Source: an uncultured Phycisphaerales bacterium (GTDB lineage: Bacteria; Planctomycetota; Phycisphaerae; Sedimentisphaerales; Anaerobacaceae). Taken from it: a DNA stretch of 64,000 bases. Each line of letters opens with the position of its first letter. The first letter of the stretch is position 1. A model generated the notes under the pieces. It saw only the letters and a program-made list of their open reading frames with translations, was not told where the DNA came from and ran no database searches. The stretch spans positions 512,001 through 576,000 of the forward strand of contig OY970359.1 of assembly GCA_963718665.1 (NCBI GenBank), in the 5' to 3' direction. Positions 1 to 64,000 of this stretch are shown in pieces. Position numbers and translations under genes: made by a program.

Positions 1-140
1 AGCCGCAACGCAGCCAGAACATGTAACAAGGCGGTGGAATCCGCGCCGCCTGAAATCGCGAGCAGAACTTTTCCGCCAGCATGGGTAAGCTGTTCGGCTG
101 CGATAAAGTCCGCTGTTTTTTGTTCAAGTTTCTTCAGCAT
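1..140 (-). CDS. tilS: tRNA(Ile)-lysidine synthetase, N-terminal part (runs off window)
   Basis: Manual translation MLKKLEQKTADFIAAEQLTHAGGKVLLAISGGADSTALLHVL contains the PP-loop SGGxDS; not in the ORF track. Confidence 0.85.
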   Translation of the reverse strand, partial: MLKKLEQKTADFIAAEQLTHAGGKVLLAISGGADSTALLHVLAALR

Positions 141-146
141 CGACCG

Positions 147-183
147 TCAAAAGCAAATGGGCCTGACTGTCGGTCAGGCCCAT
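147..183 (-). terminator. Probable intrinsic terminator after the TPR lipoprotein gene
   Basis: 11-bp perfect stem ATGGGCCTGAC/GTCAGGCCCAT (157-167/173-183) followed by TTGCTTTT on the minus strand. Confidence 0.65.
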
Positions 184-223
184 AATTACGCGAAGTATTC
201 ATTCGAACAAATTCAAGCCGAGG

Positions 224-772
224 TTACGGCTGTGGTTTGACTTCCCCGGTTAATTCCTTGACCCGTTGTTCGGCAAAGGCGACCCACCGCTTATGCTCAT
301 CCGATCTGGTTATCTTCGACAGGGCCTCCTGATAAATCTGCAGCGCCTCAGTTCTTCTGCCCAACTGGGTATCAAGAAGATACGCCGCCTTGAACCTGGC
401 CGGGGTGGGCGTTTGCGGGTTCCACTGGTAGGTTCTCTGGTAATTCTTAACGGCGTTAGTGTAGTCCTTGAGGTACTCATAAATTCCGGCCATTCTGAAA
501 GCAGCATCGTCTATTTTGTCGCTTTTAGGATATTTGTTTATAAACTGGTCATACTTATCGAGCGCCTTTCTCAACAAGGCCTCGTCCTTGACGACCTTTA
601 ACGGGCCTGCCTGCTCTTCGATACGGACGGCCTCGGCATACAGGGCGTTAGCGTCCGAAGCGGCGCCGACCCTGGTATTCAACGTCTGTGATTTGCCCGC
701 ATCCTTACCGTTACACCCTACGAGAACGAACGATAACGTTATAACCAATACGATAACTGCTAACCTTGCCAT
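224..772 (-). CDS. TPR-repeat lipoprotein (BamD/CpoB-like)
   Basis: Lipobox LVGC; TPR-type FINKYPKSDKIDDAAF segment. Confidence 0.7.
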   Translation of the reverse strand: MARLAVIVLVITLSFVLVGCNGKDAGKSQTLNTRVGAASDANALYAEAVRIEEQAGPLKVVKDEALLRKALDKYDQFINKYPKSDKIDDAAFRMAGIYEYLKDYTNAVKNYQRTYQWNPQTPTPARFKAAYLLDTQLGRRTEALQIYQEALSKITRSDEHKRWVAFAEQRVKELTGEVKPQP

Positions 773-875
773 AATGGCCTCCTTTCAATTTCATAAAACA
801 GCCGGTAACTCCGCCGGCTACTCTCAATCACTTAACAATTTACCCAAACCCCGTCAAGAACAAACCGGCAAAAAA

Positions 876-2249
876 TCAATCCGTCGATTTCCTGATTATA
901 ACCGCGGAATAGCCGCCGTCGTGGTCAAAGGACTCCGCCGAGGGCAAAATCAGCTTTTCGGATTCAATTTTGAACCTGGGGTTTTCCTTAATAAATCCGC
1001 GAACAAGCAGGCCGTCTTCTTCGGGCTGGATGCTGCAGGTGCTGTAACAGATAACGCCTTTGGGTTTCAGCATACCGGCGGCCTTCGATAGCAGCATCAT
1101 TTGTGTCTCTGCAAGTTTATTGACGTCGTTTTTGGTAATTCTATGGCGAACCTCTGGCCTGCGGGCCAGAACACTGGTATTCGAGCAAGGCGCATCGACC
1201 AGCACACAATCAAAAACGCCCTGCTTTTCAACATCATTATATTCGATTGTCGAGATACTGCCTGACAAACCAAGGCGGACAATATTTTCGCCGACCATTT
1301 TCAGGCGATTGGCGTCGATATCCGTCGCAATTATTTTAGCCCTGCCGCCTGTCGCTTCCGCCAACTGCGTTGTCTTTGTACCCGGCGCGGCGCAAATGTC
1401 GAGAATCTTCCAGTCCGGCTGCGGCTTCAAAGCCCGCACCGCCTGCGACGCGGCCAAATCCTGAACTGTGAATAACCCATCATCGAAGCCGGGTAATGCG
1501 GTTATTGCTTTGGGGCTTGCCAGTTTTATCATTTGCGATTCGGGTTCAATCTCGCAGTCAACTTCAGCGGCTTTGAGTTTCTCCGAAAGTTCTTTCGCCG
1601 TGGTTTTGAGCGGATTGGGTCTCAGGTAAACGCTCGGTCTGCGATTGCTCGCAAGGCAAATCTTTTCTGCCTGCTGCCTGCCATATTCGTCGAACCAGCT
1701 TTGAACAAGCCAGTTGGACAACGAAAACGCACAGGCAAGATACTCACACGGCGATTTGTCCGGGTCGGAAAGTATCTCCATATCGAATTCGCAGGCCGTA
1801 TTCGGCGTTTGCGGGATAAGTTTGCGGAGCGAGGATTGCTCGGCGGGCTTTTGACGATTGATTATGTGTTTTTGCGTCTGGCGAAGTATCGCGTTGACGA
1901 ACCCGCCTCCTTTTGTATTGGCGATATGCTTTGCGTATTCGACCGCCTCGCAAATTATCACGTATTCTTTTGCCTGCGGGCAATAAACCAGCTCATATAC
2001 CCCTACCCTGATGATATTCAGAATTTTACTCGGTATATGCACAATTTTAATTCCCGATACTTTTTCGATAACAAGGTCGATGACCAGCCGGTTTTTTATC
2101 ACGCCGAAGACGAGGTCGGTCGCTTTTTGCCTGTTGGCAAGTTTTGGGTACTGGTCTAATGCGTCGCCGGCAAATTGTTTGTCTTTGCGGGTTTCGGTGA
2201 GCACTTCGGCTGCGACGCCGCGAGCGGTTATAGGTTTCGGCTCAGGCAT
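876..2249 (-). CDS. rsmB: 16S rRNA m5C967 methyltransferase (Sun/RsmB) with N-terminal NusB-like domain
   Basis: DICAAPGTKT, DAPCS and YSTCS motifs; adjacent to fmt-def. Confidence 0.92.
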   Translation of the reverse strand: MPEPKPITARGVAAEVLTETRKDKQFAGDALDQYPKLANRQKATDLVFGVIKNRLVIDLVIEKVSGIKIVHIPSKILNIIRVGVYELVYCPQAKEYVIICEAVEYAKHIANTKGGGFVNAILRQTQKHIINRQKPAEQSSLRKLIPQTPNTACEFDMEILSDPDKSPCEYLACAFSLSNWLVQSWFDEYGRQQAEKICLASNRRPSVYLRPNPLKTTAKELSEKLKAAEVDCEIEPESQMIKLASPKAITALPGFDDGLFTVQDLAASQAVRALKPQPDWKILDICAAPGTKTTQLAEATGGRAKIIATDIDANRLKMVGENIVRLGLSGSISTIEYNDVEKQGVFDCVLVDAPCSNTSVLARRPEVRHRITKNDVNKLAETQMMLLSKAAGMLKPKGVICYSTCSIQPEEDGLLVRGFIKENPRFKIESEKLILPSAESFDHDGGYSAVIIRKSTD

Positions 2250-2250
2250 A

Positions 2251-3204
2251 TCAATCCGTGATTTTGACGAACCGGTCGCCCGGCAAAACGCGTCTGCCGT
2301 TGACGAAATCAGCGAAACTCATCAGGCGGGAATTTTCCGGCTTCAACTGCATAATCTGCAAGCGGTCTTTGCCGCAGACGACGTTGAGGTTTTTGTCGAT
2401 TGTGCCGGGAGGCAGGTTCGCGGGATTATCCATTCGCAGGATATCCGCTTTAGCGAAGATGACTCGTTCCGCCCGGCTCGATTTTTGCGATTTGTAAAGA
2501 GCAGACACACCAGGCCAGGGCCACAAGCCAAGCATTTTGCGGTGCAGCAATTCCGCCGGCTCAGTGAAATCGAAAAAACCGTCGGCTTTTTTCAGTTTCG
2601 GGGCACGGGTGGCTGTGGCGTCATCCTGTTTTGCGTATTTGGCTGTTCCCGCCGCAATCTGGTCGATTGTCATAACGAGCAACGGCGCCGCCAGTTTCGC
2701 CAGCCGGTCGTGAAGTTTGCCCGCTGACTCCTCGCCGTCAATATCGGTACCGCATTGCGCGAGTATGTCGCCCGCGTCCATTCTTTCCGCAACCGTGATA
2801 ATACTGATGCCTGTTTCGGCGTCGCCGTTGATTATCGCCCAGTTTATTGGGGCAGCTCCGCGATATTTCGGCAGCAGCGACGCGTGAACGTTTATCGCTC
2901 CTTTTGGGGCGATACCGGTAACATCTTTGCTGATTTTCTGGCCGAATGCGATGACAACCAGAAGGTCGGGTTTGCAGGATTTTATTTTACCGATAATCTC
3001 GGATGAGTTCACATCAGGGGCTTCAATGACGGGCATCTTATTTTCAACTGCCCATTCGGCGACGGGCGTCGGCTTTTCTTTGCGTCCCCTGCCCGCGGGC
3101 TGTGCCGGCTGGGTGATAACGAGAGCAATTTTATGCCGCGAGCCAAGTATCACGTCGAGACAAGGTAAACCGAATTGGCCGCTTCCTAAATAAACGATAT
3201 TCAT
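2251..3204 (-). CDS. fmt: Methionyl-tRNA formyltransferase
   Basis: INVHASLLPKYRGAAPINW, MDAGD. Confidence 0.97.
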   Translation of the reverse strand: MNIVYLGSGQFGLPCLDVILGSRHKIALVITQPAQPAGRGRKEKPTPVAEWAVENKMPVIEAPDVNSSEIIGKIKSCKPDLLVVIAFGQKISKDVTGIAPKGAINVHASLLPKYRGAAPINWAIINGDAETGISIITVAERMDAGDILAQCGTDIDGEESAGKLHDRLAKLAAPLLVMTIDQIAAGTAKYAKQDDATATRAPKLKKADGFFDFTEPAELLHRKMLGLWPWPGVSALYKSQKSSRAERVIFAKADILRMDNPANLPPGTIDKNLNVVCGKDRLQIMQLKPENSRLMSFADFVNGRRVLPGDRFVKITD

Positions 3205-3227
3205 TGGTCTTTGGGGATTCCAGTTTT

Positions 3228-3755
3228 TCAGGAGCCAGCGTCGTTGTTCGCCTCTTCGAGTTTTTTCAACTGCTTTCGGTAAGTGATGCGGGCTATCGTC
3301 GGCATACGATTGACAATTGTAACGCCCTCGATGTGGTCAAACTCATGCTGAAGTGCGCGGGCGTAAAGTCCGTCGCCCTGCTCGGTGAAGGTTTTGCTGT
3401 CAAGGTCGGTTGCGGTAACAGTCGCAATACTGTATCGCTTGATTTTGGTATATACGCCCGGGACGGAAAGACAGCCCTCTTCGTTTTCTACAATCGGGCC
3501 CTCGCCCTTAACTGTCGGATTTACATAAACACGGACATTATTCCTGCTGCCGTCGAGAGAAATTATAAACAGGCGCAGAGGCACGCCCCCCTGCGGGGCG
3601 GCAAGGCCGACGCCCTTAAGCTCAACCATAATATCCGTCATCTTAACGACAAGTTGACGGATTGTATCGTCGATTTTATCGACCGGCAGTGAGGGTTCGC
3701 CCAGCACTTGTGCCGGGTAATGCGTTATATGACATTTTTCAATATCAATCGTCAT
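3228..3755 (-). CDS. def: Peptide deformylase
   Basis: GVGLAAPQ, EGCLS and QHEFDH motifs. Confidence 0.97.
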   Translation of the reverse strand: MTIDIEKCHITHYPAQVLGEPSLPVDKIDDTIRQLVVKMTDIMVELKGVGLAAPQGGVPLRLFIISLDGSRNNVRVYVNPTVKGEGPIVENEEGCLSVPGVYTKIKRYSIATVTATDLDSKTFTEQGDGLYARALQHEFDHIEGVTIVNRMPTIARITYRKQLKKLEEANNDAGS

Positions 3756-3764
3756 CCTGGCTCT

Positions 3765-4508
3765 CTAATTAAACTCATCGCCTTTGAAACTATTACCTAA
3801 ATACGCTTTCTTGACGATTTCGTTCTGGATAACCTGGGCCGGGGTGCCTTCCGCGAGAACCTTGCCGTGGTCGATGATATACGCCTTATCGACCACCTCA
3901 AGCGTTCTTTCAACGTTGTGGTCGGTAACCAGGATGCTGACGCCGGAGGCGACAAGCTGGCGAATGTCATTTTGCAGATCCTGGACGGTAATTGGGTCAA
4001 CGCCGCTGAAGGGTTCATCGAGAAGAATAAGCGACGGCTCAGTAACCATAGCGCGTGCGATTTCGAGTTTTCTGCGTTCGCCGCCCGACAGAAACCGTCC
4101 TTCGCTCTCGGCCACCTCGGTCAGGCCAAACCGTTCAATCAGCTCGTCGGCGCGGCTATCCCTGTGCTGTTTTGTAACGGCCATTGTTTCGAGAATGGCG
4201 TAAAGATTATCGCGGACGCTGAGCCGCTGAAAGATGCTGGGCTCCTGCGAAAGATACCCGATGCCAAGACGTGCCCTTTTGAACATCGGCAGTTTTGTGA
4301 TGTCATTGCCTTCGAAGACAACCTGACCAGCCGTTGGGATTATCATCCCCATAATCATCCGGAAGCTGGTGGTCTTGCCCGCGCCGTTTCGGCCAAGCAG
4401 GCCAACGATGCTACGGTGGGCGATTGAGATTGAGACGCCGTTGACAACCGCCCTTCCCGAATACTTTTTCACTAATCCGCTTGCTTCGAGCAAATTCGTA
4501 TCAGCCAA
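3765..4508 (-). CDS. lptB: LPS export ABC transporter ATP-binding protein
   Basis: Walker A GRNGAGKTT, LSGGERR, LLDEPFSGVDP, TDHNV. Confidence 0.92.
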   Translation of the reverse strand: MADTNLLEASGLVKKYSGRAVVNGVSISIAHRSIVGLLGRNGAGKTTSFRMIMGMIIPTAGQVVFEGNDITKLPMFKRARLGIGYLSQEPSIFQRLSVRDNLYAILETMAVTKQHRDSRADELIERFGLTEVAESEGRFLSGGERRKLEIARAMVTEPSLILLDEPFSGVDPITVQDLQNDIRQLVASGVSILVTDHNVERTLEVVDKAYIIDHGKVLAEGTPAQVIQNEIVKKAYLGNSFKGDEFN

Positions 4509-4726
4509 GGTAATCCCCTTATTGAAGTAACATATTATTTTGGGGTATTATATCACCACCGTCATCCAAAGCAACCAAATAGAACCCGCCCCGGCATTTT
4601 GAAGCCGACCGCAAACAATCGCGAAAAACCAACAAATACACTGGCCTTTTTGTGGTTTTTCTGCTATTAAGTTACATTCGCATTATGTGTTTTATGGTAT
4701 AAACGGCAATCAACGATGAGTGAGAT

Positions 4727-5503
4727 ATGTTTGCAATTATAAGTGATATACATTCGAATATCGAGGCACTAACTACCGTCCTGGCTGATATCGAGAACCG
4801 CGGCATAAAAACCATTTACTGCCTCGGCGACGTCATCGGCTACGGCGCAAACCCGCGGGAATGTTTAGACCTGGTCCTCAACAAGACCAAATGGTGCGTT
4901 TTAGGAAACCACGATTACGCCACGCTTTATGAGCCGACAAATTTCAATTACGGCGCAGAACAGGCCAGCTTCTGGACACGTTTCAACCTCGAAGGCGAAC
5001 CTGACAAACAGGCCAAAGACAACCGATGGGGTTTTTTGGGCAAATTGCCTATGAGAAGGTCTTTCAAGGCAAAGCTCGGCGACGTCGCGGCAACCATCGA
5101 TTTTATACACGCATCGCCCCGCAGACCCATCAATGAGTATATCTTCCCCGACGACGTTTATACCAACCCCGTAAAGGTCCGTGTGCTTTTCGAGCGGGTC
5201 AAGCACTTGTGTTTCGTAGGCCACACGCATTTGCCGGGCGTATTCCTCGATGAGCCGGATTTTTACCTGCCCAACGAATTAGGTAACGTATATCCGATTG
5301 TCGAAGACGAAAAGGCGATTATCAACATCGGCTCGGTGGGCCAGCCACGCGACCACGACAACCGTGCAAGCTACGTTTACGTCGAGGAAAACGAGGTGCA
5401 TTTTGTCCGTCTCGAATACGATTATAAAACCACCGCCGAAAAAATCAGGGCGCTGGGGCAGCTCGATACCTTCAACGCCGACCGGCTTGAAGAAGGAAGA
5501 TAA
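4727..5503 (+). CDS. Calcineurin-like metallophosphoesterase
   Basis: SDIH, GDVIGYG, GNHD, GHTH, GSVGQPRD. Confidence 0.88.
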   Translation: MFAIISDIHSNIEALTTVLADIENRGIKTIYCLGDVIGYGANPRECLDLVLNKTKWCVLGNHDYATLYEPTNFNYGAEQASFWTRFNLEGEPDKQAKDNRWGFLGKLPMRRSFKAKLGDVAATIDFIHASPRRPINEYIFPDDVYTNPVKVRVLFERVKHLCFVGHTHLPGVFLDEPDFYLPNELGNVYPIVEDEKAIINIGSVGQPRDHDNRASYVYVEENEVHFVRLEYDYKTTAEKIRALGQLDTFNADRLEEGR

Positions 5504-5546
5504 AACTGTAACAGAAGACGAAAAACAGAGGACAGAAAACAGAAAT

Positions 5547-7418
5547 ATGAATTTAAAAACCATACTGGCACTGATGTTAATTGTTTTTTGTTCGCCCTGC
5601 ATAACTCTGGCTGCCGACGAAGCACCATCTCTACAGACGGCGCCTCAACCCAACTTCAGCGCAGTCGGCGGAGGTCCCAAAACCATAACCCTCGGCTCGC
5701 TCGACCCGAACACCGGATTCAAGTTTCTAATCGACCTCACATCCCGCGGCGCCGGTATCAGCGACGCCAAACTCAGCGAATTCGGCGACCTCGACCACAA
5801 AAATCCTCAGCCGCTCGTGATACTATCGCCGACAGTCAATCTCGACGGCACGCCTGCTTTTTCAATGGCAACCCGGTCGCTCATACTGGACAACCAGCTG
5901 CAGTTACGCTTAGACAAGCTCGACTGGACAGCCGGCGACGTCGAAACCGATAACGGCGCACAAACCGCCCGCTTTGAGGCAATCATAAAAGACAAGACCA
6001 CGGGCAAATTCGCCGTCAAACTGACAAAAATCTACCGTGTCACCCCCAAACTTTACGACCTCGACTGCGAGTTAGTCATAGAGAATCTCTCTTCCGATGA
6101 ACATAAAATCCAGTTTGAGATGACCGGCCCAGCCGGCATAAAAAGAGACGACCCGAGGACTGACTCAAGAAAAACCATCGCGGCTTTCAGAGATACCAAA
6201 GGCGAAATTGTCAGCACATCCCTGCCCATTGGCAAGCTTCAAAAGGCCACAACACCTGAAAGCAGACAGCTCGCCCAGCACAACGCGGGTTTTATCTGGG
6301 CGGCAATCACCTGCAAATACTTCACGGCCATCGTCATTCCAACGCCCGACGCGAATATGAATTTCTGCAACTGGATAACTGATAAGGAGGGCTGGTTCGC
6401 AAATCCGGATGGCGACTACCAGAATAATAGCGGCGACGAAACCATAGGCATCGACCTTAGAACCACAACTATTACGCTTGCCCCGGCAGGAAGTAAAACT
6501 TTAAGCTTCAAGTTATTCCTCGGCCCCAAGGATAAATCGCTGTTCGACAAAGTACCGATGTATCAAAACCTCGGATTTGTCAACACAATGGATTTTATGG
6601 CCTGCTGCTGCCCTGCCGCAATCATCCATCCTCTGGCCTTCGGAATCCTCTGGCTTTTGAAATGGGTCTATACGTTTATCCCCAATTATGGCATCGTAAT
6701 CATTATCCTCGTCCTGCTCGTCCGTCTGATGCTTCACCCTCTCACCCGGCTGAGCCAGGTGTCGATGAGCAAATACTCGAAATTCAACGCCTTGCCTGAA
6801 GTGCAGGACATAAGGAAACAATACGGCAAAAATATGATGGAGATGAACCGCCGAATCGCCGAGGTGCAGAAAAAATACGGCGTGTCTCACTCCGCGGCGG
6901 TTATGGGAATGCTGCCGACAATGGTGCAGATGCCGATATGGATTGCGCTATACGGCGCTGTTTACGCCAGTATCGACCTTCGCGGCGCACAGTTTTTGCC
7001 CTTCTGGATTACAGACCTCTCGGCTCCCGACGCGTTGTTCAGGTTCAAGGCGGTATCGCTGCCCCTGTTAGGCACGCTCGACTCGTTTAACCTGCTGCCG
7101 ATTCTGATGGGTGTGGCGTTTTACCTCCAGCAAAAACTTATGCCCGCACAGGTCGCCACCGACTCGCAAACAGCACAACAACAGAAAATTATGATGTTTA
7201 TGATGCCAGTGATGTTCCCGCTAATGCTATACAATTCGCCTTCGGGGCTGAATCTTTATATTATGGCCAGCGTTTTTGGCGGCGTCATTGAGCAATACAT
7301 CATCAAAAAACACATCGCCAAACAGGAACTGCTGGAAACCGAAAACTTCGTCCCCGTAACGAGTAAAACCGGCGGCAAAGTCAAAAAGCCAAAGCCGAAA
7401 CCGTTCTTCAGAATATAA
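5547..7418 (+). CDS. yidC: Membrane protein insertase YidC
   Basis: N-terminal hydrophobic segment, periplasmic domain, GPK, NYGIVII, QMPIWIALY, WITDLSAPD; start moved to ATG 5547 to avoid overlap with the upstream gene. Confidence 0.93.
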   Translation: MNLKTILALMLIVFCSPCITLAADEAPSLQTAPQPNFSAVGGGPKTITLGSLDPNTGFKFLIDLTSRGAGISDAKLSEFGDLDHKNPQPLVILSPTVNLDGTPAFSMATRSLILDNQLQLRLDKLDWTAGDVETDNGAQTARFEAIIKDKTTGKFAVKLTKIYRVTPKLYDLDCELVIENLSSDEHKIQFEMTGPAGIKRDDPRTDSRKTIAAFRDTKGEIVSTSLPIGKLQKATTPESRQLAQHNAGFIWAAITCKYFTAIVIPTPDANMNFCNWITDKEGWFANPDGDYQNNSGDETIGIDLRTTTITLAPAGSKTLSFKLFLGPKDKSLFDKVPMYQNLGFVNTMDFMACCCPAAIIHPLAFGILWLLKWVYTFIPNYGIVIIILVLLVRLMLHPLTRLSQVSMSKYSKFNALPEVQDIRKQYGKNMMEMNRRIAEVQKKYGVSHSAAVMGMLPTMVQMPIWIALYGAVYASIDLRGAQFLPFWITDLSAPDALFRFKAVSLPLLGTLDSFNLLPILMGVAFYLQQKLMPAQVATDSQTAQQQKIMMFMMPVMFPLMLYNSPSGLNLYIMASVFGGVIEQYIIKKHIAKQELLETENFVPVTSKTGGKVKKPKPKPFFRI

Positions 7419-7541
7419 CTAACGTTAAACGGTTGCGGTTGCGCGGCTCGTATCGGTTGCGTCAAACGTTACTCGTCGCGTAATACGTAACCGTAAGACG
7501 ATTGACGAAACGAGCAGCGTAACCGACAGACGAAATACGCT

Positions 7542-8921
7542 ATGTATGCCCCAAACGATACAATCATAGCAGTAAGTTCCCCCACCGGCGACCATCGAGT
7601 AATTTTACGAATAACCGGCCCGCAGACACTCGATATCCTGAACCATATTTGCGCATCACCTCTCGCCGACAAAGCGGGCATAACGGTTTGTCGCATATCA
7701 GATATAAATCTCGACGCGGTTGTTTACCTTTTCCGCCAGCCGCGTTCTTACACGGGAGACGACCTGGCTGAAATACACTTATGGACAAATCAGGCAATCA
7801 CTGAAAAGTTGATGGAAAAGTTATTATCACTCGGCGCCCGCCTCGCTTCCGCGGGCGAGTTCACCGCAAGGGCATATCTAAATAACAAAATCGACCTCGC
7901 ACAAGCCGAGGCCGTAAACGAAGTGATTACCGCCTCGAACACGTTTCAGCTTGCCGCAGCGGAAAACCTGTTAGCAGGCCGGCTGGGGCGATTATCAAAA
8001 ACAATTCGCGAATCAATTCTCGACCTTCTCAGCCGGCTCGAAGCGGACCTTGATTTCAACACCGAAGATATCGCTCCCGCCAATAAAGCAGATATAATCG
8101 CCAAATTGAACGAGACAGTAAACCGGCTAAACGACCTCTTAGCCGGCTCGATACGCAGCGAATCAACGCTTGACCTTCCAGCAGTCGGAATCGCAGGAAC
8201 TCCAAACGCAGGCAAAAGCACGCTGCTTAATAAGTTGCTTGGCAGACAACGCAGTATCGTTTCGCATCAGCGAAAAACAACCCGTGATGTCCTCACAGGC
8301 GAATTCGAGCTTCCCGGCTGTCGCTGCGTTCTCTTTGATTGCGCCGGGCTTACAACCCACGCCGAAACTGTAATTGACGAACTCGCCCAGCAGGCCGCAA
8401 TTGAAGCGATACGAAACGCAATGGTAGTTGTCTTCTGCGTCGATATAACAAAGCCTGAATGGGCCGAAGATATTGCGATACGCCAATTGATAAACCAATC
8501 GAATCTCACAGCAATCGCCACAAAAACCGATTTGCTTTTGGAAAAAGGTATTGCCGAACGGCTCTCAAAACTAAAATTGCTCTTCGGCTGCGATTTCCTT
8601 CCCGTCTCCGCACACAGCGGCACAGGCATCGATAACCTAAAAACACAAATAACCGAACTAATAATCGCCGCCACATCCAAGCACGACAAATCCACCCCGG
8701 CGGATAAATACGGCATCGCATTGACCGCCAGACACAGGCAGGCGCTCAATAATGCGATTCACGATATCATCCAGGCCAAAAAAGAAATAAAGGCAGGCAG
8801 TGAGGAACTGGCCGCCATGATGCTCAGAACCGCCTATAACCAGCTAAGCAATATCGAGCAGCACAATATCGATGAACAGATTCTCGACCGTATCTTCTCA
8901 CGCTTTTGCATCGGGAAATAA
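7542..8921 (+). CDS. mnmE: tRNA modification GTPase MnmE
   Basis: GEFTARAYLN, GTPNAGKS, TTRD, C-terminal FCIGK; follows yidC. Confidence 0.96.
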   Translation: MYAPNDTIIAVSSPTGDHRVILRITGPQTLDILNHICASPLADKAGITVCRISDINLDAVVYLFRQPRSYTGDDLAEIHLWTNQAITEKLMEKLLSLGARLASAGEFTARAYLNNKIDLAQAEAVNEVITASNTFQLAAAENLLAGRLGRLSKTIRESILDLLSRLEADLDFNTEDIAPANKADIIAKLNETVNRLNDLLAGSIRSESTLDLPAVGIAGTPNAGKSTLLNKLLGRQRSIVSHQRKTTRDVLTGEFELPGCRCVLFDCAGLTTHAETVIDELAQQAAIEAIRNAMVVVFCVDITKPEWAEDIAIRQLINQSNLTAIATKTDLLLEKGIAERLSKLKLLFGCDFLPVSAHSGTGIDNLKTQITELIIAATSKHDKSTPADKYGIALTARHRQALNNAIHDIIQAKKEIKAGSEELAAMMLRTAYNQLSNIEQHNIDEQILDRIFSRFCIGK

Positions 8922-8991
8922 AAAGAGCTTTCGCACTTCTTGTCTTTATGCCCCGTATGCCGTATTTGCGTTTACTTTTTATCGTCCATTT

Positions 8992-10059
8992 TTACTGTAC
9001 AGGAACGCGTTCGACTCTGCACATTTTGCCTCTTAACCTGTTGAGACATACCTTTACAAGCATAAGCATCACGGGGACTTCGACGAGCGGGCCAATGACG
9101 GCCGCGAAGGCCTGGCCGGAGTTAATGCCAAAAACAGTTACTGTCACGGCAATAGCCAATTCAAAATTGTTGCTTGCGGCAGTAAGAGACAAAGTTGTCG
9201 ATTGACCATAGCCGGCGCCCGCCTTTGCGCTGATGAAAAAAGTGATGAAAAACATCGCGACAAAATAAATCAGCAAAGGCAACGCGATACGAAGCACATC
9301 AACAGGCAGGGAAACTATAAACTGCCCTTTCATACTGAACATCACCACGATTGTGAAAAGCAGGGCAATCAATGTAACGGGGCTGATTTTGGGAATGAAT
9401 TTGTTTTGATACCAGTCCCTGTTTTTAATCTTTATCAAAGAAAACCTTGTAACAACACCGGCTATGAACGGTATCCCCAGATAGACAAAAACACTTTTGG
9501 CGATTTGGGAAATGGAGACGTTGACGACGCTGCCGGCCAAACCGAAAACGGGAGGCAGGACCGTTACAAATATGTAAGCGTAAACGGAAAAGAACAATAC
9601 CTGAAAAATCGAATTAAACGCCACAAGACCCGCGGCGTATTCCGTATCGCCTTTGGCGAGGTCGTTCCAGACAATGACCATTGCGATACATCTGGCGAGC
9701 CCGATGATAATCAGGCCAACCATATATTCCGGATAGCCCCTCAAAAATACTATCGCCAGGACAAACATCAGGACCGGGCCGATTACCCAATTTTGAAGCA
9801 AAGACAGCCCCAGTATCTTATAATTGCGAAAGACCCCGCCAAGCTCCTCGTATTTTACCTTTGCCAAAGGCGGATACATCATCAGAATCAGCCCGATTGC
9901 GATGGGGACATTGGTCGTGCCGTATTGAAAACTGTTCCAGAAATTCACAATCGAGGGATAAAAATAGCCCGATGCGACGCCGATACCCATCGCCAGGAAA
10001 ATCCACAAAGTCAAATACCTGTCCAAAAAAGATAACTGTCTTGCTATGCCATCTTTCAT
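8992..10059 (-). CDS. acr3: Acr3-family arsenite efflux transporter
   Basis: [46 protein letters not shown]. Confidence 0.95.
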
Positions 10060-10075
10060 CCGTATCCCCTTATTT

Positions 10076-10777
10076 TTACTTCGCCGTATAAATCAGGTAC
10101 AATCCTCCGAAAATAACGAGGACTCCGCATACCCATCTTAAAATAATTGCTCCCTGCGAACGCTCGTTCCAGTTCATATACCGCTGAACAACCTCCGTAA
10201 ATGTCCCCGCAAACACAATCACCGAGCAATGGCCGAGACCATAAATAATCAATAGCGATGCCCCATATAACAAATTTGTCTGCGCCACTTTGAATGTTAC
10301 TCCAAGAATCGGCGCCATATACGCAAACGTGCAGGGGCCGACCGCTATTCCGAAAATAAGTCCCAGGAGCAGCGCCGCTAACAACCCTCTTTTCTTTATA
10401 TTTACCTGTCCCGGAGCCGACCACGGCATTGAGATGACTTCCATAAGGTACAAGCCGACCACAAAAAATATCCCTGCCACAAAATAATTCGCATAAGGCC
10501 CGATGTCGCCCAGAATTTTACCTGCCATCGCGGTAATAAGGCCTATGAGGGATATGGTCAGTAAAATACCCGCCGCAAACACCGCTGAAATAGCAAACGC
10601 CCTTTTTGTGCTGATTTGTCCCTGCCTGTCAACGAACCCGACAATCAGCGGGATGCTCGCCAGATGACAGGGGCTAAGCAGTATGCTTAAGATTCCCCAG
10701 ATAAACGACGCCGCTATTGCTATTGCCGCTGTACCCTCGACCGCCTGCGTCAAACTTGTAAAGATACGCTCAATCAT
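10076..10777 (-). CDS. CcdA/DsbD-type transmembrane electron transporter
   Basis: LSPCH and GPCT paired cysteines, multiple TM helices. Confidence 0.85.
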
Positions 10778-11391
10778 TTCAGCCCGCCCAGGTCAACTCC
10801 GAATTCTTTCCACTTGGCGAGGATGTCTTTCTTCGGGAAAAAACCTTCGTGACGAAACAGCTCTTTGCCAGAGGAATCATAAAATATCTGCGTTGGGATT
10901 ACGCTTATTTTATATTTTGGGGCCTCATTAGGATTTTTCCAGACGTCGATAAAATCGACTTGGAGTTTGCCATTATACGTGGTTTTAAGTTCTTCGAGTA
11001 TCGGCGCCATCATCTTGCAAGGGATACATTTATCCGCCCCCAAATCCAAAAGCCGAGGCAACTTGGCAGTCATAGTATTTTCAAGATTCTGTGGTTTACT
11101 TTCCGTAGTCGTTGCCGGGTTTGAACTTGCCACTGCAACAGGTTCAGAAACCGAACCTCTGTTTTTTTGTTTTAAAGCGAAAACCATGCCCACAGCCGTA
11201 ACCAGCGCGACAATAATTACAATTTTCATCGCTTTATTCATAAACGAAACTCCTTTGGATTTTATTAACGCCTTTAACCAGTTAAACAAAATCCATGTCC
11301 CTGCAAACATCGCAAGCAGCACCAACGGATTAGAGGGGCCATCGCCGCTACAAGGGCACAACATCAAAATTTTAATTTGCAAGCTGCTCAT
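10774..11391 (-). CDS. Membrane-anchored thioredoxin-family protein (alternative start at 11241)
   Basis: CIPCKMM, IPTQIF, RHEGF. Confidence 0.85.
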   Translation of the reverse strand: MSSLQIKILMLCPCSGDGPSNPLVLLAMFAGTWILFNWLKALIKSKGVSFMNKAMKIVIIVALVTAVGMVFALKQKNRGSVSEPVAVASSNPATTTESKPQNLENTMTAKLPRLLDLGADKCIPCKMMAPILEELKTTYNGKLQVDFIDVWKNPNEAPKYKISVIPTQIFYDSSGKELFRHEGFFPKKDILAKWKEFGVDLGGLK

Positions 11392-11475
11392 TCAGAAACT
11401 CCTTTACCTCATCCGGCAATCATTCCCCTGACTTATAATTACATCTTCTAATTTTTGACTGTTTATCGAATACTA

Positions 11476-11709
11476 TCAAGAAAGCATCGCCTTGATTTGT
11501 TCGGGCGAAAGGACTTTCCCAGCAACTTTGACCTGTCCGTCTATCACTAGCGCGGGCATCGTCATAACCCCGAACTTCATAATCTCCTTTATGTCCGTCA
11601 CCTTCTCCAGCGTGTGTTCCAAACCAAGCTCCTTCGCGGCGGTCTCAGCATTTTGCGACAACGCCTTGCACTTTGGACAGCCGGAACCGAGAATTTGTAT
11701 CTTCTTCAT
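11476..11709 (-). CDS. Small redox-active disulfide protein (MTH895-like thioredoxin)
   Basis: ILGSGCPKC, GVMTMPALVIDG. Confidence 0.88.
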   Translation of the reverse strand: MKKIQILGSGCPKCKALSQNAETAAKELGLEHTLEKVTDIKEIMKFGVMTMPALVIDGQVKVAGKVLSPEQIKAMLS

Positions 11710-11720
11710 TTTTCAAATCC

Positions 11721-12737
11721 TTACATCACGATATTAAAAAGATAACCTATAATGACAATCCCGACGGCGACGATGCCGAAAAACGTAAAAACAAGTTTGG
11801 GCTTCAATATGTTCCGCAGGATAATCGCTTCAGGCAGCGAAAGCCCTATCACCGCCATCATAAACGCAAGAACTGTCCCCAGCGCGGCCCCCTTTTCCAA
11901 AAGCGCCTTCACAATGGGTATCATCCCCGCGGCGTTGGAATACATCGGGACACCAAACAGCACCGCGGCAGGCACTGACCACCACGCCCCCTTACCCATA
12001 AATGACGCCATAAAATCCTGCGGCACATAACCGTGAATCCCAGCGCCAACCGCTATCCCCAGAATTACATAAATCCAAACCTTTGAAACAATGTCCCTGA
12101 CCGCATTTAAGCCATAGCGAATCCTGTCCTCCCAGTCCATCGCATTTTCCTGTGCTCCCTCGCCCATCCGGGCCTCGAAAACCCAGGGTTCTATGTGCTT
12201 TTCCATATGTAACCTGCCGAGAATCCAGCCGGCAACTATTGCGATTAACAAACCAACCCCCATATAAAGCCCCGCGACCTTCCAGCCGAACATCCCGAAA
12301 AGCATCACTAACGCAATCTCGTTTATCATCGGTGCTGAAATCAAAAATGAAAACGTCACGCCAAGCGGCACGCCAGCCGTCACAAAACCAACGAACAACG
12401 GCACCGCCGAACACGAACAAAAAGGCGTAACCACACCCAGAAGCGCAGCCAGAATATTGCCCACAGTTTCGCTTTTGCCGCTGAGAATTTTTCTTGTCTT
12501 TTCAGGCGTGAAAAACGAGCGAACAATCCCTATCCCGAAAATAATCAGCACAAGCAGCATCAAAACTTTGGGTGTCTCGAAAACGAAAAACTCTACCGCC
12601 GAGCTTAAATGCCCACCCTCCGGCATCTTCAAGAGCGAATACGTGAACCATCGCACGAAAGCCGCCAAGTTCCAGTAAATCAGCCCCCATAGCAGTACCG
12701 CAGTCGTCAGAAACAATGTCCATTTCAGAATCCTCAT
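11721..12737 (-). CDS. ArsP/DUF318-family permease
   Basis: TPFCSCSAVP, GVPMYSN, GLSLPE. Confidence 0.88.
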   Translation of the reverse strand: MRILKWTLFLTTAVLLWGLIYWNLAAFVRWFTYSLLKMPEGGHLSSAVEFFVFETPKVLMLLVLIIFGIGIVRSFFTPEKTRKILSGKSETVGNILAALLGVVTPFCSCSAVPLFVGFVTAGVPLGVTFSFLISAPMINEIALVMLFGMFGWKVAGLYMGVGLLIAIVAGWILGRLHMEKHIEPWVFEARMGEGAQENAMDWEDRIRYGLNAVRDIVSKVWIYVILGIAVGAGIHGYVPQDFMASFMGKGAWWSVPAAVLFGVPMYSNAAGMIPIVKALLEKGAALGTVLAFMMAVIGLSLPEAIILRNILKPKLVFTFFGIVAVGIVIIGYLFNIVM

Positions 12738-12747
12738 TGCCTATGCC

Positions 12748-13083
12748 CTAAAGAACTTTCAATATTTCTTTGTCATCCTTAACTCTTTGTTTCAGCACAC
12801 CCGACATACATTTGAAAAACTCCAGTATGCAGGGGCATTTGAGCCGGTAGATGACCTTCAGCCCTTTCTTGCGGTGTTCCAACACCCCAGCAGCAACCAT
12901 AACTGACAGGTGCCGCGAGACATTTGAACGTTCCGCGCCAATTTGTTCGGCAATATCGCAGACGCATTGCTCGCCGTCCTTTAGAAAATTAATAATTTCG
13001 AGCCGGATAGGATGGCCTATTGCCTGCGCAATCTGGGCTTGTTTTTGAAACAACAGTCGTTTTTTCGAATCAGGCATATTCAT
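12748..13083 (-). CDS. arsR: ArsR/SmtB-family transcriptional repressor
   Basis: HPIRLEI, EQCVCDI, SNVSRHL. Confidence 0.9.
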   Translation of the reverse strand: MNMPDSKKRLLFQKQAQIAQAIGHPIRLEIINFLKDGEQCVCDIAEQIGAERSNVSRHLSVMVAAGVLEHRKKGLKVIYRLKCPCILEFFKCMSGVLKQRVKDDKEILKVL

Positions 13084-13096
13084 TTCCCATCAATGT

Positions 13097-13124
13097 TACT
13101 ATGTGATTACATACTCATATAGTA
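13097..13124. promoter_or_regulatory. Candidate ArsR operator
   Basis: Imperfect inverted repeat TACTATGTGA-N8-TCATATAGTA just upstream of arsR. Confidence 0.55.
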
Positions 13125-13156
13125 TCAAATATGTTTGCCCGGCCAACAACTATTTT

Positions 13157-14608
13157 TCAATATTTTTTACGAAGTCGGGCGGGGGGAATTTTGAGCAGGC
13201 CGCGGTATTTGGCGATCGTTCTTCGGGCAAGGCCCGTGATACCTGCTTCGGTTAGTTTTGTCTTAATCTGGTCGTCGCTGAGGGGCTTCGATTTGTCCTC
13301 GGCGTCGATGATTTCCTGCAGTTTGGCCCTGATTGCCTCCCAGCTTTTCTCGTTACCCTGCGTATCCTCGATGCCACCTGAGAAAAACTTCCTCAAAGGC
13401 AGAATGCCCCATTCGCACTGCACGTACTTGCCGGCAACCGCGCGTGAAACGGTGGCAATATGCACGCCGACGTCCTCGGCAACTTTCGCCATAGGCAACG
13501 GTTTCAAATACAATTGTCCCTTGTCGAAAAATTCCCTCTGCCGATTAACAATCGAACGAGTAACCTTGAGCAGCGTGTTCTTTCGCTGCTGTATCGCGTC
13601 GATTATCCACTGGGCCGAACGAATGTTATTCTGCAAAAACTGTTTCGCGCTATCCCCGACCCTGTCGCCCGAGGCCATTTTAACGTAATCATCGCTTATT
13701 CGCAGCCGGGGCACACCATCCTCCACAAGACGAACCGTATAATCGCCCGTTTCTTCGGAATATTCCACAATCACGTCCGCGGTAATTGGGTGGTTATGGT
13801 TTCTGCCGATTTGCAGACCAGGTGAGGTGTCAAATTTGCTCAGCCGAAGAATAGTGTGGTTAATATCCTCCATCGAACAATTCATTTTCTTCGCTATATC
13901 AGGCAGCCGATTTTCGAGCATATCTTCCAGGTGATTGGTAACAAGGGCCGTCTCAAAACTGACATCCTCGTTACTTTGGTTAATTTGAATCAGCAGGCAT
14001 TCCCGCAGGTCGCGTGCGCCGACACCCGGCGGGTCTAATTTCTGAATCAGCACAATCGCCTTATGCAAATCCTCAAGCGTAAAATCAGTCCGGTCCTTAT
14101 TGTGCAACTGCTCTAATCGAACCGACAGATACCCCTTGTCGTCGATGTAGTCGATAATCATACTGCCCGCCTTTTTCACGGGCTCATCCGCCTCGACCAT
14201 TCGCCACTGGTCTTCGAGGTAATCATGCAGCGACTGCGGCAGTGCGGCAGTGTTATTAATCGCGGCAAGCTTCGGGTCCGGCTCATCCGACCGAGGCCTC
14301 GGATAATCGTCCCTATGCTCGATATAATCCCGCACCTCTTCATCCAGCCGGTCATCACCCTTGTAATCCTCCGCCGGCCCCGCCTTAGGTTCGGTTTGAA
14401 TTTCCGGTTCGGATGTCGCTTCGGCGGCCGTATCCTCCTGCTCCGCCGATTCATCCGCTTCCAAAACAGGATTGTTGTTCAGCTCCTGCTCTATCCTTTC
14501 CTGAAGCGCAAGGAGCGGCAGCTGGAGTATCTCCATCGACTGAATCATGTGCGGAGCCAGCTTCATCTGCTGCTCCAGCCGCATTTGTCCTCGCATTTCA
14601 AGCTTCAT
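13157..14608 (-). CDS. rpoN: RNA polymerase sigma-54 factor
   Basis: Q/L-rich N-terminus, DPPGVGARDLRECL, RpoN box ARRTIAKYR. Confidence 0.97.
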   Translation of the reverse strand: MKLEMRGQMRLEQQMKLAPHMIQSMEILQLPLLALQERIEQELNNNPVLEADESAEQEDTAAEATSEPEIQTEPKAGPAEDYKGDDRLDEEVRDYIEHRDDYPRPRSDEPDPKLAAINNTAALPQSLHDYLEDQWRMVEADEPVKKAGSMIIDYIDDKGYLSVRLEQLHNKDRTDFTLEDLHKAIVLIQKLDPPGVGARDLRECLLIQINQSNEDVSFETALVTNHLEDMLENRLPDIAKKMNCSMEDINHTILRLSKFDTSPGLQIGRNHNHPITADVIVEYSEETGDYTVRLVEDGVPRLRISDDYVKMASGDRVGDSAKQFLQNNIRSAQWIIDAIQQRKNTLLKVTRSIVNRQREFFDKGQLYLKPLPMAKVAEDVGVHIATVSRAVAGKYVQCEWGILPLRKFFSGGIEDTQGNEKSWEAIRAKLQEIIDAEDKSKPLSDDQIKTKLTEAGITGLARRTIAKYRGLLKIPPARLRKKY

Positions 14609-14920
14609 TCTGGCACATCCGGAATATCTTGACGGTTTATGTTCACCGCTTATCTCCTGCCATTATACCAAATACTCTAAAAAGAATCGGCAAGATTCCG
14701 GCAACGAATCCGCCCTGAACTGCCCGCTCCAAGTTACAGGCCAGCTTATCCTGACGGGGGTGGTGAAATGTAAATGATAACGTTCAAACCCCTAAAATTC
14801 CCCAAATTTCACGGGACAATTAACTACTAAACACCTTGCCAACAACAGGAATTTATGTTAATCTGGATTACTTGGCAATTGCTTCCTGGTCCAGTATAGT
14901 TTGAGGGTCAGAGGGAAGGT

Positions 14921-16534
14921 ATGCAATGCTGGTTTATGAAAGTATTATTCTCAGCCACACACCAGGCAACGGTTGAATTGCCGGGTCAGGCAGGCATACT
15001 GGCCGCGGCAGATATACCGTTTAATCCTCTCAAGCTTATAATTCTCGTGGGATGGGTGTATCTGGGGTTGTATTGCGTCCAGCAGGTGGAGTTCAGTTTG
15101 GTAGTGCCCAAAAGCAAAAAGCCGCTCATAAATGTACTGACACTATTATTTGGCCCCATACCGCTGCTAGTTTTCCTGATAAAAGACGTTATCAAAACCC
15201 CCATCGCCGAGCGGGGAAATTTTTTCGGGGCGATAAAAGACCGGTTTTGGGCAATCAGCGAAACCATAAAATCCTCAAAACTGATGGGCGGCTCGAAAGA
15301 AAGCTTTATCAAGCTGCTCGATTCATCCGGCACCGAGCTTAAGGAGCTATATGGCCACGGGAAAATCCGTCGCCAGGACAGCCACATACTCAATTTGACC
15401 GAAAAAATTATATGGGACGCCCTTCAGGACAGGGCAAGCGATATTCTAATTGACCCCAAAAGTGACTCCATATCCATCGTAAGATTTCGCGTTGACGGCG
15501 TGCTGCGGGAAACCAACCAGTTAGAGGCATCCACCTGCCAGGCCATAGTAAACAGCATCAAAGCCATCTCTAATATGGATATCTCCGAAAGACGCAGACC
15601 ACAGGACGGCGCATTTGTCGCCAAGATTCCGGATGGAACGGTCTCTTTCCGGGTGGCAAGCGCGGGCGTACTCAACGGCGAAAAACTGTCGATAAGAATC
15701 CTCAAACAGGACGCCAGCATATACACTCTTGAGAGCATAGGCATGACTGAAAAGCAAAGAAACATCGTCGAAAGCGCCATCAGGAAGCCATCCGGTATGA
15801 TATTACTGTGCGGACCGACGGGCAGCGGCAAGACAACAACGCTTTACGCGATGCTCAATAAAATCGATTTTTACACGCGAAACGTGATAACAGTCGAGGA
15901 CCCAATCGAATACGTCCTGCCCAACACAAGCCAGATTGAGGTCAACCCCAAGGCGGGGATAACATTCGCCAAGTCGCTGCGAAGCATACTGCGCCAGGAC
16001 CCCGACGTAATCGTCGTGGGCGAAATAAGAGACGAGGAGACGGCCGTCATCGCACTTCAGGCCTCACAAACAGGGCATCTTGTTCTGGCGACCGTCCACA
16101 GCAACAGCCCCGCTTCGGCACTGATTCGACTGATGGATTTAAACGTTACCCCATTGATGCTTGCAACAGGCCTGAGCTTGATTATCTCACAAAGATTAAT
16201 CCGCCGGCTGTGCAAATACTGCAAGGCCCCCGCAAAACTAAGCCAGGAACAACTAAGAATCTTTGAAAAAAAGAAGGTCAACTACGCCAACATCTACGAC
16301 GCCGTCGGCTGCGAGAACTGTTACGGAAGCGGGTATTACGGCAGAATCGGAATCTACGATATGCTGACCCTCGATGACGAGCTTAAAAACTCCCTGTCTA
16401 ATAACAAACTGCCAATAGAACAGTTGAGAAAAGAAGGCGACACACGGGGAAAATCAAATATACAAAAACAGGCCTTGTTTAAAGTCGTTACGGGCGTAAC
16501 CAGCATCGACGAAATGAACCGGGTGGTAGGATAA
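14921..16534 (+). CDS. GspE/PilB-family secretion ATPase with N-terminal TM segments
   Basis: RRPQDG, GPTGSGKTTT, TVEDPIE, LRQDPD, GHLVLATVH, two CxxC pairs. Confidence 0.9.
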   Translation: MQCWFMKVLFSATHQATVELPGQAGILAAADIPFNPLKLIILVGWVYLGLYCVQQVEFSLVVPKSKKPLINVLTLLFGPIPLLVFLIKDVIKTPIAERGNFFGAIKDRFWAISETIKSSKLMGGSKESFIKLLDSSGTELKELYGHGKIRRQDSHILNLTEKIIWDALQDRASDILIDPKSDSISIVRFRVDGVLRETNQLEASTCQAIVNSIKAISNMDISERRRPQDGAFVAKIPDGTVSFRVASAGVLNGEKLSIRILKQDASIYTLESIGMTEKQRNIVESAIRKPSGMILLCGPTGSGKTTTLYAMLNKIDFYTRNVITVEDPIEYVLPNTSQIEVNPKAGITFAKSLRSILRQDPDVIVVGEIRDEETAVIALQASQTGHLVLATVHSNSPASALIRLMDLNVTPLMLATGLSLIISQRLIRRLCKYCKAPAKLSQEQLRIFEKKKVNYANIYDAVGCENCYGSGYYGRIGIYDMLTLDDELKNSLSNNKLPIEQLRKEGDTRGKSNIQKQALFKVVTGVTSIDEMNRVVG

Positions 16535-16538
16535 CATT

Positions 16539-17213
16539 ATGGTGTTCTGGATAGGCATATTTATAGCTGTCCTTTTCGCTTACTCGGCGATAAAACTGGG
16601 CTTCTACCACGCATGGACGATGCTGTTTAATTTACTGGTTGCCGTTTACATAGCGGTCCGCATTGGGCCTGTTCTTGAGGAGTTTTTCCCTGCGGCCGTG
16701 AACGGACAATACGGCAAGACACTTTCGCTACTGACAACGGGAACGGGCACATTCCTGATTTTGCAGGGTATCGCATACGTCCTGTTGATAGGCCAGTTCG
16801 AGGTTACCTTCCCGAGGGCTGTTAATATCATCGGCTCAGGCCTTATGGGATTTATGGCGGGATTTCTGGTATGCAGTTTCGCAACGCTTGTTATCTGCAC
16901 CACCCCTTTTTCCCAGCAACAATACGTAAAAGAAATCGGCTTAGACACCAAAACTTTCGAAGAAACCAGAATGCAGTCATACCTGGTCGGGTGGTGTAAG
17001 TTTATGGATACATTCGTCGCATCGGGTAATGATACGGTTGGTGTGGAGAAAACAATCAAAGAGCTGCTGATAAAGCCGGTCAATAATGCTGTCGCAGACG
17101 CCAATGCCAGGGGCGGTTTGAATCGGCCTATTAACACAAATGAACCCAATAACCGCATGAATCCGGCATCTGTACGAATGTCGCCGGAACCGAACAACAT
17201 AATTCCCCCGTAG
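16539..17213 (+). CDS. CvpA-like membrane protein
   Basis: About 4 TM helices with a CvpA-like pattern; coupled to the ATPase gene. Confidence 0.55.
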   Translation: MVFWIGIFIAVLFAYSAIKLGFYHAWTMLFNLLVAVYIAVRIGPVLEEFFPAAVNGQYGKTLSLLTTGTGTFLILQGIAYVLLIGQFEVTFPRAVNIIGSGLMGFMAGFLVCSFATLVICTTPFSQQQYVKEIGLDTKTFEETRMQSYLVGWCKFMDTFVASGNDTVGVEKTIKELLIKPVNNAVADANARGGLNRPINTNEPNNRMNPASVRMSPEPNNIIPP

Positions 17214-17285
17214 TATCTCCCCTTGGCGAAACTTTAGGAAATTATCGAATGCCGTAACGGGCAGAAATTGAATATCCCAACACTT

Positions 17286-19079
17286 TTAGCTGCGCGCCTG
17301 GTCAAGAATCAGGGTCTTGACCTTCTGGCTTGGTAAATTCAGTGCGCCATAAGCTGCTGCTGCTGCTGCACGCAAACCGGGGTCAACATCCTTTGAGCTT
17401 ACCAATCCATAAATAGCGTTTATCGTGGCGTCATCGAGCTTACTGCCGTTAACTTTGGCCGATACAGCCAGCGAACCGAACGCCGTAACACGAATATCCT
17501 GGGAATTGCTCTCGGCCATCGCCATCGCGGCTATGGCCTGCTGGGCTTCTGGCGTATTCAGATATGCAAGTATCTGCCCGGCGAGCATCTGGATTTCCAT
17601 CCTCTTGTCTTTCGTCGCAGCGATAAGTGCGTTCTGTGCCGCAGACAAATCAAGAACCGGGTTACGGGTTTGAGCAATTTTCAGCATTACTTTCGCTGCG
17701 CAAAGCGCGTAGATATCGGCAAGTGAGCTGTTCCACATCGGGATATTGTCCGAGGGCTGTTCTGAACTTTGTGCAAGTGCTTCCGCGAGGTTGGCGACGA
17801 CGAGTTTGCTTTCGGGGAAGGCCTGCTTGGGGCCGGCAGCGGCAATCGCTATCGCGGCGCTGAATTTAACCGCTTTTGAGTCAAATGAAAGGGCTTCGGC
17901 CAGCGGTTGCGATGTGCCTACCCGATAAAACAGCGAGCTTTCGCCCGCCGTAGTCGATAATGCCTCTACAACACCCAATGCGACCTGGGCATCTTTGTCT
18001 TTAATCGCGCGGGCAAGCGCCTGATGCAGATATTCCGGGCCGGCGGTTGTCGCGTATGTCATCGCGTTGGCATGCCCCACGCCGAAATAGCCGGGCATCA
18101 CAACATCGTATGACTCCGCTTTGAAAAACGCGGCAATCCACAATCCTATCGCCTGTCCGAAATTCTCGTCGGCCTTAAGCGCCCACTCGCAGGAGCGCAT
18201 CGCCATCAGCTCGCTGAAATACCGTTTGTCAACCCGCTCGTTGTCAAGCCGGGTGTTCTTGGCGTCCCAGAACCACATATTGGCGAAATTGGCGTCCGCC
18301 GCGGGTGCAAGCGATTCGGCATGATAGTAATAATCCTCACCAAGCTGATAGCAAAGCTGTGCCGCCGGGACTTTCAACGCCGCAGGGTCAATTTTCTTTA
18401 TACTTTCTTCAGCCAGCGACTTAAGCTCCGCGGAACTATCTTTCTCAGCAACATATTTGAGATACGGCAGCGACTGCGGATACCCAATTTTGCCCATTGC
18501 CTTGATGATTTCCGATTTGACGCCGACGTTATTGGTTTGAAGAGCGGCGGCAAGAGGCCTGATGGCTTCTTTGCTCATTTGTCCCAAAGCCGAAGAAATG
18601 TTCGGCCATTCGGCCCTGCGAGCATCATCGCCGAGAGCGTCGAGCATATACATTACCGCGTATTCGCCCGCGTTTTGCAGACGTTTGATTGCGTTAAGCT
18701 GACCACGGCTTGTGCTGCTTAGCCGGGCAATTTCTTCGAGGATGACCTTCGGTTCGGAACGACGTATGAACCTGCCCTGCTCAATTATATCCACAACCTT
18801 GCCGCAAAGACCGGCAAGCTCGGTATCCGTTGAACTATCTTTGGCCTTGACTATCAACGCGTAACCCTGGGGGTTGCCATCGGCCAGCGCAAACAAATCA
18901 AGCGGCGCTGCGTTGCTGTCTAAAATCGCCTGAGCATACCCCTTCGCGAGGTCGAACCGGCCAATATTCAGGTAGTGGAGCAGGTCGTTATAATTTCCTT
19001 CGAGCGTCTCGGCAAATACCGGAGCAGCAAAAATCAGTGCGATACCCACAACCATTACAAGATTATTTCTGTTAAGCAT
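17286..19079 (-). CDS. Secreted HEAT-repeat protein
   Basis: Signal peptide (VFA|E); Ala-rich HEAT-like helical repeats. Confidence 0.7.
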   Translation of the reverse strand: MLNRNNLVMVVGIALIFAAPVFAETLEGNYNDLLHYLNIGRFDLAKGYAQAILDSNAAPLDLFALADGNPQGYALIVKAKDSSTDTELAGLCGKVVDIIEQGRFIRRSEPKVILEEIARLSSTSRGQLNAIKRLQNAGEYAVMYMLDALGDDARRAEWPNISSALGQMSKEAIRPLAAALQTNNVGVKSEIIKAMGKIGYPQSLPYLKYVAEKDSSAELKSLAEESIKKIDPAALKVPAAQLCYQLGEDYYYHAESLAPAADANFANMWFWDAKNTRLDNERVDKRYFSELMAMRSCEWALKADENFGQAIGLWIAAFFKAESYDVVMPGYFGVGHANAMTYATTAGPEYLHQALARAIKDKDAQVALGVVEALSTTAGESSLFYRVGTSQPLAEALSFDSKAVKFSAAIAIAAAGPKQAFPESKLVVANLAEALAQSSEQPSDNIPMWNSSLADIYALCAAKVMLKIAQTRNPVLDLSAAQNALIAATKDKRMEIQMLAGQILAYLNTPEAQQAIAAMAMAESNSQDIRVTAFGSLAVSAKVNGSKLDDATINAIYGLVSSKDVDPGLRAAAAAAYGALNLPSQKVKTLILDQARS

Positions 19080-19231
19080 TGAAAGGTCTCCAAAAACACT
19101 TCGCCACTATCACCCTTAATATCACCGCTTCGCCGGCGTAACTCCCACCGCGACGGCGACTTACAGCCCCCGCCCCCCTGCGGGGAACGATATGGGCATA
19201 AGCATTTGTAGTAATCGTCTTTAGAAGAGTC

Positions 19232-19260
19232 ATACTAAAGATAATTGGGCTGTTTGTCAA
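19232..19260 (-). promoter_or_regulatory. Sigma70-type promoter of the HEAT-repeat gene
   Basis: TTGACA-N17-TAGTAT on the minus strand. Confidence 0.5.
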
Positions 19261-19401
19261 CAAAAAACCCCCCAATGCCCCGCCGATGCCCATATTATCA
19301 GGCGTTGGGCGATTTTTGTCGGGGATGGTTTGATAATCCGTCCTCATAATTAGGGGCGGCTTTAATCATCCGGCGGTGGTTATTTTCTGGAATCAGCGTT
19401 T

Positions 19402-19491
19402 GAGATTGCTTTGTCGTCCCGATAAATCGGGACTCCTCGCAATGACAGAAATTGCGTTTCTTTGTCATTGCGAGCGAAGCGAAGCAATCTC
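19402..19491. repeat. Inverted doublet of GTCATTGCGAG...GCAATCTC palindromic (REP/RPE-like) elements
   Basis: Arms 19402-19446 and 19464-19491; same family at 23996-24074; degenerate copy at about 21243-21270. Confidence 0.8.
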
Positions 19492-19611
19492 AGATTTGGT
19501 AACAAACCATTCCACGGGAATCACAAAATGCCACACTGCCTTTTTGGAAACAGCACCATGCCCCGGTCGTCGCAAGGGCCGGCCGCGAAAAAAAAGTTTG
19601 AATAATTTTTA

Positions 19612-19639
19612 TTGTAAGCGAAACACGTAAAGATATAAT
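19612..19639 (+). promoter_or_regulatory. Sigma70-type promoter of pdaD-speB
   Basis: TTGTAA-N16-TATAAT. Confidence 0.5.
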
Positions 19640-19757
19640 CAGCAACTTACAGCCGGACGGCACACCGGAACGCGGGCGGATAAACTGCCGGAGAGCAAAA
19701 TATTATTGGCATTATTGTGGTTAATAAAACAATAGAATTAGAACACAGGAGAATGAA

Positions 19758-20309
19758 ATGAGAAATCTCGTTCCTACGAGAGTGTTTCTAACCAAGGGTG
19801 TTGGTCGCCACAAGTATCGGCTCAAATCGTTCGAGGACGCGTTAAGGGCGGCAGGTGTGGCTCAGCAGAACCTCGTGCAGGTCTCGTCTATTCTGCCCCC
19901 CCGCTGCAAAGTTGTAAGCAAAGAGGTCGGTCTCAAACGACTGACCCCGGGCGAAATCAGCTACTGCGTTATGGCAAGGTCGGATACCGACGAGCATGGA
20001 CGACTTATCGGCGCGTCCGTCGGGCTGGCTGTACCCAAGGACCGCAACAACTGGGGATACCTCAGCGAAGTCCACGGCTACGGAATGAACGAGCACGAGG
20101 CCGCCGATTTCTCCGAAGACCTTGCTGCCGGAATGCTTGGAACGACTCTCGGCCTCGAAGTTGACCCCAACAAGGCGTGGTCGGAAAAAGAGCAGGTTTA
20201 CAAATCAAGCGGCCTGTTAATCAGAACCACAAACATCACACAGACGGCCCGCGGTATGAGAGACCAGTGGACGACAACAGTGGCGATTGCGATGTTCCTA
20301 TTCGACTAA
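19758..20309 (+). CDS. pdaD: Pyruvoyl-dependent arginine decarboxylase
   Basis: SFEDALRAAG, NLVQVSSILP self-cleavage site, GYLSEVH; followed by agmatinase. Confidence 0.9.
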   Translation: MRNLVPTRVFLTKGVGRHKYRLKSFEDALRAAGVAQQNLVQVSSILPPRCKVVSKEVGLKRLTPGEISYCVMARSDTDEHGRLIGASVGLAVPKDRNNWGYLSEVHGYGMNEHEAADFSEDLAAGMLGTTLGLEVDPNKAWSEKEQVYKSSGLLIRTTNITQTARGMRDQWTTTVAIAMFLFD

Positions 20310-20366
20310 TTACATATCCACCGCGAAGACCGCAGCGAAAATATTATAGAATAATTGGCGGGACCA

Positions 20367-21221
20367 ATGGCAAAGGCAGTGTTTCTCAGCGACATCCCGA
20401 ATCAATACCGCGACCCGGCACGGGCCAAAGTCGTTATTATTCCTGTGCCATACGATGGGACGAGCACTTGGATAAAGGGAGCTAACAAAGGGCCAGCGGC
20501 CATAATCAAAGCTTCTGAAACCGTAGAGAACTACGACATCGAAAGCGACTCTGAGCCATATAAGGTTGGGATATTCACCGACAAACCCGTAACGGAAAAC
20601 AAATCGCCGGAAAAAATGGTCGCCGCCGTCGAAAAACGTGTGAGCGAACATCTGGCAAAGGGCAAATTCCCCGTCCTGCTCGGCGGTGAACATTCCGTAA
20701 GCATCGGCGCGATACAGGCACAGGTGAAAAAATACGGGAAATTAACCGTCCTGCAATTAGACGCGCACGGCGACCTCCGCGACAAATACCACGGCTCGAA
20801 ATACAATCACGCCTGCATTATGGCAAGGGCACAGGATATCTGTAAAACCGTCCAGGTGGGCATACGGAGTATGGACACATCCGAAAAGCCGCGAGCCAAA
20901 AAGAGCAATATGTTTTTCGCTGAGACAATCGCGGGCAAAACCGGCTGGAATAAAAAGGTCTTATCACTGCTCAAGGGCAACGTCTATGTAACGATTGATT
21001 TGGACGTTTTCGACCCGTCGATAATGCCCTCGACCGGCACACCTGAGCCGGGCGGACTTTTGTGGTATGAGGTTTTGGATTTGCTCCGGCCCGTATTCCG
21101 CAAGACCAACGTTACGGGATTCGATGTCGTTGAAATGTGCCCGAATAAAACCAACAAAGCCCCCGACTTCTTAGCCGCAAAATTGGTTTACAAACTGATA
21201 AGCTACAAGTTCGGAAAGTAA
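20367..21221 (+). CDS. speB: Agmatinase
   Basis: GGEHS, DAHGD, DLDVFDP, TGTPEPGG. Confidence 0.93.
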   Translation: MAKAVFLSDIPNQYRDPARAKVVIIPVPYDGTSTWIKGANKGPAAIIKASETVENYDIESDSEPYKVGIFTDKPVTENKSPEKMVAAVEKRVSEHLAKGKFPVLLGGEHSVSIGAIQAQVKKYGKLTVLQLDAHGDLRDKYHGSKYNHACIMARAQDICKTVQVGIRSMDTSEKPRAKKSNMFFAETIAGKTGWNKKVLSLLKGNVYVTIDLDVFDPSIMPSTGTPEPGGLLWYEVLDLLRPVFRKTNVTGFDVVEMCPNKTNKAPDFLAAKLVYKLISYKFGK

Positions 21222-21454
21222 CCCATCCCTTAATAAAATCAATGCCATTGCACGCTTAGCGAAGCAATCTTGTTTCCGAAAGTCGTGTTTTTATAATTCA
21301 ACTTGATCGCGGTTATACTGAAACAGATATTGAGTAATTAATTCTTTATTTTCGTTTCAGTCGGTCAATCTATTTTCGCAGCATCTCTTTATCTACAGGC
21401 CAGAAGATCTGGTGGCTATTTGGGCATAATATTAGAGTTCTATAGCACTAATGC

Positions 21455-22582
21455 CTATCTGGCAGATAGTGTGGCATTAATCAGCGCCTTTAGGTAATCT
21501 ATAGTCCGTTGCACCTCATCCATTCGTCTCTGTTGCTCGATTGTCTGCTTCTTCATATCCCTAACGTCAACTCCGAGGTCGAGGCCGTAATTCCTCTCAG
21601 CCAAACGGAGCATATTCTCGTAAATTAGTTTTTGTTCATTGAGTAGCTTAAGCTTTGTGCGTAGAGTATTAATGTCTTTTTCAACAATAGGGACCTCGTC
21701 CCGACGTAACCTGTGGCCACGGTACCACTCAGAGGGTGGGGGAACGTAATTATATGTTATTGGGGGAAGATTTTCGATTTGTGTCTCAATAAGTTCGTTG
21801 GCATCTTGCATTTTTTGAATTTTATCACGTAATCTCTCTACCTTAAGTGCGTCTTTGGCCTCATCTTCCGATGAGCTGGAATCTTTATCGATGTTTTCTT
21901 TCGTTTCTTTCTGTTTTACAACAAATTCTTTTGCGAGTTTTTGGGCCTCGGCAATCTGGTCAGGATTCATCCTGGCGGTAAGGTCTTGTTTGATTTTAGA
22001 GACATCTACGCCATTCATACCTGCAAGTAATGCCCATTTGTACGCCTCGACATAATCTTCAATAACACCTTTGCCGTCATAATAAATTAAGGCAATGTGA
22101 ACTTGCGCAGTTGCATTACCCTTGACGGCAGCTTTTAAGAACCACTTGGATGCTTCGTTATAATCTTGAGGTACGCAGTTCCCATCGGAGTACATCTCAC
22201 CAAGCCTGCATTGGGCTGCCAGGTGACCTTTTACAGCAATTTTCGTGAATCGCTCACGGGCCTCATTGCAATCCTGTGGAACGCCATTGCCTTTAGAGTA
22301 CATCTCTCCGACTTTGAATTGTGCCTCTGTATAACCCTGCTCAGCGGCCTTTACGAACCACTTAAATGCTTCGTTGCAATCTTGTTGAACACCGTTGCCT
22401 TTGGAGTACATTTCACCAAGCTTAAACTGAGCACTTGGGTATCCCTTGTTTGCACCGTCAATAATGGACCGCAAATAATTCGGGTCTTGAGGCATCGAAT
22501 TGGGCTGTTCTGGTGAAGCAGCATACGTTGATGTGATTGCCAATAAAACGCATACAATAACCACAGTGTGTTTATCGAACAT
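21455..22582 (-). CDS. Secreted Sel1-like repeat protein with C-terminal coiled coil
   Basis: Signal peptide; four 36-aa repeats AQFKLGEMYSKGNGVxQD. Confidence 0.9.
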   Translation of the reverse strand: MFDKHTVVIVCVLLAITSTYAASPEQPNSMPQDPNYLRSIIDGANKGYPSAQFKLGEMYSKGNGVQQDCNEAFKWFVKAAEQGYTEAQFKVGEMYSKGNGVPQDCNEARERFTKIAVKGHLAAQCRLGEMYSDGNCVPQDYNEASKWFLKAAVKGNATAQVHIALIYYDGKGVIEDYVEAYKWALLAGMNGVDVSKIKQDLTARMNPDQIAEAQKLAKEFVVKQKETKENIDKDSSSSEDEAKDALKVERLRDKIQKMQDANELIETQIENLPPITYNYVPPPSEWYRGHRLRRDEVPIVEKDINTLRTKLKLLNEQKLIYENMLRLAERNYGLDLGVDVRDMKKQTIEQQRRMDEVQRTIDYLKALINATLSAR

Positions 22583-22762
22583 CTTATTCTCCTGCCTTTC
22601 ACCCCCATTATAACCAAGAAAAACCCTCAGTAAATCTTTTTCTTATACAATATGCAGAAATATTTTTGTGGTTTATGCAAGTAGGAAAAATAAGCGTGAG
22701 CACATCGAAACGACTGACAATTTACCTCCCCCGCTCTTCGTTTCCCGCCCCCCGTCTTCCTT

Positions 22763-23977
22763 TTACCTTGTGCCCTTATGGGCTTGCAGCCATTTGGTGA
22801 CCCACTGTTTTGCCTGGTCAGGGGACTGCAATTTTCCTTCCAGTTGGGCGATGTACATTTCTTTTGCCAATTGGCCAAGCGATGGGCCGGGGACAGCGCC
22901 GAGGGCCATAAGGTCGTGGCCGTTTAATAACGGCTTAGGCCTTAATTCCACGCCTTTTAACTGCTTTATCCTTTTGCGTAATTTGATTAAAGGGCCGACG
23001 GTTTGATTGCTCGCCTTTTGAATGGCTTTTTGTAAGGAGAAGAGGTCTTCAAAATACGGCTCAGATAACAGCAATTTCAATTCGGCCAGCGACAAGTCCT
23101 TTAGTAAACTGCCGCGATTATCTAAAAGGAATCCGATTTGTTTTTCCTGGTTTCTGCTTAGCTTGAGCAGTTCGCATTTTTCAATCGCGAAATCGGTCTC
23201 GAAGCCGACGAATAACCCCGCCAGGCCCAGAGGAAAATCGATTCTTTTAGGCAGATTAGCAAGCATACGAACAGCAAATCCAGTGCCGGGGCAGCCGCAG
23301 CCGGAAAAAATGCGGTGAGCCAGACCCGTTTCAATCAGCAGTTCTAATCCTTCGGCCCGGTTGGGACTGACCAAAATGCCTTCGAGTTCGGCGGCGATTC
23401 GCTCGCCGCTGATTTTGGTAATGTTTTTTGCGCTGGCGCATATCGCGGCTTTGGTTTTTGGCTCGATTGCAAAGCCGAGTTGTGTCGAGAACCTCACCGC
23501 CCGAAGCATACGCAGGTAATCTTCGCCGAATCTTTCGGCTGGTTTACCCACGGTTCGGATTATGCGTTTCTTCAAATCCGCCTGTCCCTTGTAGTAATCA
23601 ATCACCTTGTTGGCGATGGGGTCGAAGAACATTGCATTGATTGTGAAGTCCCTGCGTGCGGCATCTTCTCGTGGGCTGGTAAAACACACCTTCGAGGGAT
23701 GCCTGCCGTCGGCGTAGCCGGATTCAGTCCTGAACGTGGCAACCTCGATTTGAATCTTATCAATCAGGACGACGACAACGCCGAATTTCGCGCCGACCTT
23801 GAGTGTCCTGCGAAAAAGTTTAGCAACATCATTGGGCCTGGCATCGGTAGCGACATCGTAATCCTTGGGCTTTCTTTTCAGAAGCATATCGCGGACGCAG
23901 CCGCCGGCCAGCATCGCCTCGAAGCCTGCGTCCCTTAACTGCCTGACAATCCGAATTGCCACCTGTTTATTGGTCAT
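22763..23977 (-). CDS. cca: CCA-adding enzyme / poly(A) polymerase family tRNA nucleotidyltransferase
   Basis: GGCVRD, DYDVAT, RRDFTIN, EDYLRMLRAVRF; start set at MTNK because the upstream in-frame extension is palindromic repeat DNA. Confidence 0.88.
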   Translation of the reverse strand: MTNKQVAIRIVRQLRDAGFEAMLAGGCVRDMLLKRKPKDYDVATDARPNDVAKLFRRTLKVGAKFGVVVVLIDKIQIEVATFRTESGYADGRHPSKVCFTSPREDAARRDFTINAMFFDPIANKVIDYYKGQADLKKRIIRTVGKPAERFGEDYLRMLRAVRFSTQLGFAIEPKTKAAICASAKNITKISGERIAAELEGILVSPNRAEGLELLIETGLAHRIFSGCGCPGTGFAVRMLANLPKRIDFPLGLAGLFVGFETDFAIEKCELLKLSRNQEKQIGFLLDNRGSLLKDLSLAELKLLLSEPYFEDLFSLQKAIQKASNQTVGPLIKLRKRIKQLKGVELRPKPLLNGHDLMALGAVPGPSLGQLAKEMYIAQLEGKLQSPDQAKQWVTKWLQAHKGTR

Positions 23978-23995
23978 ACTAATCCTTGTAAAATC

Positions 23996-24074
23996 GAGAT
24001 TGCTTCGCTGCGCTCGCAATGACGAATACATGCGATTTATGTCATTGCGAGGAGCAAAGCGACGAAGCAATCTC
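23996..24074. repeat. Inverted doublet of GTCATTGCGAG...GCAATCTC elements overlapping the rsmD 3' end
   Basis: Arms 23996-24023 and 24041-24074. Confidence 0.8.
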
Positions 24075-24641
24075 TTTTTTAAGTATCGTTACCGCCATAT
24101 TGCCCCACTGGCGAGTTTCGACGATTTTAAGCGGCCCGTATGATTGCGACAAGACCGTATTTCGATGAGTGCGAACAATCACAAAGCCGCCCGCCGAAAC
24201 ACGTTCACTCAAACGAGTCAGCAACATCGCCAATGGCGAACCCGCCTGCGTATTGGCCGAATCAACATAAGGCGGGTCAACAAACGCAAGGTCATATTGC
24301 GGATGCTCGGCATCCATCGGCCAGGCAACACTAAATGCGTCGCTTTTAACTATTTTTGACTGCCCGCCAAACCCCGCCTTTTCGATATTCTGCTTAAGAA
24401 CAGGGGTAATTTGCGGATTCTGCTCTACGAACGTTACGAATACCGCCCCCCTGCTGAGCGCCTCAAGGCCCAGCGACCCGACGCCCCCGAAAATATCCGC
24501 GACCGTTTTATCCGCGGGCAGGTCGTATTTTTGCAGAACATCATAAAGCGACTGCTTGACCCGGTCGGTAATGGGACGCGAATCCCTACCGGGCGGGCTG
24601 AAAAGATTCATTCCGCGTTTTAAGCCGGCGATGATTCTCAT
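24042..24641 (-). CDS. rsmD: 16S rRNA m2G966 methyltransferase
   Basis: MRIIAG, RPITDRVK, GLEALSRGA, DPPY. Confidence 0.92.
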   Translation of the reverse strand: MRIIAGLKRGMNLFSPPGRDSRPITDRVKQSLYDVLQKYDLPADKTVADIFGGVGSLGLEALSRGAVFVTFVEQNPQITPVLKQNIEKAGFGGQSKIVKSDAFSVAWPMDAEHPQYDLAFVDPPYVDSANTQAGSPLAMLLTRLSERVSAGGFVIVRTHRNTVLSQSYGPLKIVETRQWGNMAVTILKKEIASSLCSSQ

Positions 24642-25048
24642 TTGTTCCAGTAATCGACGACGAGAACCTTATCGACGCATCCGCCGATTGATTTGCCGAA
24701 TTCTTTATGGGCAGGATGAATCAGATACGCATCCCGGTCGGCCGCACTCGAAAACGACACAACAAAACAATGCGTAAAACCTTCCGAACGGTTTTCGGGG
24801 CTGATGTTGGTCCCTGCCTCAAAACCCTTGACAACATCGATTTTGCCGGGCAGAGCCGCGAACGCCTGCTCAACTTCCTTTATTTTTTCCGGCGTCGTCC
24901 CTTCCTTGAATTTGAACAGCACAATGTGTTTCAGCATTTTAGGGCACTCCTTCTGACATTCGGTTTTGGCTGCAACGCTGCATTTTCCCGCGCAACACCC
25001 GCTGCATACAACCGCGATTATGACCAGACACAACATGCTTCTAAGCAT
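24638..25048 (-). CDS. Dabb (stress-responsive A/B barrel) lipoprotein
   Basis: KHIVLFKFK, GFTHCFVV, YLIHPAH; lipobox-like CSGC. Confidence 0.85.
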   Translation of the reverse strand: MLRSMLCLVIIAVVCSGCCAGKCSVAAKTECQKECPKMLKHIVLFKFKEGTTPEKIKEVEQAFAALPGKIDVVKGFEAGTNISPENRSEGFTHCFVVSFSSAADRDAYLIHPAHKEFGKSIGGCVDKVLVVDYWNK

Positions 25049-25204
25049 CTTCGATTACCTCCAATATTTATTTTCGTTTTAAAGCCGGCAATGCGGCAAA
25101 TTCTAACAGCACACAAGAGCAAATTCTACGCCAAAATCCTGCAAACATGCCGTGGTATCATAGCGTATTATAAATAACAAAGGGATTATTGAAAGGAGCA
25201 TATT

Positions 25205-25795
25205 ATGAACAGGATATTAGCAATAGCCGCAGCGGCGGTCGTAATCACGCCATTGCTTTTCGCGGCGGAACAAAAAATGACGAAGGCACCTGATTTTACG
25301 CTGACCAACTACGACGGTAAAACAGTCAAGCTCTCGGACTACGCAGGCAAAATCGTCGTGCTCGAATGGTTCAATTACGAATGTCCTTTCGCAAGATACA
25401 ACTATGAAAAGACAACCGCTGTTAACGACCTTGTCAACAAATTCAAAGACAAGGGCGTGGTATTACTCGCGATAAACAGCACAGGCCACCAGGAAACTGA
25501 GAAGAACAAGGAATTCGCGGAACAGTTCAAAGTGAGCCATCCGATTCTAAATGACAGCAAAGGCACAGTCGGCAGGGCATACGGGGCACAGACAACGCCG
25601 CATATCTTCATCGTCGATGCCAAAGGCAACATTGCCTACACCGGCGCATTCGACAAAGCCCCATTAGGCAAAATCCCCGAAGGCGCACAATATGTCAACT
25701 ACATCGACAAGGCCCTGACTGAGCTGACCACTGGCAAAGCAGTGAGCATCGCAGAGACAAAGCCATACGGCTGTTCGGTGAAATACGGGAAATGA
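25205..25795 (+). CDS. Exported AhpC/TSA-redoxin family protein
   Basis: APDFTL, LEWFNYECPF, YGAQTTPH, PYGCSVKY. Confidence 0.85.
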   Translation: MNRILAIAAAAVVITPLLFAAEQKMTKAPDFTLTNYDGKTVKLSDYAGKIVVLEWFNYECPFARYNYEKTTAVNDLVNKFKDKGVVLLAINSTGHQETEKNKEFAEQFKVSHPILNDSKGTVGRAYGAQTTPHIFIVDAKGNIAYTGAFDKAPLGKIPEGAQYVNYIDKALTELTTGKAVSIAETKPYGCSVKYGK

Positions 25796-25797
25796 AA

Positions 25798-26316
25798 TCA
25801 GGCGAATAGCTTGTTGACGGGGATGGCACAGAGACGAAATTTGTCGGCGGCAAGCGTTACCGTCTTCCACTTGGGACTTCGCTGTTTCATAAACTTTATG
25901 TAATCCGCAAGTCGCACGGCTAAAAACAAATATTTATCTTCGTTGAAGTCGAAAATCTCCCTGCCGTCGAAATCCACGTCGATATTTTGAAACCGGTACG
26001 CAAAGATAAATGCCGAGTCGTAATCGTCTCCGAGCGTTTTTTGCCACGCCGCCAAACCATCGACATCCTCCGTCGTTACCCAGCATTCCAGACGAGACAG
26101 GCCCGCCAGCGTTGTGCCTTTGAAGTGTCTGCCCTTCACTTCCGCGATTATCTTTTTGCCGGACGACGGGCACAGGAGAAAATCGAAACTCTTCAATTGG
26201 GACTTTTCATAAACCGGCTTATGCTGGTCCGCAGCGGGGACATATTCGATGTGGTTATCAATCAGCCAGTTCTCGAAGGCCTTCTCGTAATGGTTGGGTG
26301 CGTATTCCTTCATCAA
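25798..26316 (-). CDS. HYExAFE family protein (PD-(D/E)XK-like)
   Basis: N-terminal NHYEKAFE; SFDFL...AEVKGR. Confidence 0.8.
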   Translation of the reverse strand: MMKEYAPNHYEKAFENWLIDNHIEYVPAADQHKPVYEKSQLKSFDFLLCPSSGKKIIAEVKGRHFKGTTLAGLSRLECWVTTEDVDGLAAWQKTLGDDYDSAFIFAYRFQNIDVDFDGREIFDFNEDKYLFLAVRLADYIKFMKQRSPKWKTVTLAADKFRLCAIPVNKLFA

Positions 26317-26321
26317 TACTT

Positions 26322-27662
26322 TTAAATACTCGCCAGAAAATCCTTCAGTGGAATTGTTTTTTGATTGCCGCTTGCCATATCTTTCACAACTATGTTGCCC
26401 GCCTTGAACTCATCGCCAATTATTACGCAGTATTTAGCGTTCTGCTCCGAGGCGCGTTTAAGTTGCTTAGATAAATTCATGGATTGATCAACAGGGAAAC
26501 CCAAGAGGGATGAGCGAATGGAGACACCCGGAGGTACGGCTTGATAGGAAAGATTCGATATGATTTTCTGCTCCCTTAATTTGGCCGTTAGTTTTACGGC
26601 TTCTTTCCATCCCCAGAAGTTTGTAATCGCAACAAAATAATCGAGTGACTTGGAAGGAATTTTATTGTCGAGCAGTCCCTTTTCACGCAGCAGTATTTCA
26701 AGAATACAGTCCCCCATACCCATACCGGTTGCTGAAACAGTCGGCCCGCCAAAGTCACGCAAAAGATTATCGTATCGCCCCCCGCCGCAAATCGCGCGAA
26801 GGTCACCCTGAATATCATGCACCTCAAAGACAATGCCGGTGTAATAGGCTAGACCTCGGACAATACTTAGGTCAAGGATACAATATTCTTTGATACCCAT
26901 TAAATCTAAGTATTCCCAACAATCTGCAATATCGCCTATGGCAGCATCAAGTTCCTTCTCTATTTGAGTACCAAAAGAATTTATAACTTCCTCGAATGTC
27001 TTGTCCATAAAAGCGATAATCTGTTTGGCGAATTCAGAACCAACCTGCTCCGTCAGCATATTCGAAAATACCTCCGGGGGCAGTTTCGCCTTCTTATCCA
27101 ATAGCGCGTAAAGTGGATTCAGTTTCTCATCGGGAACGCCGATTTTTTTCAAAACCGCAGCTAAAAGTTTCCTGCTGGATATTTTTACTTTTATATCCTT
27201 GGGCGTAAGGCCGACTCCACGCAGGTAATCAACCGTCGTAAAAATTACTTCCGCATCCGCCAGCACACTGTCTTCGCCGATGATATCGATATTCCACTGG
27301 AAAAATTCGCGGAGGCGCCCCTTCTGAGGCCTTTCCGCCCTGCATAATCGAGGAACGGAAAACCACTTTATCGGCTTGGGCAATGCGTTGATTTTCTGGT
27401 TGACCATTCTCGCTAAGGTCGGCGTTATTTCGGGCCTGATTGCCAAATCCCGCTCGCCGCGGTCTTTGAAACTAAACAGTTGCTCGACGATTTCCTCGCC
27501 GCTTTTGATTTTGTACATATCGAGGTATTCGAAAATCGGCCCGTCATATTCCTCGAAGCCATTGCGAATCGAGGCCTTCTTCCAGCCATCCACAATCCAG
27601 TTATGGACGGCCATTTCCTCAGGATAAAAATCTCGCGTCCCTTTTACAGGCGGTATCTTCAT
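26322..27662 (-). CDS. hisS: Histidine--tRNA ligase
   Basis: KGTRDF, RPEITP, RAERPQKGRLREF, RGLAYYTG, GGGRYD. Confidence 0.97.
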   Translation of the reverse strand: MKIPPVKGTRDFYPEEMAVHNWIVDGWKKASIRNGFEEYDGPIFEYLDMYKIKSGEEIVEQLFSFKDRGERDLAIRPEITPTLARMVNQKINALPKPIKWFSVPRLCRAERPQKGRLREFFQWNIDIIGEDSVLADAEVIFTTVDYLRGVGLTPKDIKVKISSRKLLAAVLKKIGVPDEKLNPLYALLDKKAKLPPEVFSNMLTEQVGSEFAKQIIAFMDKTFEEVINSFGTQIEKELDAAIGDIADCWEYLDLMGIKEYCILDLSIVRGLAYYTGIVFEVHDIQGDLRAICGGGRYDNLLRDFGGPTVSATGMGMGDCILEILLREKGLLDNKIPSKSLDYFVAITNFWGWKEAVKLTAKLREQKIISNLSYQAVPPGVSIRSSLLGFPVDQSMNLSKQLKRASEQNAKYCVIIGDEFKAGNIVVKDMASGNQKTIPLKDFLASI

Positions 27663-27754
27663 TGTCCTTCGTCCTTAACGCTACACTTTTGGCGCCAAAT
27701 ACTATATGCTATACGAATCCCAGCGTCAAGAAATGCAGAGCAAAAGGAAACCAG

Positions 27755-28555
27755 ATGCCGAAAAATGAAATTGAGATAATTTACGAAGACGCCAACATAA
27801 TAGTCATAAATAAGCCCGCGGGCGTATCGGTTACAAATGACCGTTCGGGCAAACCACAGCTCACAGACCTTCTCGCCAAGCAGTTGGGCAAGGAGATGAC
27901 CGCTAAGCTGCGTCTCGTTCACCGTCTCGACAAGGACACCTCAGGCGTGATGATTCTCGCCCTGAACCGGGCCGCCCAGAGACAATTCGCGGATTATTTT
28001 TTCAATCGAACCGTCAAAAAAACATACCTCACACTCGTCAAAGGCGCGGTCCTTGACCCGGAAGGCGTCGTAGATGCCCCCATCGCCCCCTGCAAAAAAA
28101 AGCCCGACCTTATGATAATCGACCACAGGGGCGGCAAGGAATCCGTAACCAACTGGCGACTACTCGCGAACTTTGGCCTCGTATCGCTGCTCGCCGCCAC
28201 CCCGCTGACGGGCAGAACGCACCAGATTCGCGTGCATCTTGCCAGCATAGGCCTGCCCTTAGCCATCGATCCCCTATATGCAACCAGATCGCCGATTATG
28301 CTCTCAGAATTCAAAAGAGATTACCGCTTAGGCAAATTCCAGGAAGAAAAACCCCTCATCGAACGGCTCACCCTCCACGCATATCAGCTTGTCATTCCTG
28401 CGGAAGTAGGAATCCAGAATAACTGTTTCATTGCCAAGCTCGACAAAAAATTCACCGCGACAATAAAAATGCTCACCAAGCACAACCCCAAAGGCCCATC
28501 GGCCTTCTTCAATCCCACCGACTTCGACAGAATACTCGCAGGCCTGGCGATTTAG
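27755..28555 (+). CDS. RluA/RluD-family pseudouridine synthase
   Basis: NKPAG, HRLDKDTSG, TGRTHQIRVH, LHAYQL. Confidence 0.93.
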   Translation: MPKNEIEIIYEDANIIVINKPAGVSVTNDRSGKPQLTDLLAKQLGKEMTAKLRLVHRLDKDTSGVMILALNRAAQRQFADYFFNRTVKKTYLTLVKGAVLDPEGVVDAPIAPCKKKPDLMIIDHRGGKESVTNWRLLANFGLVSLLAATPLTGRTHQIRVHLASIGLPLAIDPLYATRSPIMLSEFKRDYRLGKFQEEKPLIERLTLHAYQLVIPAEVGIQNNCFIAKLDKKFTATIKMLTKHNPKGPSAFFNPTDFDRILAGLAI

Positions 28556-29085
28556 TAGAAGAAATTCTTTATCACCGGAAATGATTTGAAAAATTCAAAC
28601 GCCGGCTCATCCCTGCGAGTTATCGACAAAACATTTTCACCGAAGCCGACCTGCGCAAGGACATATCTACCAAACGCCAATTGCCCCATAGCAACCTGGC
28701 CGACGGCTAATTGTCCCAGGCCAAAGTAAACGCCTATGGCCGCCTGCCCTATTGTGGCAAGACCAATCGATAATTGCCCCAGGCCGAACAGAAAACCAAT
28801 CGCTAATTGTCCTATCGCGAGCAATCCGATTGACACCTGACCGATTGCGACAATGCCGCACGCGATTCGCCCGACGGCGATTACGCCCTTGGCACAGACC
28901 CGCCTTCCTGTTTCCGGGTTTCTGCCGTATGTGTAATGTATCAGCGGCAAACCAAGCAATCCAATGTGCGATTTGAACTCGTGAAAGCTCGTCCCATTCT
29001 CATAACCATACCGCATCCACGTCCCCATCGCCGTCTCTTCAATTTTATATTCTATCTTCTCAAGAAACGTATTGGGCATACTCAA
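28552..29085 (-). CDS. Hypothetical protein with Gly-rich GxxAIG repeats
   Basis: Repeated AIGQLAIG-type units after RRVCAKGVIAVG. Confidence 0.65.
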   Translation of the reverse strand: MSMPNTFLEKIEYKIEETAMGTWMRYGYENGTSFHEFKSHIGLLGLPLIHYTYGRNPETGRRVCAKGVIAVGRIACGIVAIGQVSIGLLAIGQLAIGFLFGLGQLSIGLATIGQAAIGVYFGLGQLAVGQVAMGQLAFGRYVLAQVGFGENVLSITRRDEPAFEFFKSFPVIKNFFY

Positions 29086-29094
29086 CTCTCCTGA

Positions 29095-29823
29095 TTATTG
29101 TGTCTGATTCTGTTGTGCTGCCAATATCGCGGCAAACGCAATAGCCGCGGTTTCGGTGCGAAGAATTGTATCTGATAATCGTACAAATTGAACGCCCCTG
29201 CTCCTCAAAAACGCTTCCTCGTTTTCCGTGAAGCCCCCTTCCGGACCAATCAAGGCAGCAACATCGTTTGAGCCAAAAGATTGCCCGGCTAATGATGGGC
29301 AATCATTCGACATACCTCCCGCGAGAATCCGGCAGTTTGGGCTGTCTTCTTTTATCGCTTCGATACAATACTGCGAATTCATCGGCGGGTCAATCTGGGG
29401 CAAAAATAATCGCTTGCACTGCTTACCCGCCGAGATTGCCAGGTTCATCCACCGGTCGAGCGCCTTCGGGTTGGCCGGCTGCCTCACCGTTCGCTCGAAA
29501 ATCACCGGGCATATCCGCTCAACGCCCAATTCCGTACATTTTTCAATCAGCCAGTCGAATCGCTCGCCCTTGGGAACGCTCACCGCAATAATAATACGCC
29601 GCGACTTCGGCATTTCGCTTCGCCGGACGTCCTCGATTTCGAGGGTAACGATATTCTTCCTTATTCCCGATATTACCGCCGTCGCCAGCCCGCCCAAGCC
29701 GTCGAAAAGCTCAACTTTATCCCCCGCATTCAGCCGCAATACCGCCAAGTGATGCGCCTCCGTTCCCTCAAGCTCAACTCTCGGCCCATCTATCGAATCG
29801 CAATAAAATCGATGTAATCCCAT
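29095..29823 (-). CDS. rsmE: 16S rRNA m3U1498 methyltransferase
   Basis: HHLAVLRL, EKCTELGV, IGPEGGF, ILRTETAA. Confidence 0.95.
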   Translation of the reverse strand: MGLHRFYCDSIDGPRVELEGTEAHHLAVLRLNAGDKVELFDGLGGLATAVISGIRKNIVTLEIEDVRRSEMPKSRRIIIAVSVPKGERFDWLIEKCTELGVERICPVIFERTVRQPANPKALDRWMNLAISAGKQCKRLFLPQIDPPMNSQYCIEAIKEDSPNCRILAGGMSNDCPSLAGQSFGSNDVAALIGPEGGFTENEEAFLRSRGVQFVRLSDTILRTETAAIAFAAILAAQQNQTQ

Positions 29824-29905
29824 AATCGACTCACGCCCGCAAATAACATAATTGACTATCTTCCACGGAATTTATAAACTACGGTCTTTAACGGGAAAAT
29901 GCAAT

Positions 29906-31228
29906 ATGCAGGAAAAGAATATAAAAATCGGTCTTGTGGGCTTCGGCACCGTCGGTGCCGGCGTCGCCAAAATCATCCTCGAAAATGCAAACGCTATCGC
30001 CGCCAAAACCGGCCTGCGTCTGGAGCTTGCCTGCGTGGTCGATGCCGACCTCAAAAGGCCCCGCCCGGTCAAGCTGCCCGATGGCCTTCTCACTAACGAC
30101 CTCAACCGGCTCCTCAACGATAAATCAATCTCAATCGGCGTTGAACTCGTAGGCGGAACCAAAATCGCAAAGGATATTCAGCTAAAAATGCTCGCCGCGG
30201 GTAAACACGTCGTTACCGCAAATAAGGCGTTATTGGCCGAACACGGCGCAGAGCTTTACGCAGCCGCCCATAAAAATGACCGCTGCATCGCCTTCGAGGC
30301 AAGTTGTGCGGGCGGAATACCCATCATTTCAGGCATACGAACCGGCTTAGCCGCCAACGACATCAAGGCAATGTATGGCATCGTAAACGGAACCTGCAAT
30401 TACATACTTTCAAATATGACCTCCAAAGGCGCCGATTTCGCAGATGCGCTCGCCCAGGCACAGCAAAAGGGCTACGCCGAAGCCGATCCCACCCTCGATA
30501 TCTCAGGCGGCGACAGCGCACACAAGCTCGCAATCCTCGCCTCAATCGCCTTCGGCTCCTCAATCGAAATGAAAGATATTTACGTCGAAGGCATACAACA
30601 CATCTCCAAAGACGACGTACGATTCGGCGGCGAAATGGGTTATTGTTTAAAACTGCTGGCAATAGCGGAAAAGAATGATAAAGGCCGAATTTCCCTCCGC
30701 GTACATCCGTCGTTTATCAGCAAAGAAAACCATCTCGCCAAGGTTGACGGCTCATTCAACGCCTTAAGCATCTTCGGCCACGCAGTCGGCAACGTTATGT
30801 TCTATGGCCGCGGCGCGGGTATGATGCCCACCGCCAGCGCGATTGTCGCCGACATAATCGAAGTCGCTCTCGGCAATTCCGCGACCACCTTCAAAAATCT
30901 CAATCTTAAGCCGCACGCCGAAATAGCGGGCTCGATTGATAAAATCGATAACCTCGTCAGCCGGTTCTACATCCGCTTAATGGTCAAGGACCAGCCCGGC
31001 GTCTTCGCGCAGATCGGCAAAGTCCTCGCCGACAACGCCATCAGCATTTCAGGCGTCCTCCAGCACGAAGCCACCGGCCAAGACAATACCGTCCCCGTCG
31101 TGGTTACCACTCATCCGAACAGACAGGATAAAATCACCGCCACCCTCAAAGGCCTTGCCGACCTCAAAGCCGTCTGCGACAAACCCGTCTGTATCCGCAT
31201 CGTCGATATACCTGAGGATAAGGAATAA
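29906..31228 (+). CDS. hom: Homoserine dehydrogenase with C-terminal ACT domain
   Basis: GFGTVG, VTANKA, NGTCNYIL, GYAEADP, GRGAG. Confidence 0.96.
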   Translation: MQEKNIKIGLVGFGTVGAGVAKIILENANAIAAKTGLRLELACVVDADLKRPRPVKLPDGLLTNDLNRLLNDKSISIGVELVGGTKIAKDIQLKMLAAGKHVVTANKALLAEHGAELYAAAHKNDRCIAFEASCAGGIPIISGIRTGLAANDIKAMYGIVNGTCNYILSNMTSKGADFADALAQAQQKGYAEADPTLDISGGDSAHKLAILASIAFGSSIEMKDIYVEGIQHISKDDVRFGGEMGYCLKLLAIAEKNDKGRISLRVHPSFISKENHLAKVDGSFNALSIFGHAVGNVMFYGRGAGMMPTASAIVADIIEVALGNSATTFKNLNLKPHAEIAGSIDKIDNLVSRFYIRLMVKDQPGVFAQIGKVLADNAISISGVLQHEATGQDNTVPVVVTTHPNRQDKITATLKGLADLKAVCDKPVCIRIVDIPEDKE

Positions 31229-31298
31229 TCTCTTTCCTTATCCACCCGCCTGTCCCCGAGAAGTCGCTCCTTTGGCTCTGCAACAGGGGAACCAGAAA

Positions 31299-31592
31299 TT
31301 ATTGTCTTATTATTTCACCGAACAAATCTGCCCATTCCGGATTTCGTTTTTCGATCAGTTGTATTTTCCATTCGCGCCGCCATCTTTTCACCTGTTTTTC
31401 TCTCCATACCGCTTCTTCCATACTCCTGTGCTTTTCAAAATATACGAGTTTCTTAACGTCATATTTCGCTGCGAACTGATTCGCTCGCTTATCTTTGTGT
31501 CTAACCATTCTTTTTTTCAAATCCTTCGTCATCCCGGCGTACAGCGTTCCGTTACGCGCGCTTGCCAGTATATACACATAGTATTCTTGCAT
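31299..31592 (-). CDS. Stand-alone GIY-YIG nuclease
   Basis: YYVYILASARNGTLYAG, LVYFE, REKQVKRWRREWKIQLIEKRNPEWADL. Confidence 0.88.
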   Translation of the reverse strand: MQEYYVYILASARNGTLYAGMTKDLKKRMVRHKDKRANQFAAKYDVKKLVYFEKHRSMEEAVWREKQVKRWRREWKIQLIEKRNPEWADLFGEIIRQ

Positions 31593-31938
31593 AATGGCCA
31601 TTATACACATTTTCCCCCCATCCCAAAAATCCTTGTCTTCTTTACCAGTTTGACGTGCCCCGCCAGACCGCTTTTGCTAAACCACGATGAGCGAACCAAG
31701 GGCGAGAGAGTTAGTCCCTCCTGTCTCGAAATAAAGTAATGTTAATATAGATAAAAAAGTTGGTGTCAGGTTCTGTCAGTCCTTGTAAAATAGGTAAAGT
31801 TCTGGTAAACTACATTATGGAGTAGGGTGCAGTATTTGAAGCTTTTTGGAAGGCCACCGGGCCGGCTTTAGGGTGTGGGGTCGGTTCCGGCGCCTTCTTT
31901 CAAAGAAAAATAGCTGGCCGGTTTATCTCCTGCAAAAT

Positions 31939-32538
31939 TCAATTCTGCTTTATCAGGTAGTCCATAACAGTATTAATTATCCTCTCAAACTGGTCCCGGT
32001 CGAAACTGTCGGCCACGGAATCCATACGCCGCCGGATTTCACCTTCTAAGACAATTGTTCCTCTGGGCTGGAATCTTTCCAGATTTTCTAAAAACAATCT
32101 TTGGGCTTTACCGATTATCCCCATCGTCTCTTCGATTGATTTATTCATTATCGCTGCAATCTCATCCAAATCGAGCTTTTCAATGTAATAAAGCGCCATA
32201 GCAATAGATTCCTCCAAATCCAGTCCGGCAAGCGCCTTCGCCGCACAAAGGGCATCTTCACGTTCGAATAATAGCCGACCGTTAAGCGTATTGCCTTTTC
32301 CCAAATCCTCTCCTATCGTCTCCGTCATACAGCCGATGATAATCGATATCCCGGCTTTTGTTTCCTGCATTCGGGCCAGATAGGAAGATACGAGGGAATA
32401 AACGGCTATGGTCTCGGCCAACCGTTTGCTGTTGGTGTATTTGACGCATCTTACAATGACAAATGGTAAAAGTACGCGGATTAGCTCTCTGTAAGTTGAA
32501 AGATTTACCTTTGGCGTTAAATTGCTTACTCGCTCCAT
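31939..32538 (-). CDS. Degenerate ECF sigma-70-like protein
   Basis: Region-4-like ALAGLDLEESIAMALYYIEKLDLDEIAAIMNKS and a weak region-2-like N-terminus; strong RBS AGGAGAGG. Confidence 0.55.
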   Translation of the reverse strand: MERVSNLTPKVNLSTYRELIRVLLPFVIVRCVKYTNSKRLAETIAVYSLVSSYLARMQETKAGISIIIGCMTETIGEDLGKGNTLNGRLLFEREDALCAAKALAGLDLEESIAMALYYIEKLDLDEIAAIMNKSIEETMGIIGKAQRLFLENLERFQPRGTIVLEGEIRRRMDSVADSFDRDQFERIINTVMDYLIKQN

Positions 32539-32589
32539 AACAATCCTCTCCTAACCACGGATTACTCAGATTAATACGGATTATCACGG

Positions 32590-32945
32590 ACCCTTTTCCC
32601 CGCGAACGTAGCCTTGCGAAGCCCCCACGTCTACTTTTCAAAGAAAAGTGTGGGGGGCGGAAAAAATAAAGGGCACCGCCGCAATCACGCTCAGCGCAGG
32701 CCCGTCAGAGCCCTTGAAGAACGTGAAGGACGATGCCCTTTTGGCAACGCAGGTGCAGTCGCACCGCTGCTTAATAAGCAGCGGTGCTCTCTGTGTAGAA
32801 ACAAAGAGCACCGAGCCTTCCAAACGCTTCTTCATTACGCATAAACTGACGGTTCGCGCTGAAACGCCTGAAATCTCAGTGTTCAATTACTATGGCGGTT
32901 ATCTCTCCGCCGTGGGTATTTTACCTCTATGGTTTTGTCCGACAA
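32590..32945 (-). promoter_or_regulatory. Candidate promoter plus long structured leader/attenuator
   Basis: TTGTCG-N16-TAAAAT (32945-32918); several stems; terminator-like stem 32741-32668 followed by ATTTTTT. Confidence 0.5.
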
Positions 32946-33239
32946 GGGAAAATTAGGAAAAACTCAACTAAATATGCCAGTTTGAAAAGCCAGAAGCTTG
33001 ACGCTGATTTACGCCAGTTTGTAAGCGATTTGCTCGTCTTAGGATGTCTTTGACAGTCAGAACTATTGCCCTTCTGAAAAAAGCTGTTTTCTTTCCCCGT
33101 TTAACGATATACTGCCACCTTAGGGCCGGGAGCATAGAATCACATCTCTGTCCATCAACATTGCCGTCCGGCAGATGCCTTTAACCCGTTTTATAGAGAC
33201 TGTATAATCATTGTTATACTTAAGGAGTATGTGTCCGCA

Positions 33240-34427
33240 ATGAAGATCATAACTACTAACGAAGGGCTGAAAAAGAACCTTTCCAGGCTTATTGAAAATT
33301 ACACTAACATTGCGTTTGCAGTAGCGTGGGCATCTGCTAAGACGGAGATATTTCAAGAGCTAAGCGAGAAGCGGTCTCGAATACGTAAAGCAGTCATAGG
33401 CACTCATTTTTATCAAACACACCCCGATGTGTTAGATACTTTTGTTGGATCAGAGGAAGTTCGCTCCATATATCAACCGAATGGTGTTTTTCATCCTAAG
33501 GTCTATATTTTTTGGGATCAAAAGCACTGGGAAATATTAATTGGAAGCGCGAACTTGACTTATTTCGCATTGTATCGGAATTCTGAAGTAATGGTCTTGA
33601 TCTCTGATGCTGATGAAGGCAACTCAACGCTGAAGGAGCAAATCCTCGAACTAATCGAGAACTACTGGAAAGATGCGAGTATTATCACTAAACCTTCGGT
33701 AATTTCATATCGCGCACGCTGGTCGAGGCAGCAACGTTCTTTGCAGCGTTTATCTGGCCAATATGGAAAAAGCACAGCGAAAAAACCTCCTATGGATTCA
33801 TTGGTAGTGTCGATGTCATGGGAACAGTTTCTCGCTTCCGTTAAAAATGATCCTCATCACGAATTTGAAAATCGTCGTAAGCTACTCAAATTAGCCAGAT
33901 CAGCTTTTGATAAGTATGGTCGGTTCGACTTAATGGAAATTGGCTTAAGAAAAACAATCGCCGGACTACCAAACAACTTCGAACCATACTGGGGGTTCTT
34001 CGGAAGTATGAATGGAGCAGGCTACTACCATCGAGCAGTTAATGAAAATAATCGCCACCTCTCACAGGCGCTAGATAAAATCTCATTGACAAATGTCCCC
34101 GTAACACGAGAGCATTACACAGAATATTTGGCTGAGTTTATCAAGGCATTTCCAAACGGCGGGGATGGCGTTGCTGTTGCCAGTCGTCTGCTGGCACTAA
34201 AACGGCCCGACCAATTCGTTTGCATTGATTCAAAGAACAAAAGGGAGCTTTGCAGAAACTTTGGAATAAAACAGATAGGCAAGGATTATGATCGCTACTG
34301 GGAAGAAATCATAGAGCAAATTATGGATTCTGTCTGGTGGAACGAACCCCGACCAAATAACGACATAGACAGTACAGTTTGGGATGGCAGAGCAGCAATG
34401 TTAGATTCCATCTTTTATCGCCCGTAA
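33240..34427 (+). CDS. PLD (HKD)-domain nuclease, NgoFVII restriction-endonuclease-like
   Basis: FHPKVYIF...IGSANLT...NSE PLD signature; AT-richer than flanks; RBS AAGGAG lies just before alternative GTG start 33231. Confidence 0.75.
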   Translation: MKIITTNEGLKKNLSRLIENYTNIAFAVAWASAKTEIFQELSEKRSRIRKAVIGTHFYQTHPDVLDTFVGSEEVRSIYQPNGVFHPKVYIFWDQKHWEILIGSANLTYFALYRNSEVMVLISDADEGNSTLKEQILELIENYWKDASIITKPSVISYRARWSRQQRSLQRLSGQYGKSTAKKPPMDSLVVSMSWEQFLASVKNDPHHEFENRRKLLKLARSAFDKYGRFDLMEIGLRKTIAGLPNNFEPYWGFFGSMNGAGYYHRAVNENNRHLSQALDKISLTNVPVTREHYTEYLAEFIKAFPNGGDGVAVASRLLALKRPDQFVCIDSKNKRELCRNFGIKQIGKDYDRYWEEIIEQIMDSVWWNEPRPNNDIDSTVWDGRAAMLDSIFYRP

Positions 34428-34745
34428 CTTCATATCTAACGGCAACTCTCTCAAACTAAATCTGTATCAATGCTGGCATACCAGAGCATTCTGGCGAGTC
34501 AAATGTTTTTCCTAAATTCTTCTTTCCACCGTGTAATGCCCGTTAATAAAATACTAACTATGAACAACGAGTATCCAGCATCGAGCATCGAGTATCCCAT
34601 TCGTGCCGCTTCGCAGTATTGACTTCCTGACCAAAAACCCATAAGCTATTGCATTCGATTGAGTATGTAACGAACTCGCAGGGCACACAGTTATAATGTT
34701 TTTCTCTGCGGTCTCAGCGTGCTCCGCGGTGAAAGAGGTTTGTGA

Positions 34746-35936
34746 ATGAGCACTAAATACGCGATAATAATACCTGATGGCGCGGCGGATAACCCGATAG
34801 AGCAGTTCGGCAACAAAACGCCCTTGGAAGCGGCTAATACCCCGAATATGGACAAAATCGGCCAGACCGGCCGGCTCGGCGCCGTCCGCACCGTCCCCGA
34901 AGGTATGGAACCGGGCAGCGACGTCGCACAGATGTCGCTATTGGGCTATGACCCGAAAAAATACTACACCGGAAGAGCGCCGATTGAAGCAGTCGCAAGA
35001 AACGTCCACTTATCACCCGATGACTGGGTCTTCAGGTGCAACCTCGTTACTTTCGCAGACGGCAAAATGGCTGACCACAGCGCAGGCCATATATCCACCG
35101 AAGAAGGAACTCGCCTCATCGAAGAGCTTAATGAGCAGCTCTCAAATGATAATATCCGTTTCTACACCGGCGTAAGTTACCGTCACCTGCTCGTCCTCAA
35201 AAATACCGATGTCAACGTCAAGACCTGCCCGCCCCACGATTTCATAGGTACCCCCGTCGAAAAAATCCTCCCAAGGGGCAAGGGTTCAGAATTACTTATC
35301 GACCTGATGATGCGCTCGCAGCAGTTCTTCCACAACCACGATATCAACAAGGTCCGGGCGGACTTAGGCGAAAACCAGGTCAGCTCAATCTGGCTCTGGG
35401 GTCAGGGCAAAAAAGCAAAACTCGAAAGTTTCGAAAAACGCTTCGGCTTAAAAGGCGCAGGCATCACCGCTGTTGACCTCTTCAGGGGACTTGCGAAACT
35501 CATCGACTTCGACCTCATCGAAGTCCCCGGCGCAACCGGCTTTATCGATACCAACTTTGAAGGCAAAGGAGCGGCAGCGATTAAGGCCCTCAAGAATTAT
35601 GATATCGTCATCGTTCATGTCGAGGCCCCCGATGAGGCAGGCCACTCGGGTAATCCCGAAGCCAAGAAAAAGGCAATCGAACAGATTGATAAATACATAG
35701 TAGGCCCGATTTACGAGGCGATTAAAAAATACCCCTCTTGGCGGATTATGGTCCTGCCGGACCACCCAACACCCGTAAAAACCGGCGCCCATTGCGGCGA
35801 CCCCGTCCCGTTCGCTATGGCAGGCGACAACGTTTCGGGCGCTTTTCAGGCCGCCTTCACCGAATCAAACGCCGCAAAATCCGGCTTGCGTATTGACAAG
35901 GGGTATCAACTTATGGAATACTTCTTAAAAAGCTGA
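34746..35936 (+). CDS. apgM: Cofactor-independent phosphoglycerate mutase family protein (ApgM / proposed homoserine kinase)
   Basis: DGAAD, TPLEAANTPNMD, PGSDVA, HVEAPDEAGH, PDHPTP. Confidence 0.88.
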   Translation: MSTKYAIIIPDGAADNPIEQFGNKTPLEAANTPNMDKIGQTGRLGAVRTVPEGMEPGSDVAQMSLLGYDPKKYYTGRAPIEAVARNVHLSPDDWVFRCNLVTFADGKMADHSAGHISTEEGTRLIEELNEQLSNDNIRFYTGVSYRHLLVLKNTDVNVKTCPPHDFIGTPVEKILPRGKGSELLIDLMMRSQQFFHNHDINKVRADLGENQVSSIWLWGQGKKAKLESFEKRFGLKGAGITAVDLFRGLAKLIDFDLIEVPGATGFIDTNFEGKGAAAIKALKNYDIVIVHVEAPDEAGHSGNPEAKKKAIEQIDKYIVGPIYEAIKKYPSWRIMVLPDHPTPVKTGAHCGDPVPFAMAGDNVSGAFQAAFTESNAAKSGLRIDKGYQLMEYFLKS

Positions 35937-35996
35937 TTGGACCGGCTTTTTGAACAGAAACAAGGATTATTTTAAGACAGTTTTAACGGAGTAGCT

Positions 35997-37238
35997 ATGC
36001 CTATACTTGTTCAAAAGTTTGGCGGGACTTCGGTAGCAAACGCCGAGAAAATCCGTCGGGCCGCACAGAAGGCAATAGACGCGACCAAAAAGGGTTACCA
36101 GGTTGTTGTCGTCGCTTCAGCTCGCGGCCACCAGACAGACCATCTCGTGGCGGACGCAATGGAGCTTAACCCGAACCCGCCCAAACGCGAAATGGACCAG
36201 TTGCTCAGCACAGGCGAACAGCAGACGGTATCACTCTTCGCGATGGCGCTGGATGCGATGGGGCAAAAAGCAATCAGCTTTACGGGCTTCCAGGTCGGAA
36301 TGCTCACCGACAGCACGCATACAAAGGCCCGTATAAAGAGCATCGACGCCAAGCGAATCCACAAGGAGCTTAAAGACGGCAAAATCGTAATCGTCGCCGG
36401 CTTCCAAGGCATCGACGAAAACGACAATATCACAACCCTTGGCAGAGGTGGCTCAGATACTACCGCGGTCGCCATCGCCGCCGCTGTGGGCGCAGAGGTC
36501 TGCGAAATTTTCACCGACGTTAACGGCATATACACAACGGACCCGCGCATTTACACAAAAGCCGCGAAAATGAAGGAAATCAGCTACGACGAGATGCTCG
36601 AACTCGCCAGTTTGGGCGCAGGCGTTATGCACAGTCGCAGCATAGAATTCGGTAAAAAATACAACGTAAAAATTCACGTCAGGTCCAGCAGCGAAGACGT
36701 TGAAGGAACATACATTATTGGAGAGGCGGAACAAATGGAAGGAATAGTTGTTTCGGGAGCGACGATACAAAAAGACATGGCGAAAATAACTTTGGTGGGC
36801 ATCGACAATAAGCCGGGCAACGCCGCCAGGGTATTTCACAAGATGGCCCAGGCCAAAGTGGTCGTCAACGACATTATGCAGACCGAAATCAGCTCCGACA
36901 AGGCCAATCTGGCCTTCACGATAGGCACGTCGGACCTGCACTCGGCCAAAGAGGCAATCGCCGGCATAAAGAGCGAGGTAAAGTGTGACAATGTTTTCTT
37001 CCGTGAGGATATCGCGGAGGTCTCGGTTGTGGGCGTCGGGATGAGAAACCACTATGGCATCGCTGAAAAGATGTTCAGCGCATTAGCCAAAGCCAGGGTC
37101 AATATCGACTCGATTACCACAAGCGAAATACGCATAAGCTGCGTCGTCGATAAAAACCAGGCGGAAAAGGCCCTGATAGCAGTTTGCGACGCATTCGATT
37201 TGGATAAGCCAGCAGAAAAAAGAGCCAAAAAGAAATAA
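35997..37238 (+). CDS. lysC: Aspartate kinase
   Basis: VQKFGGTS, TLGRGGSDTTA, two ACT domains. Confidence 0.96.
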   Translation: MPILVQKFGGTSVANAEKIRRAAQKAIDATKKGYQVVVVASARGHQTDHLVADAMELNPNPPKREMDQLLSTGEQQTVSLFAMALDAMGQKAISFTGFQVGMLTDSTHTKARIKSIDAKRIHKELKDGKIVIVAGFQGIDENDNITTLGRGGSDTTAVAIAAAVGAEVCEIFTDVNGIYTTDPRIYTKAAKMKEISYDEMLELASLGAGVMHSRSIEFGKKYNVKIHVRSSSEDVEGTYIIGEAEQMEGIVVSGATIQKDMAKITLVGIDNKPGNAARVFHKMAQAKVVVNDIMQTEISSDKANLAFTIGTSDLHSAKEAIAGIKSEVKCDNVFFREDIAEVSVVGVGMRNHYGIAEKMFSALAKARVNIDSITTSEIRISCVVDKNQAEKALIAVCDAFDLDKPAEKRAKKK

Positions 37239-37294
37239 GCATTAACCCCCCAATAAATTGAGGGGCTAAACACCTGGATTCCCCCTAAGGGGGA

Positions 37295-37951
37295 ATGACA
37301 ACTGCTATGGCGCGATATGCGATGAGCAGACGCATGCGTAATGCCGTTGCCATCATTATTACGCTGACGGCGGCGACATTATGTTTTCTCGACCGTAGTT
37401 ACATCAGCCGGTCATTAACCAAACCCCTGCAATCGAGCCATCAGCAGGATTCCGGAGACGTTTCAAAATATCACGGCAGGCAATTTGCCGTCGTAAAAGT
37501 CGTCGATGGCGATACCCTCGATATCGATATCCCCGATTTATCCGCCGACGGCGGACGCAAATACAGCCATACCAGAATCCGCCTTTGGGGAATCGATACG
37601 CCTGAAACCAAAGACCCAAGAACAGGGCCAATGTATTTCGGCAAAGAGGCATCGGACTTCGCAACCAAACTCGCCCTCGGCAAACAGGTAACTGTTTACT
37701 TGGAAAAAGAGAAGAACAGCAGGGACAAATATCATCAGCTTCTCGCCTATATCCAACTGCCCGACGGGACTTTCCTGAATGAGATTTTATTAAGCGAGGG
37801 TTACGCCTACGCGGATTTGCGATTCAAACACGGCTTATATAATAAATACAAGCAGTTGGAATCCGTCGCCCGAAGCCGCAAGATTGGCCTCTGGGCAAAT
37901 GTAACCCCCGAACAAATGCCTAAATGGCGGCAACAGAAAATCAAAAATTAA
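37295..37951 (+). CDS. Membrane-anchored thermonuclease (SNase) family protein
   Basis: VVDGDT, RIRLWGIDTPE, DKYHQLLAY, GLW; true start may be 37307. Confidence 0.9.
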   Translation: MTTAMARYAMSRRMRNAVAIIITLTAATLCFLDRSYISRSLTKPLQSSHQQDSGDVSKYHGRQFAVVKVVDGDTLDIDIPDLSADGGRKYSHTRIRLWGIDTPETKDPRTGPMYFGKEASDFATKLALGKQVTVYLEKEKNSRDKYHQLLAYIQLPDGTFLNEILLSEGYAYADLRFKHGLYNKYKQLESVARSRKIGLWANVTPEQMPKWRQQKIKN

Positions 37952-38192
37952 AATGCAAAAGGCAAAATTGCGGTATCCCTATGGGATGATATTCTAACCA
38001 CAGGCAAGCTCCCCCGATAAAGACATTCGAGGGCAGGCAGGGCAGGCCGCTGAGGTAAATAATTAACACCGATTTATTTTAGACGCTGATTAACACGGAT
38101 GGAAACGGATTTACACGGTTTTTTCGCCGCGTCTTGAGTCGGAGCTAAGCTTATTAATTCAAACGACTAACCTTCCGATAAATATTCCCATC

Positions 38193-41100
38193 CTACGGTG
38201 GCCCCCACATCGTAGGATCGTTTATCCGTCGTATTTCTCTAAATACATCTATAGGATCTAGGGGTGTTATAGGGATTGAAAGCTGCAAGCGATCCAAATC
38301 ATTTTCCGATATACTATCTTGGGGACCGACCGAATCCGCCTTCACCAGTGGCTGATCACGAAACGTTAGCAACTCGTTGTATTGGTCAATATCCTTTTGA
38401 CTGGTATAAACAGCACTAGGGTATACGTATGATAAAGCTTGTAAGATGCTTTCTGTCATTCGTTCCATTCTGCTGTAGGCACCATTGGTGAGAGAGTCCC
38501 AGTAAATTCTGTCTATTTCTTCCTGTTCTCTTTCTCTTACCAACCAATCAGATATCCAGTCTCCGACAGTACATAAACCTAATGGGTCGATTTCATTAAC
38601 CGGATTATTCAGGCAATAAAGATACAAATTTGGTCCATCGGACATACCGGTGGGGTCCTGGGTAATGAAACGGCCAACTTCGGGGTCATAGTATCTTGCA
38701 CCGAAGTAAACCAATCCTGACGCGTCGAGCTCTTTGGTTAAGAATTGGTGCGAATTATCGGCCGAGCCGGTTTGAGCAACAATATTTCCAAAGGCATCGT
38801 AGCTATAACTTTGTGCAATTGCGCCGGAGGAGTCAGTCAAGTTTACCACGCTTCCCAAGCCATCGTAATGGTAATACTGCGAAGCGGACTGCTCACTAAT
38901 AATCCCGCCGATTCCGCCCGCCGCATAGGGATTGCGCAGGTAACTGGCGGTAGTTGTGCCGGCTGCATTGCGCTCCAAAATCACGTTAAGACCCTCGTAA
39001 AGATAATTTGTGGTTGATGAACCACTTTCAACTGAGATTCTTTTCCCTTCGCCGTCGTATCCGTAAGTTTCGCTGACGTCGGTAGAAGTAAATTGAACAA
39101 GATGATTTCTTGAGTCATAAGTTAAATTTGCGGTCTCGTCTCCCTGCTGCTTCTCAACCAGGTTGCCGTTTTTATCGTAAGTATAGATTATTTGTTCTTC
39201 GCCGGTAATCTGCTCATCAGTAAGCTGGTTTAAGGCGTTATACGAATAATTATGCGTGATTCCATCTTTAATCATCTGTGTGCGGTTACCTGCAGGGTCA
39301 TAAGCATAGCTAATCTGATAAGAATCAGCCGCAGAAGTTTTGCGCTCCTCAGTTAATTCTCCCTTGGCATCATAAGTATAATCAATTTCCCCATCCAGCG
39401 TTGTAACACTGGTTCGCAGACCTCTTATGTCATAGATATAGCTAAATTCAGCGAGTTTCGTAAAAGGTCTTTTTGCCTGCTGTTGAGTAAGTTTAGTCAG
39501 GCGGTTCATACTATCATAGGTATAAACTGCGTTTATCTTGTTTGGATAAGCCAATTTCACCAAATTGCCCAGCTTGTCATAAGTGTAGCTGGTGACTTTT
39601 TTCTGGGAGTCGGTGAGAGAAATTAAGCGGTTTAAGGCATCATATTTGTATTTAGTGATTTTTCCGTCGGGGTCAGTCAAGGTCAGGCGGTTGCCAGCTT
39701 TATCATAGGCATAGCTTACATTATCATTTGCTGCCGGGCCATCAACTTTAATCAGCCGTCCGAGTTTATCATAAGCATAACCGGTGGTCCCTTGCGCATC
39801 AGTCATTGAGATTCGCCTGCCCAGGGAGTCGTAAGCATAACTAACCTCTGAATCAGGATAAATAATTTCAATCAGGCGATTAAGGTTGTCGTATTGATAA
39901 GTGGTAGTTTGTCCTTTGGCATCAACTGAAGCAATACGGTTTCCTGCGGCATCATACTGGTATTGCACTTCATTACCCAAAGCGTCGGTTCGCGAGATTA
40001 AACGATTGAGGCTGTCGTATTCATAAGAAGTCCGGTTATTATTCTGGTCAGTTACAGAAATTAAATTCCCTTCTGTATCGTAAGCATAGTTAATCACATG
40101 GCCTGAAGCATCAGTTGTGGAAGTTACTCGATGGTCCTGGTCATAAGTATAGTAAGTGGTGTTGGCATTAGCATCAGTTACGGAAATTCGATTACCTGCT
40201 TCATCATAGGCATAGCTTACTGAAGACCCATCGGGATAGGTGACTTGGGTAAGCTTATTCAGCTCATCGTAATCAAAATTTGTAATATTATTTTTTGCGT
40301 CTTTGACTTGCGTCAAGTTTCCTACACCGTCGTAAGTAAAAAGTGTAATTCCTTTTGCAGCATCACTCTTGAGGGATAGGTTGCCTTGAGAATCATAGCC
40401 AAAAAGAGTTTTCTTGCCTAATTGGTTGGTTGCACTTATTGGCTGGCCGTAAATATTGTATTTATAGGAAACTGAACCGGCGAGAGCATCTACAGTTTTG
40501 GTAAGATTACCATACTTATCATAGGTATTAGTGGTAATATTGCCCTGCGCATCAGTAAAGGTTTGCAATAAGTTAAAGTTTGCCTCGTAATTAAATGAAG
40601 TAAGATTACCCTTGGGGTCGGTAACCCCGGTCAAATTGCCTTTCGCATCGTATTCCATGCTGGTTGTGCGGCCCAATTCATCGGTACGGGAGGTAAGATT
40701 TAAGTTACTATCCCATGTTGAGAGGATTTGGCCGCCTTGAGGATTGACTACTTTGGTGATTAGATAATCACTGTTATAGTAATGCACTGTCTGGTTGCCT
40801 CTGGAATCGGTAATTGTGGTCACGCTGTCAGCAGTATCAAAACTTAAGCTTGTGTAATTATTGTTGCCCTCGCCCGTAGAAGATGTGCAGCGGCCTGAGT
40901 TGTCAAAAGTAAAATATACCGAATCTCCCCTTGGATTGGTCTTCCTGGTGAGTTTGTGATTTGAGTCGTACTGATAAGTGGTTGAATTGCCCTTGGGGTC
41001 GATAACGCTGGCTAAGTTGCCGGAAGAATCGTATGTATAATCATAATTTCTTCCTACCGGGTCGGTTATCTGGGTTAGCTGGTTTGAATCGTTATAGCTT

Positions 41101-42173
41101 AAATTAATTACGCGTCCTGCGGTATCGGTAATTTGAGTGAGGTTATTCTTAGCGTTATAACTAAATGAAATAACGTTGCTATTGCGGTCTTTTATTTGCG
41201 TAAGCTTCCCGGAAAGATCAAAAATATATTGTTTACCATCTTTCTTGCGCCAGCTATAGTTAGTCGAGGCCTTGGTTAAGGTGGAATATTCACCTCGCTG
41301 GGCAGTATATGTGCCGTCTAAATTATCAGCAAATAAATAACCCTTTGCCTGCTCATCTTTTATTTTGACGAAATTAGCGTCGCCAAAACCATCATCCATT
41401 TCTAAATAAACATTATAACTATGCGTCCATCCAAAACCCAAAGGCTCTTCCGTTTCTTCCTGACTGTTATACGTGCGGACAAATTCAAATTTCAGGCCCC
41501 GCCCGGGTATAGTTAAGTCGGGGGTGATAACATACATATTGCCGGTTACGGAGTTTATAGGGTCGCCGACGGACGGATTTGGGGATTCCCCATTCGTGGC
41601 ATCAATAGGAGGATCTGGCGGCTCCGGCGAAGGTGTTGGAAAGTGTATCATCGTGATTGTAAATACACCAGCATTTTGCCCTATGAATGTTGCATACGAA
41701 TTAAGCTCCGTGTCTGTATCACTTGATGAGTAATTATCCTGAAAAGTACCTGATATTGTCTTATTTAAAACTGTGCCGACAAAATTACTAACTTCTGTGG
41801 CCGTTCCGCTCCCTTCCGAATCATTGTAATTGCTGGTATATGTGGTTGTAAAAGTTATCGAATTACCAGTTACCTTCCCTGTTAAAGTTGCACTCGTCGT
41901 TCCAGAACTATCGCTAGTATTAGAACCGCCGCTGAGAGTCCCATCGGGAGCTTGGTTTATCGTAAAATTATCATTAGGAAAATCAGGAAACGCAACATCA
42001 CGACTACTTGTATTCTGAGTTCCATCGGAAAGTGTCAATGTGACAGTTTCTGTCAGGTTTATGGTGGAAGGCGTAATAGTTGTATCCCAAACTCCCGATA
42101 CATCCGCATTCGTGGCAAAGGCAAAATTACTATTGCATAAGCAAAACAAAACTACTAATAAAATCCTTCTCAT
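38193..42173 (-). CDS. Secreted Rhs/YD-repeat protein with variable C-terminal domain
   Basis: Signal peptide, GDPINSVTGN...RTYNS...FGWTH (DUF6531-like), many YD repeats, ARYYDPEVGRFITQDP, NPVNEIDPLGL. Confidence 0.93.
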   Translation of the reverse strand: MRRILLVVLFCLCNSNFAFATNADVSGVWDTTITPSTINLTETVTLTLSDGTQNTSSRDVAFPDFPNDNFTINQAPDGTLSGGSNTSDSSGTTSATLTGKVTGNSITFTTTYTSNYNDSEGSGTATEVSNFVGTVLNKTISGTFQDNYSSSDTDTELNSYATFIGQNAGVFTITMIHFPTPSPEPPDPPIDATNGESPNPSVGDPINSVTGNMYVITPDLTIPGRGLKFEFVRTYNSQEETEEPLGFGWTHSYNVYLEMDDGFGDANFVKIKDEQAKGYLFADNLDGTYTAQRGEYSTLTKASTNYSWRKKDGKQYIFDLSGKLTQIKDRNSNVISFSYNAKNNLTQITDTAGRVINLSYNDSNQLTQITDPVGRNYDYTYDSSGNLASVIDPKGNSTTYQYDSNHKLTRKTNPRGDSVYFTFDNSGRCTSSTGEGNNNYTSLSFDTADSVTTITDSRGNQTVHYYNSDYLITKVVNPQGGQILSTWDSNLNLTSRTDELGRTTSMEYDAKGNLTGVTDPKGNLTSFNYEANFNLLQTFTDAQGNITTNTYDKYGNLTKTVDALAGSVSYKYNIYGQPISATNQLGKKTLFGYDSQGNLSLKSDAAKGITLFTYDGVGNLTQVKDAKNNITNFDYDELNKLTQVTYPDGSSVSYAYDEAGNRISVTDANANTTYYTYDQDHRVTSTTDASGHVINYAYDTEGNLISVTDQNNNRTSYEYDSLNRLISRTDALGNEVQYQYDAAGNRIASVDAKGQTTTYQYDNLNRLIEIIYPDSEVSYAYDSLGRRISMTDAQGTTGYAYDKLGRLIKVDGPAANDNVSYAYDKAGNRLTLTDPDGKITKYKYDALNRLISLTDSQKKVTSYTYDKLGNLVKLAYPNKINAVYTYDSMNRLTKLTQQQAKRPFTKLAEFSYIYDIRGLRTSVTTLDGEIDYTYDAKGELTEERKTSAADSYQISYAYDPAGNRTQMIKDGITHNYSYNALNQLTDEQITGEEQIIYTYDKNGNLVEKQQGDETANLTYDSRNHLVQFTSTDVSETYGYDGEGKRISVESGSSTTNYLYEGLNVILERNAAGTTTASYLRNPYAAGGIGGIISEQSASQYYHYDGLGSVVNLTDSSGAIAQSYSYDAFGNIVAQTGSADNSHQFLTKELDASGLVYFGARYYDPEVGRFITQDPTGMSDGPNLYLYCLNNPVNEIDPLGLCTVGDWISDWLVREREQEEIDRIYWDSLTNGAYSRMERMTESILQALSYVYPSAVYTSQKDIDQYNELLTFRDQPLVKADSVGPQDSISENDLDRLQLSIPITPLDPIDVFREIRRINDPTMWGPP

Positions 42174-42845
42174 TTCACCACCTTGTTTTTGTATCGCTTC
42201 TTGTTAAACGACTGATTATGCAACCAATCTTTCTAATCGCATCATTGTAATATATCAAAATCTTCCTCGGATTACAATAATCCCGGGTTTCAAGACCTCA
42301 AAGGCAAGATTTATCAGCCGGAGGCGGGGAAATGTTAAGATGGGCAATTTAATCAAACGTTTGTTTGAGAAACTGGACGAACGCTGCCCCCCGCCGTTTT
42401 GATTCTCAAAACGAGACGCGGGGGTCTTCGCTGCGCTACGAAAAAAAAATCCGGTGATTTTCAAATATTTTTTTTATTCCTTGTCCTGCAAGGACTTACT
42501 GATTTTGGGCAAAAAAATCGTGTTTTGTAAGTCCTTAAAATTGCCTAAAATTCACCTTATATATAGAGGCACATAAGTGCACAAGAACACAGGTGCACAA
42601 GGAAAAAGGCAAGAGGCAGCGGAGACCCGCAAGGTAGCAAGCCCCGGGAGGGCAAGTTTCACGCCAAGATAGGCAAGGCACAACTGATATTAAAAATCAA
42701 AAAGTAAAAGGCAAAAAGACAACGCAAAATTCAAAAAGGTAGCGCAGAAGCGCACGCATTTCGGGGCAGCAGTCCCAAGAGAACATTCCGTTTTTTGATT
42801 TATGATTGCCGAAGCGCTTCGCTACGTGTCTGATTTAATAATAAC

Positions 42846-42872
42846 GTGGATTCCCGCTTGCGCGGGAATGAC
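42846..42872. repeat. GTCATTCCnGCG..GCnGGAATCCA palindrome (dRS3/RPE-like)
   Basis: Related copies at 28391-28417, 37274-37299 and 62334-62390 (interrupted). Confidence 0.8.
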
Positions 42873-42979
42873 AAATTAAAACCCTGCCACTCGCCAAAGG
42901 CGGAGATGGCAGGGCTAACTATGGAAGCTGGGCCCCAGATCGTAGTCTGGGGTCTTCGCAAAGCTACGAGGAGAGGATT

Positions 42980-43588
42980 ATGACTACTATCCAAATCAAA
43001 GTTCCAAACTGGTTAGACCTTGCTTTCGTTTGGCCGGTTTTGCTTTATCGACAATGGAAATACGGCTATTCGTTTCGGAAGATTTTTATAGGCGAAGGGA
43101 GATTCGCGATTGTCGAGCCGACGGATTACTACCGGCTAAATAATTTTCACTGGTGCATAAGCGTAAGCAGGAGAAATATCTATGCCGTTCGGCTCGTGCT
43201 GACAGATAACTGGCAGTTGAAAAAGGTGCGAATGCACAGGGAGATAATGAACGCGCCTGACGGGCTTCTGGTGGACCATAAAAACGGCAAAACCCTTGAT
43301 AACAGAAGATCGAACCTGCGATTAGCTACACATTCTCAGAACATGTGCAACAAGCCAAAAACAAGCACAAAGAGCACGTCGCGGTTCAGAGGGGTTTATT
43401 TGGATAAACGCAAAGGAAGGTGGGTTGCCAAAATCCAAATCAACAGAAAATGTATATGGCTTGGGTATTTCGACAATGAAATCGACGCGGCAAAGGCATA
43501 CGATACGGCGGCGAAAATGTATCACGGGGAATTTGCCCACCTGAACTTCCCGGAACCACAGATTACACAGATTTCACGGATTATTTAA
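42980..43588 (+). CDS. HNH endonuclease with C-terminal AP2 DNA-binding domain
   Basis: VDHKNGKTLDNRRSNLRLAT; SRFRGVY...WLGYFDNEIDAAKAYD...GEFAHLN. Confidence 0.92.
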   Translation: MTTIQIKVPNWLDLAFVWPVLLYRQWKYGYSFRKIFIGEGRFAIVEPTDYYRLNNFHWCISVSRRNIYAVRLVLTDNWQLKKVRMHREIMNAPDGLLVDHKNGKTLDNRRSNLRLATHSQNMCNKPKTSTKSTSRFRGVYLDKRKGRWVAKIQINRKCIWLGYFDNEIDAAKAYDTAAKMYHGEFAHLNFPEPQITQISRII

Positions 43589-43695
43589 CCACGGAAGCGG
43601 AAACTTTCAAGATAAAGAAAATAGGGTCAAAAGGCCGAAGAAACTGATATAACCGCGAATTTCTCAGCCGGAGCAGATACGGAAGGAATGAGATT

Positions 43696-44421
43696 ATGGA
43701 AAATCAAACTAAAAACGCAGCCATTGCGGAACAGACCGTGGACAGCAAGCAATGCCAGACGTTCAATCCGAAAGCGACGCTGCTTTTGGACGTGCCGCCA
43801 ACAGAAGCCGGGAAAACCACTGTTGAGCCGATGAAAAAAACGCCATCGAGCACGCCCGAAGAATCTTCTGAAAAATTATTGCAGGGACTTTCGCTGAATA
43901 CGGAGGCCTCGGCAGAAAAAACGCCTCTCGCACAAAGGAGATGGCAGCTTGTATCACTGCTGACGGGAATACTTTTTGTTACGGCTGCCGCGATAGTTGT
44001 GTGGCTGGCTCTGGAGGTAAGCGCAACGAGAACGCAGCAAGGCCGGCTGGAAGTCGAGAACCAGTCGCTGCGGGAGCAGTTGAATCTTGCCGGCTCGCAG
44101 ATAACAGGATTGAAAAATGAGATGGAGGCGCTGCTCAATCGCAACACAGCGCCGGTGACGGGAAACGCGAAATTAAATTCGCATGGCATTACGCCCATCG
44201 CTGCCGCGTCCTCTAAATCGGCTTCGGCTGACACAAGCCGAATAGACGCAATGCGGAAAGGAACATATTCCAAGGGGGCAACAAGAGAGGAGCTTATAGC
44301 GGCAATGGGGGAACCGGACCGCGTTTATAATTCTCGCGGATATGAGCAATTGGTTTACTTCGGCAAAAAACCCGGCCGTTTCTGGTTAACCGGCGGACAC
44401 GTGGCCCAGGTCGGCGGATAA
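43696..44421 (+). CDS. Bitopic membrane protein with coiled coil and C-terminal SmpA/BamE-like motif
   Basis: Single TM helix, heptad stretch, KGATREELIAAMGEPD. Confidence 0.6.
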   Translation: MENQTKNAAIAEQTVDSKQCQTFNPKATLLLDVPPTEAGKTTVEPMKKTPSSTPEESSEKLLQGLSLNTEASAEKTPLAQRRWQLVSLLTGILFVTAAAIVVWLALEVSATRTQQGRLEVENQSLREQLNLAGSQITGLKNEMEALLNRNTAPVTGNAKLNSHGITPIAAASSKSASADTSRIDAMRKGTYSKGATREELIAAMGEPDRVYNSRGYEQLVYFGKKPGRFWLTGGHVAQVGG

Positions 44422-44453
44422 AAAACAGAAGACGCTCAAGTCATCAGAGGCGA

Positions 44454-45809
44454 TTAGAGGTTATATTCTTTTATTTTACGGTAGAGGGTGCGCTCGCCGA
44501 TACCTAAGAGTTTCGCGGCGGTCTGACGGTTATTGCCCGTTTTGGCAAGCATGTCGATAATCGCCTGTTTTTCTATTTCATTCAGCGGCATATCGCCTGA
44601 GGATTTCGACTGGCCCCCCGTGAGCTGGCGGATGCGATTGATTTCGGGAGGCAAATCCTGAACATCCAGCTTGTTACGGTCGGACATAACAACCATAGTT
44701 CTGATTGTGTTGCGAAGCTGGCGGATATTGCCGGGCCACTCGTAGCCGGCGAAGATATTCATTACAGAGTCAATTATACCAGCAACCTTCGAGCCGGTTT
44801 CACCTGCTGCTTCCTTGAGGAAGAAGTTGGCCAGCAGCGGAATATCCTCGCGGCGTTCGCGTAAAGGCGGAACCGAAACACTGACGCCCTTGATTCTGAA
44901 GTAAAGGTCCTGCCGGAATTTTTTCTCCTCGACTAATCCGGTGAGGTCATGGTTTGTCGCGCTTATGATTCGCACATCGACAACAATCGGCTTATTGCCC
45001 CCGACGGGGACAACAATGCCGTCCTCAATAACACGCAATAATTTCGCCTGCATATTGAGGGGCATATCACCTATTTCATCGAGAAACAGCGTGCCCTTGT
45101 CCGCGATTTCAAAAAGCCCCTTGCGGTCAATAGCAGCGCCGGTAAACGCGCCTTTGACATGGCCGAAGAGTTCGCTTTCGAGAAGTGTCTCGGTGAAGCC
45201 CGCGCAATTTATGGGCACAAATCGCCTGTTCCAGCGGTTCGAATTGTCGTGAATAGCCCTCGCCAGCAATTCTTTGCCTGTTCCGGATTCGCCCTGGATA
45301 AGAACAGCGATATTCGTCGGCGCCACCCTGCGAAGAACCTCAAATATGCTTATCATCCGGGGACTGTTTCCCAAGACGCCCTCGAATCTGAAATCCTCAT
45401 CAGGAGCACGGCTCTGGGCATTGGCGTGTTTTTTGCGGACTATCAGTGAAGCGGCCTGCTCGACGAGCGAACGAAGCTGGTCGATATTAATCGGTTTGAC
45501 CAAGTAATCATAAGCGCCGTGTCTTATCGCGTCTTTGCAGGTTTCGATGGTCGCGTATGCGGTGATGAGGATGACTTCCGTCTGGCTGTTTTTTTTCGCT
45601 TCCTGCAGTATATCAAGGCCGTCGATATCGCCGCCGAGCTTCAAATCGGTAACTACAACGTCGATATCCTGGCTTCGTATGATTTCGAGCGCGTCCCGGC
45701 CCGTATAAACGGGGATTGCCTTATCGCAGCATTTACGCAGCGCCTCAGCCATACCGTCGGCGTGGTCTCTCTCGTCATCAACAACAAGGACAACGGCGTC
45801 TTTAATCAT
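44454..45809 (-). CDS. Sigma54-dependent response regulator (NtrC family)
   Basis: REC domain, GESGTGKE, ESELFGHVKGAFTGA, WPGNIRQL, Fis HTH. Confidence 0.95.
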   Translation of the reverse strand: MIKDAVVLVVDDERDHADGMAEALRKCCDKAIPVYTGRDALEIIRSQDIDVVVTDLKLGGDIDGLDILQEAKKNSQTEVILITAYATIETCKDAIRHGAYDYLVKPINIDQLRSLVEQAASLIVRKKHANAQSRAPDEDFRFEGVLGNSPRMISIFEVLRRVAPTNIAVLIQGESGTGKELLARAIHDNSNRWNRRFVPINCAGFTETLLESELFGHVKGAFTGAAIDRKGLFEIADKGTLFLDEIGDMPLNMQAKLLRVIEDGIVVPVGGNKPIVVDVRIISATNHDLTGLVEEKKFRQDLYFRIKGVSVSVPPLRERREDIPLLANFFLKEAAGETGSKVAGIIDSVMNIFAGYEWPGNIRQLRNTIRTMVVMSDRNKLDVQDLPPEINRIRQLTGGQSKSSGDMPLNEIEKQAIIDMLAKTGNNRQTAAKLLGIGERTLYRKIKEYNL

Positions 45810-46576
45810 CGCACGTCCTCCGAAGGGGCGAGCAGCAGCCTGATTGTGAAAGCCGTCCCTTTCCCCGGCTCACTGACGACAGTGATTGTCCCCTTGTGGG
45901 CGTCGATAATTTTTTTAACGGTAGCAAGACCCAGACCTGTGCCGTCGGGCCTTGAGGATTGATACGGCTCGAACAAATGGCTAAGCCGTTCGGCAGGAAT
46001 CCCTTTGCCGGTGTCGCTAATCTGAATTTGGGCGTATTGCCCATCGCTGACCGTCTGCACCATAACTTCGCCTTCGCCGCCGATGGCCTGCTGAGCGTTT
46101 ATAAGCAGGTTGAGAACCGCCTGTTTGAGCATACCGGCGTCTATAAGACAAATCAGCGGTTCTTTATGAAGGCACTTTCGCAAAGTTATTGAATGCACGG
46201 CTGCCTGCGGGAGATAAAAATCGATTATGTCGTCGATGACCGGATTCAGGTCAGCCGCCAAAAGACGCGGCTGTGTGCGGTCCGCGTAACGGAGAAAACT
46301 ATCGAGGATTTGTTCGAGCCGGGACGCTTCCTTATCGATTACGGCCAATTTTCTGCGTGCCCGCGCCAGACGCTGTTCAATATCGCCCGCCGGGCCTGTC
46401 TGGAGCTCTTCATCCACCAGCCGAAGATTCACTTTGATGGTTGACAGAGGGTTTTTTATTTCGTGGGCGATAACGCCAAGCAACCGGCCTAATCCTTCGA
46501 CTTCGCTCAGGGTAAACCCTTCGGTTTTAGCGCCGCAGCTATTAACCGACTCAGATTGTTCAGGTGAATTCTTCAT
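45806..46576 (-). CDS. Sensor-less histidine kinase (HisKA + HATPase)
   Basis: AHEIKNPL, NLLINA, DTGKGI, GTGLGL. Confidence 0.9.
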   Translation of the reverse strand: MKNSPEQSESVNSCGAKTEGFTLSEVEGLGRLLGVIAHEIKNPLSTIKVNLRLVDEELQTGPAGDIEQRLARARRKLAVIDKEASRLEQILDSFLRYADRTQPRLLAADLNPVIDDIIDFYLPQAAVHSITLRKCLHKEPLICLIDAGMLKQAVLNLLINAQQAIGGEGEVMVQTVSDGQYAQIQISDTGKGIPAERLSHLFEPYQSSRPDGTGLGLATVKKIIDAHKGTITVVSEPGKGTAFTIRLLLAPSEDVR

Positions 46577-46891
46577 GAAACGGTAATTTTAACCGTATCT
46601 CCGCCGCAATTCAAGTAATGAAAACACGGTTTAACCTGCTGCGAAGACGGGTAAATGGCTGATATCCGGCACAAAACAACCGGGGTAAAAATAAAAACGA
46701 GGAAGAACGGCGTTAATCTCGCTTCCGCCGCCCTTCCTCATATGTCTTCGTTTAAGGAGGAGAGTGATGATTTCTTTTTTTCTGATATTTATACGAGGGT
46801 CTGTTTAGATGGTTCGCAAAATCCTAAAAAAATATTAAAAAATTAATCACAAAAACCACAGTTAAAAAACAACTGTTTATATGAACAAGGG

Positions 46892-48094
46892 TCATTTTTT
46901 AATCGTTTTGATTCCGAGGTGGCGGTCGGCAAAGTTAAGAAATTGCTGCCAGTCATAATCGGTCAGATTGTGAGTGCCTTTGCGAATATGATAGCCAATA
47001 GTGACGCCAACGGGGGTTTCGAGGGGAGGCATATCTTCTACCCCGAGGCCTTTTTTGCCAAATAGCTGATAGACCGGCTCGGCGTATTTAGCGGAGAGGA
47101 ACGAGCCGCGAGGGTCACCCCAGAGGTCCTGTTCAGCGGTCGCGATATACACAGGACGAGGAGCCATCAGGGCGACGAGCATGTGCCAGTCAACGGGAAG
47201 GTCATTGACGCGGCTGTTATAGGTTTTGAAATTTTGGCAGAACCAGTGCGGCGCGTAACCATTTATTGATTTTACGGTTTCGCCGAAGCCGCGACGTACG
47301 ATGACCGCCCCGCCGCAGCCGGATTCTCCGGAGAAAACGATTGCAAAGCGTTCATCCTGAGCGCCCGCCCACATTGCTACCTTGCCGTATCGTGAAAGGC
47401 CGGCAACACAAACCCTGTTGGCGTCAATGTCTTTATCGGTAACGATGTAATCCATTGCCCTGCTCAAGCCCCAGGCCCAGGCACCGATAGCGCCCCATTC
47501 GTCGGGGCCGGGCTGGTTCTGGTCGGGTTTGGCAAAATACTTGCGAATACTTTTAATGTAACCATTCTTATCATCCGGCTCTATCTGCGCGGCATTAAAG
47601 GTCGCCAGACCATAGCCGTGGTCCAGAAGCAACTGCTTTTTAGGAGCCCATTCCACAATAGCGATTAATGGAACGGGTTTTTTAGCAGCACTCGCGGGCA
47701 AAACGATATTCACATCCATTTTCGGCCCGCCGGCTTTGCCCGTGAAATATATTGTTACTGTTTTGGTAATGGCGAGACCATTCATATCGGAGCGGTTTTC
47801 CGCAGTAACTTTCCATGTCATACCAGCCGGCCTGCCAATCATCGTGCGGCCATACACATTGGTTTCGAACAATTTGAGGATTTCCGGCCTGCGTTTTTGT
47901 TTCCATGTATCGACGTCATTAACCTTGTCGCCATTGAGCATAACCAGCGGGTCCGGCAGGGTGAACTTAGGGACGTTCCCCTCATCGTATAATCCCGGCG
48001 GGTAACCGGGCGGGAGCGCCGCCGCTAAAACTAAATTAGAGAATAACGCGAAAAGCGAATATACAGCGATTTTTATAAGGAACGACAATTTCAT
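46892..48094 (-). CDS. Secreted CE15-family glucuronoyl/acetylxylan esterase
   Basis: LPDPL, GAIGAWAWGLSR, GLSRYGK, ESGCGG, LPVDWH, APRP. Confidence 0.85.
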   Translation of the reverse strand: MKLSFLIKIAVYSLFALFSNLVLAAALPPGYPPGLYDEGNVPKFTLPDPLVMLNGDKVNDVDTWKQKRRPEILKLFETNVYGRTMIGRPAGMTWKVTAENRSDMNGLAITKTVTIYFTGKAGGPKMDVNIVLPASAAKKPVPLIAIVEWAPKKQLLLDHGYGLATFNAAQIEPDDKNGYIKSIRKYFAKPDQNQPGPDEWGAIGAWAWGLSRAMDYIVTDKDIDANRVCVAGLSRYGKVAMWAGAQDERFAIVFSGESGCGGAVIVRRGFGETVKSINGYAPHWFCQNFKTYNSRVNDLPVDWHMLVALMAPRPVYIATAEQDLWGDPRGSFLSAKYAEPVYQLFGKKGLGVEDMPPLETPVGVTIGYHIRKGTHNLTDYDWQQFLNFADRHLGIKTIKK

Positions 48095-48273
48095 AATTCG
48101 ACTCCTTTCAGGCAATGCACCCATGAAGATAAGATTATTTCGCTAATCCTTCAATAGTATTTGTCTTAATTGCTATTTTACCTATGAATAACAGGTCACG
48201 GCAACAAGTAAACTTTAAGTGAGAAAACAAAAGTGGCGAAAATGAACAGCCGAGTATAATATATGGGTATTAT

Positions 48274-48360
48274 GGAGCAGTGGCTGAGCGGCTGAAAGCG
48301 ACGGTCTTGAAAACCGTTATACCGTTTACGGTATCGGGGGTTCGAATCCCTCCTGCTCCG
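48274..48360 (+). tRNA. tRNA-Ser (TGA)
   Basis: GGAGCAG/CTGCTCC acceptor stem, ACGGT-CTTGAAA-ACCGT anticodon arm, long variable arm, GTTCGAATC; CCA not encoded. Confidence 0.96.
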
Positions 48361-48377
48361 TTACCTTTCTGCCATAT

Positions 48378-48413
48378 CGTCTTGAAGGCATTAAAACCAA
48401 TGCCTTCAAGACG
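48378..48413. repeat. 15-bp perfect inverted repeat just inside the island left end
   Basis: CGTCTTGAAGGCATT-N6-AATGCCTTCAAGACG. Confidence 0.8.
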
Positions 48414-48841
48414 TTCAAGGCTGTTTGAAAGCACTATTAAGATTTTACAGGAAACAAATCCCCCCAAAGACAATTCAGACACTTAATCTAACCGGTTTGT
48501 GCCTTGGCCTTATAGAATGTTAAAGCTTTTCCCCCGACACTGTGAACTGATTAAGACTTAATGGTCTTGCGTTTAGTCTGCCCCGCTTTCTTGGACATCA
48601 ACTGCAACCAAAGTATCTCCGCGAGTCGTCGGGCCGCCTCTTTTAACATTCGATCCTGGTTGGAATAGATTTGTTTTTCAAGCCGATTATGAGCCATGAC
48701 AATATTTTTCTTGTTTGTTTTCCTTTCAGCTTATCACGCTAGAGATATGTGCCAAGGGGGGAAAATTGACTACTTTAGCAAAAACGCCCTGGGTAGTTTT
48801 TAATATTTATAAACTTTTTATCCACCTATCGAAATAATCTA

Positions 48842-48871
48842 TTGACAAATGCAACTCTGTTGCATTATCAT
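48842..48871 (+). promoter_or_regulatory. Promoter with overlapping Zur/Fur box
   Basis: TTGACA-N18-TATCAT with palindrome AATGCAAC-TCT-GTTGCATT (48848-48866) filling the spacer. Confidence 0.75.
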
Positions 48872-48877
48872 AAAGAC

Positions 48878-49312
48878 ATGAATAGTTTAGAAAATACCTT
48901 ATTGCAATTGAAAAACAAGGGATACAGATTTAGCTTTGTGCGTAATTTTATTTTGAGTTCGCTTGATAGAAACAAGAGACCTCTTTCGGTTTCTAATTTT
49001 CAAAAACTGGCTAAGGCAAAAAAGTTGTCTGCGAACAAGACCACAATATACCGCGAACTCAACTCCCTAAAGAAAGAAGGAATAATTTTAGAGATGCAAC
49101 TAAGAGACAATAAAAGGTGGTACGAATTAGCCGTAAGAGAGCATCACCACCATATTGTCTGTATAAAATGCGATAAAGTGGAAGATTTTACCGGATGTGA
49201 TTCTAAAAAACTAATAAATAAAGCATTAACACAAGCACCCGATTTCGCAGAAATCACAAATCACACGGTTGATTTTTGGGGGTTGTGCAAAACGTGCGCT
49301 AAAAAAACATGA
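48878..49312 (+). CDS. zur: Fur-family zinc uptake regulator
   Basis: TTIYREL, HHHHIVCIKC, GLCKTC; heads a znu operon. Confidence 0.85.
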   Translation: MNSLENTLLQLKNKGYRFSFVRNFILSSLDRNKRPLSVSNFQKLAKAKKLSANKTTIYRELNSLKKEGIILEMQLRDNKRWYELAVREHHHHIVCIKCDKVEDFTGCDSKKLINKALTQAPDFAEITNHTVDFWGLCKTCAKKT

Positions 49313-50226
49313 ATAAAAAGGCTATTTATTTTGTTCTCGGTTTTTTGTTTGTGGGAGTTTTAACTCTTATTGTTAATAACATCTATAAACCAACAACCCA
49401 ATCAAACAAACCTCAGGTTACAGCGAGTTTTTATCCTCTTTACTTTTTCTCCCAGCAAATTGCAGGAGATAAGGCAGATGTAATAAACATAACGCCTGCC
49501 GGAGCTGAACCTCACGATTATGAACCAACGGCACAAGACATTGCTCAAATAGAAAATAGCAAAATGCTTGTCTTAAATGGCGGTGGGTTGGAGGCTTGGG
49601 GAAACAATATAAAACAAAATCTTAATCCTAAAAATACTATCGTTGTAACGGCTGGTGAGGGATTAACAAACCAACAGGTAATGGAAAACGGACAAAATAT
49701 AATAGACCCGCATATTTGGCAAAGTCCTCCATTAGCCAAACAAATGGTTGATAAAATTACTCAAGGTTTTATACAAATTGACCCAACCAATAAAGCTTAT
49801 TATCAAGCAAACTCCGATGCATTAAAAGTCCGATTAGATAACTTGGATAAAGAATACAGACGAGGATTAAGCGATTGTTTAGAAAAAAGCATTATTACAT
49901 CTCACGCCGCTTTTGGATATTTGGCTACTACTTACGGCTTAAATCAAGTGTCTATCGCTGGGTTGTCGCCAGACGCCGAACCCTCCCCGCAACAATTAGC
50001 TGATATTGTAAAATTTGCTAAAACCAATAACGTAAAATACATATTTTTTGAAAGTTTGGTAAGCCCAAAATTATCAGATACCATAGCAACCGAAGTAGGA
50101 GCAAAAACTCTTGTGTTAAATCCGATTGAAGGATTGACCAATGAAGAAATATCTCAAGGTAAGAATTATTTTACAGAAATGCAAAACAATTTAGCCAATT
50201 TGAAAATAGCACTACAATGCAAGTAG
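49309..50226 (+). CDS. znuA: Zn/Mn ABC transporter substrate-binding protein
   Basis: EPHDYEP, DPHIW, TSHAAFGY, NPIEG. Confidence 0.9.
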   Translation: MNKKAIYFVLGFLFVGVLTLIVNNIYKPTTQSNKPQVTASFYPLYFFSQQIAGDKADVINITPAGAEPHDYEPTAQDIAQIENSKMLVLNGGGLEAWGNNIKQNLNPKNTIVVTAGEGLTNQQVMENGQNIIDPHIWQSPPLAKQMVDKITQGFIQIDPTNKAYYQANSDALKVRLDNLDKEYRRGLSDCLEKSIITSHAAFGYLATTYGLNQVSIAGLSPDAEPSPQQLADIVKFAKTNNVKYIFFESLVSPKLSDTIATEVGAKTLVLNPIEGLTNEEISQGKNYFTEMQNNLANLKIALQCK

Positions 50227-50984
50227 ACCACACAAAAAATATAATTGAGATTAAGGACGTATGTTTCAGTTATGGGAATGAGGAGGTCTTAAAAGCCATT
50301 ACTCTTAATATACATAAGGGCGATTATTTAGGAATAGTCGGCTCTAACGGAGCGGGCAAAACAACGCTTCTTAAGTTAATTTTGGGGCTGTTACCTTTAT
50401 GTTGTGGGTCAGTAAAATTATTCGGGCAAGACATAAAACAATTCAAGGATTGGTCAAGGATTGGTTATGTCCCGCAAAAAGCCACTAATTTTGATGTAAA
50501 TTTTCCTGCTACAGTCAAAGAGGTTGTGGCAATGGCGAGATTTTCAAAAAGAGGATTGCTTCACCGAACTACAAAAGAAGATGAAGAAATAATAGGAAAA
50601 TCTTTGAGGCAGGTTGATATGTGGGACTATAAAAACCGTTTAATAGGCGACTTGTCTGGCGGTCAGCAACAGAGAGTTTTTATTGCTCGGGCTTTGGCAG
50701 GACAACCAGAGGTTATCTTTTTAGATGAACCAACTACTGGCGTTGATAAAAAATACCAAGATGACTTTTATAATATCTTGAGAGGATTAAATAAAGATTT
50801 GGATTTAACATTAGTTCTCGTAACCCACGACATTGAAAGGATAACCAAAGAAGCAATGCACATTGCCTGCGTTGACCATACTTTAGTCTGTCATACTTCG
50901 CCAGAGGAATTCTTAAAAGAAGGCGAATTATTAAACATTTCGGGTCAAAGAGTTAAAATTATTGTTCCTCATCGTCACGCTTAA
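50217..50984 (+). CDS. znuC: Zn/Mn ABC transporter ATP-binding protein
   Basis: GSNGAGKTT, IGYVPQK, LSGGQQQR, LDEPT. Confidence 0.9.
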   Translation: MQVDHTKNIIEIKDVCFSYGNEEVLKAITLNIHKGDYLGIVGSNGAGKTTLLKLILGLLPLCCGSVKLFGQDIKQFKDWSRIGYVPQKATNFDVNFPATVKEVVAMARFSKRGLLHRTTKEDEEIIGKSLRQVDMWDYKNRLIGDLSGGQQQRVFIARALAGQPEVIFLDEPTTGVDKKYQDDFYNILRGLNKDLDLTLVLVTHDIERITKEAMHIACVDHTLVCHTSPEEFLKEGELLNISGQRVKIIVPHRHA

Positions 50985-50989
50985 AATGT

Positions 50990-51790
50990 ATGTATTTAGA
51001 TATTTTTCAATATAGTTTTATTATAAGGGGGGTAGAAGCTGGGATTATAGTCGCCATTATTGCCCCGCTCATTGGTATTTTTTTAGTTTTAAGGCGCTAC
51101 TCCTTAATAGCCGATACACTTGCTCACGTATCACTTGCGGGCATAGCGATAGGGCTTCTATTGGGCATAAACCCTGTTTTAACAGCTCTTGGAACTGCTG
51201 TTGTTGCCTCTCTGGGTATTGAGAAATTGAGGATTTCAAAAAGGGTATACGGCGAGTCTGCTTTGGCTCTTTTTGTATCTGGCAGTTTGGCTTTAGCTGT
51301 TGTTATTTTAAGTTTGGCTCACGGCTTTAACGCCAACCTTTTCAATTATCTGTTCGGGAGCATTGTTACTGTTACGATGAGCGACGTCTATACAATCGCG
51401 ATTCTAGCAATTGTGGTTATAGCAATTCTTCTGTCATTTTATAAAGAGCTTGTTTATGTCACCTTTGACGAAGATGCGGCAAAGGTAAGTGGCATACCAA
51501 CAAAATTGATTAACACGGTTCTTATTATTCTTGCGGCCATAACAGTTTCTTTGTCTATTCCAATCGTGGGGGTTTTACTAATCGCCGCACTAATTGTTGT
51601 TCCGGTAGTTTCTGCTTTGCAGCTAAGAAAAAGTTTTATTAAAACCATTTTATATGCAGAGATTATTTCTCTTTTTTCTGTTATCTCTGGCATATTTGCA
51701 TCTTTTTACTTAAATCTATCTACGGGCGGAACAATAGTTTTAATTATGCTTGCCATATTTATTTCAATTTTTACGGCAAAACGCCTATAA
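50990..51790 (+). CDS. znuB: Zn/Mn ABC transporter permease
   Basis: LIADTLAHVSLAG, NYLFGSI, VGVLLIAAL. Confidence 0.9.
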   Translation: MYLDIFQYSFIIRGVEAGIIVAIIAPLIGIFLVLRRYSLIADTLAHVSLAGIAIGLLLGINPVLTALGTAVVASLGIEKLRISKRVYGESALALFVSGSLALAVVILSLAHGFNANLFNYLFGSIVTVTMSDVYTIAILAIVVIAILLSFYKELVYVTFDEDAAKVSGIPTKLINTVLIILAAITVSLSIPIVGVLLIAALIVVPVVSALQLRKSFIKTILYAEIISLFSVISGIFASFYLNLSTGGTIVLIMLAIFISIFTAKRL

Positions 51791-51913
51791 ATCATTTCAC
51801 CGTGAAAAGCAAACGGAATTTTAAAATTAATTACAAATCTTTGAGTGAAAAAATGAATCAGAAAATTCCGTATCAGCCTATCAAAACTTGGCTCGAATCT
51901 AAAGATTTCAAAG

Positions 51914-52177
51914 TTGCCATTAGACGAACAAATTTCAAAACTCCAGGCAGAAATCAGTTACCTAAAGGTTCAATACGCTTCAAGCGATGAAGTCCTTAAT
52001 GAAGCTCGCGACCTCTATTCCCGTTGGCCAAACCTTGATCGTGCGGAAAAAAGGCAGATTATTGAGAACATAACTGAAAAAGTCGTTGTTGGCGAAAAAG
52101 ATATAACCATCAATCTATGCTATCTCCCTTTCTTTTCCGAAATGATGGCAGCTAAGACACGGCACGTTCCTGCTCCG
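51914..52177 (+). pseudogene. C-terminal remnant of a large serine recombinase
   Basis: KLQAEISYLK...ARDLYSRW...EKRQIIENITEKVVVGEKDITINL resembles LSR C-termini; catalytic N-terminus absent; reads across the att repeat. Confidence 0.6.
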
Positions 52178-52328
52178 ATCTTCTCATGGCGATACGAAAG
52201 ACACGGCCGTTCTTCTCACGGCGATATGAAAAACACGTCCGTTTTGAGAATAAAAAGCAAACCTTAACGACCTGTGTTAGAATATAATCAATATGTTTTG
52301 ATTCAAAAACAAAAGGAAAGGACCGGTT

Positions 52329-53495
52329 ATGTGCACTGTGAAATTCATTAAAACAATTGTCTGTTTCATAATCGCTTTGTCGGCGTTAACATCCCCGGCA
52401 CAGGCCGAGGCCTGGAAATTCGGCGTTATGGGCGACACCCAGTGGACGTGTCCTAACGACCCGGCGGGCAAAAATCCCGACCGCGTCTCCAAATCAATCA
52501 TCGACCAGATAAACCGCCAGTTCATCGACGCCAGGGTAAAATTCGTAATCCAGGTCGGCGACCTGACGGAAACCGGCACCGACGCCGCCGAGACGGTCCG
52601 CGCTAATGCTTCCCAGCCACTTTATGACGCCGACATAGGATTCTTCCCTATGCGCGGCAACCACGAGACCTACTCCCCCATACCCAACGGCTACGCCATT
52701 GCGGCCTTGCAGTCGAATTACCCGCAGACACGAGGTATCAGCAACACCTTCGGCGCCGCCAATTTCAGCAGTCCGACCTCGGTCAGCGCCGATCTGAATG
52801 GCATGAGCTATTCCTTCGACTACGGCGACCCGTGCAACAACGCCCGTTTCGTCATCATCGATAATTGGGCGACGCCGAGTAAAGACGTTAAAGTCGCCGG
52901 CCTCAAAGATATCTATTACGGCTACTCCATCGGTGAGCAGCAGGCCTGGATAAGCAGCCGGCTTGACAAAAACACACGCGGCACTGAGCATGCGTTTGTT
53001 TTCTCCCACCAGCCCCTAATCGCAGAGAACCACCAGGATTCTCCTTTTATTGGCTACACGAACGCCAACCAGGAAATGCAGAATGCCTTCTTTGCCTGTC
53101 TGCAGAACAATGGCGTAAAATACTACATCTGCGGCCACGACCATATGCACCAGCGATCCATAATTACCAGTCCGGACAGCAACTCCCGCGTCGAAGAAAT
53201 AATCTGCGCATCCTGCAGCAGCAAATTCTACACCCCCAAAGACCCCAATGACTTCAGGTGGTATAGCCAGAAAGTCCGCGAGAAGTCCTTATCCAGGGAA
53301 ATAAAACATGTCGGCTACTATATCTTCACCATCGATGGACCGCGAGTGACCGTCGATTACTATTCCGACAACCATGGCAACTGGCAGTCGGACGCCGACT
53401 ACCCCAACGGCCCCAATGACGTTAACAACCAGATAACCCCCGCCTTCCATTTTGTTAAGAAAGAAACCTGGGGTTATACTCTCAGCGGAAAGTAG
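52329..53495 (+). CDS. Secreted calcineurin-like metallophosphoesterase
   Basis: Signal peptide, GDTQW, VGDL, RGNHE, GHDH. Confidence 0.85.
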   Translation: MCTVKFIKTIVCFIIALSALTSPAQAEAWKFGVMGDTQWTCPNDPAGKNPDRVSKSIIDQINRQFIDARVKFVIQVGDLTETGTDAAETVRANASQPLYDADIGFFPMRGNHETYSPIPNGYAIAALQSNYPQTRGISNTFGAANFSSPTSVSADLNGMSYSFDYGDPCNNARFVIIDNWATPSKDVKVAGLKDIYYGYSIGEQQAWISSRLDKNTRGTEHAFVFSHQPLIAENHQDSPFIGYTNANQEMQNAFFACLQNNGVKYYICGHDHMHQRSIITSPDSNSRVEEIICASCSSKFYTPKDPNDFRWYSQKVREKSLSREIKHVGYYIFTIDGPRVTVDYYSDNHGNWQSDADYPNGPNDVNNQITPAFHFVKKETWGYTLSGK

Positions 53496-53764
53496 CTCCT
53501 GATTTGGGCAAGGATGGCCATCAAACGTCGTTAAGAACATATTACAGGTTCTAACATCGTTCCGGAGGAGCGACTATTTCACACTATTTTTACGTTTGAT
53601 GTGTAAGAAGGTGATAGTCGAACAGATGAGCTTGCGCAAATGCGGTCAACTGTTCACCCTTCAGCTGTTCAAATTGCGGTATTGCAGGTTATGAGCGGCG
53701 TTTTTTTGTTAAAAAACCGCTTGCAGGGAGTCGATAATAGAGATTATAATAGGCGGCAGTTTGT

Positions 53765-53836
53765 GCGGGTGTAGCTCAGTGGTAGAGCGTCACGTTGCCA
53801 ACGTGGATGTCGTGAGTTCGAGCCTCATCACCCGCT
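53765..53836 (+). tRNA. tRNA-Gly (GCC)
   Basis: GCGGGTG/CACCCGC acceptor stem, TAGCTCAGTGGTAGAGC, TTGCCAA loop, GTTCGAG; upstream TTGCAG-N18-TATAAT. Confidence 0.95.
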
Positions 53837-54109
53837 GTTAGTAAGTCGTGCCTCGTGGCTCGGCCCACGTGGCTCGTTTTTATCGAGCGACGAGTAACGA
53901 GAAACGAGCGATAGTTATGCATCAATGATGTATTGGTTTTACGCAACAAATTATAGTGTCGGCGAGTTACCGGCTAAATGAGTAGTTTGGCGTTGGTCGC
54001 CGACGCGTTTGGGCAACGAAATATGGAAAAAATGTGGCTGCGGGAATCAGGGTTCCTAATGCCATTTTTGTTTTGTATGAGCGTAAGCCCGGTACGATAG
54101 GAGAATAAC

Positions 54110-55627
54110 ATGGCAGAGCAACCACAGGAAACAACCCCAAAGAACACCGTAAAAATCGAACAGTCAGGCCCGTGCAAAAAGAAGGTCATTATCGAGGTCC
54201 CTCGTGAGACGATAACAAAGGCCACCGACGCCCAATACGAAACGCTGCGCAAAGACGCGCTGGTGCCGGGTTTCAGAAAAGGTCGTGCGCCGAAACGATT
54301 GCTGGAAAAGCGATTCGGCAAAGAAGTCGGCGAGCAGACAAAGCTGAAAATACTGGCAGAAGCGAGCGATTCGGCAATAAAGGACAACAAGCTGGATGTT
54401 TTGCGCGAGCCGGAGATTGATTATGAGAAGATAGAATTGCCCGCGGAAGACGCCCTGAAGTTCGAATTCGAGGTTGAGGTGCGTCCTGAGTTTGAGCTGC
54501 CAAATATCGAGGGCATACCGGTCGAGAAGCCAAAACACGTGGTAACCGAAGGAAACGTTGACAGGGAAATCGAGATGCTCTGCAAATACGCGGGGACGTG
54601 GACGCCTAAGGACAACGGCAAGGTTGAGCTTGAAGACCAGGTCGTCGCGGACGTGATGCTGAATATCGAGGGGCAGGAACAAAAAGTTGATAACACCGAA
54701 ATATACGCCAGGCCGAGCGGCTTTGTGGCGGAGGTGCCCGTCGAGAAATTGGACGAAATCATAGTTGGGGCAAAAACGGGAGACGTAAAGACCACGGAAG
54801 TGGAAGTGCCCAAGACATTCTTCAGAGAGGACCTGCGAGGCAAAAAGGTCAATATCAAGCTAACAATTAAGGACATCAAGTGGCTAAGACCAGCGGAACT
54901 GAATCAGGACACGATAAGCAAATACGGCGTGGCGACCGAGGAAGAGCTGCGAAAGGCGATTCGCGAAAAGCTTCAGAGCCGGCTCGAAGGCCAGGCGAAA
55001 AACGAGATGGCCGAGCAAATTTACAAATACCTGCTGGACAACACCAGCTTCGATTTGCCTTCAGACGTTGCCGCGGACCAAGCAGTCGCGTTATTACGAC
55101 GCCAGTATATCAACCTGATGATGCAGGGCATTGACAAAGAGCAGATTGACAAGAATATTGAGCAGTTGAAGGCGAACACCGAGCAGCAGGCAAAAGAACA
55201 GCTCAAGGTGTTCTTCATAATGGACAAAATCGCGGAAAAGTTGGATATAAAAACGACGGACGAGGAAATCAACGGGCATATCGCCCAGTTAGCCGTCCAG
55301 AAACACATCAGGCCCGAACGAATGAAAGAGGAAATGCAACGGGATGGTTCCCTCGAACAGTTCAAGCTTCAGGTCCGCGAACAAAAGTGTGTAGCCAAAC
55401 TGCTTGAGTCGGCGAAAATAACCGAAGTTGAGCCAAAGGCGCAAAAACCGAAAGCGGAAAAGGCCGAAACACCCAAGCACAGGAAAACGACCGAAAAAAC
55501 AGAGGTCAAACCTGCTAAAAAGGCCGAAACCGCGACAAAGCCGGCGCATCCCAAAAAAGCAAAAGCCGCGAATGAGGAAAAGCCGGCGAAAAAGACAAAG
55601 CCGACAACCCGAAAAAAGAAAACCTGA
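54110..55627 (+). CDS. tig: Trigger factor with Lys/Ala/Pro-rich C-terminal tail
   Basis: VPGFRKGRAP ribosome-binding motif; upstream of clpP. Confidence 0.95.
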   Translation: MAEQPQETTPKNTVKIEQSGPCKKKVIIEVPRETITKATDAQYETLRKDALVPGFRKGRAPKRLLEKRFGKEVGEQTKLKILAEASDSAIKDNKLDVLREPEIDYEKIELPAEDALKFEFEVEVRPEFELPNIEGIPVEKPKHVVTEGNVDREIEMLCKYAGTWTPKDNGKVELEDQVVADVMLNIEGQEQKVDNTEIYARPSGFVAEVPVEKLDEIIVGAKTGDVKTTEVEVPKTFFREDLRGKKVNIKLTIKDIKWLRPAELNQDTISKYGVATEEELRKAIREKLQSRLEGQAKNEMAEQIYKYLLDNTSFDLPSDVAADQAVALLRRQYINLMMQGIDKEQIDKNIEQLKANTEQQAKEQLKVFFIMDKIAEKLDIKTTDEEINGHIAQLAVQKHIRPERMKEEMQRDGSLEQFKLQVREQKCVAKLLESAKITEVEPKAQKPKAEKAETPKHRKTTEKTEVKPAKKAETATKPAHPKKAKAANEEKPAKKTKPTTRKKKT

Positions 55628-55774
55628 GCGTAAGAATATCCGATATTTAACAGAGCACAAGTGCAACAGTGCACAAAGGCAAAAGAGCACAAGTTGAAAA
55701 ATTACTTATTCCTTATGCACTTGTGACTTATGCTCTTGTGACTTACGACTTATGACTTATTAAGGAAAAACTTG

Positions 55775-56458
55775 ATGTTCAGCACAGGACCTGAAAAACA
55801 TATGATAATTGAGCCGAAGGGACAGTACCAGGACCAGTACGGGCCGGGAGGCGGTCATTACCAGCAATTTCGCCAGATGAGTTTGGATGATATGCTGCTG
55901 GAAAACCGGATTGTGTTCCTCATCGGCGAAATCAACTACGCCAGGGCTACCGAGGTAATAATGAAAATCCTTTACCTCGATAACCAGAAACGCAACACGG
56001 AAATCAGCTTGTATGTGAACTCGCCGGGAGGCAGCGTTGACGACACGATGGCGATATACGATACGATGCGGTTCGTAAGCTCTCCTATTGCTACTTATTG
56101 CATTGGTCGTGCGCAATCTGGCGGAGCGATAGTTCTCGCGGCGGGAACAAAAGGCAAGCGGTTTGCGCTGCCACATGCAAAGATTATGCTTCATCAGCCG
56201 TGGGGCGGAGTTTACGGCCAGGCGGCGGATATAAAGATTCAGGCCGAAGAAATCCTCAAGGCCAAGAAAATGCTTAACGAGCTGCTTGCCAAGCTCTCAG
56301 GCCAGCCCGTTGAAAAGATTATCGCGGAGACCGAAAGAGACAGGTATTTGACGGCGGACGAGGCGCTCGCATACGGACTCATCGACGAGGTCCTGGAGCT
56401 CGACGAGTCAGGCAAGAAAAAACCGGACGATAAGAAAACAGACGAGAAAAAACAATAA
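55775..56458 (+). CDS. clpP: ATP-dependent Clp protease proteolytic subunit (paralog 1)
   Basis: YVNSPGG, GRAQSGG, MLHQP, ERDRY. Confidence 0.93.
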
Positions 56459-56478
56459 CCACTAAAGAAAGTGAAACT

Positions 56479-57111
56479 ATGGCAGTTGACCAGAACTTAG
56501 TTCCGATAGTAATTGAAAAAACAGGTCGCGGCGAACGGGCATACGATATTTACTCCCGGCTGCTTAGAGACAGAATCATTTTTCTGAGCGGGCCGATAGA
56601 TGATATTTCCGCCAACCTGATTATAGCTCAAATGCTGTTTTTGAGCAACGAGGACAGCAAGACGGACATTCATCTCTATATCAATTCGCCCGGCGGGTCA
56701 ATCTCGGCAGGACTGGCCGTTTACGACTGTATGCAGTTTTTACGCTGTGACGTGGCGACCTATTGCATAGGCCAAGCGGCGAGTATGGCTGCGGTATTGC
56801 TGGCGGGCGGCAAGGCGGGCAAACGATTCCTGCTCGCCAACAACAGGGTGCTGATTCATCAGCCGTTGATTTCGGGAGAGCTGATTGCCCCTGCGACGGA
56901 CCTTGAGATTGAGGCCAGGGAAATAATGCGTCTGCGCGAACGGCTATACACAATACTATCCAAACACACAGGCCAGTCAGCGGAAAAAATCGAGAAGGAC
57001 TGCGACAGGAACCTCTGGCTGGACGCGAATGAAGCGATAAAGTATGGTCTGGCGGACAGAATAATCCAAAAGGCGCCGGAAATGGTCAAATCGGCAGACA
57101 AGGAAAGCTAA
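56479..57111 (+). CDS. clpP: ATP-dependent Clp protease proteolytic subunit (paralog 2)
   Basis: [29 protein letters not shown]. Confidence 0.95.
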
Positions 57112-57122
57112 ATTTGAGAATT

Positions 57123-57766
57123 ATGTTCTTAGTTCGTAGTTCATTGTTCGTTGTTTCATTAGTATCGCTGGCATTCGCGTTTGGATGCGATAGCGGCACA
57201 GCCGGAAAACCAACGTCTTCACAGCAGGTCCAGCAGCTTACCTCGCAAAATACAGAGCTTCAAAATCAGCTCGAACAGACCCAGGTGGAAAACGCCCAGC
57301 TATTAAAACAGGCGGAGTCACTTTCCAAACTGCCGGGGGATAAAAGGGCCGACGCGATATATCACCTCAAGTCGGTCAAAATCGGCAGGTTCACAAACTT
57401 TTATGATGACGACAAGACCCCGGCGCAACCGGAAAGAAAAAGCTGGTCGTTTACGTTGAGCCGATTGATGAGACGGGCGACATCGTAAAGGCGGGCGGAG
57501 CTGTTGAGGTCCAGCTCTGGGACCTGAATAAAAAGGAAAATGAAGCCCGTTTAGCACAGTGGCAAGTTGAGCCGAATGAGCTTAAGACGCTCTGGCTGGG
57601 CGGGATGTTTTCGAGCAGCTACCGGCTGAGTTTTGATGCGGCCGGAATTGTTGACAAGTTCGACAAACCATTGACCGTAAAGGTCAACTTCACAGATTAC
57701 CTGTCGGGCATGACGTTCACAGAACAATTTATCATTCGCCCGCCACAACCCGCCAGCAAAAAATAA
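57123..57766 (+). pseudogene. Lipoprotein gene split by a 1-nt frameshift (possibly a sequencing error)
   Basis: Lipobox AFGC; one extra C in run 57418-57421 joins ...DDDKT to GATGKKKLVVYVEPIDETGD...PASKK*. Confidence 0.7.
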
Positions 57767-57959
57767 CCACCCCCCGCCGCTGTAATCATCTCCGCACCTG
57801 CCAAAATTCCTCAGAAACCAAAAATGAAATTCTCTGTATCCTCTGCCTACCCTGCCTGCCCCGGCAATCCGTAGGCCAGGGAGCAAGCGTAGCGCGTCGA
57901 AGGGTGGCTAAAAACTTCGTGTGTCTTCTTTTTCTCCGTGGTAAAGTAATTCGGCAATT

Positions 57960-59822
57960 ATGTCAAAAACGAAACTATCAAAACTATTATCAAAGCAGGT
58001 AGTTCTGGCTGACGGGGCGATGGGAACGATGCTCTACCAGTCAGGCGTCTATATCAACGCCTGCTTCGATGAGCTGAATCTCAGCAACCCCAAACTTGTA
58101 ACCAAAATCCACAAGCAATACGTCGAAGCCGGCGTTGACTTCATCGAGACCAACACCTTCGGCTCAAACGAGGTCAAGCTCGCTAAATATGGCCTGGCTG
58201 AACAAACCGAGAAAATAAACACCGCCGGTGTCAAAATCGCTAAACAGGCAGCAGGAGATAGCGTGTTGGTTGCTGGGGCTATCGGGCCTCTCGCACGCGA
58301 TATCGCCCTTTACAATCAAATATCCAAACAGCAGGCAATCTCCGCCTACAAAAAACAGGCCAAAGCGTTAGCAGATGCCGGCGCGGATTTCCTCATCCTC
58401 GAAACATTCTCGAATACTGATGAGCTAATACTGGCTATCGGGGCCGTATATAGCGTAACCGACCTCGAAATCGTCGCCCAGATGACCACTACCGAGCTAA
58501 ACGAGACGCCTTATGGCGAAAAAATCGACCAAGCAATCAGCCGAATCTCCGCTCAAAAAGGCGTAACTGCCGTGGGCCTCAATTGTTCCGTAGGCCCATC
58601 CGCGATGCTAAACGCCCTCGAACTAATCCACGCCGCCACCAATAAGCCCATTTCCGTCCAGCCAAACGCGGGGCTCCCCCGCCAGGTCGAAGACCGACTC
58701 CTTTATATGTCCACACCCGAATATATGGCGGAATTCGCAAAGCGATTCTACGAAAAAGGAGCACGAATCATCGGCGGCTGCTGCGGCACAACGCCCGACC
58801 ACATAAGAGAAATGGTTCGCGCAATCCGCGCAATCGACAAGGCCGCGACATCAAAGACACGATTGGGCGCTGTAACAATCGAAACACCAAAAATAACCGA
58901 AGTGCGCGAAACACCTCTGGCGGAAAAATCGAAGTTCGCGGCCAAACTCTCAAAAGGCCAAAAGGTAACCACCATCGAAATCACCCCGCCCAAAGGCCTC
59001 GATATCGACCCCATCCTCGAAAAAGCGAGGGCCTGTGCCGATATGGGTATCGACGCTATAAATATCCCCGACGGCCCACGCGCAAGCTCACGATTATCGC
59101 CAATGGTTACAGCCGTAAAAATCCAGCAGGCCGCCAACATCGAATCAATCCTGCACTTCTGCTGCCGCGACCGAAACCTCATCGGTATGCAATCCGACAT
59201 CCTCGGCGCATACGCTATCGGCCTTCGCAATATGCTCGTCATCACAGGCGACCCGCCAAAAATGGGCGACTATCCGCAGGCAACAGGCGTGTTCGATATG
59301 GATTCAATCACGCTGACGGGCGTAATCAGAAATCTCAACCGCGGGATTGACCTGGGCGGCAACCAGTTCAGCCCACCTACTTCGCTGGCGATAGGCGTCG
59401 GCGCAAACCCCGTCGCAACCGATATCAAACGCGAAATCGATAAATACCACCAGAAGGTCTTAGCGGGCGCGGAATTCGCAATCACCCAGCCCGTCTTTGA
59501 CGCTGATACGCTTTTGGGCTTCTTAGATTCGACTAAAAAATCGAAAATACCTGTCATTGCCGGTATCTGGCCCTTCACCAGTTTGAAAAACGCGGAATTT
59601 ATGGCAAATGAAGTCCCCGGCGTTGTAGTGCCCGCCAAATTATTGGAACGAATGAGCGCAGCAAAGACCCAGCAGCAGGGAAAAATCATCGGCGTTGAAA
59701 TCGCGAGGGAATTGATTGACCGGATTAACGACCGCGTCGCGGGATTCGCCGTGAGTGCACCCTTCGGCAACGTTAAAATAGCGCTGGCCGTCTTGGGCAA
59801 AATCGAAATCGATAAAATCTGA
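57960..59822 (+). CDS. yitJ: Bifunctional homocysteine S-methyltransferase / methylenetetrahydrofolate reductase
   Basis: DGAMGT, GLNCS, IGGCCGT, then CRDRN, ITGDPP, AITQP. Confidence 0.93.
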   Translation: MSKTKLSKLLSKQVVLADGAMGTMLYQSGVYINACFDELNLSNPKLVTKIHKQYVEAGVDFIETNTFGSNEVKLAKYGLAEQTEKINTAGVKIAKQAAGDSVLVAGAIGPLARDIALYNQISKQQAISAYKKQAKALADAGADFLILETFSNTDELILAIGAVYSVTDLEIVAQMTTTELNETPYGEKIDQAISRISAQKGVTAVGLNCSVGPSAMLNALELIHAATNKPISVQPNAGLPRQVEDRLLYMSTPEYMAEFAKRFYEKGARIIGGCCGTTPDHIREMVRAIRAIDKAATSKTRLGAVTIETPKITEVRETPLAEKSKFAAKLSKGQKVTTIEITPPKGLDIDPILEKARACADMGIDAINIPDGPRASSRLSPMVTAVKIQQAANIESILHFCCRDRNLIGMQSDILGAYAIGLRNMLVITGDPPKMGDYPQATGVFDMDSITLTGVIRNLNRGIDLGGNQFSPPTSLAIGVGANPVATDIKREIDKYHQKVLAGAEFAITQPVFDADTLLGFLDSTKKSKIPVIAGIWPFTSLKNAEFMANEVPGVVVPAKLLERMSAAKTQQQGKIIGVEIARELIDRINDRVAGFAVSAPFGNVKIALAVLGKIEIDKI

Positions 59823-59942
59823 CAAAGGATTTCACCGCATGGCTTGGCCATCCCTTGCGGGAGAGAACGCTGAGAACGCAGAGTTTCTTAGACACGGATT
59901 AACACGGATTTACACTGTTTTATGCATAGCAAAGGAACTGGT

Positions 59943-60557
59943 ATGCAAAAGCAAAACTTAGCGAGAGAACTGAGTGTTGAACTTATCGCGATAACGCCAG
60001 ACCCGCAGAAGGTAATCGAGCAGGCGGGAAGGACGTGCTATTTGAGTTTCGACAAGATGGACGACAATTCGCAGGCCGGCTTCATCAAACGCCTCATCAA
60101 AATGGGCCACGAATCACCGCTCGAACACGCATACGCGACTTTCAGAATCAAAAACTGCTCCCGCGCGATGACGCACCAATTAGTAAGACACCGCCTTATG
60201 GCTGTCTCACAGCAGTCCCAGCGATATTGCGACGAAGAGGAATTTACCTACGTTGTGCCTGAAAGTATGCCAGCAGAATTGGTTGACGAATTCCATAACG
60301 ATATGAAAACGATACAGGAAATGTATCGCAAATGGCGTGACAAAGGGCTAAAGAAAGAGGACGCCCGCTTCGTCCTGCCCAACGCCTGCACAAGCGAAAT
60401 CGTCGTCTCGGCCAATTTCCGTGAATGGCGGCATATCCTCACCGTCCGCACAGACAAAGGCGCACAATGGGAGATAAAAAAAGCGGCCCACCTGATTTTA
60501 GACACCCTGAAAAAACTCGCCCCGGCCTGCTTCGAGGATATTATTCCGGAAAAGTGA
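59943..60557 (+). CDS. thyX: FAD-dependent thymidylate synthase
   Basis: GHESPLEH, RHRLMAVSQQSQR, EDARFVLP, AQWEI. Confidence 0.96.
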   Translation: MQKQNLARELSVELIAITPDPQKVIEQAGRTCYLSFDKMDDNSQAGFIKRLIKMGHESPLEHAYATFRIKNCSRAMTHQLVRHRLMAVSQQSQRYCDEEEFTYVVPESMPAELVDEFHNDMKTIQEMYRKWRDKGLKKEDARFVLPNACTSEIVVSANFREWRHILTVRTDKGAQWEIKKAAHLILDTLKKLAPACFEDIIPEK

Positions 60558-60710
60558 TGCCACAGATAATATAGATTTTTAGCTACAGAGGACACAGAGA
60601 GCACAGAGAAAATAAAAGTTAAAATAATTGCTTTTATTTCCACTTTGACTATATACTGCCGCCTTAAGACCGGAAGATATGACTTTCGTGCTGTAATGGG
60701 AATGAGTATT

Positions 60711-61575
60711 ATGTCTCAAGATGATTCCAAGAAAAAAAAGGAACAAGATGGAATTAGCAAACATCCTAAATCACCTGCCTTCAACGTAATTCCGCAATAC
60801 CCCCGAAGTAATCGATTATCATTTAATAAGTTCTGATGGCGGCAAGCATTGGGAAAAACGCCCGGGCTTACTTAGTGCAATAATTTGTGGCACCAAACCA
60901 GAAGATTCAGACCCTGCCATTCATGCCATAATTGACCCAATTATCAAAAAAGTTGTATCAGAAAATGACAACCAATTATCTCAGAAACTACATGATTGCG
61001 TCCATAAGTTACATGGGGTCAAATATCATCTTGAGACAATCCAGAAGGAGATAGCAAAACGAGTCGATGAACTTCGAAAGAATTATTCGGCGGGATCCGG
61101 AGTTTCAACTGAAATAAAAAATCCCAGACTCGTATATGAAACCGAAGCTTTTCTATACCAAGTAAAAAGTAGTTTAGATCTCCTCGTTCAAGCTCTTGGC
61201 TCCCGAATCCCTCCACTTACATCGATGCCAACTTTCAAGAAAAAAACCGTTGACGGGGTAAAACATGCTGGAGGTGCCGTCATAGACGCTCTATCCAAAA
61301 ATGGCTTTCCTGCATTAGCTGAACTTTTTGAAAAATACAGATATCAATGGATTCAAAAGCTTGTTGATATGCGTGACACAGTGGCCCACTATAGCCAATT
61401 AAAAGGGTTCCATTGTTTTATTGAGGAGCCTTTTTTGGGTAAGGGACAAATAACTATTCATTTTCCAGCTATGCCGACAGGGGAGAGAGTAGATACCTAT
61501 TGCGAGGAAACATATAAAAATCTTTTAGACCTTTATAATACAGTGCTTAATATGATGCCTGATCGTAAAAAATGA
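60711..61575 (+). pseudogene. HEPN-domain (Cthe_2314-like) protein split by a 1-nt frameshift
   Basis: Frame open 60790-61575 with EAFLYQVKSSLDLL and RDTVAH (Rx4H); joins the MSQDD... frame if one C is removed from run 60800-60804. Confidence 0.6.
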
Positions 61576-61597
61576 TGCGTTGTTTTTTAGAGTTTGC

Positions 61598-61622
61598 CGT
61601 CGGGGTAAACCCCGACCTGCAA
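61598..61622. repeat. GTAG-type REP hairpin, copy 1
   Basis: CGTCGGGGTAAACCCCGACCTGCAA; 22/25 identical to 62309-62333. Confidence 0.8.
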
Positions 61623-61687
61623 TTTGCTTTCCTTTCCATTTTGACGATAGACTGTAATTTTATGGCAGGAAGAAACGGATATGGTAT

Positions 61688-62143
61688 ATGAACGAAGCTA
61701 ATCCAAATGAAAAGAGTGATTTGAAGTACAAGGTTTACCTTGAGGAAAGGAAATTCCTTGTAGATGCCGAACGTGAGCAATCCCAATCATTTGACAAAGC
61801 AATTTTGACGCTCGCAGGAGGTGCTTTTGGTATTTCACTAACTTTTATCAAGGATATTGTTTCAAATCATGAACCTGTTCAACTACCCTGGCTGATATTA
61901 GCTTGGATATGTTTCATTGTCAGTATGCTTTCCACGCTGATTTCGTTTTTGACAAGTCAAAAAGCATGTGCAACGCAAAGAGAAATACTTGAAGCATTGT
62001 ATTGTGATGAACAAGACAAAAAAAGTAATCACGAGAATACAGCAGCTGAACGGACAAGTTGGCTGAACTGGTTTTCAATATCAACTTTTATTATGGGCAC
62101 AATTTTCTTGGCGATATTCAGTATAGTTAATTTAATGACTTGA
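61688..62143 (+). CDS. Hypothetical integral membrane protein (about 3 TM)
   Basis: FDKAILTLAGGAFGISLTF plus two further hydrophobic helices. Confidence 0.75.
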   Translation: MNEANPNEKSDLKYKVYLEERKFLVDAEREQSQSFDKAILTLAGGAFGISLTFIKDIVSNHEPVQLPWLILAWICFIVSMLSTLISFLTSQKACATQREILEALYCDEQDKKSNHENTAAERTSWLNWFSISTFIMGTIFLAIFSIVNLMT

Positions 62144-62157
62144 AAGGAGTAGATGAT

Positions 62158-62298
62158 ATGTCAGAACCAAAAAAAAGAATAGAAGAAAGGGGTTTTGTTC
62201 CGCCAAAGCCGCCTACAAAACCAGGTGGTGCTGAAACTGGCTATGTCCCGCCTAATCCACCAAGGCCGCCTACAAAACAATCAGACACAAAAAAATAA
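62158..62298 (+). CDS. 46-aa proline-rich micropeptide
   Basis: RBS AAAGGAG; MSEPKKRIEERGFVPPKPPTKPGGAETGYVPPNPPRPPTKQSDTKK; below the ORF track cutoff. Confidence 0.6.
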   Translation: MSEPKKRIEERGFVPPKPPTKPGGAETGYVPPNPPRPPTKQSDTKK

Positions 62299-62308
62299 GA
62301 GAACTCGT

Positions 62309-62333
62309 CGTCGGGGCAAGCCCCGACCTACAA
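62309..62333. repeat. GTAG-type REP hairpin, copy 2
   Basis: CGTCGGGGCAAGCCCCGACCTACAA. Confidence 0.8.
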
Positions 62334-62443
62334 CTGGATTCCTGCTTTCCGAAATGGGTTCTTCGCTGCGCTCCGTGTCGCAGGAATTACAGATCCCAAC
62401 CCAAAGATTTTCTATGCCCTCTGTTGCTTAAAAAACTCTGTGG

Positions 62444-63913
62444 CTAATTCAACGCAGGTATCAACTTAATCAAAAACTGCCAGACAGCATCTACGGAGGC
62501 GATATCGACGCGTTCCTGGGGCGAATGGGGGTTTTTAATCGTGGGGCCGATGGAAATCATCTCAATAGCCGGCAATCTCTCGCCAATAACAGCCGGCTCA
62601 AGGCCCGCGTGAACAACCTTAACTTCCGGCTCTTTATTATTGAGCTTCCTGTAAATCTCTTTTGCGCGTTTAAGCAGCGAAGAATTGACATCCGGTTTCC
62701 AGGATGGATAGCCGCCTACGGTTTCGACTTTGGCTCCTGCTGACTTTGCCAGGCCGGTAATTTTGGCGGTTATCTCATCGAGCGTTTGTTTCTCCAAACT
62801 CCTCTGAGAGATTAAAATTCGCAACTGCTTCTCATCACGAAGTAACTCAACTTTGGCGAGGTTGCTGGACGCCTCGACAATATCCTCAAACTGAGACGAC
62901 ATTCGATAAACACCCGTCGGCAAATTTGAGAGAAGATTTATGATTTCTAATTGCCGATTACTGATTGCTACCGCTGGTCGAAGGGTAGTTTCTTTCAATT
63001 CGACTTTTAGATTGGGTTCGGTTTTCGCAAATTCTTTTTTGAAAGACGACTCTATTTCAACAAGCATCTTTTTCGCAGCATTGAGCTTTGAGGCATCGAA
63101 ACAGATAATCGCTTTTGCGCCTCTTGGGATAGCATTATGGACAGTGCCGCCCTCGATATCACAGATGCACAAATCAAAATCCTGTAAACCTTTCAGGGTT
63201 TTTGCTAATAGTTGGATTGCGTTTGCGTATTGCTTGTCGATATCGATACCTGAGTGGCCGCCGTGAAGGCCTGAGATTTTCAGGTAGAAGCAGGCAAGCG
63301 AATCGGGCACGGGTGAAAATTCGAGGGGCAGGCGTATTTCGGTCTGTTCGCCGCCCGCGCAGCCAACAATGAAGGATGTATCTTCGCCGTCGAGATTGAT
63401 GAGGTATTTGCCCGTAATGAAGCCGGGCTTCAAACCATTCGCCCCGGTCAGTCCCGTTTCCTCATCGACGGTAAAGAGCAATTCGATTCGCGGATGCGAT
63501 ATTTTTTCGTCAAGCAGTGCGAGAGACAATGCGACTCCCACGCCGTTATCCGCGCCGAGGGTTGTGCCATCGGCTGTAATCCAGCCATCGCGTTCGACTA
63601 ATTCGATAGGGTCTTTGGTGAAGTCGTGTTTCGATTCGGGCGTCTTTTCGCAGACCATATCGACGTGGCTTTGAAGGACGATTGCGGGGGACTTTTCGCA
63701 ACCCTTCGTCGCGGGCAGCTCGATAATCAAGTTATCGACGTCATCGCTTCTAAAGGTGAGATTGCGGCTTTTGGCGATGGTCTTGAGCCAATCCATAATC
63801 TGCTTTTCATTTTTTGACCCGCGAGGGATGTGGTTTATTTGTCTGAAAAACTTCCAGACGTTTTTCGCCCTGGCCTGTTTTAACGATAGCTTTTTATCCG
63901 CTGACATATCCAT
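62444..63913 (-). CDS. pepD: Aminoacyl-histidine dipeptidase (M20C)
   Basis: LQSHVDMVCEK, TLGADNG, TVDEETG, GGHSG, HAGLE, PHSPQE. Confidence 0.93.
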   Translation of the reverse strand: MDMSADKKLSLKQARAKNVWKFFRQINHIPRGSKNEKQIMDWLKTIAKSRNLTFRSDDVDNLIIELPATKGCEKSPAIVLQSHVDMVCEKTPESKHDFTKDPIELVERDGWITADGTTLGADNGVGVALSLALLDEKISHPRIELLFTVDEETGLTGANGLKPGFITGKYLINLDGEDTSFIVGCAGGEQTEIRLPLEFSPVPDSLACFYLKISGLHGGHSGIDIDKQYANAIQLLAKTLKGLQDFDLCICDIEGGTVHNAIPRGAKAIICFDASKLNAAKKMLVEIESSFKKEFAKTEPNLKVELKETTLRPAVAISNRQLEIINLLSNLPTGVYRMSSQFEDIVEASSNLAKVELLRDEKQLRILISQRSLEKQTLDEITAKITGLAKSAGAKVETVGGYPSWKPDVNSSLLKRAKEIYRKLNNKEPEVKVVHAGLEPAVIGERLPAIEMISIGPTIKNPHSPQERVDIASVDAVWQFLIKLIPALN

Positions 63914-63939
63914 ATTCCATAAATAAACGCTCTGGGAAC

Positions 63940-64000
63940 TATCCCCGGTGAGATTCGAACTCACAACCTTTGGCTTCGGAGGCCAACACGCTATCCAGTT
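63940..64000 (-). tRNA. tRNA-Arg (CCG), 5' end outside window
   Basis: Minus strand ...GGATAGCGTGTTGGC-CTCCGAA-GCCAAAGGTTGTGAGTTCGAATCTCACCGGGGATA. Confidence 0.9.

Follow-up and report, generated by a model that had tools for sequence, protein, structure and literature searches.

The 49-bp module P, which precedes three genes in the window (the whole 64,000-nucleotide stretch of contig OY970359.1 analyzed here), is likely the core of a lineage-specific sigma-70-type promoter, as judged from its sequence, and at many of its copies it is fused to a recombination site, either an integron attI or a terminal repeat of TIRYT transposases. Because foreign genes behind P vary by relative and docking sites are fused to it, the P family is likely to represent a dispersed gene-capture and expression system. 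On balance, we favor the reading that P acts, at scattered sites, as the head from which acquired genes are expressed and that the cargo of the attI copies was loaded by outside integrases.

The three segments that the first-pass annotation had aligned without gaps, at 33084-33132, 60628-60676 and 61624-61672, were confirmed at these coordinates, with pairwise identities of 36/49, 34/49 and 36/49; when the 60628 copy was compared with 30 locally shuffled windows, no best match exceeded the range of 26-29/49. Nine more copies in the genome share 32-40 of the 49 positions, compared with at most 30/49 for non-members, and a profile search, the check originally proposed, added a 13th full copy and two 5′ half copies. 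The family is present in all 24 genomes of the genus. A 1.4-kb insert lies between one of the half copies and copy 1 (Table 1).

Table 1. Features of the window associated with the P module.
Feature	Position	Strand	Remarks
P 5′ half copy	31625..31655	+	equals the orthologous G008 copy over its 5′ half
P module, copy 1	33076..33132	+	A-tract, TTG -35-like hexamer, 18 bp, TATACT, conserved tail
Leader module A	33133..33184 (33141-33175 conserved)	+	optional component of the P family
Truncated attI, last ~31 bp	33185..33215	+	predicted crossover G|TT between 33213 and 33214; 41.9 bits
PLD-domain nuclease gene	33240..34427	+	cassette-like, starts past the GTT core; Pfam PLDc_2 and RE_NgoFVII
Possible decayed attC	34434..34511	+	box spacing correct by eye, 5/7 L-box match
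Short dispersed repeat	60559..60617	+	opens the whole insert directly after the thyX stop; inverted partner 62408-62447
P module, copy 2	60620..60676	+	
Decayed TIRYT right terminal repeat (T2)	60697..60725	+	16.0 bits, control maximum 12.1
HEPN-like gene	60713..61575	+	frameshifted near 60795 in the assembly; intact in L331 and L332
REP-like palindrome	61589..61629	+	precedes copy 3; direct repeat at 62300-62340
P module, copy 3	61616..61672	+	without recognizable docking site
151-aa membrane protein gene	61688..62143	+	widespread unnamed family
46-aa proline-rich ORF	62158..62298	+	inherited together with the membrane protein gene

The promoter assignment is based on the -10 hexamer which, at fixed spacing, is TATACT in 62, TATAAT in 19 and TATATT in 11 of the 103 copies compared, and on orientation, the first gene running in the same direction as P at 101 of the 112 copies and antisense to it at 11. 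A plain sigma-70 consensus scan did not call P because its -35 hexamer is poor; the only promoter called at copy 1 is a second sigma-70-like element (33181-33208, 10/12 match) that overlaps the truncated attI. With respect to a possible cassette promoter (Pc), the conservation and orientation of P are compatible with this role, whereas the consensus scan finds the second promoter only. P as the native promoter of intI was rejected given that none of the 137 intI/attI loci carries a match to it.

Copy 1, located between hom and apgM, continues through leader A into what, by its sequence, is a truncated integron attI; of the three copies in the window, this is the only one with an attI that has a GTT core, as do 12 of the 111 P copies overall. 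The identity of this site was assessed in 80 public loci, in which the attI motif is followed by a purine at +1 in 72 cases and by a pyrimidine at +4 in 59, as in the integron core. In addition, in 11 of 123 loci an intI gene of the same orientation ends 147-150 bp ahead of the motif, whereas none was seen on the opposite strand. The window and the relative G008 align across P, the leader and attI and diverge directly after GTT, where in G008 the PLD nuclease is replaced by cassettes whose genes terminate in hairpins with attC architecture; the G008 locus fits the CALIN/SALIN description, with attC but no nearby integrase, whereas the window copy has no intact attC. The attC candidate of the window yielded no attC fold when folded at full length. 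Canonical attC sites are rare in general, and the attC heuristic applied downstream of P copies gave five matches, one of them convincing, compared with five in the reverse control. The attI ends also recur between the genes of two-gene inserts. Among contigs from four DNA runs of a single study, one contig, possibly the source of the assembly, covers 32173-35157 without differences, and no cassette-removing joint was seen. Two other derivations of this region were considered. An origin of the P tail and leader from an eroded intI 3′ end was set aside as unproven, given that 19% of 300 random genomic windows reach at least the median intI score and just the final bases before attI resemble the intI stop region, in few copies; a dif/Xer site was rejected on a poor by-eye match to the consensus.

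Copy 2, in the thyX-pepD interval, continues into what appears to be the right-end repeat, now decayed, of an element with a TIRYT Y1 transposase; this repeat provides the ribosome-binding site and the start codon (ATG 60713) of the HEPN-like gene. Such repeats also flank the Y1 genes of the genus, with T2 and T3 representing the 3′ copy; both match the GGGGWSAS consensus of TIRYT terminal repeats (PMC3733652, PMC6006769), in degenerate form at copy 2. The proposal that the tandem copies 2 and 3 form an array did not hold: this is not a cassette array, and in one relative the HEPN-like and membrane protein genes form a single operon without the second P copy.

Altogether, 52 of the 111 P copies carry an attI or a TIRYT repeat, compared with 0/111 for upstream controls, although the T2/T3 part of the count is partly circular because the matrices were trained partly on the counted P loci; the remaining 59 copies, copy 3 included, lack a recognizable docking site. 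The reported absence of an integron integrase extends from the window to the entire genome (94.6% complete), with no TIGR02249 match above the cut-off and a best tblastn match of at most 30% identity. The matching TIRYT likewise has no tblastn match in this genome, the two PF01797 matches being of another type. Among relatives, intI was found in only one of 23 genomes of the genus, at a contig edge in a 7%-contaminated assembly, whereas 5 of 24 genomes encode a TIRYT that matches in type.

The 112 P copies are followed by 99 gene families, 92 of them seen once. As originally noted, the genes behind P in the window are AT-richer (GC 0.43, 0.39 and 0.37, compared with 0.50-0.53 for thyX and apgM). 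Of the proposed gene identities, those of the PLD nuclease (by Pfam) and the membrane protein stood, whereas the HEPN assignment relies on sub-threshold Pfam matches and a single RxxxxH motif; this gene, which in the assembly carries a 2-bp deletion compared to an intact homolog, has no PADLOC match. The notion of a foreign, possibly anti-phage cargo holds in part, the genes being variable, AT-rich and partly defence-like, but secreted, transport and stress proteins are included too; 78 of 94 cargo families have no PADLOC match at an E-value of 1e-10.

The comparison of the hom-apgM and thyX-pepD intervals across relatives suggested by the first-pass annotation indeed revealed gene exchange at the GTT of copy 1 and behind copy 3. 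Over all 16 sites shared between genomes, there are 15 at which one and the same copy is followed by different genes, and site-specific variants of P keep their place while the cargo changes, with some P sites holding one gene across genomes. Nevertheless, P is not a fixed resident platform everywhere, given that the thyX-pepD junction is empty, without P, in 10 of the 22 relatives examined, and that identical blocks of P, leader and cargo are seen at different sites. Comparison of filled with empty alleles showed no common upstream boundary repeat or target duplication, and the P inserts do not qualify as insertions of a MITE or another non-autonomous transposon. The idea of a dispersed capture and expression platform is borne out with respect to variable genes behind a dispersed module but not with respect to the capture sites, which lie downstream of P and belong to known systems.

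Under the favored scenario, P would be transcribed, and the attI copies would have been loaded by co-oriented Treponema-type IntI that was since lost or visits in trans, whereas the TIR copies would mark genes delivered or swapped via TIRYT ends. Blocks of P, site and cargo could reach new intergenic hotspots, and some of the cargo could be replaced, by ordinary recombination at short dispersed repeats or at P and the leader themselves. Most copies look decayed, and therefore capture probably happens now and then and is not an ongoing process.

A rather unlikely alternative is that the fusions of P with attI or TIR arose only a few times, out of integrons and TIRtrons in decay, and are inert by now, with all present turnover resulting from homologous or illegitimate recombination via P, the leader and nearby repeats without any site-specific enzyme. 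The truncated or degenerate docking sites and the failure to find the cognate enzymes in the genome are compatible with such a fossil mosaic, as are the presence of a ComEC gene and several exchange patterns: in a relative that carries a different gene behind copy 3, the exchange point falls within the P tail; at one site, a duplicated leader tail brackets the inserted unit; and the same block of P, leader and cargo recurs at different sites from the first base of P. The exact divergence at GTT, where the replacing genes end in attC, argues against it, and so do the attI ends between genes of two-gene inserts, a configuration seen in functional truncated-attI cassettes as described in the available text of PMC12901181.

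Two further explanations appear improbable. P and its cargo could be passengers at one end of a larger mobile unit in which a multicopy HNH-AP2 endonuclease spreads its flanks by cut-and-repair homing. The endonuclease gene has 29 tblastn matches in this genome. Of 118 P loci, 29 have it downstream on the strand of P and none on the other strand, and at different sites it trails one and the same cargo block; but it is upstream of P in seven loci, is missing within 3 kb of most copies, lies at least 9.9 kb from the three copies in the window and has its own conserved upstream element, and the strand bias could mirror the direction of transcription. Equally hard to credit is a regulatory role unrelated to capture, in which P, as a promoter combined with an operator or a leader RNA, would belong to a stress or defence regulon and be selected for co-regulation. 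The P tail past the predicted start is more conserved than the -35 hexamer and the leader is able to form a 6-bp stem, as expected of such an element, but the stem shows no covariation and an Rfam search of the window returned tRNA matches only, so that P and the leader were rejected as a structured cis-regulatory RNA. Moreover, a regulon is difficult to reconcile with targets that nearly all differ and with antisense first genes, and leaves the fusion to two kinds of recombination sites unexplained.

A bolder version of the capture scenario, which we regard as speculative, is an enzyme-agnostic distributed capture network in this family of bacteria: a single promoter head with docking sites for two unrelated recombinases, IntI (a tyrosine integrase) and TIRYT (an HUH transposase), through which visiting enzymes of either kind would load genes at a dozen chromosomal sites. 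TIRYT would then be another cassette integrase besides IntI, and its end repeat would also supply the translation start. The new part is that one promoter family serves both attI and TIRYT docking sites; in the literature covered, mostly outside subscription journals and in main texts only, no account of the P module or of TIRYT gene capture was found. If the sites are live, TIRYT transposases acquire a testable role in gene acquisition, and a route becomes apparent by which low-GC defence genes are expressed. Even if they are fossil, P is of practical use in fishing for new defence genes, considering how many cargo families are seen once or lack a PADLOC match.

Integrons are commonly presented as a unit of one integrase, one attI and one promoter. 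In the P family, by contrast, there are many expression heads, none of them tied to the enzyme, and some stand before TIRYT end repeats. The repeat-rich mosaic intergenic regions and minimal mobile elements of Neisseria similarly hold variable inserts between conserved genes but, unlike those elements, the inserts described here travel with a shared promoter and recombinase sites. To the extent covered by the available text of the respective sources, the closest parallel to copy 1 is the Treponema-type integron platform, which consists of intI, Pc and attI, with intI transcribed towards attI (PMC3607928): copy 1 likewise combines a probable promoter with an attI end from a co-oriented integron clade, to which a cassette is attached at GTT. 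It differs from an integron in the lack of intI, in the 13 dispersed heads as opposed to one attI per integron, and in the truncation of attI, which is missing from most copies. The single or paired cassettes far from an integrase and expressed from a nearby promoter resemble CALIN, SALIN and attG insertions (10.1101/2022.09.11.507474), although here the target is not an arbitrary attG but an attI-derived site that, like the promoter next to it, is repeated, and attC is mostly lost. The attI ends between the genes of two-gene inserts resemble truncated-attI-type gene cassettes which, unlike the P loci, are known from class 1 and 2 mobile integrons with an integrase (PMC12901181). Finally, T2 and T3, as 3′ terminal repeats of the Y1 genes of the genus, link P to TIRtrons and TIRYT, for which the accessible portions of the original descriptions do not mention gene capture (PMC3733652, PMC6006769); in contrast to TIRtrons, the repeats found here lack a transposase, lie behind P and border unrelated cargo.

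The three ungapped 49-bp segments described in the first-pass annotation lie within copies of a 57-nt promoter-like core (P) and show identities of 36/49, 34/49 and 36/49, compared with a best match of 26-29/49 for copy 2 in 30 locally shuffled windows. A scan of the 2.61-Mb genome yielded nine more copies (32-40/49; non-members at most 30), and a profile search added a 13th copy, two 5′ halves (one in the window) and, elsewhere in the genome, one 3′ half with a leader. A model of P built from the sequences of 39 copies matches all 24 genomes of the genus (1-17 copies per genome) and, within the family, detects P in 17 of 91 genera (21 of 151 genomes); under stricter filters, no copy was detected in 150 further genomes sampled from the class, and a pattern search recovered a single copy outside the family, in a second family of the same order. 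Reads of this genome are best represented in freshwater sediment metagenomes from one study.

Coordinates of P copies and associated features
Feature	Location	Remarks
P copy 1	window 33076-33132	hom-apgM site; heads PLD nuclease gene
P copy 2	window 60620-60676	thyX-pepD site; heads HEPN-like gene
P copy 3	window 61616-61672	thyX-pepD site; heads membrane protein gene
P 5′ half	window 31625-31655	
Insert	window 31656-33075	1.4 kb; interrupts P behind base 31 and supplies a new 5′ half; encodes a 199-aa protein weakly matching sigma-70 region 4; nothing similar found elsewhere in the genome or in the loci fetched
GIY-YIG-type small ORF	window 31299-31610	between hom and P; also in genomes G008 and G003
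RHS-repeat protein	window 38193-42173	1,326 aa; adjoins HNH-AP2 gene
HNH-AP2 endonuclease gene	window 42980-43588	200 aa; also in 28 other places
2-bp deletion	window 60789-60800	apparent frameshift in HEPN-like gene, as assembled
Solo attI without P, three copies	G000:C1:2110317-2110458, 985668-985798, 2022303	one nearly full length
Cas12f/TnpB-like gene	L068:3937-5355	immediately 3′ of a P copy with degenerate T2

Of 103 P copies, 62 have TATACT as the -10 hexamer, 19 have TATAAT and 11 have TATATT; TTG in the -35 element is 88-99% conserved, and the two elements lie a fixed distance apart. Judging from the established consensus, this pattern would fit selection on a sigma-70 promoter. Apart from TTG, the -35 element is weak, and a sigma-70 consensus scan did not call P as a promoter.

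An optional leader (A) follows P, and many copies then run into a stereotyped end of one of three types (T1, T2 and T3). Using weight matrices at 12 bits (that for T1 trained on outside genomes, those for T2 and T3 partly on the P loci themselves), such an end was found within 260 nt after P in 52 of 111 copies (T1 in 12, T2 in 32 and T3 in 11, with some overlap) and in none of the 111 upstream controls.

T1 represents the end of an integron attI site. The integron core is GTTRRRY, and in the 80 loci analysed the final GTT of T1 is followed by a purine at +1 (72 loci), G at +2 (53), a purine at +3 (58) and a pyrimidine at +4 (59). The exact T1 pattern occurs in at least 123 stretches from Planctomycetota, Desulfobacterota and other phyla. 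An integrase match lies upstream of T1 in 10 of the 80 analysed loci; among the 123 matches listed, T1 lies 147-150 bp past the 3′ end of a co-oriented integron integrase gene (intI) in 11 loci, one of these genes being full-length, and none has intI on the opposite strand. This arrangement corresponds to the Treponema-type integron layout as outlined in PMC3607928.

At the hom-apgM site, where copy 1 retains only the last 31 bp of attI, the window and the relative G008 are collinear through P, A and attI and diverge immediately past GTT, the point of exchange. G008 carries here two different genes, each with a terminal bottom-strand hairpin of attC architecture; the case for attC rests on this architecture and not on energy because the folding z-scores are only -0.5 and -2.0. 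The terminal stretch of the PLD nuclease gene in the window has attC-like spacing and no attC fold. In G004, the sole genome of the genus with an intI match, a solo copy of the attI of that intI precedes apgM without P. Several attI per genome, with intI only as short 3′ remnants, are seen in Brocadiaceae/anammox records (L142, L146, L186, L193, L204 and others).

T2 and T3 correspond to the ends of elements of TIRYT, the Y1 transposase of TIRtrons. Y1 transposase genes in 5 of the 24 genus genomes are bounded by inverted repeats of which the 3′ copy is T2 or T3, and both agree with the GGGGWSAS consensus of TIRYT elements as presented in PMC3733652 and PMC6006769. At some P loci, an inverted repeat copy follows the cargo, that is, the genes behind P. 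T2 contains a ribosome-binding site and an ATG, and the N-terminal residues of the close homologs of the HEPN-like protein are T2-encoded, which is not so in one distant homolog. At copy 2, T2 is decayed, scoring 16.0 bits against at most 12.1 in the controls, and it is clearer in the related metagenome contig L332. Locus L254 holds a Y1 transposase with another repeat type, two upstream copies of which are in direct orientation.

When the 103 P copies were grouped by flanking genes into ~65 sites, 15 of the 16 multi-copy sites had differing first genes (one grouping may be loose), and similarity between P copies is higher for same-site pairs whose cargo differs (0.77; 51 pairs) than for the remaining pairs between genomes (0.67) or for pairs within one genome (0.68), the pairs not being independent; together, these observations argue that P persists while cargo turns over. 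Nor is cargo invariant among relatives at the two window sites. Among 22 relatives, the thyX-pepD interval is empty in 10, holds P with other genes in 5 and cargo without P in 2, and is rearranged or uninformative in 5; among 21 relatives, the apgM site holds P in 5, with five different first genes, and is empty in 3, while in the remaining 13 the insert or the neighbouring gene is a different one or the contig is short. The proposed dispersed platform thus stands insofar as P stays while cargo changes, but empty junctions exist, and one P-A-T2-gene block sits at two separate sites, with homology beginning at the first bases of P. P is both platform and passenger.

The suggestion that copies 2 and 3 form a tandem array has to be abandoned. 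Of two metagenome contigs covering thyX-pepD, L332 carries P and T2, then the HEPN-like gene in intact form and, directly next, the membrane protein gene, and it lacks a second P; L331 has the HEPN-like gene, a REP-like palindrome, a second P and then a different gene, divergence falling within the P tail. The pair is therefore a mosaic in which copy 3 exchanged cargo without a docking site.

Loci were fetched for ~110 of the listed P copies. In 112 copies a gene lies no more than 800 nt from P; this first gene shares the strand of P in 101 cases, and the 112 genes fall into 99 families, 92 of them seen once. As anticipated in the first-pass annotation, cargo is AT-rich (median GC of first genes 0.40; 82/112 below 0.45 vs 150/1,727 long ORFs genome-wide). 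The suspected defence functions are borne out in part: 16 of 94 cargo representatives (five long ones excluded) match PADLOC at E ≤ 1e-10, but several do so through generic domains, and the tally covers P cargo alone. Pfam matches further include Abi_alpha, RES, Nmad2, DUF4062 and HNH, along with catalase, aquaporin, GLUG proteins and a transporter. At four loci (L012, L013, L016, L085), paralogous secreted proteins with GLUG motifs are arranged in tandem, and several of them are headed by a separate P copy.

The junctions of P with attI and with TIRYT ends, like the exchange at GTT, are direct observations; we consider it fairly probable that P, which acquired these ends by fusion, is a presumably transcribed expression head. 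IntI, acting in trans or lost in the meantime, would have loaded the attI copies, whereas TIR copies would mark cargo bounded by TIRYT ends, and blocks would spread, and get edited, through recombination between short repeats. The enzymes that may have acted at these sites are absent from the genome searches: in agreement with the initial impression, the genome (94.6% complete) has no TIGR02249 match over the cut-off, integrase queries match it at no more than 30% identity, and TIRYT queries yield zero matches; among 41 close relatives intI was found in a single one, and in the order in 12 of 301 genomes. Against this reading stand the 59 of 111 copies without a T1, T2 or T3 site, the rarity of attC sites downstream of P, the lack of excision joints in four DNA runs and the rejected origin of the P tail and leader from an intI relic, alignment scores being no better than those of random genomic windows. 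That the sites are inert fossils, reshuffled solely by general recombination, appears unlikely.

Still less credible is co-mobilisation of P by the HNH-AP2 nuclease. In its favour, 29 of 118 loci have the nuclease gene downstream of P in the same orientation, and none has it in the opposite one. The gene has ~29 copies in the genome, all preceded by a conserved region, and gives the impression of a multicopy mobile element in its own right. It is just as improbable that P is an element of a regulon, given a leader stem without covariation.

Literature searches found no description of the module, of dispersed attI heads or of TIRYT gene capture; related work is touched upon in 10.1101/2022.09.11.507474 and PMC12901181. 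Every component of the module belongs to a known kind, and what is new is a single promoter family common to two unrelated site types, both of which occur inside the window.
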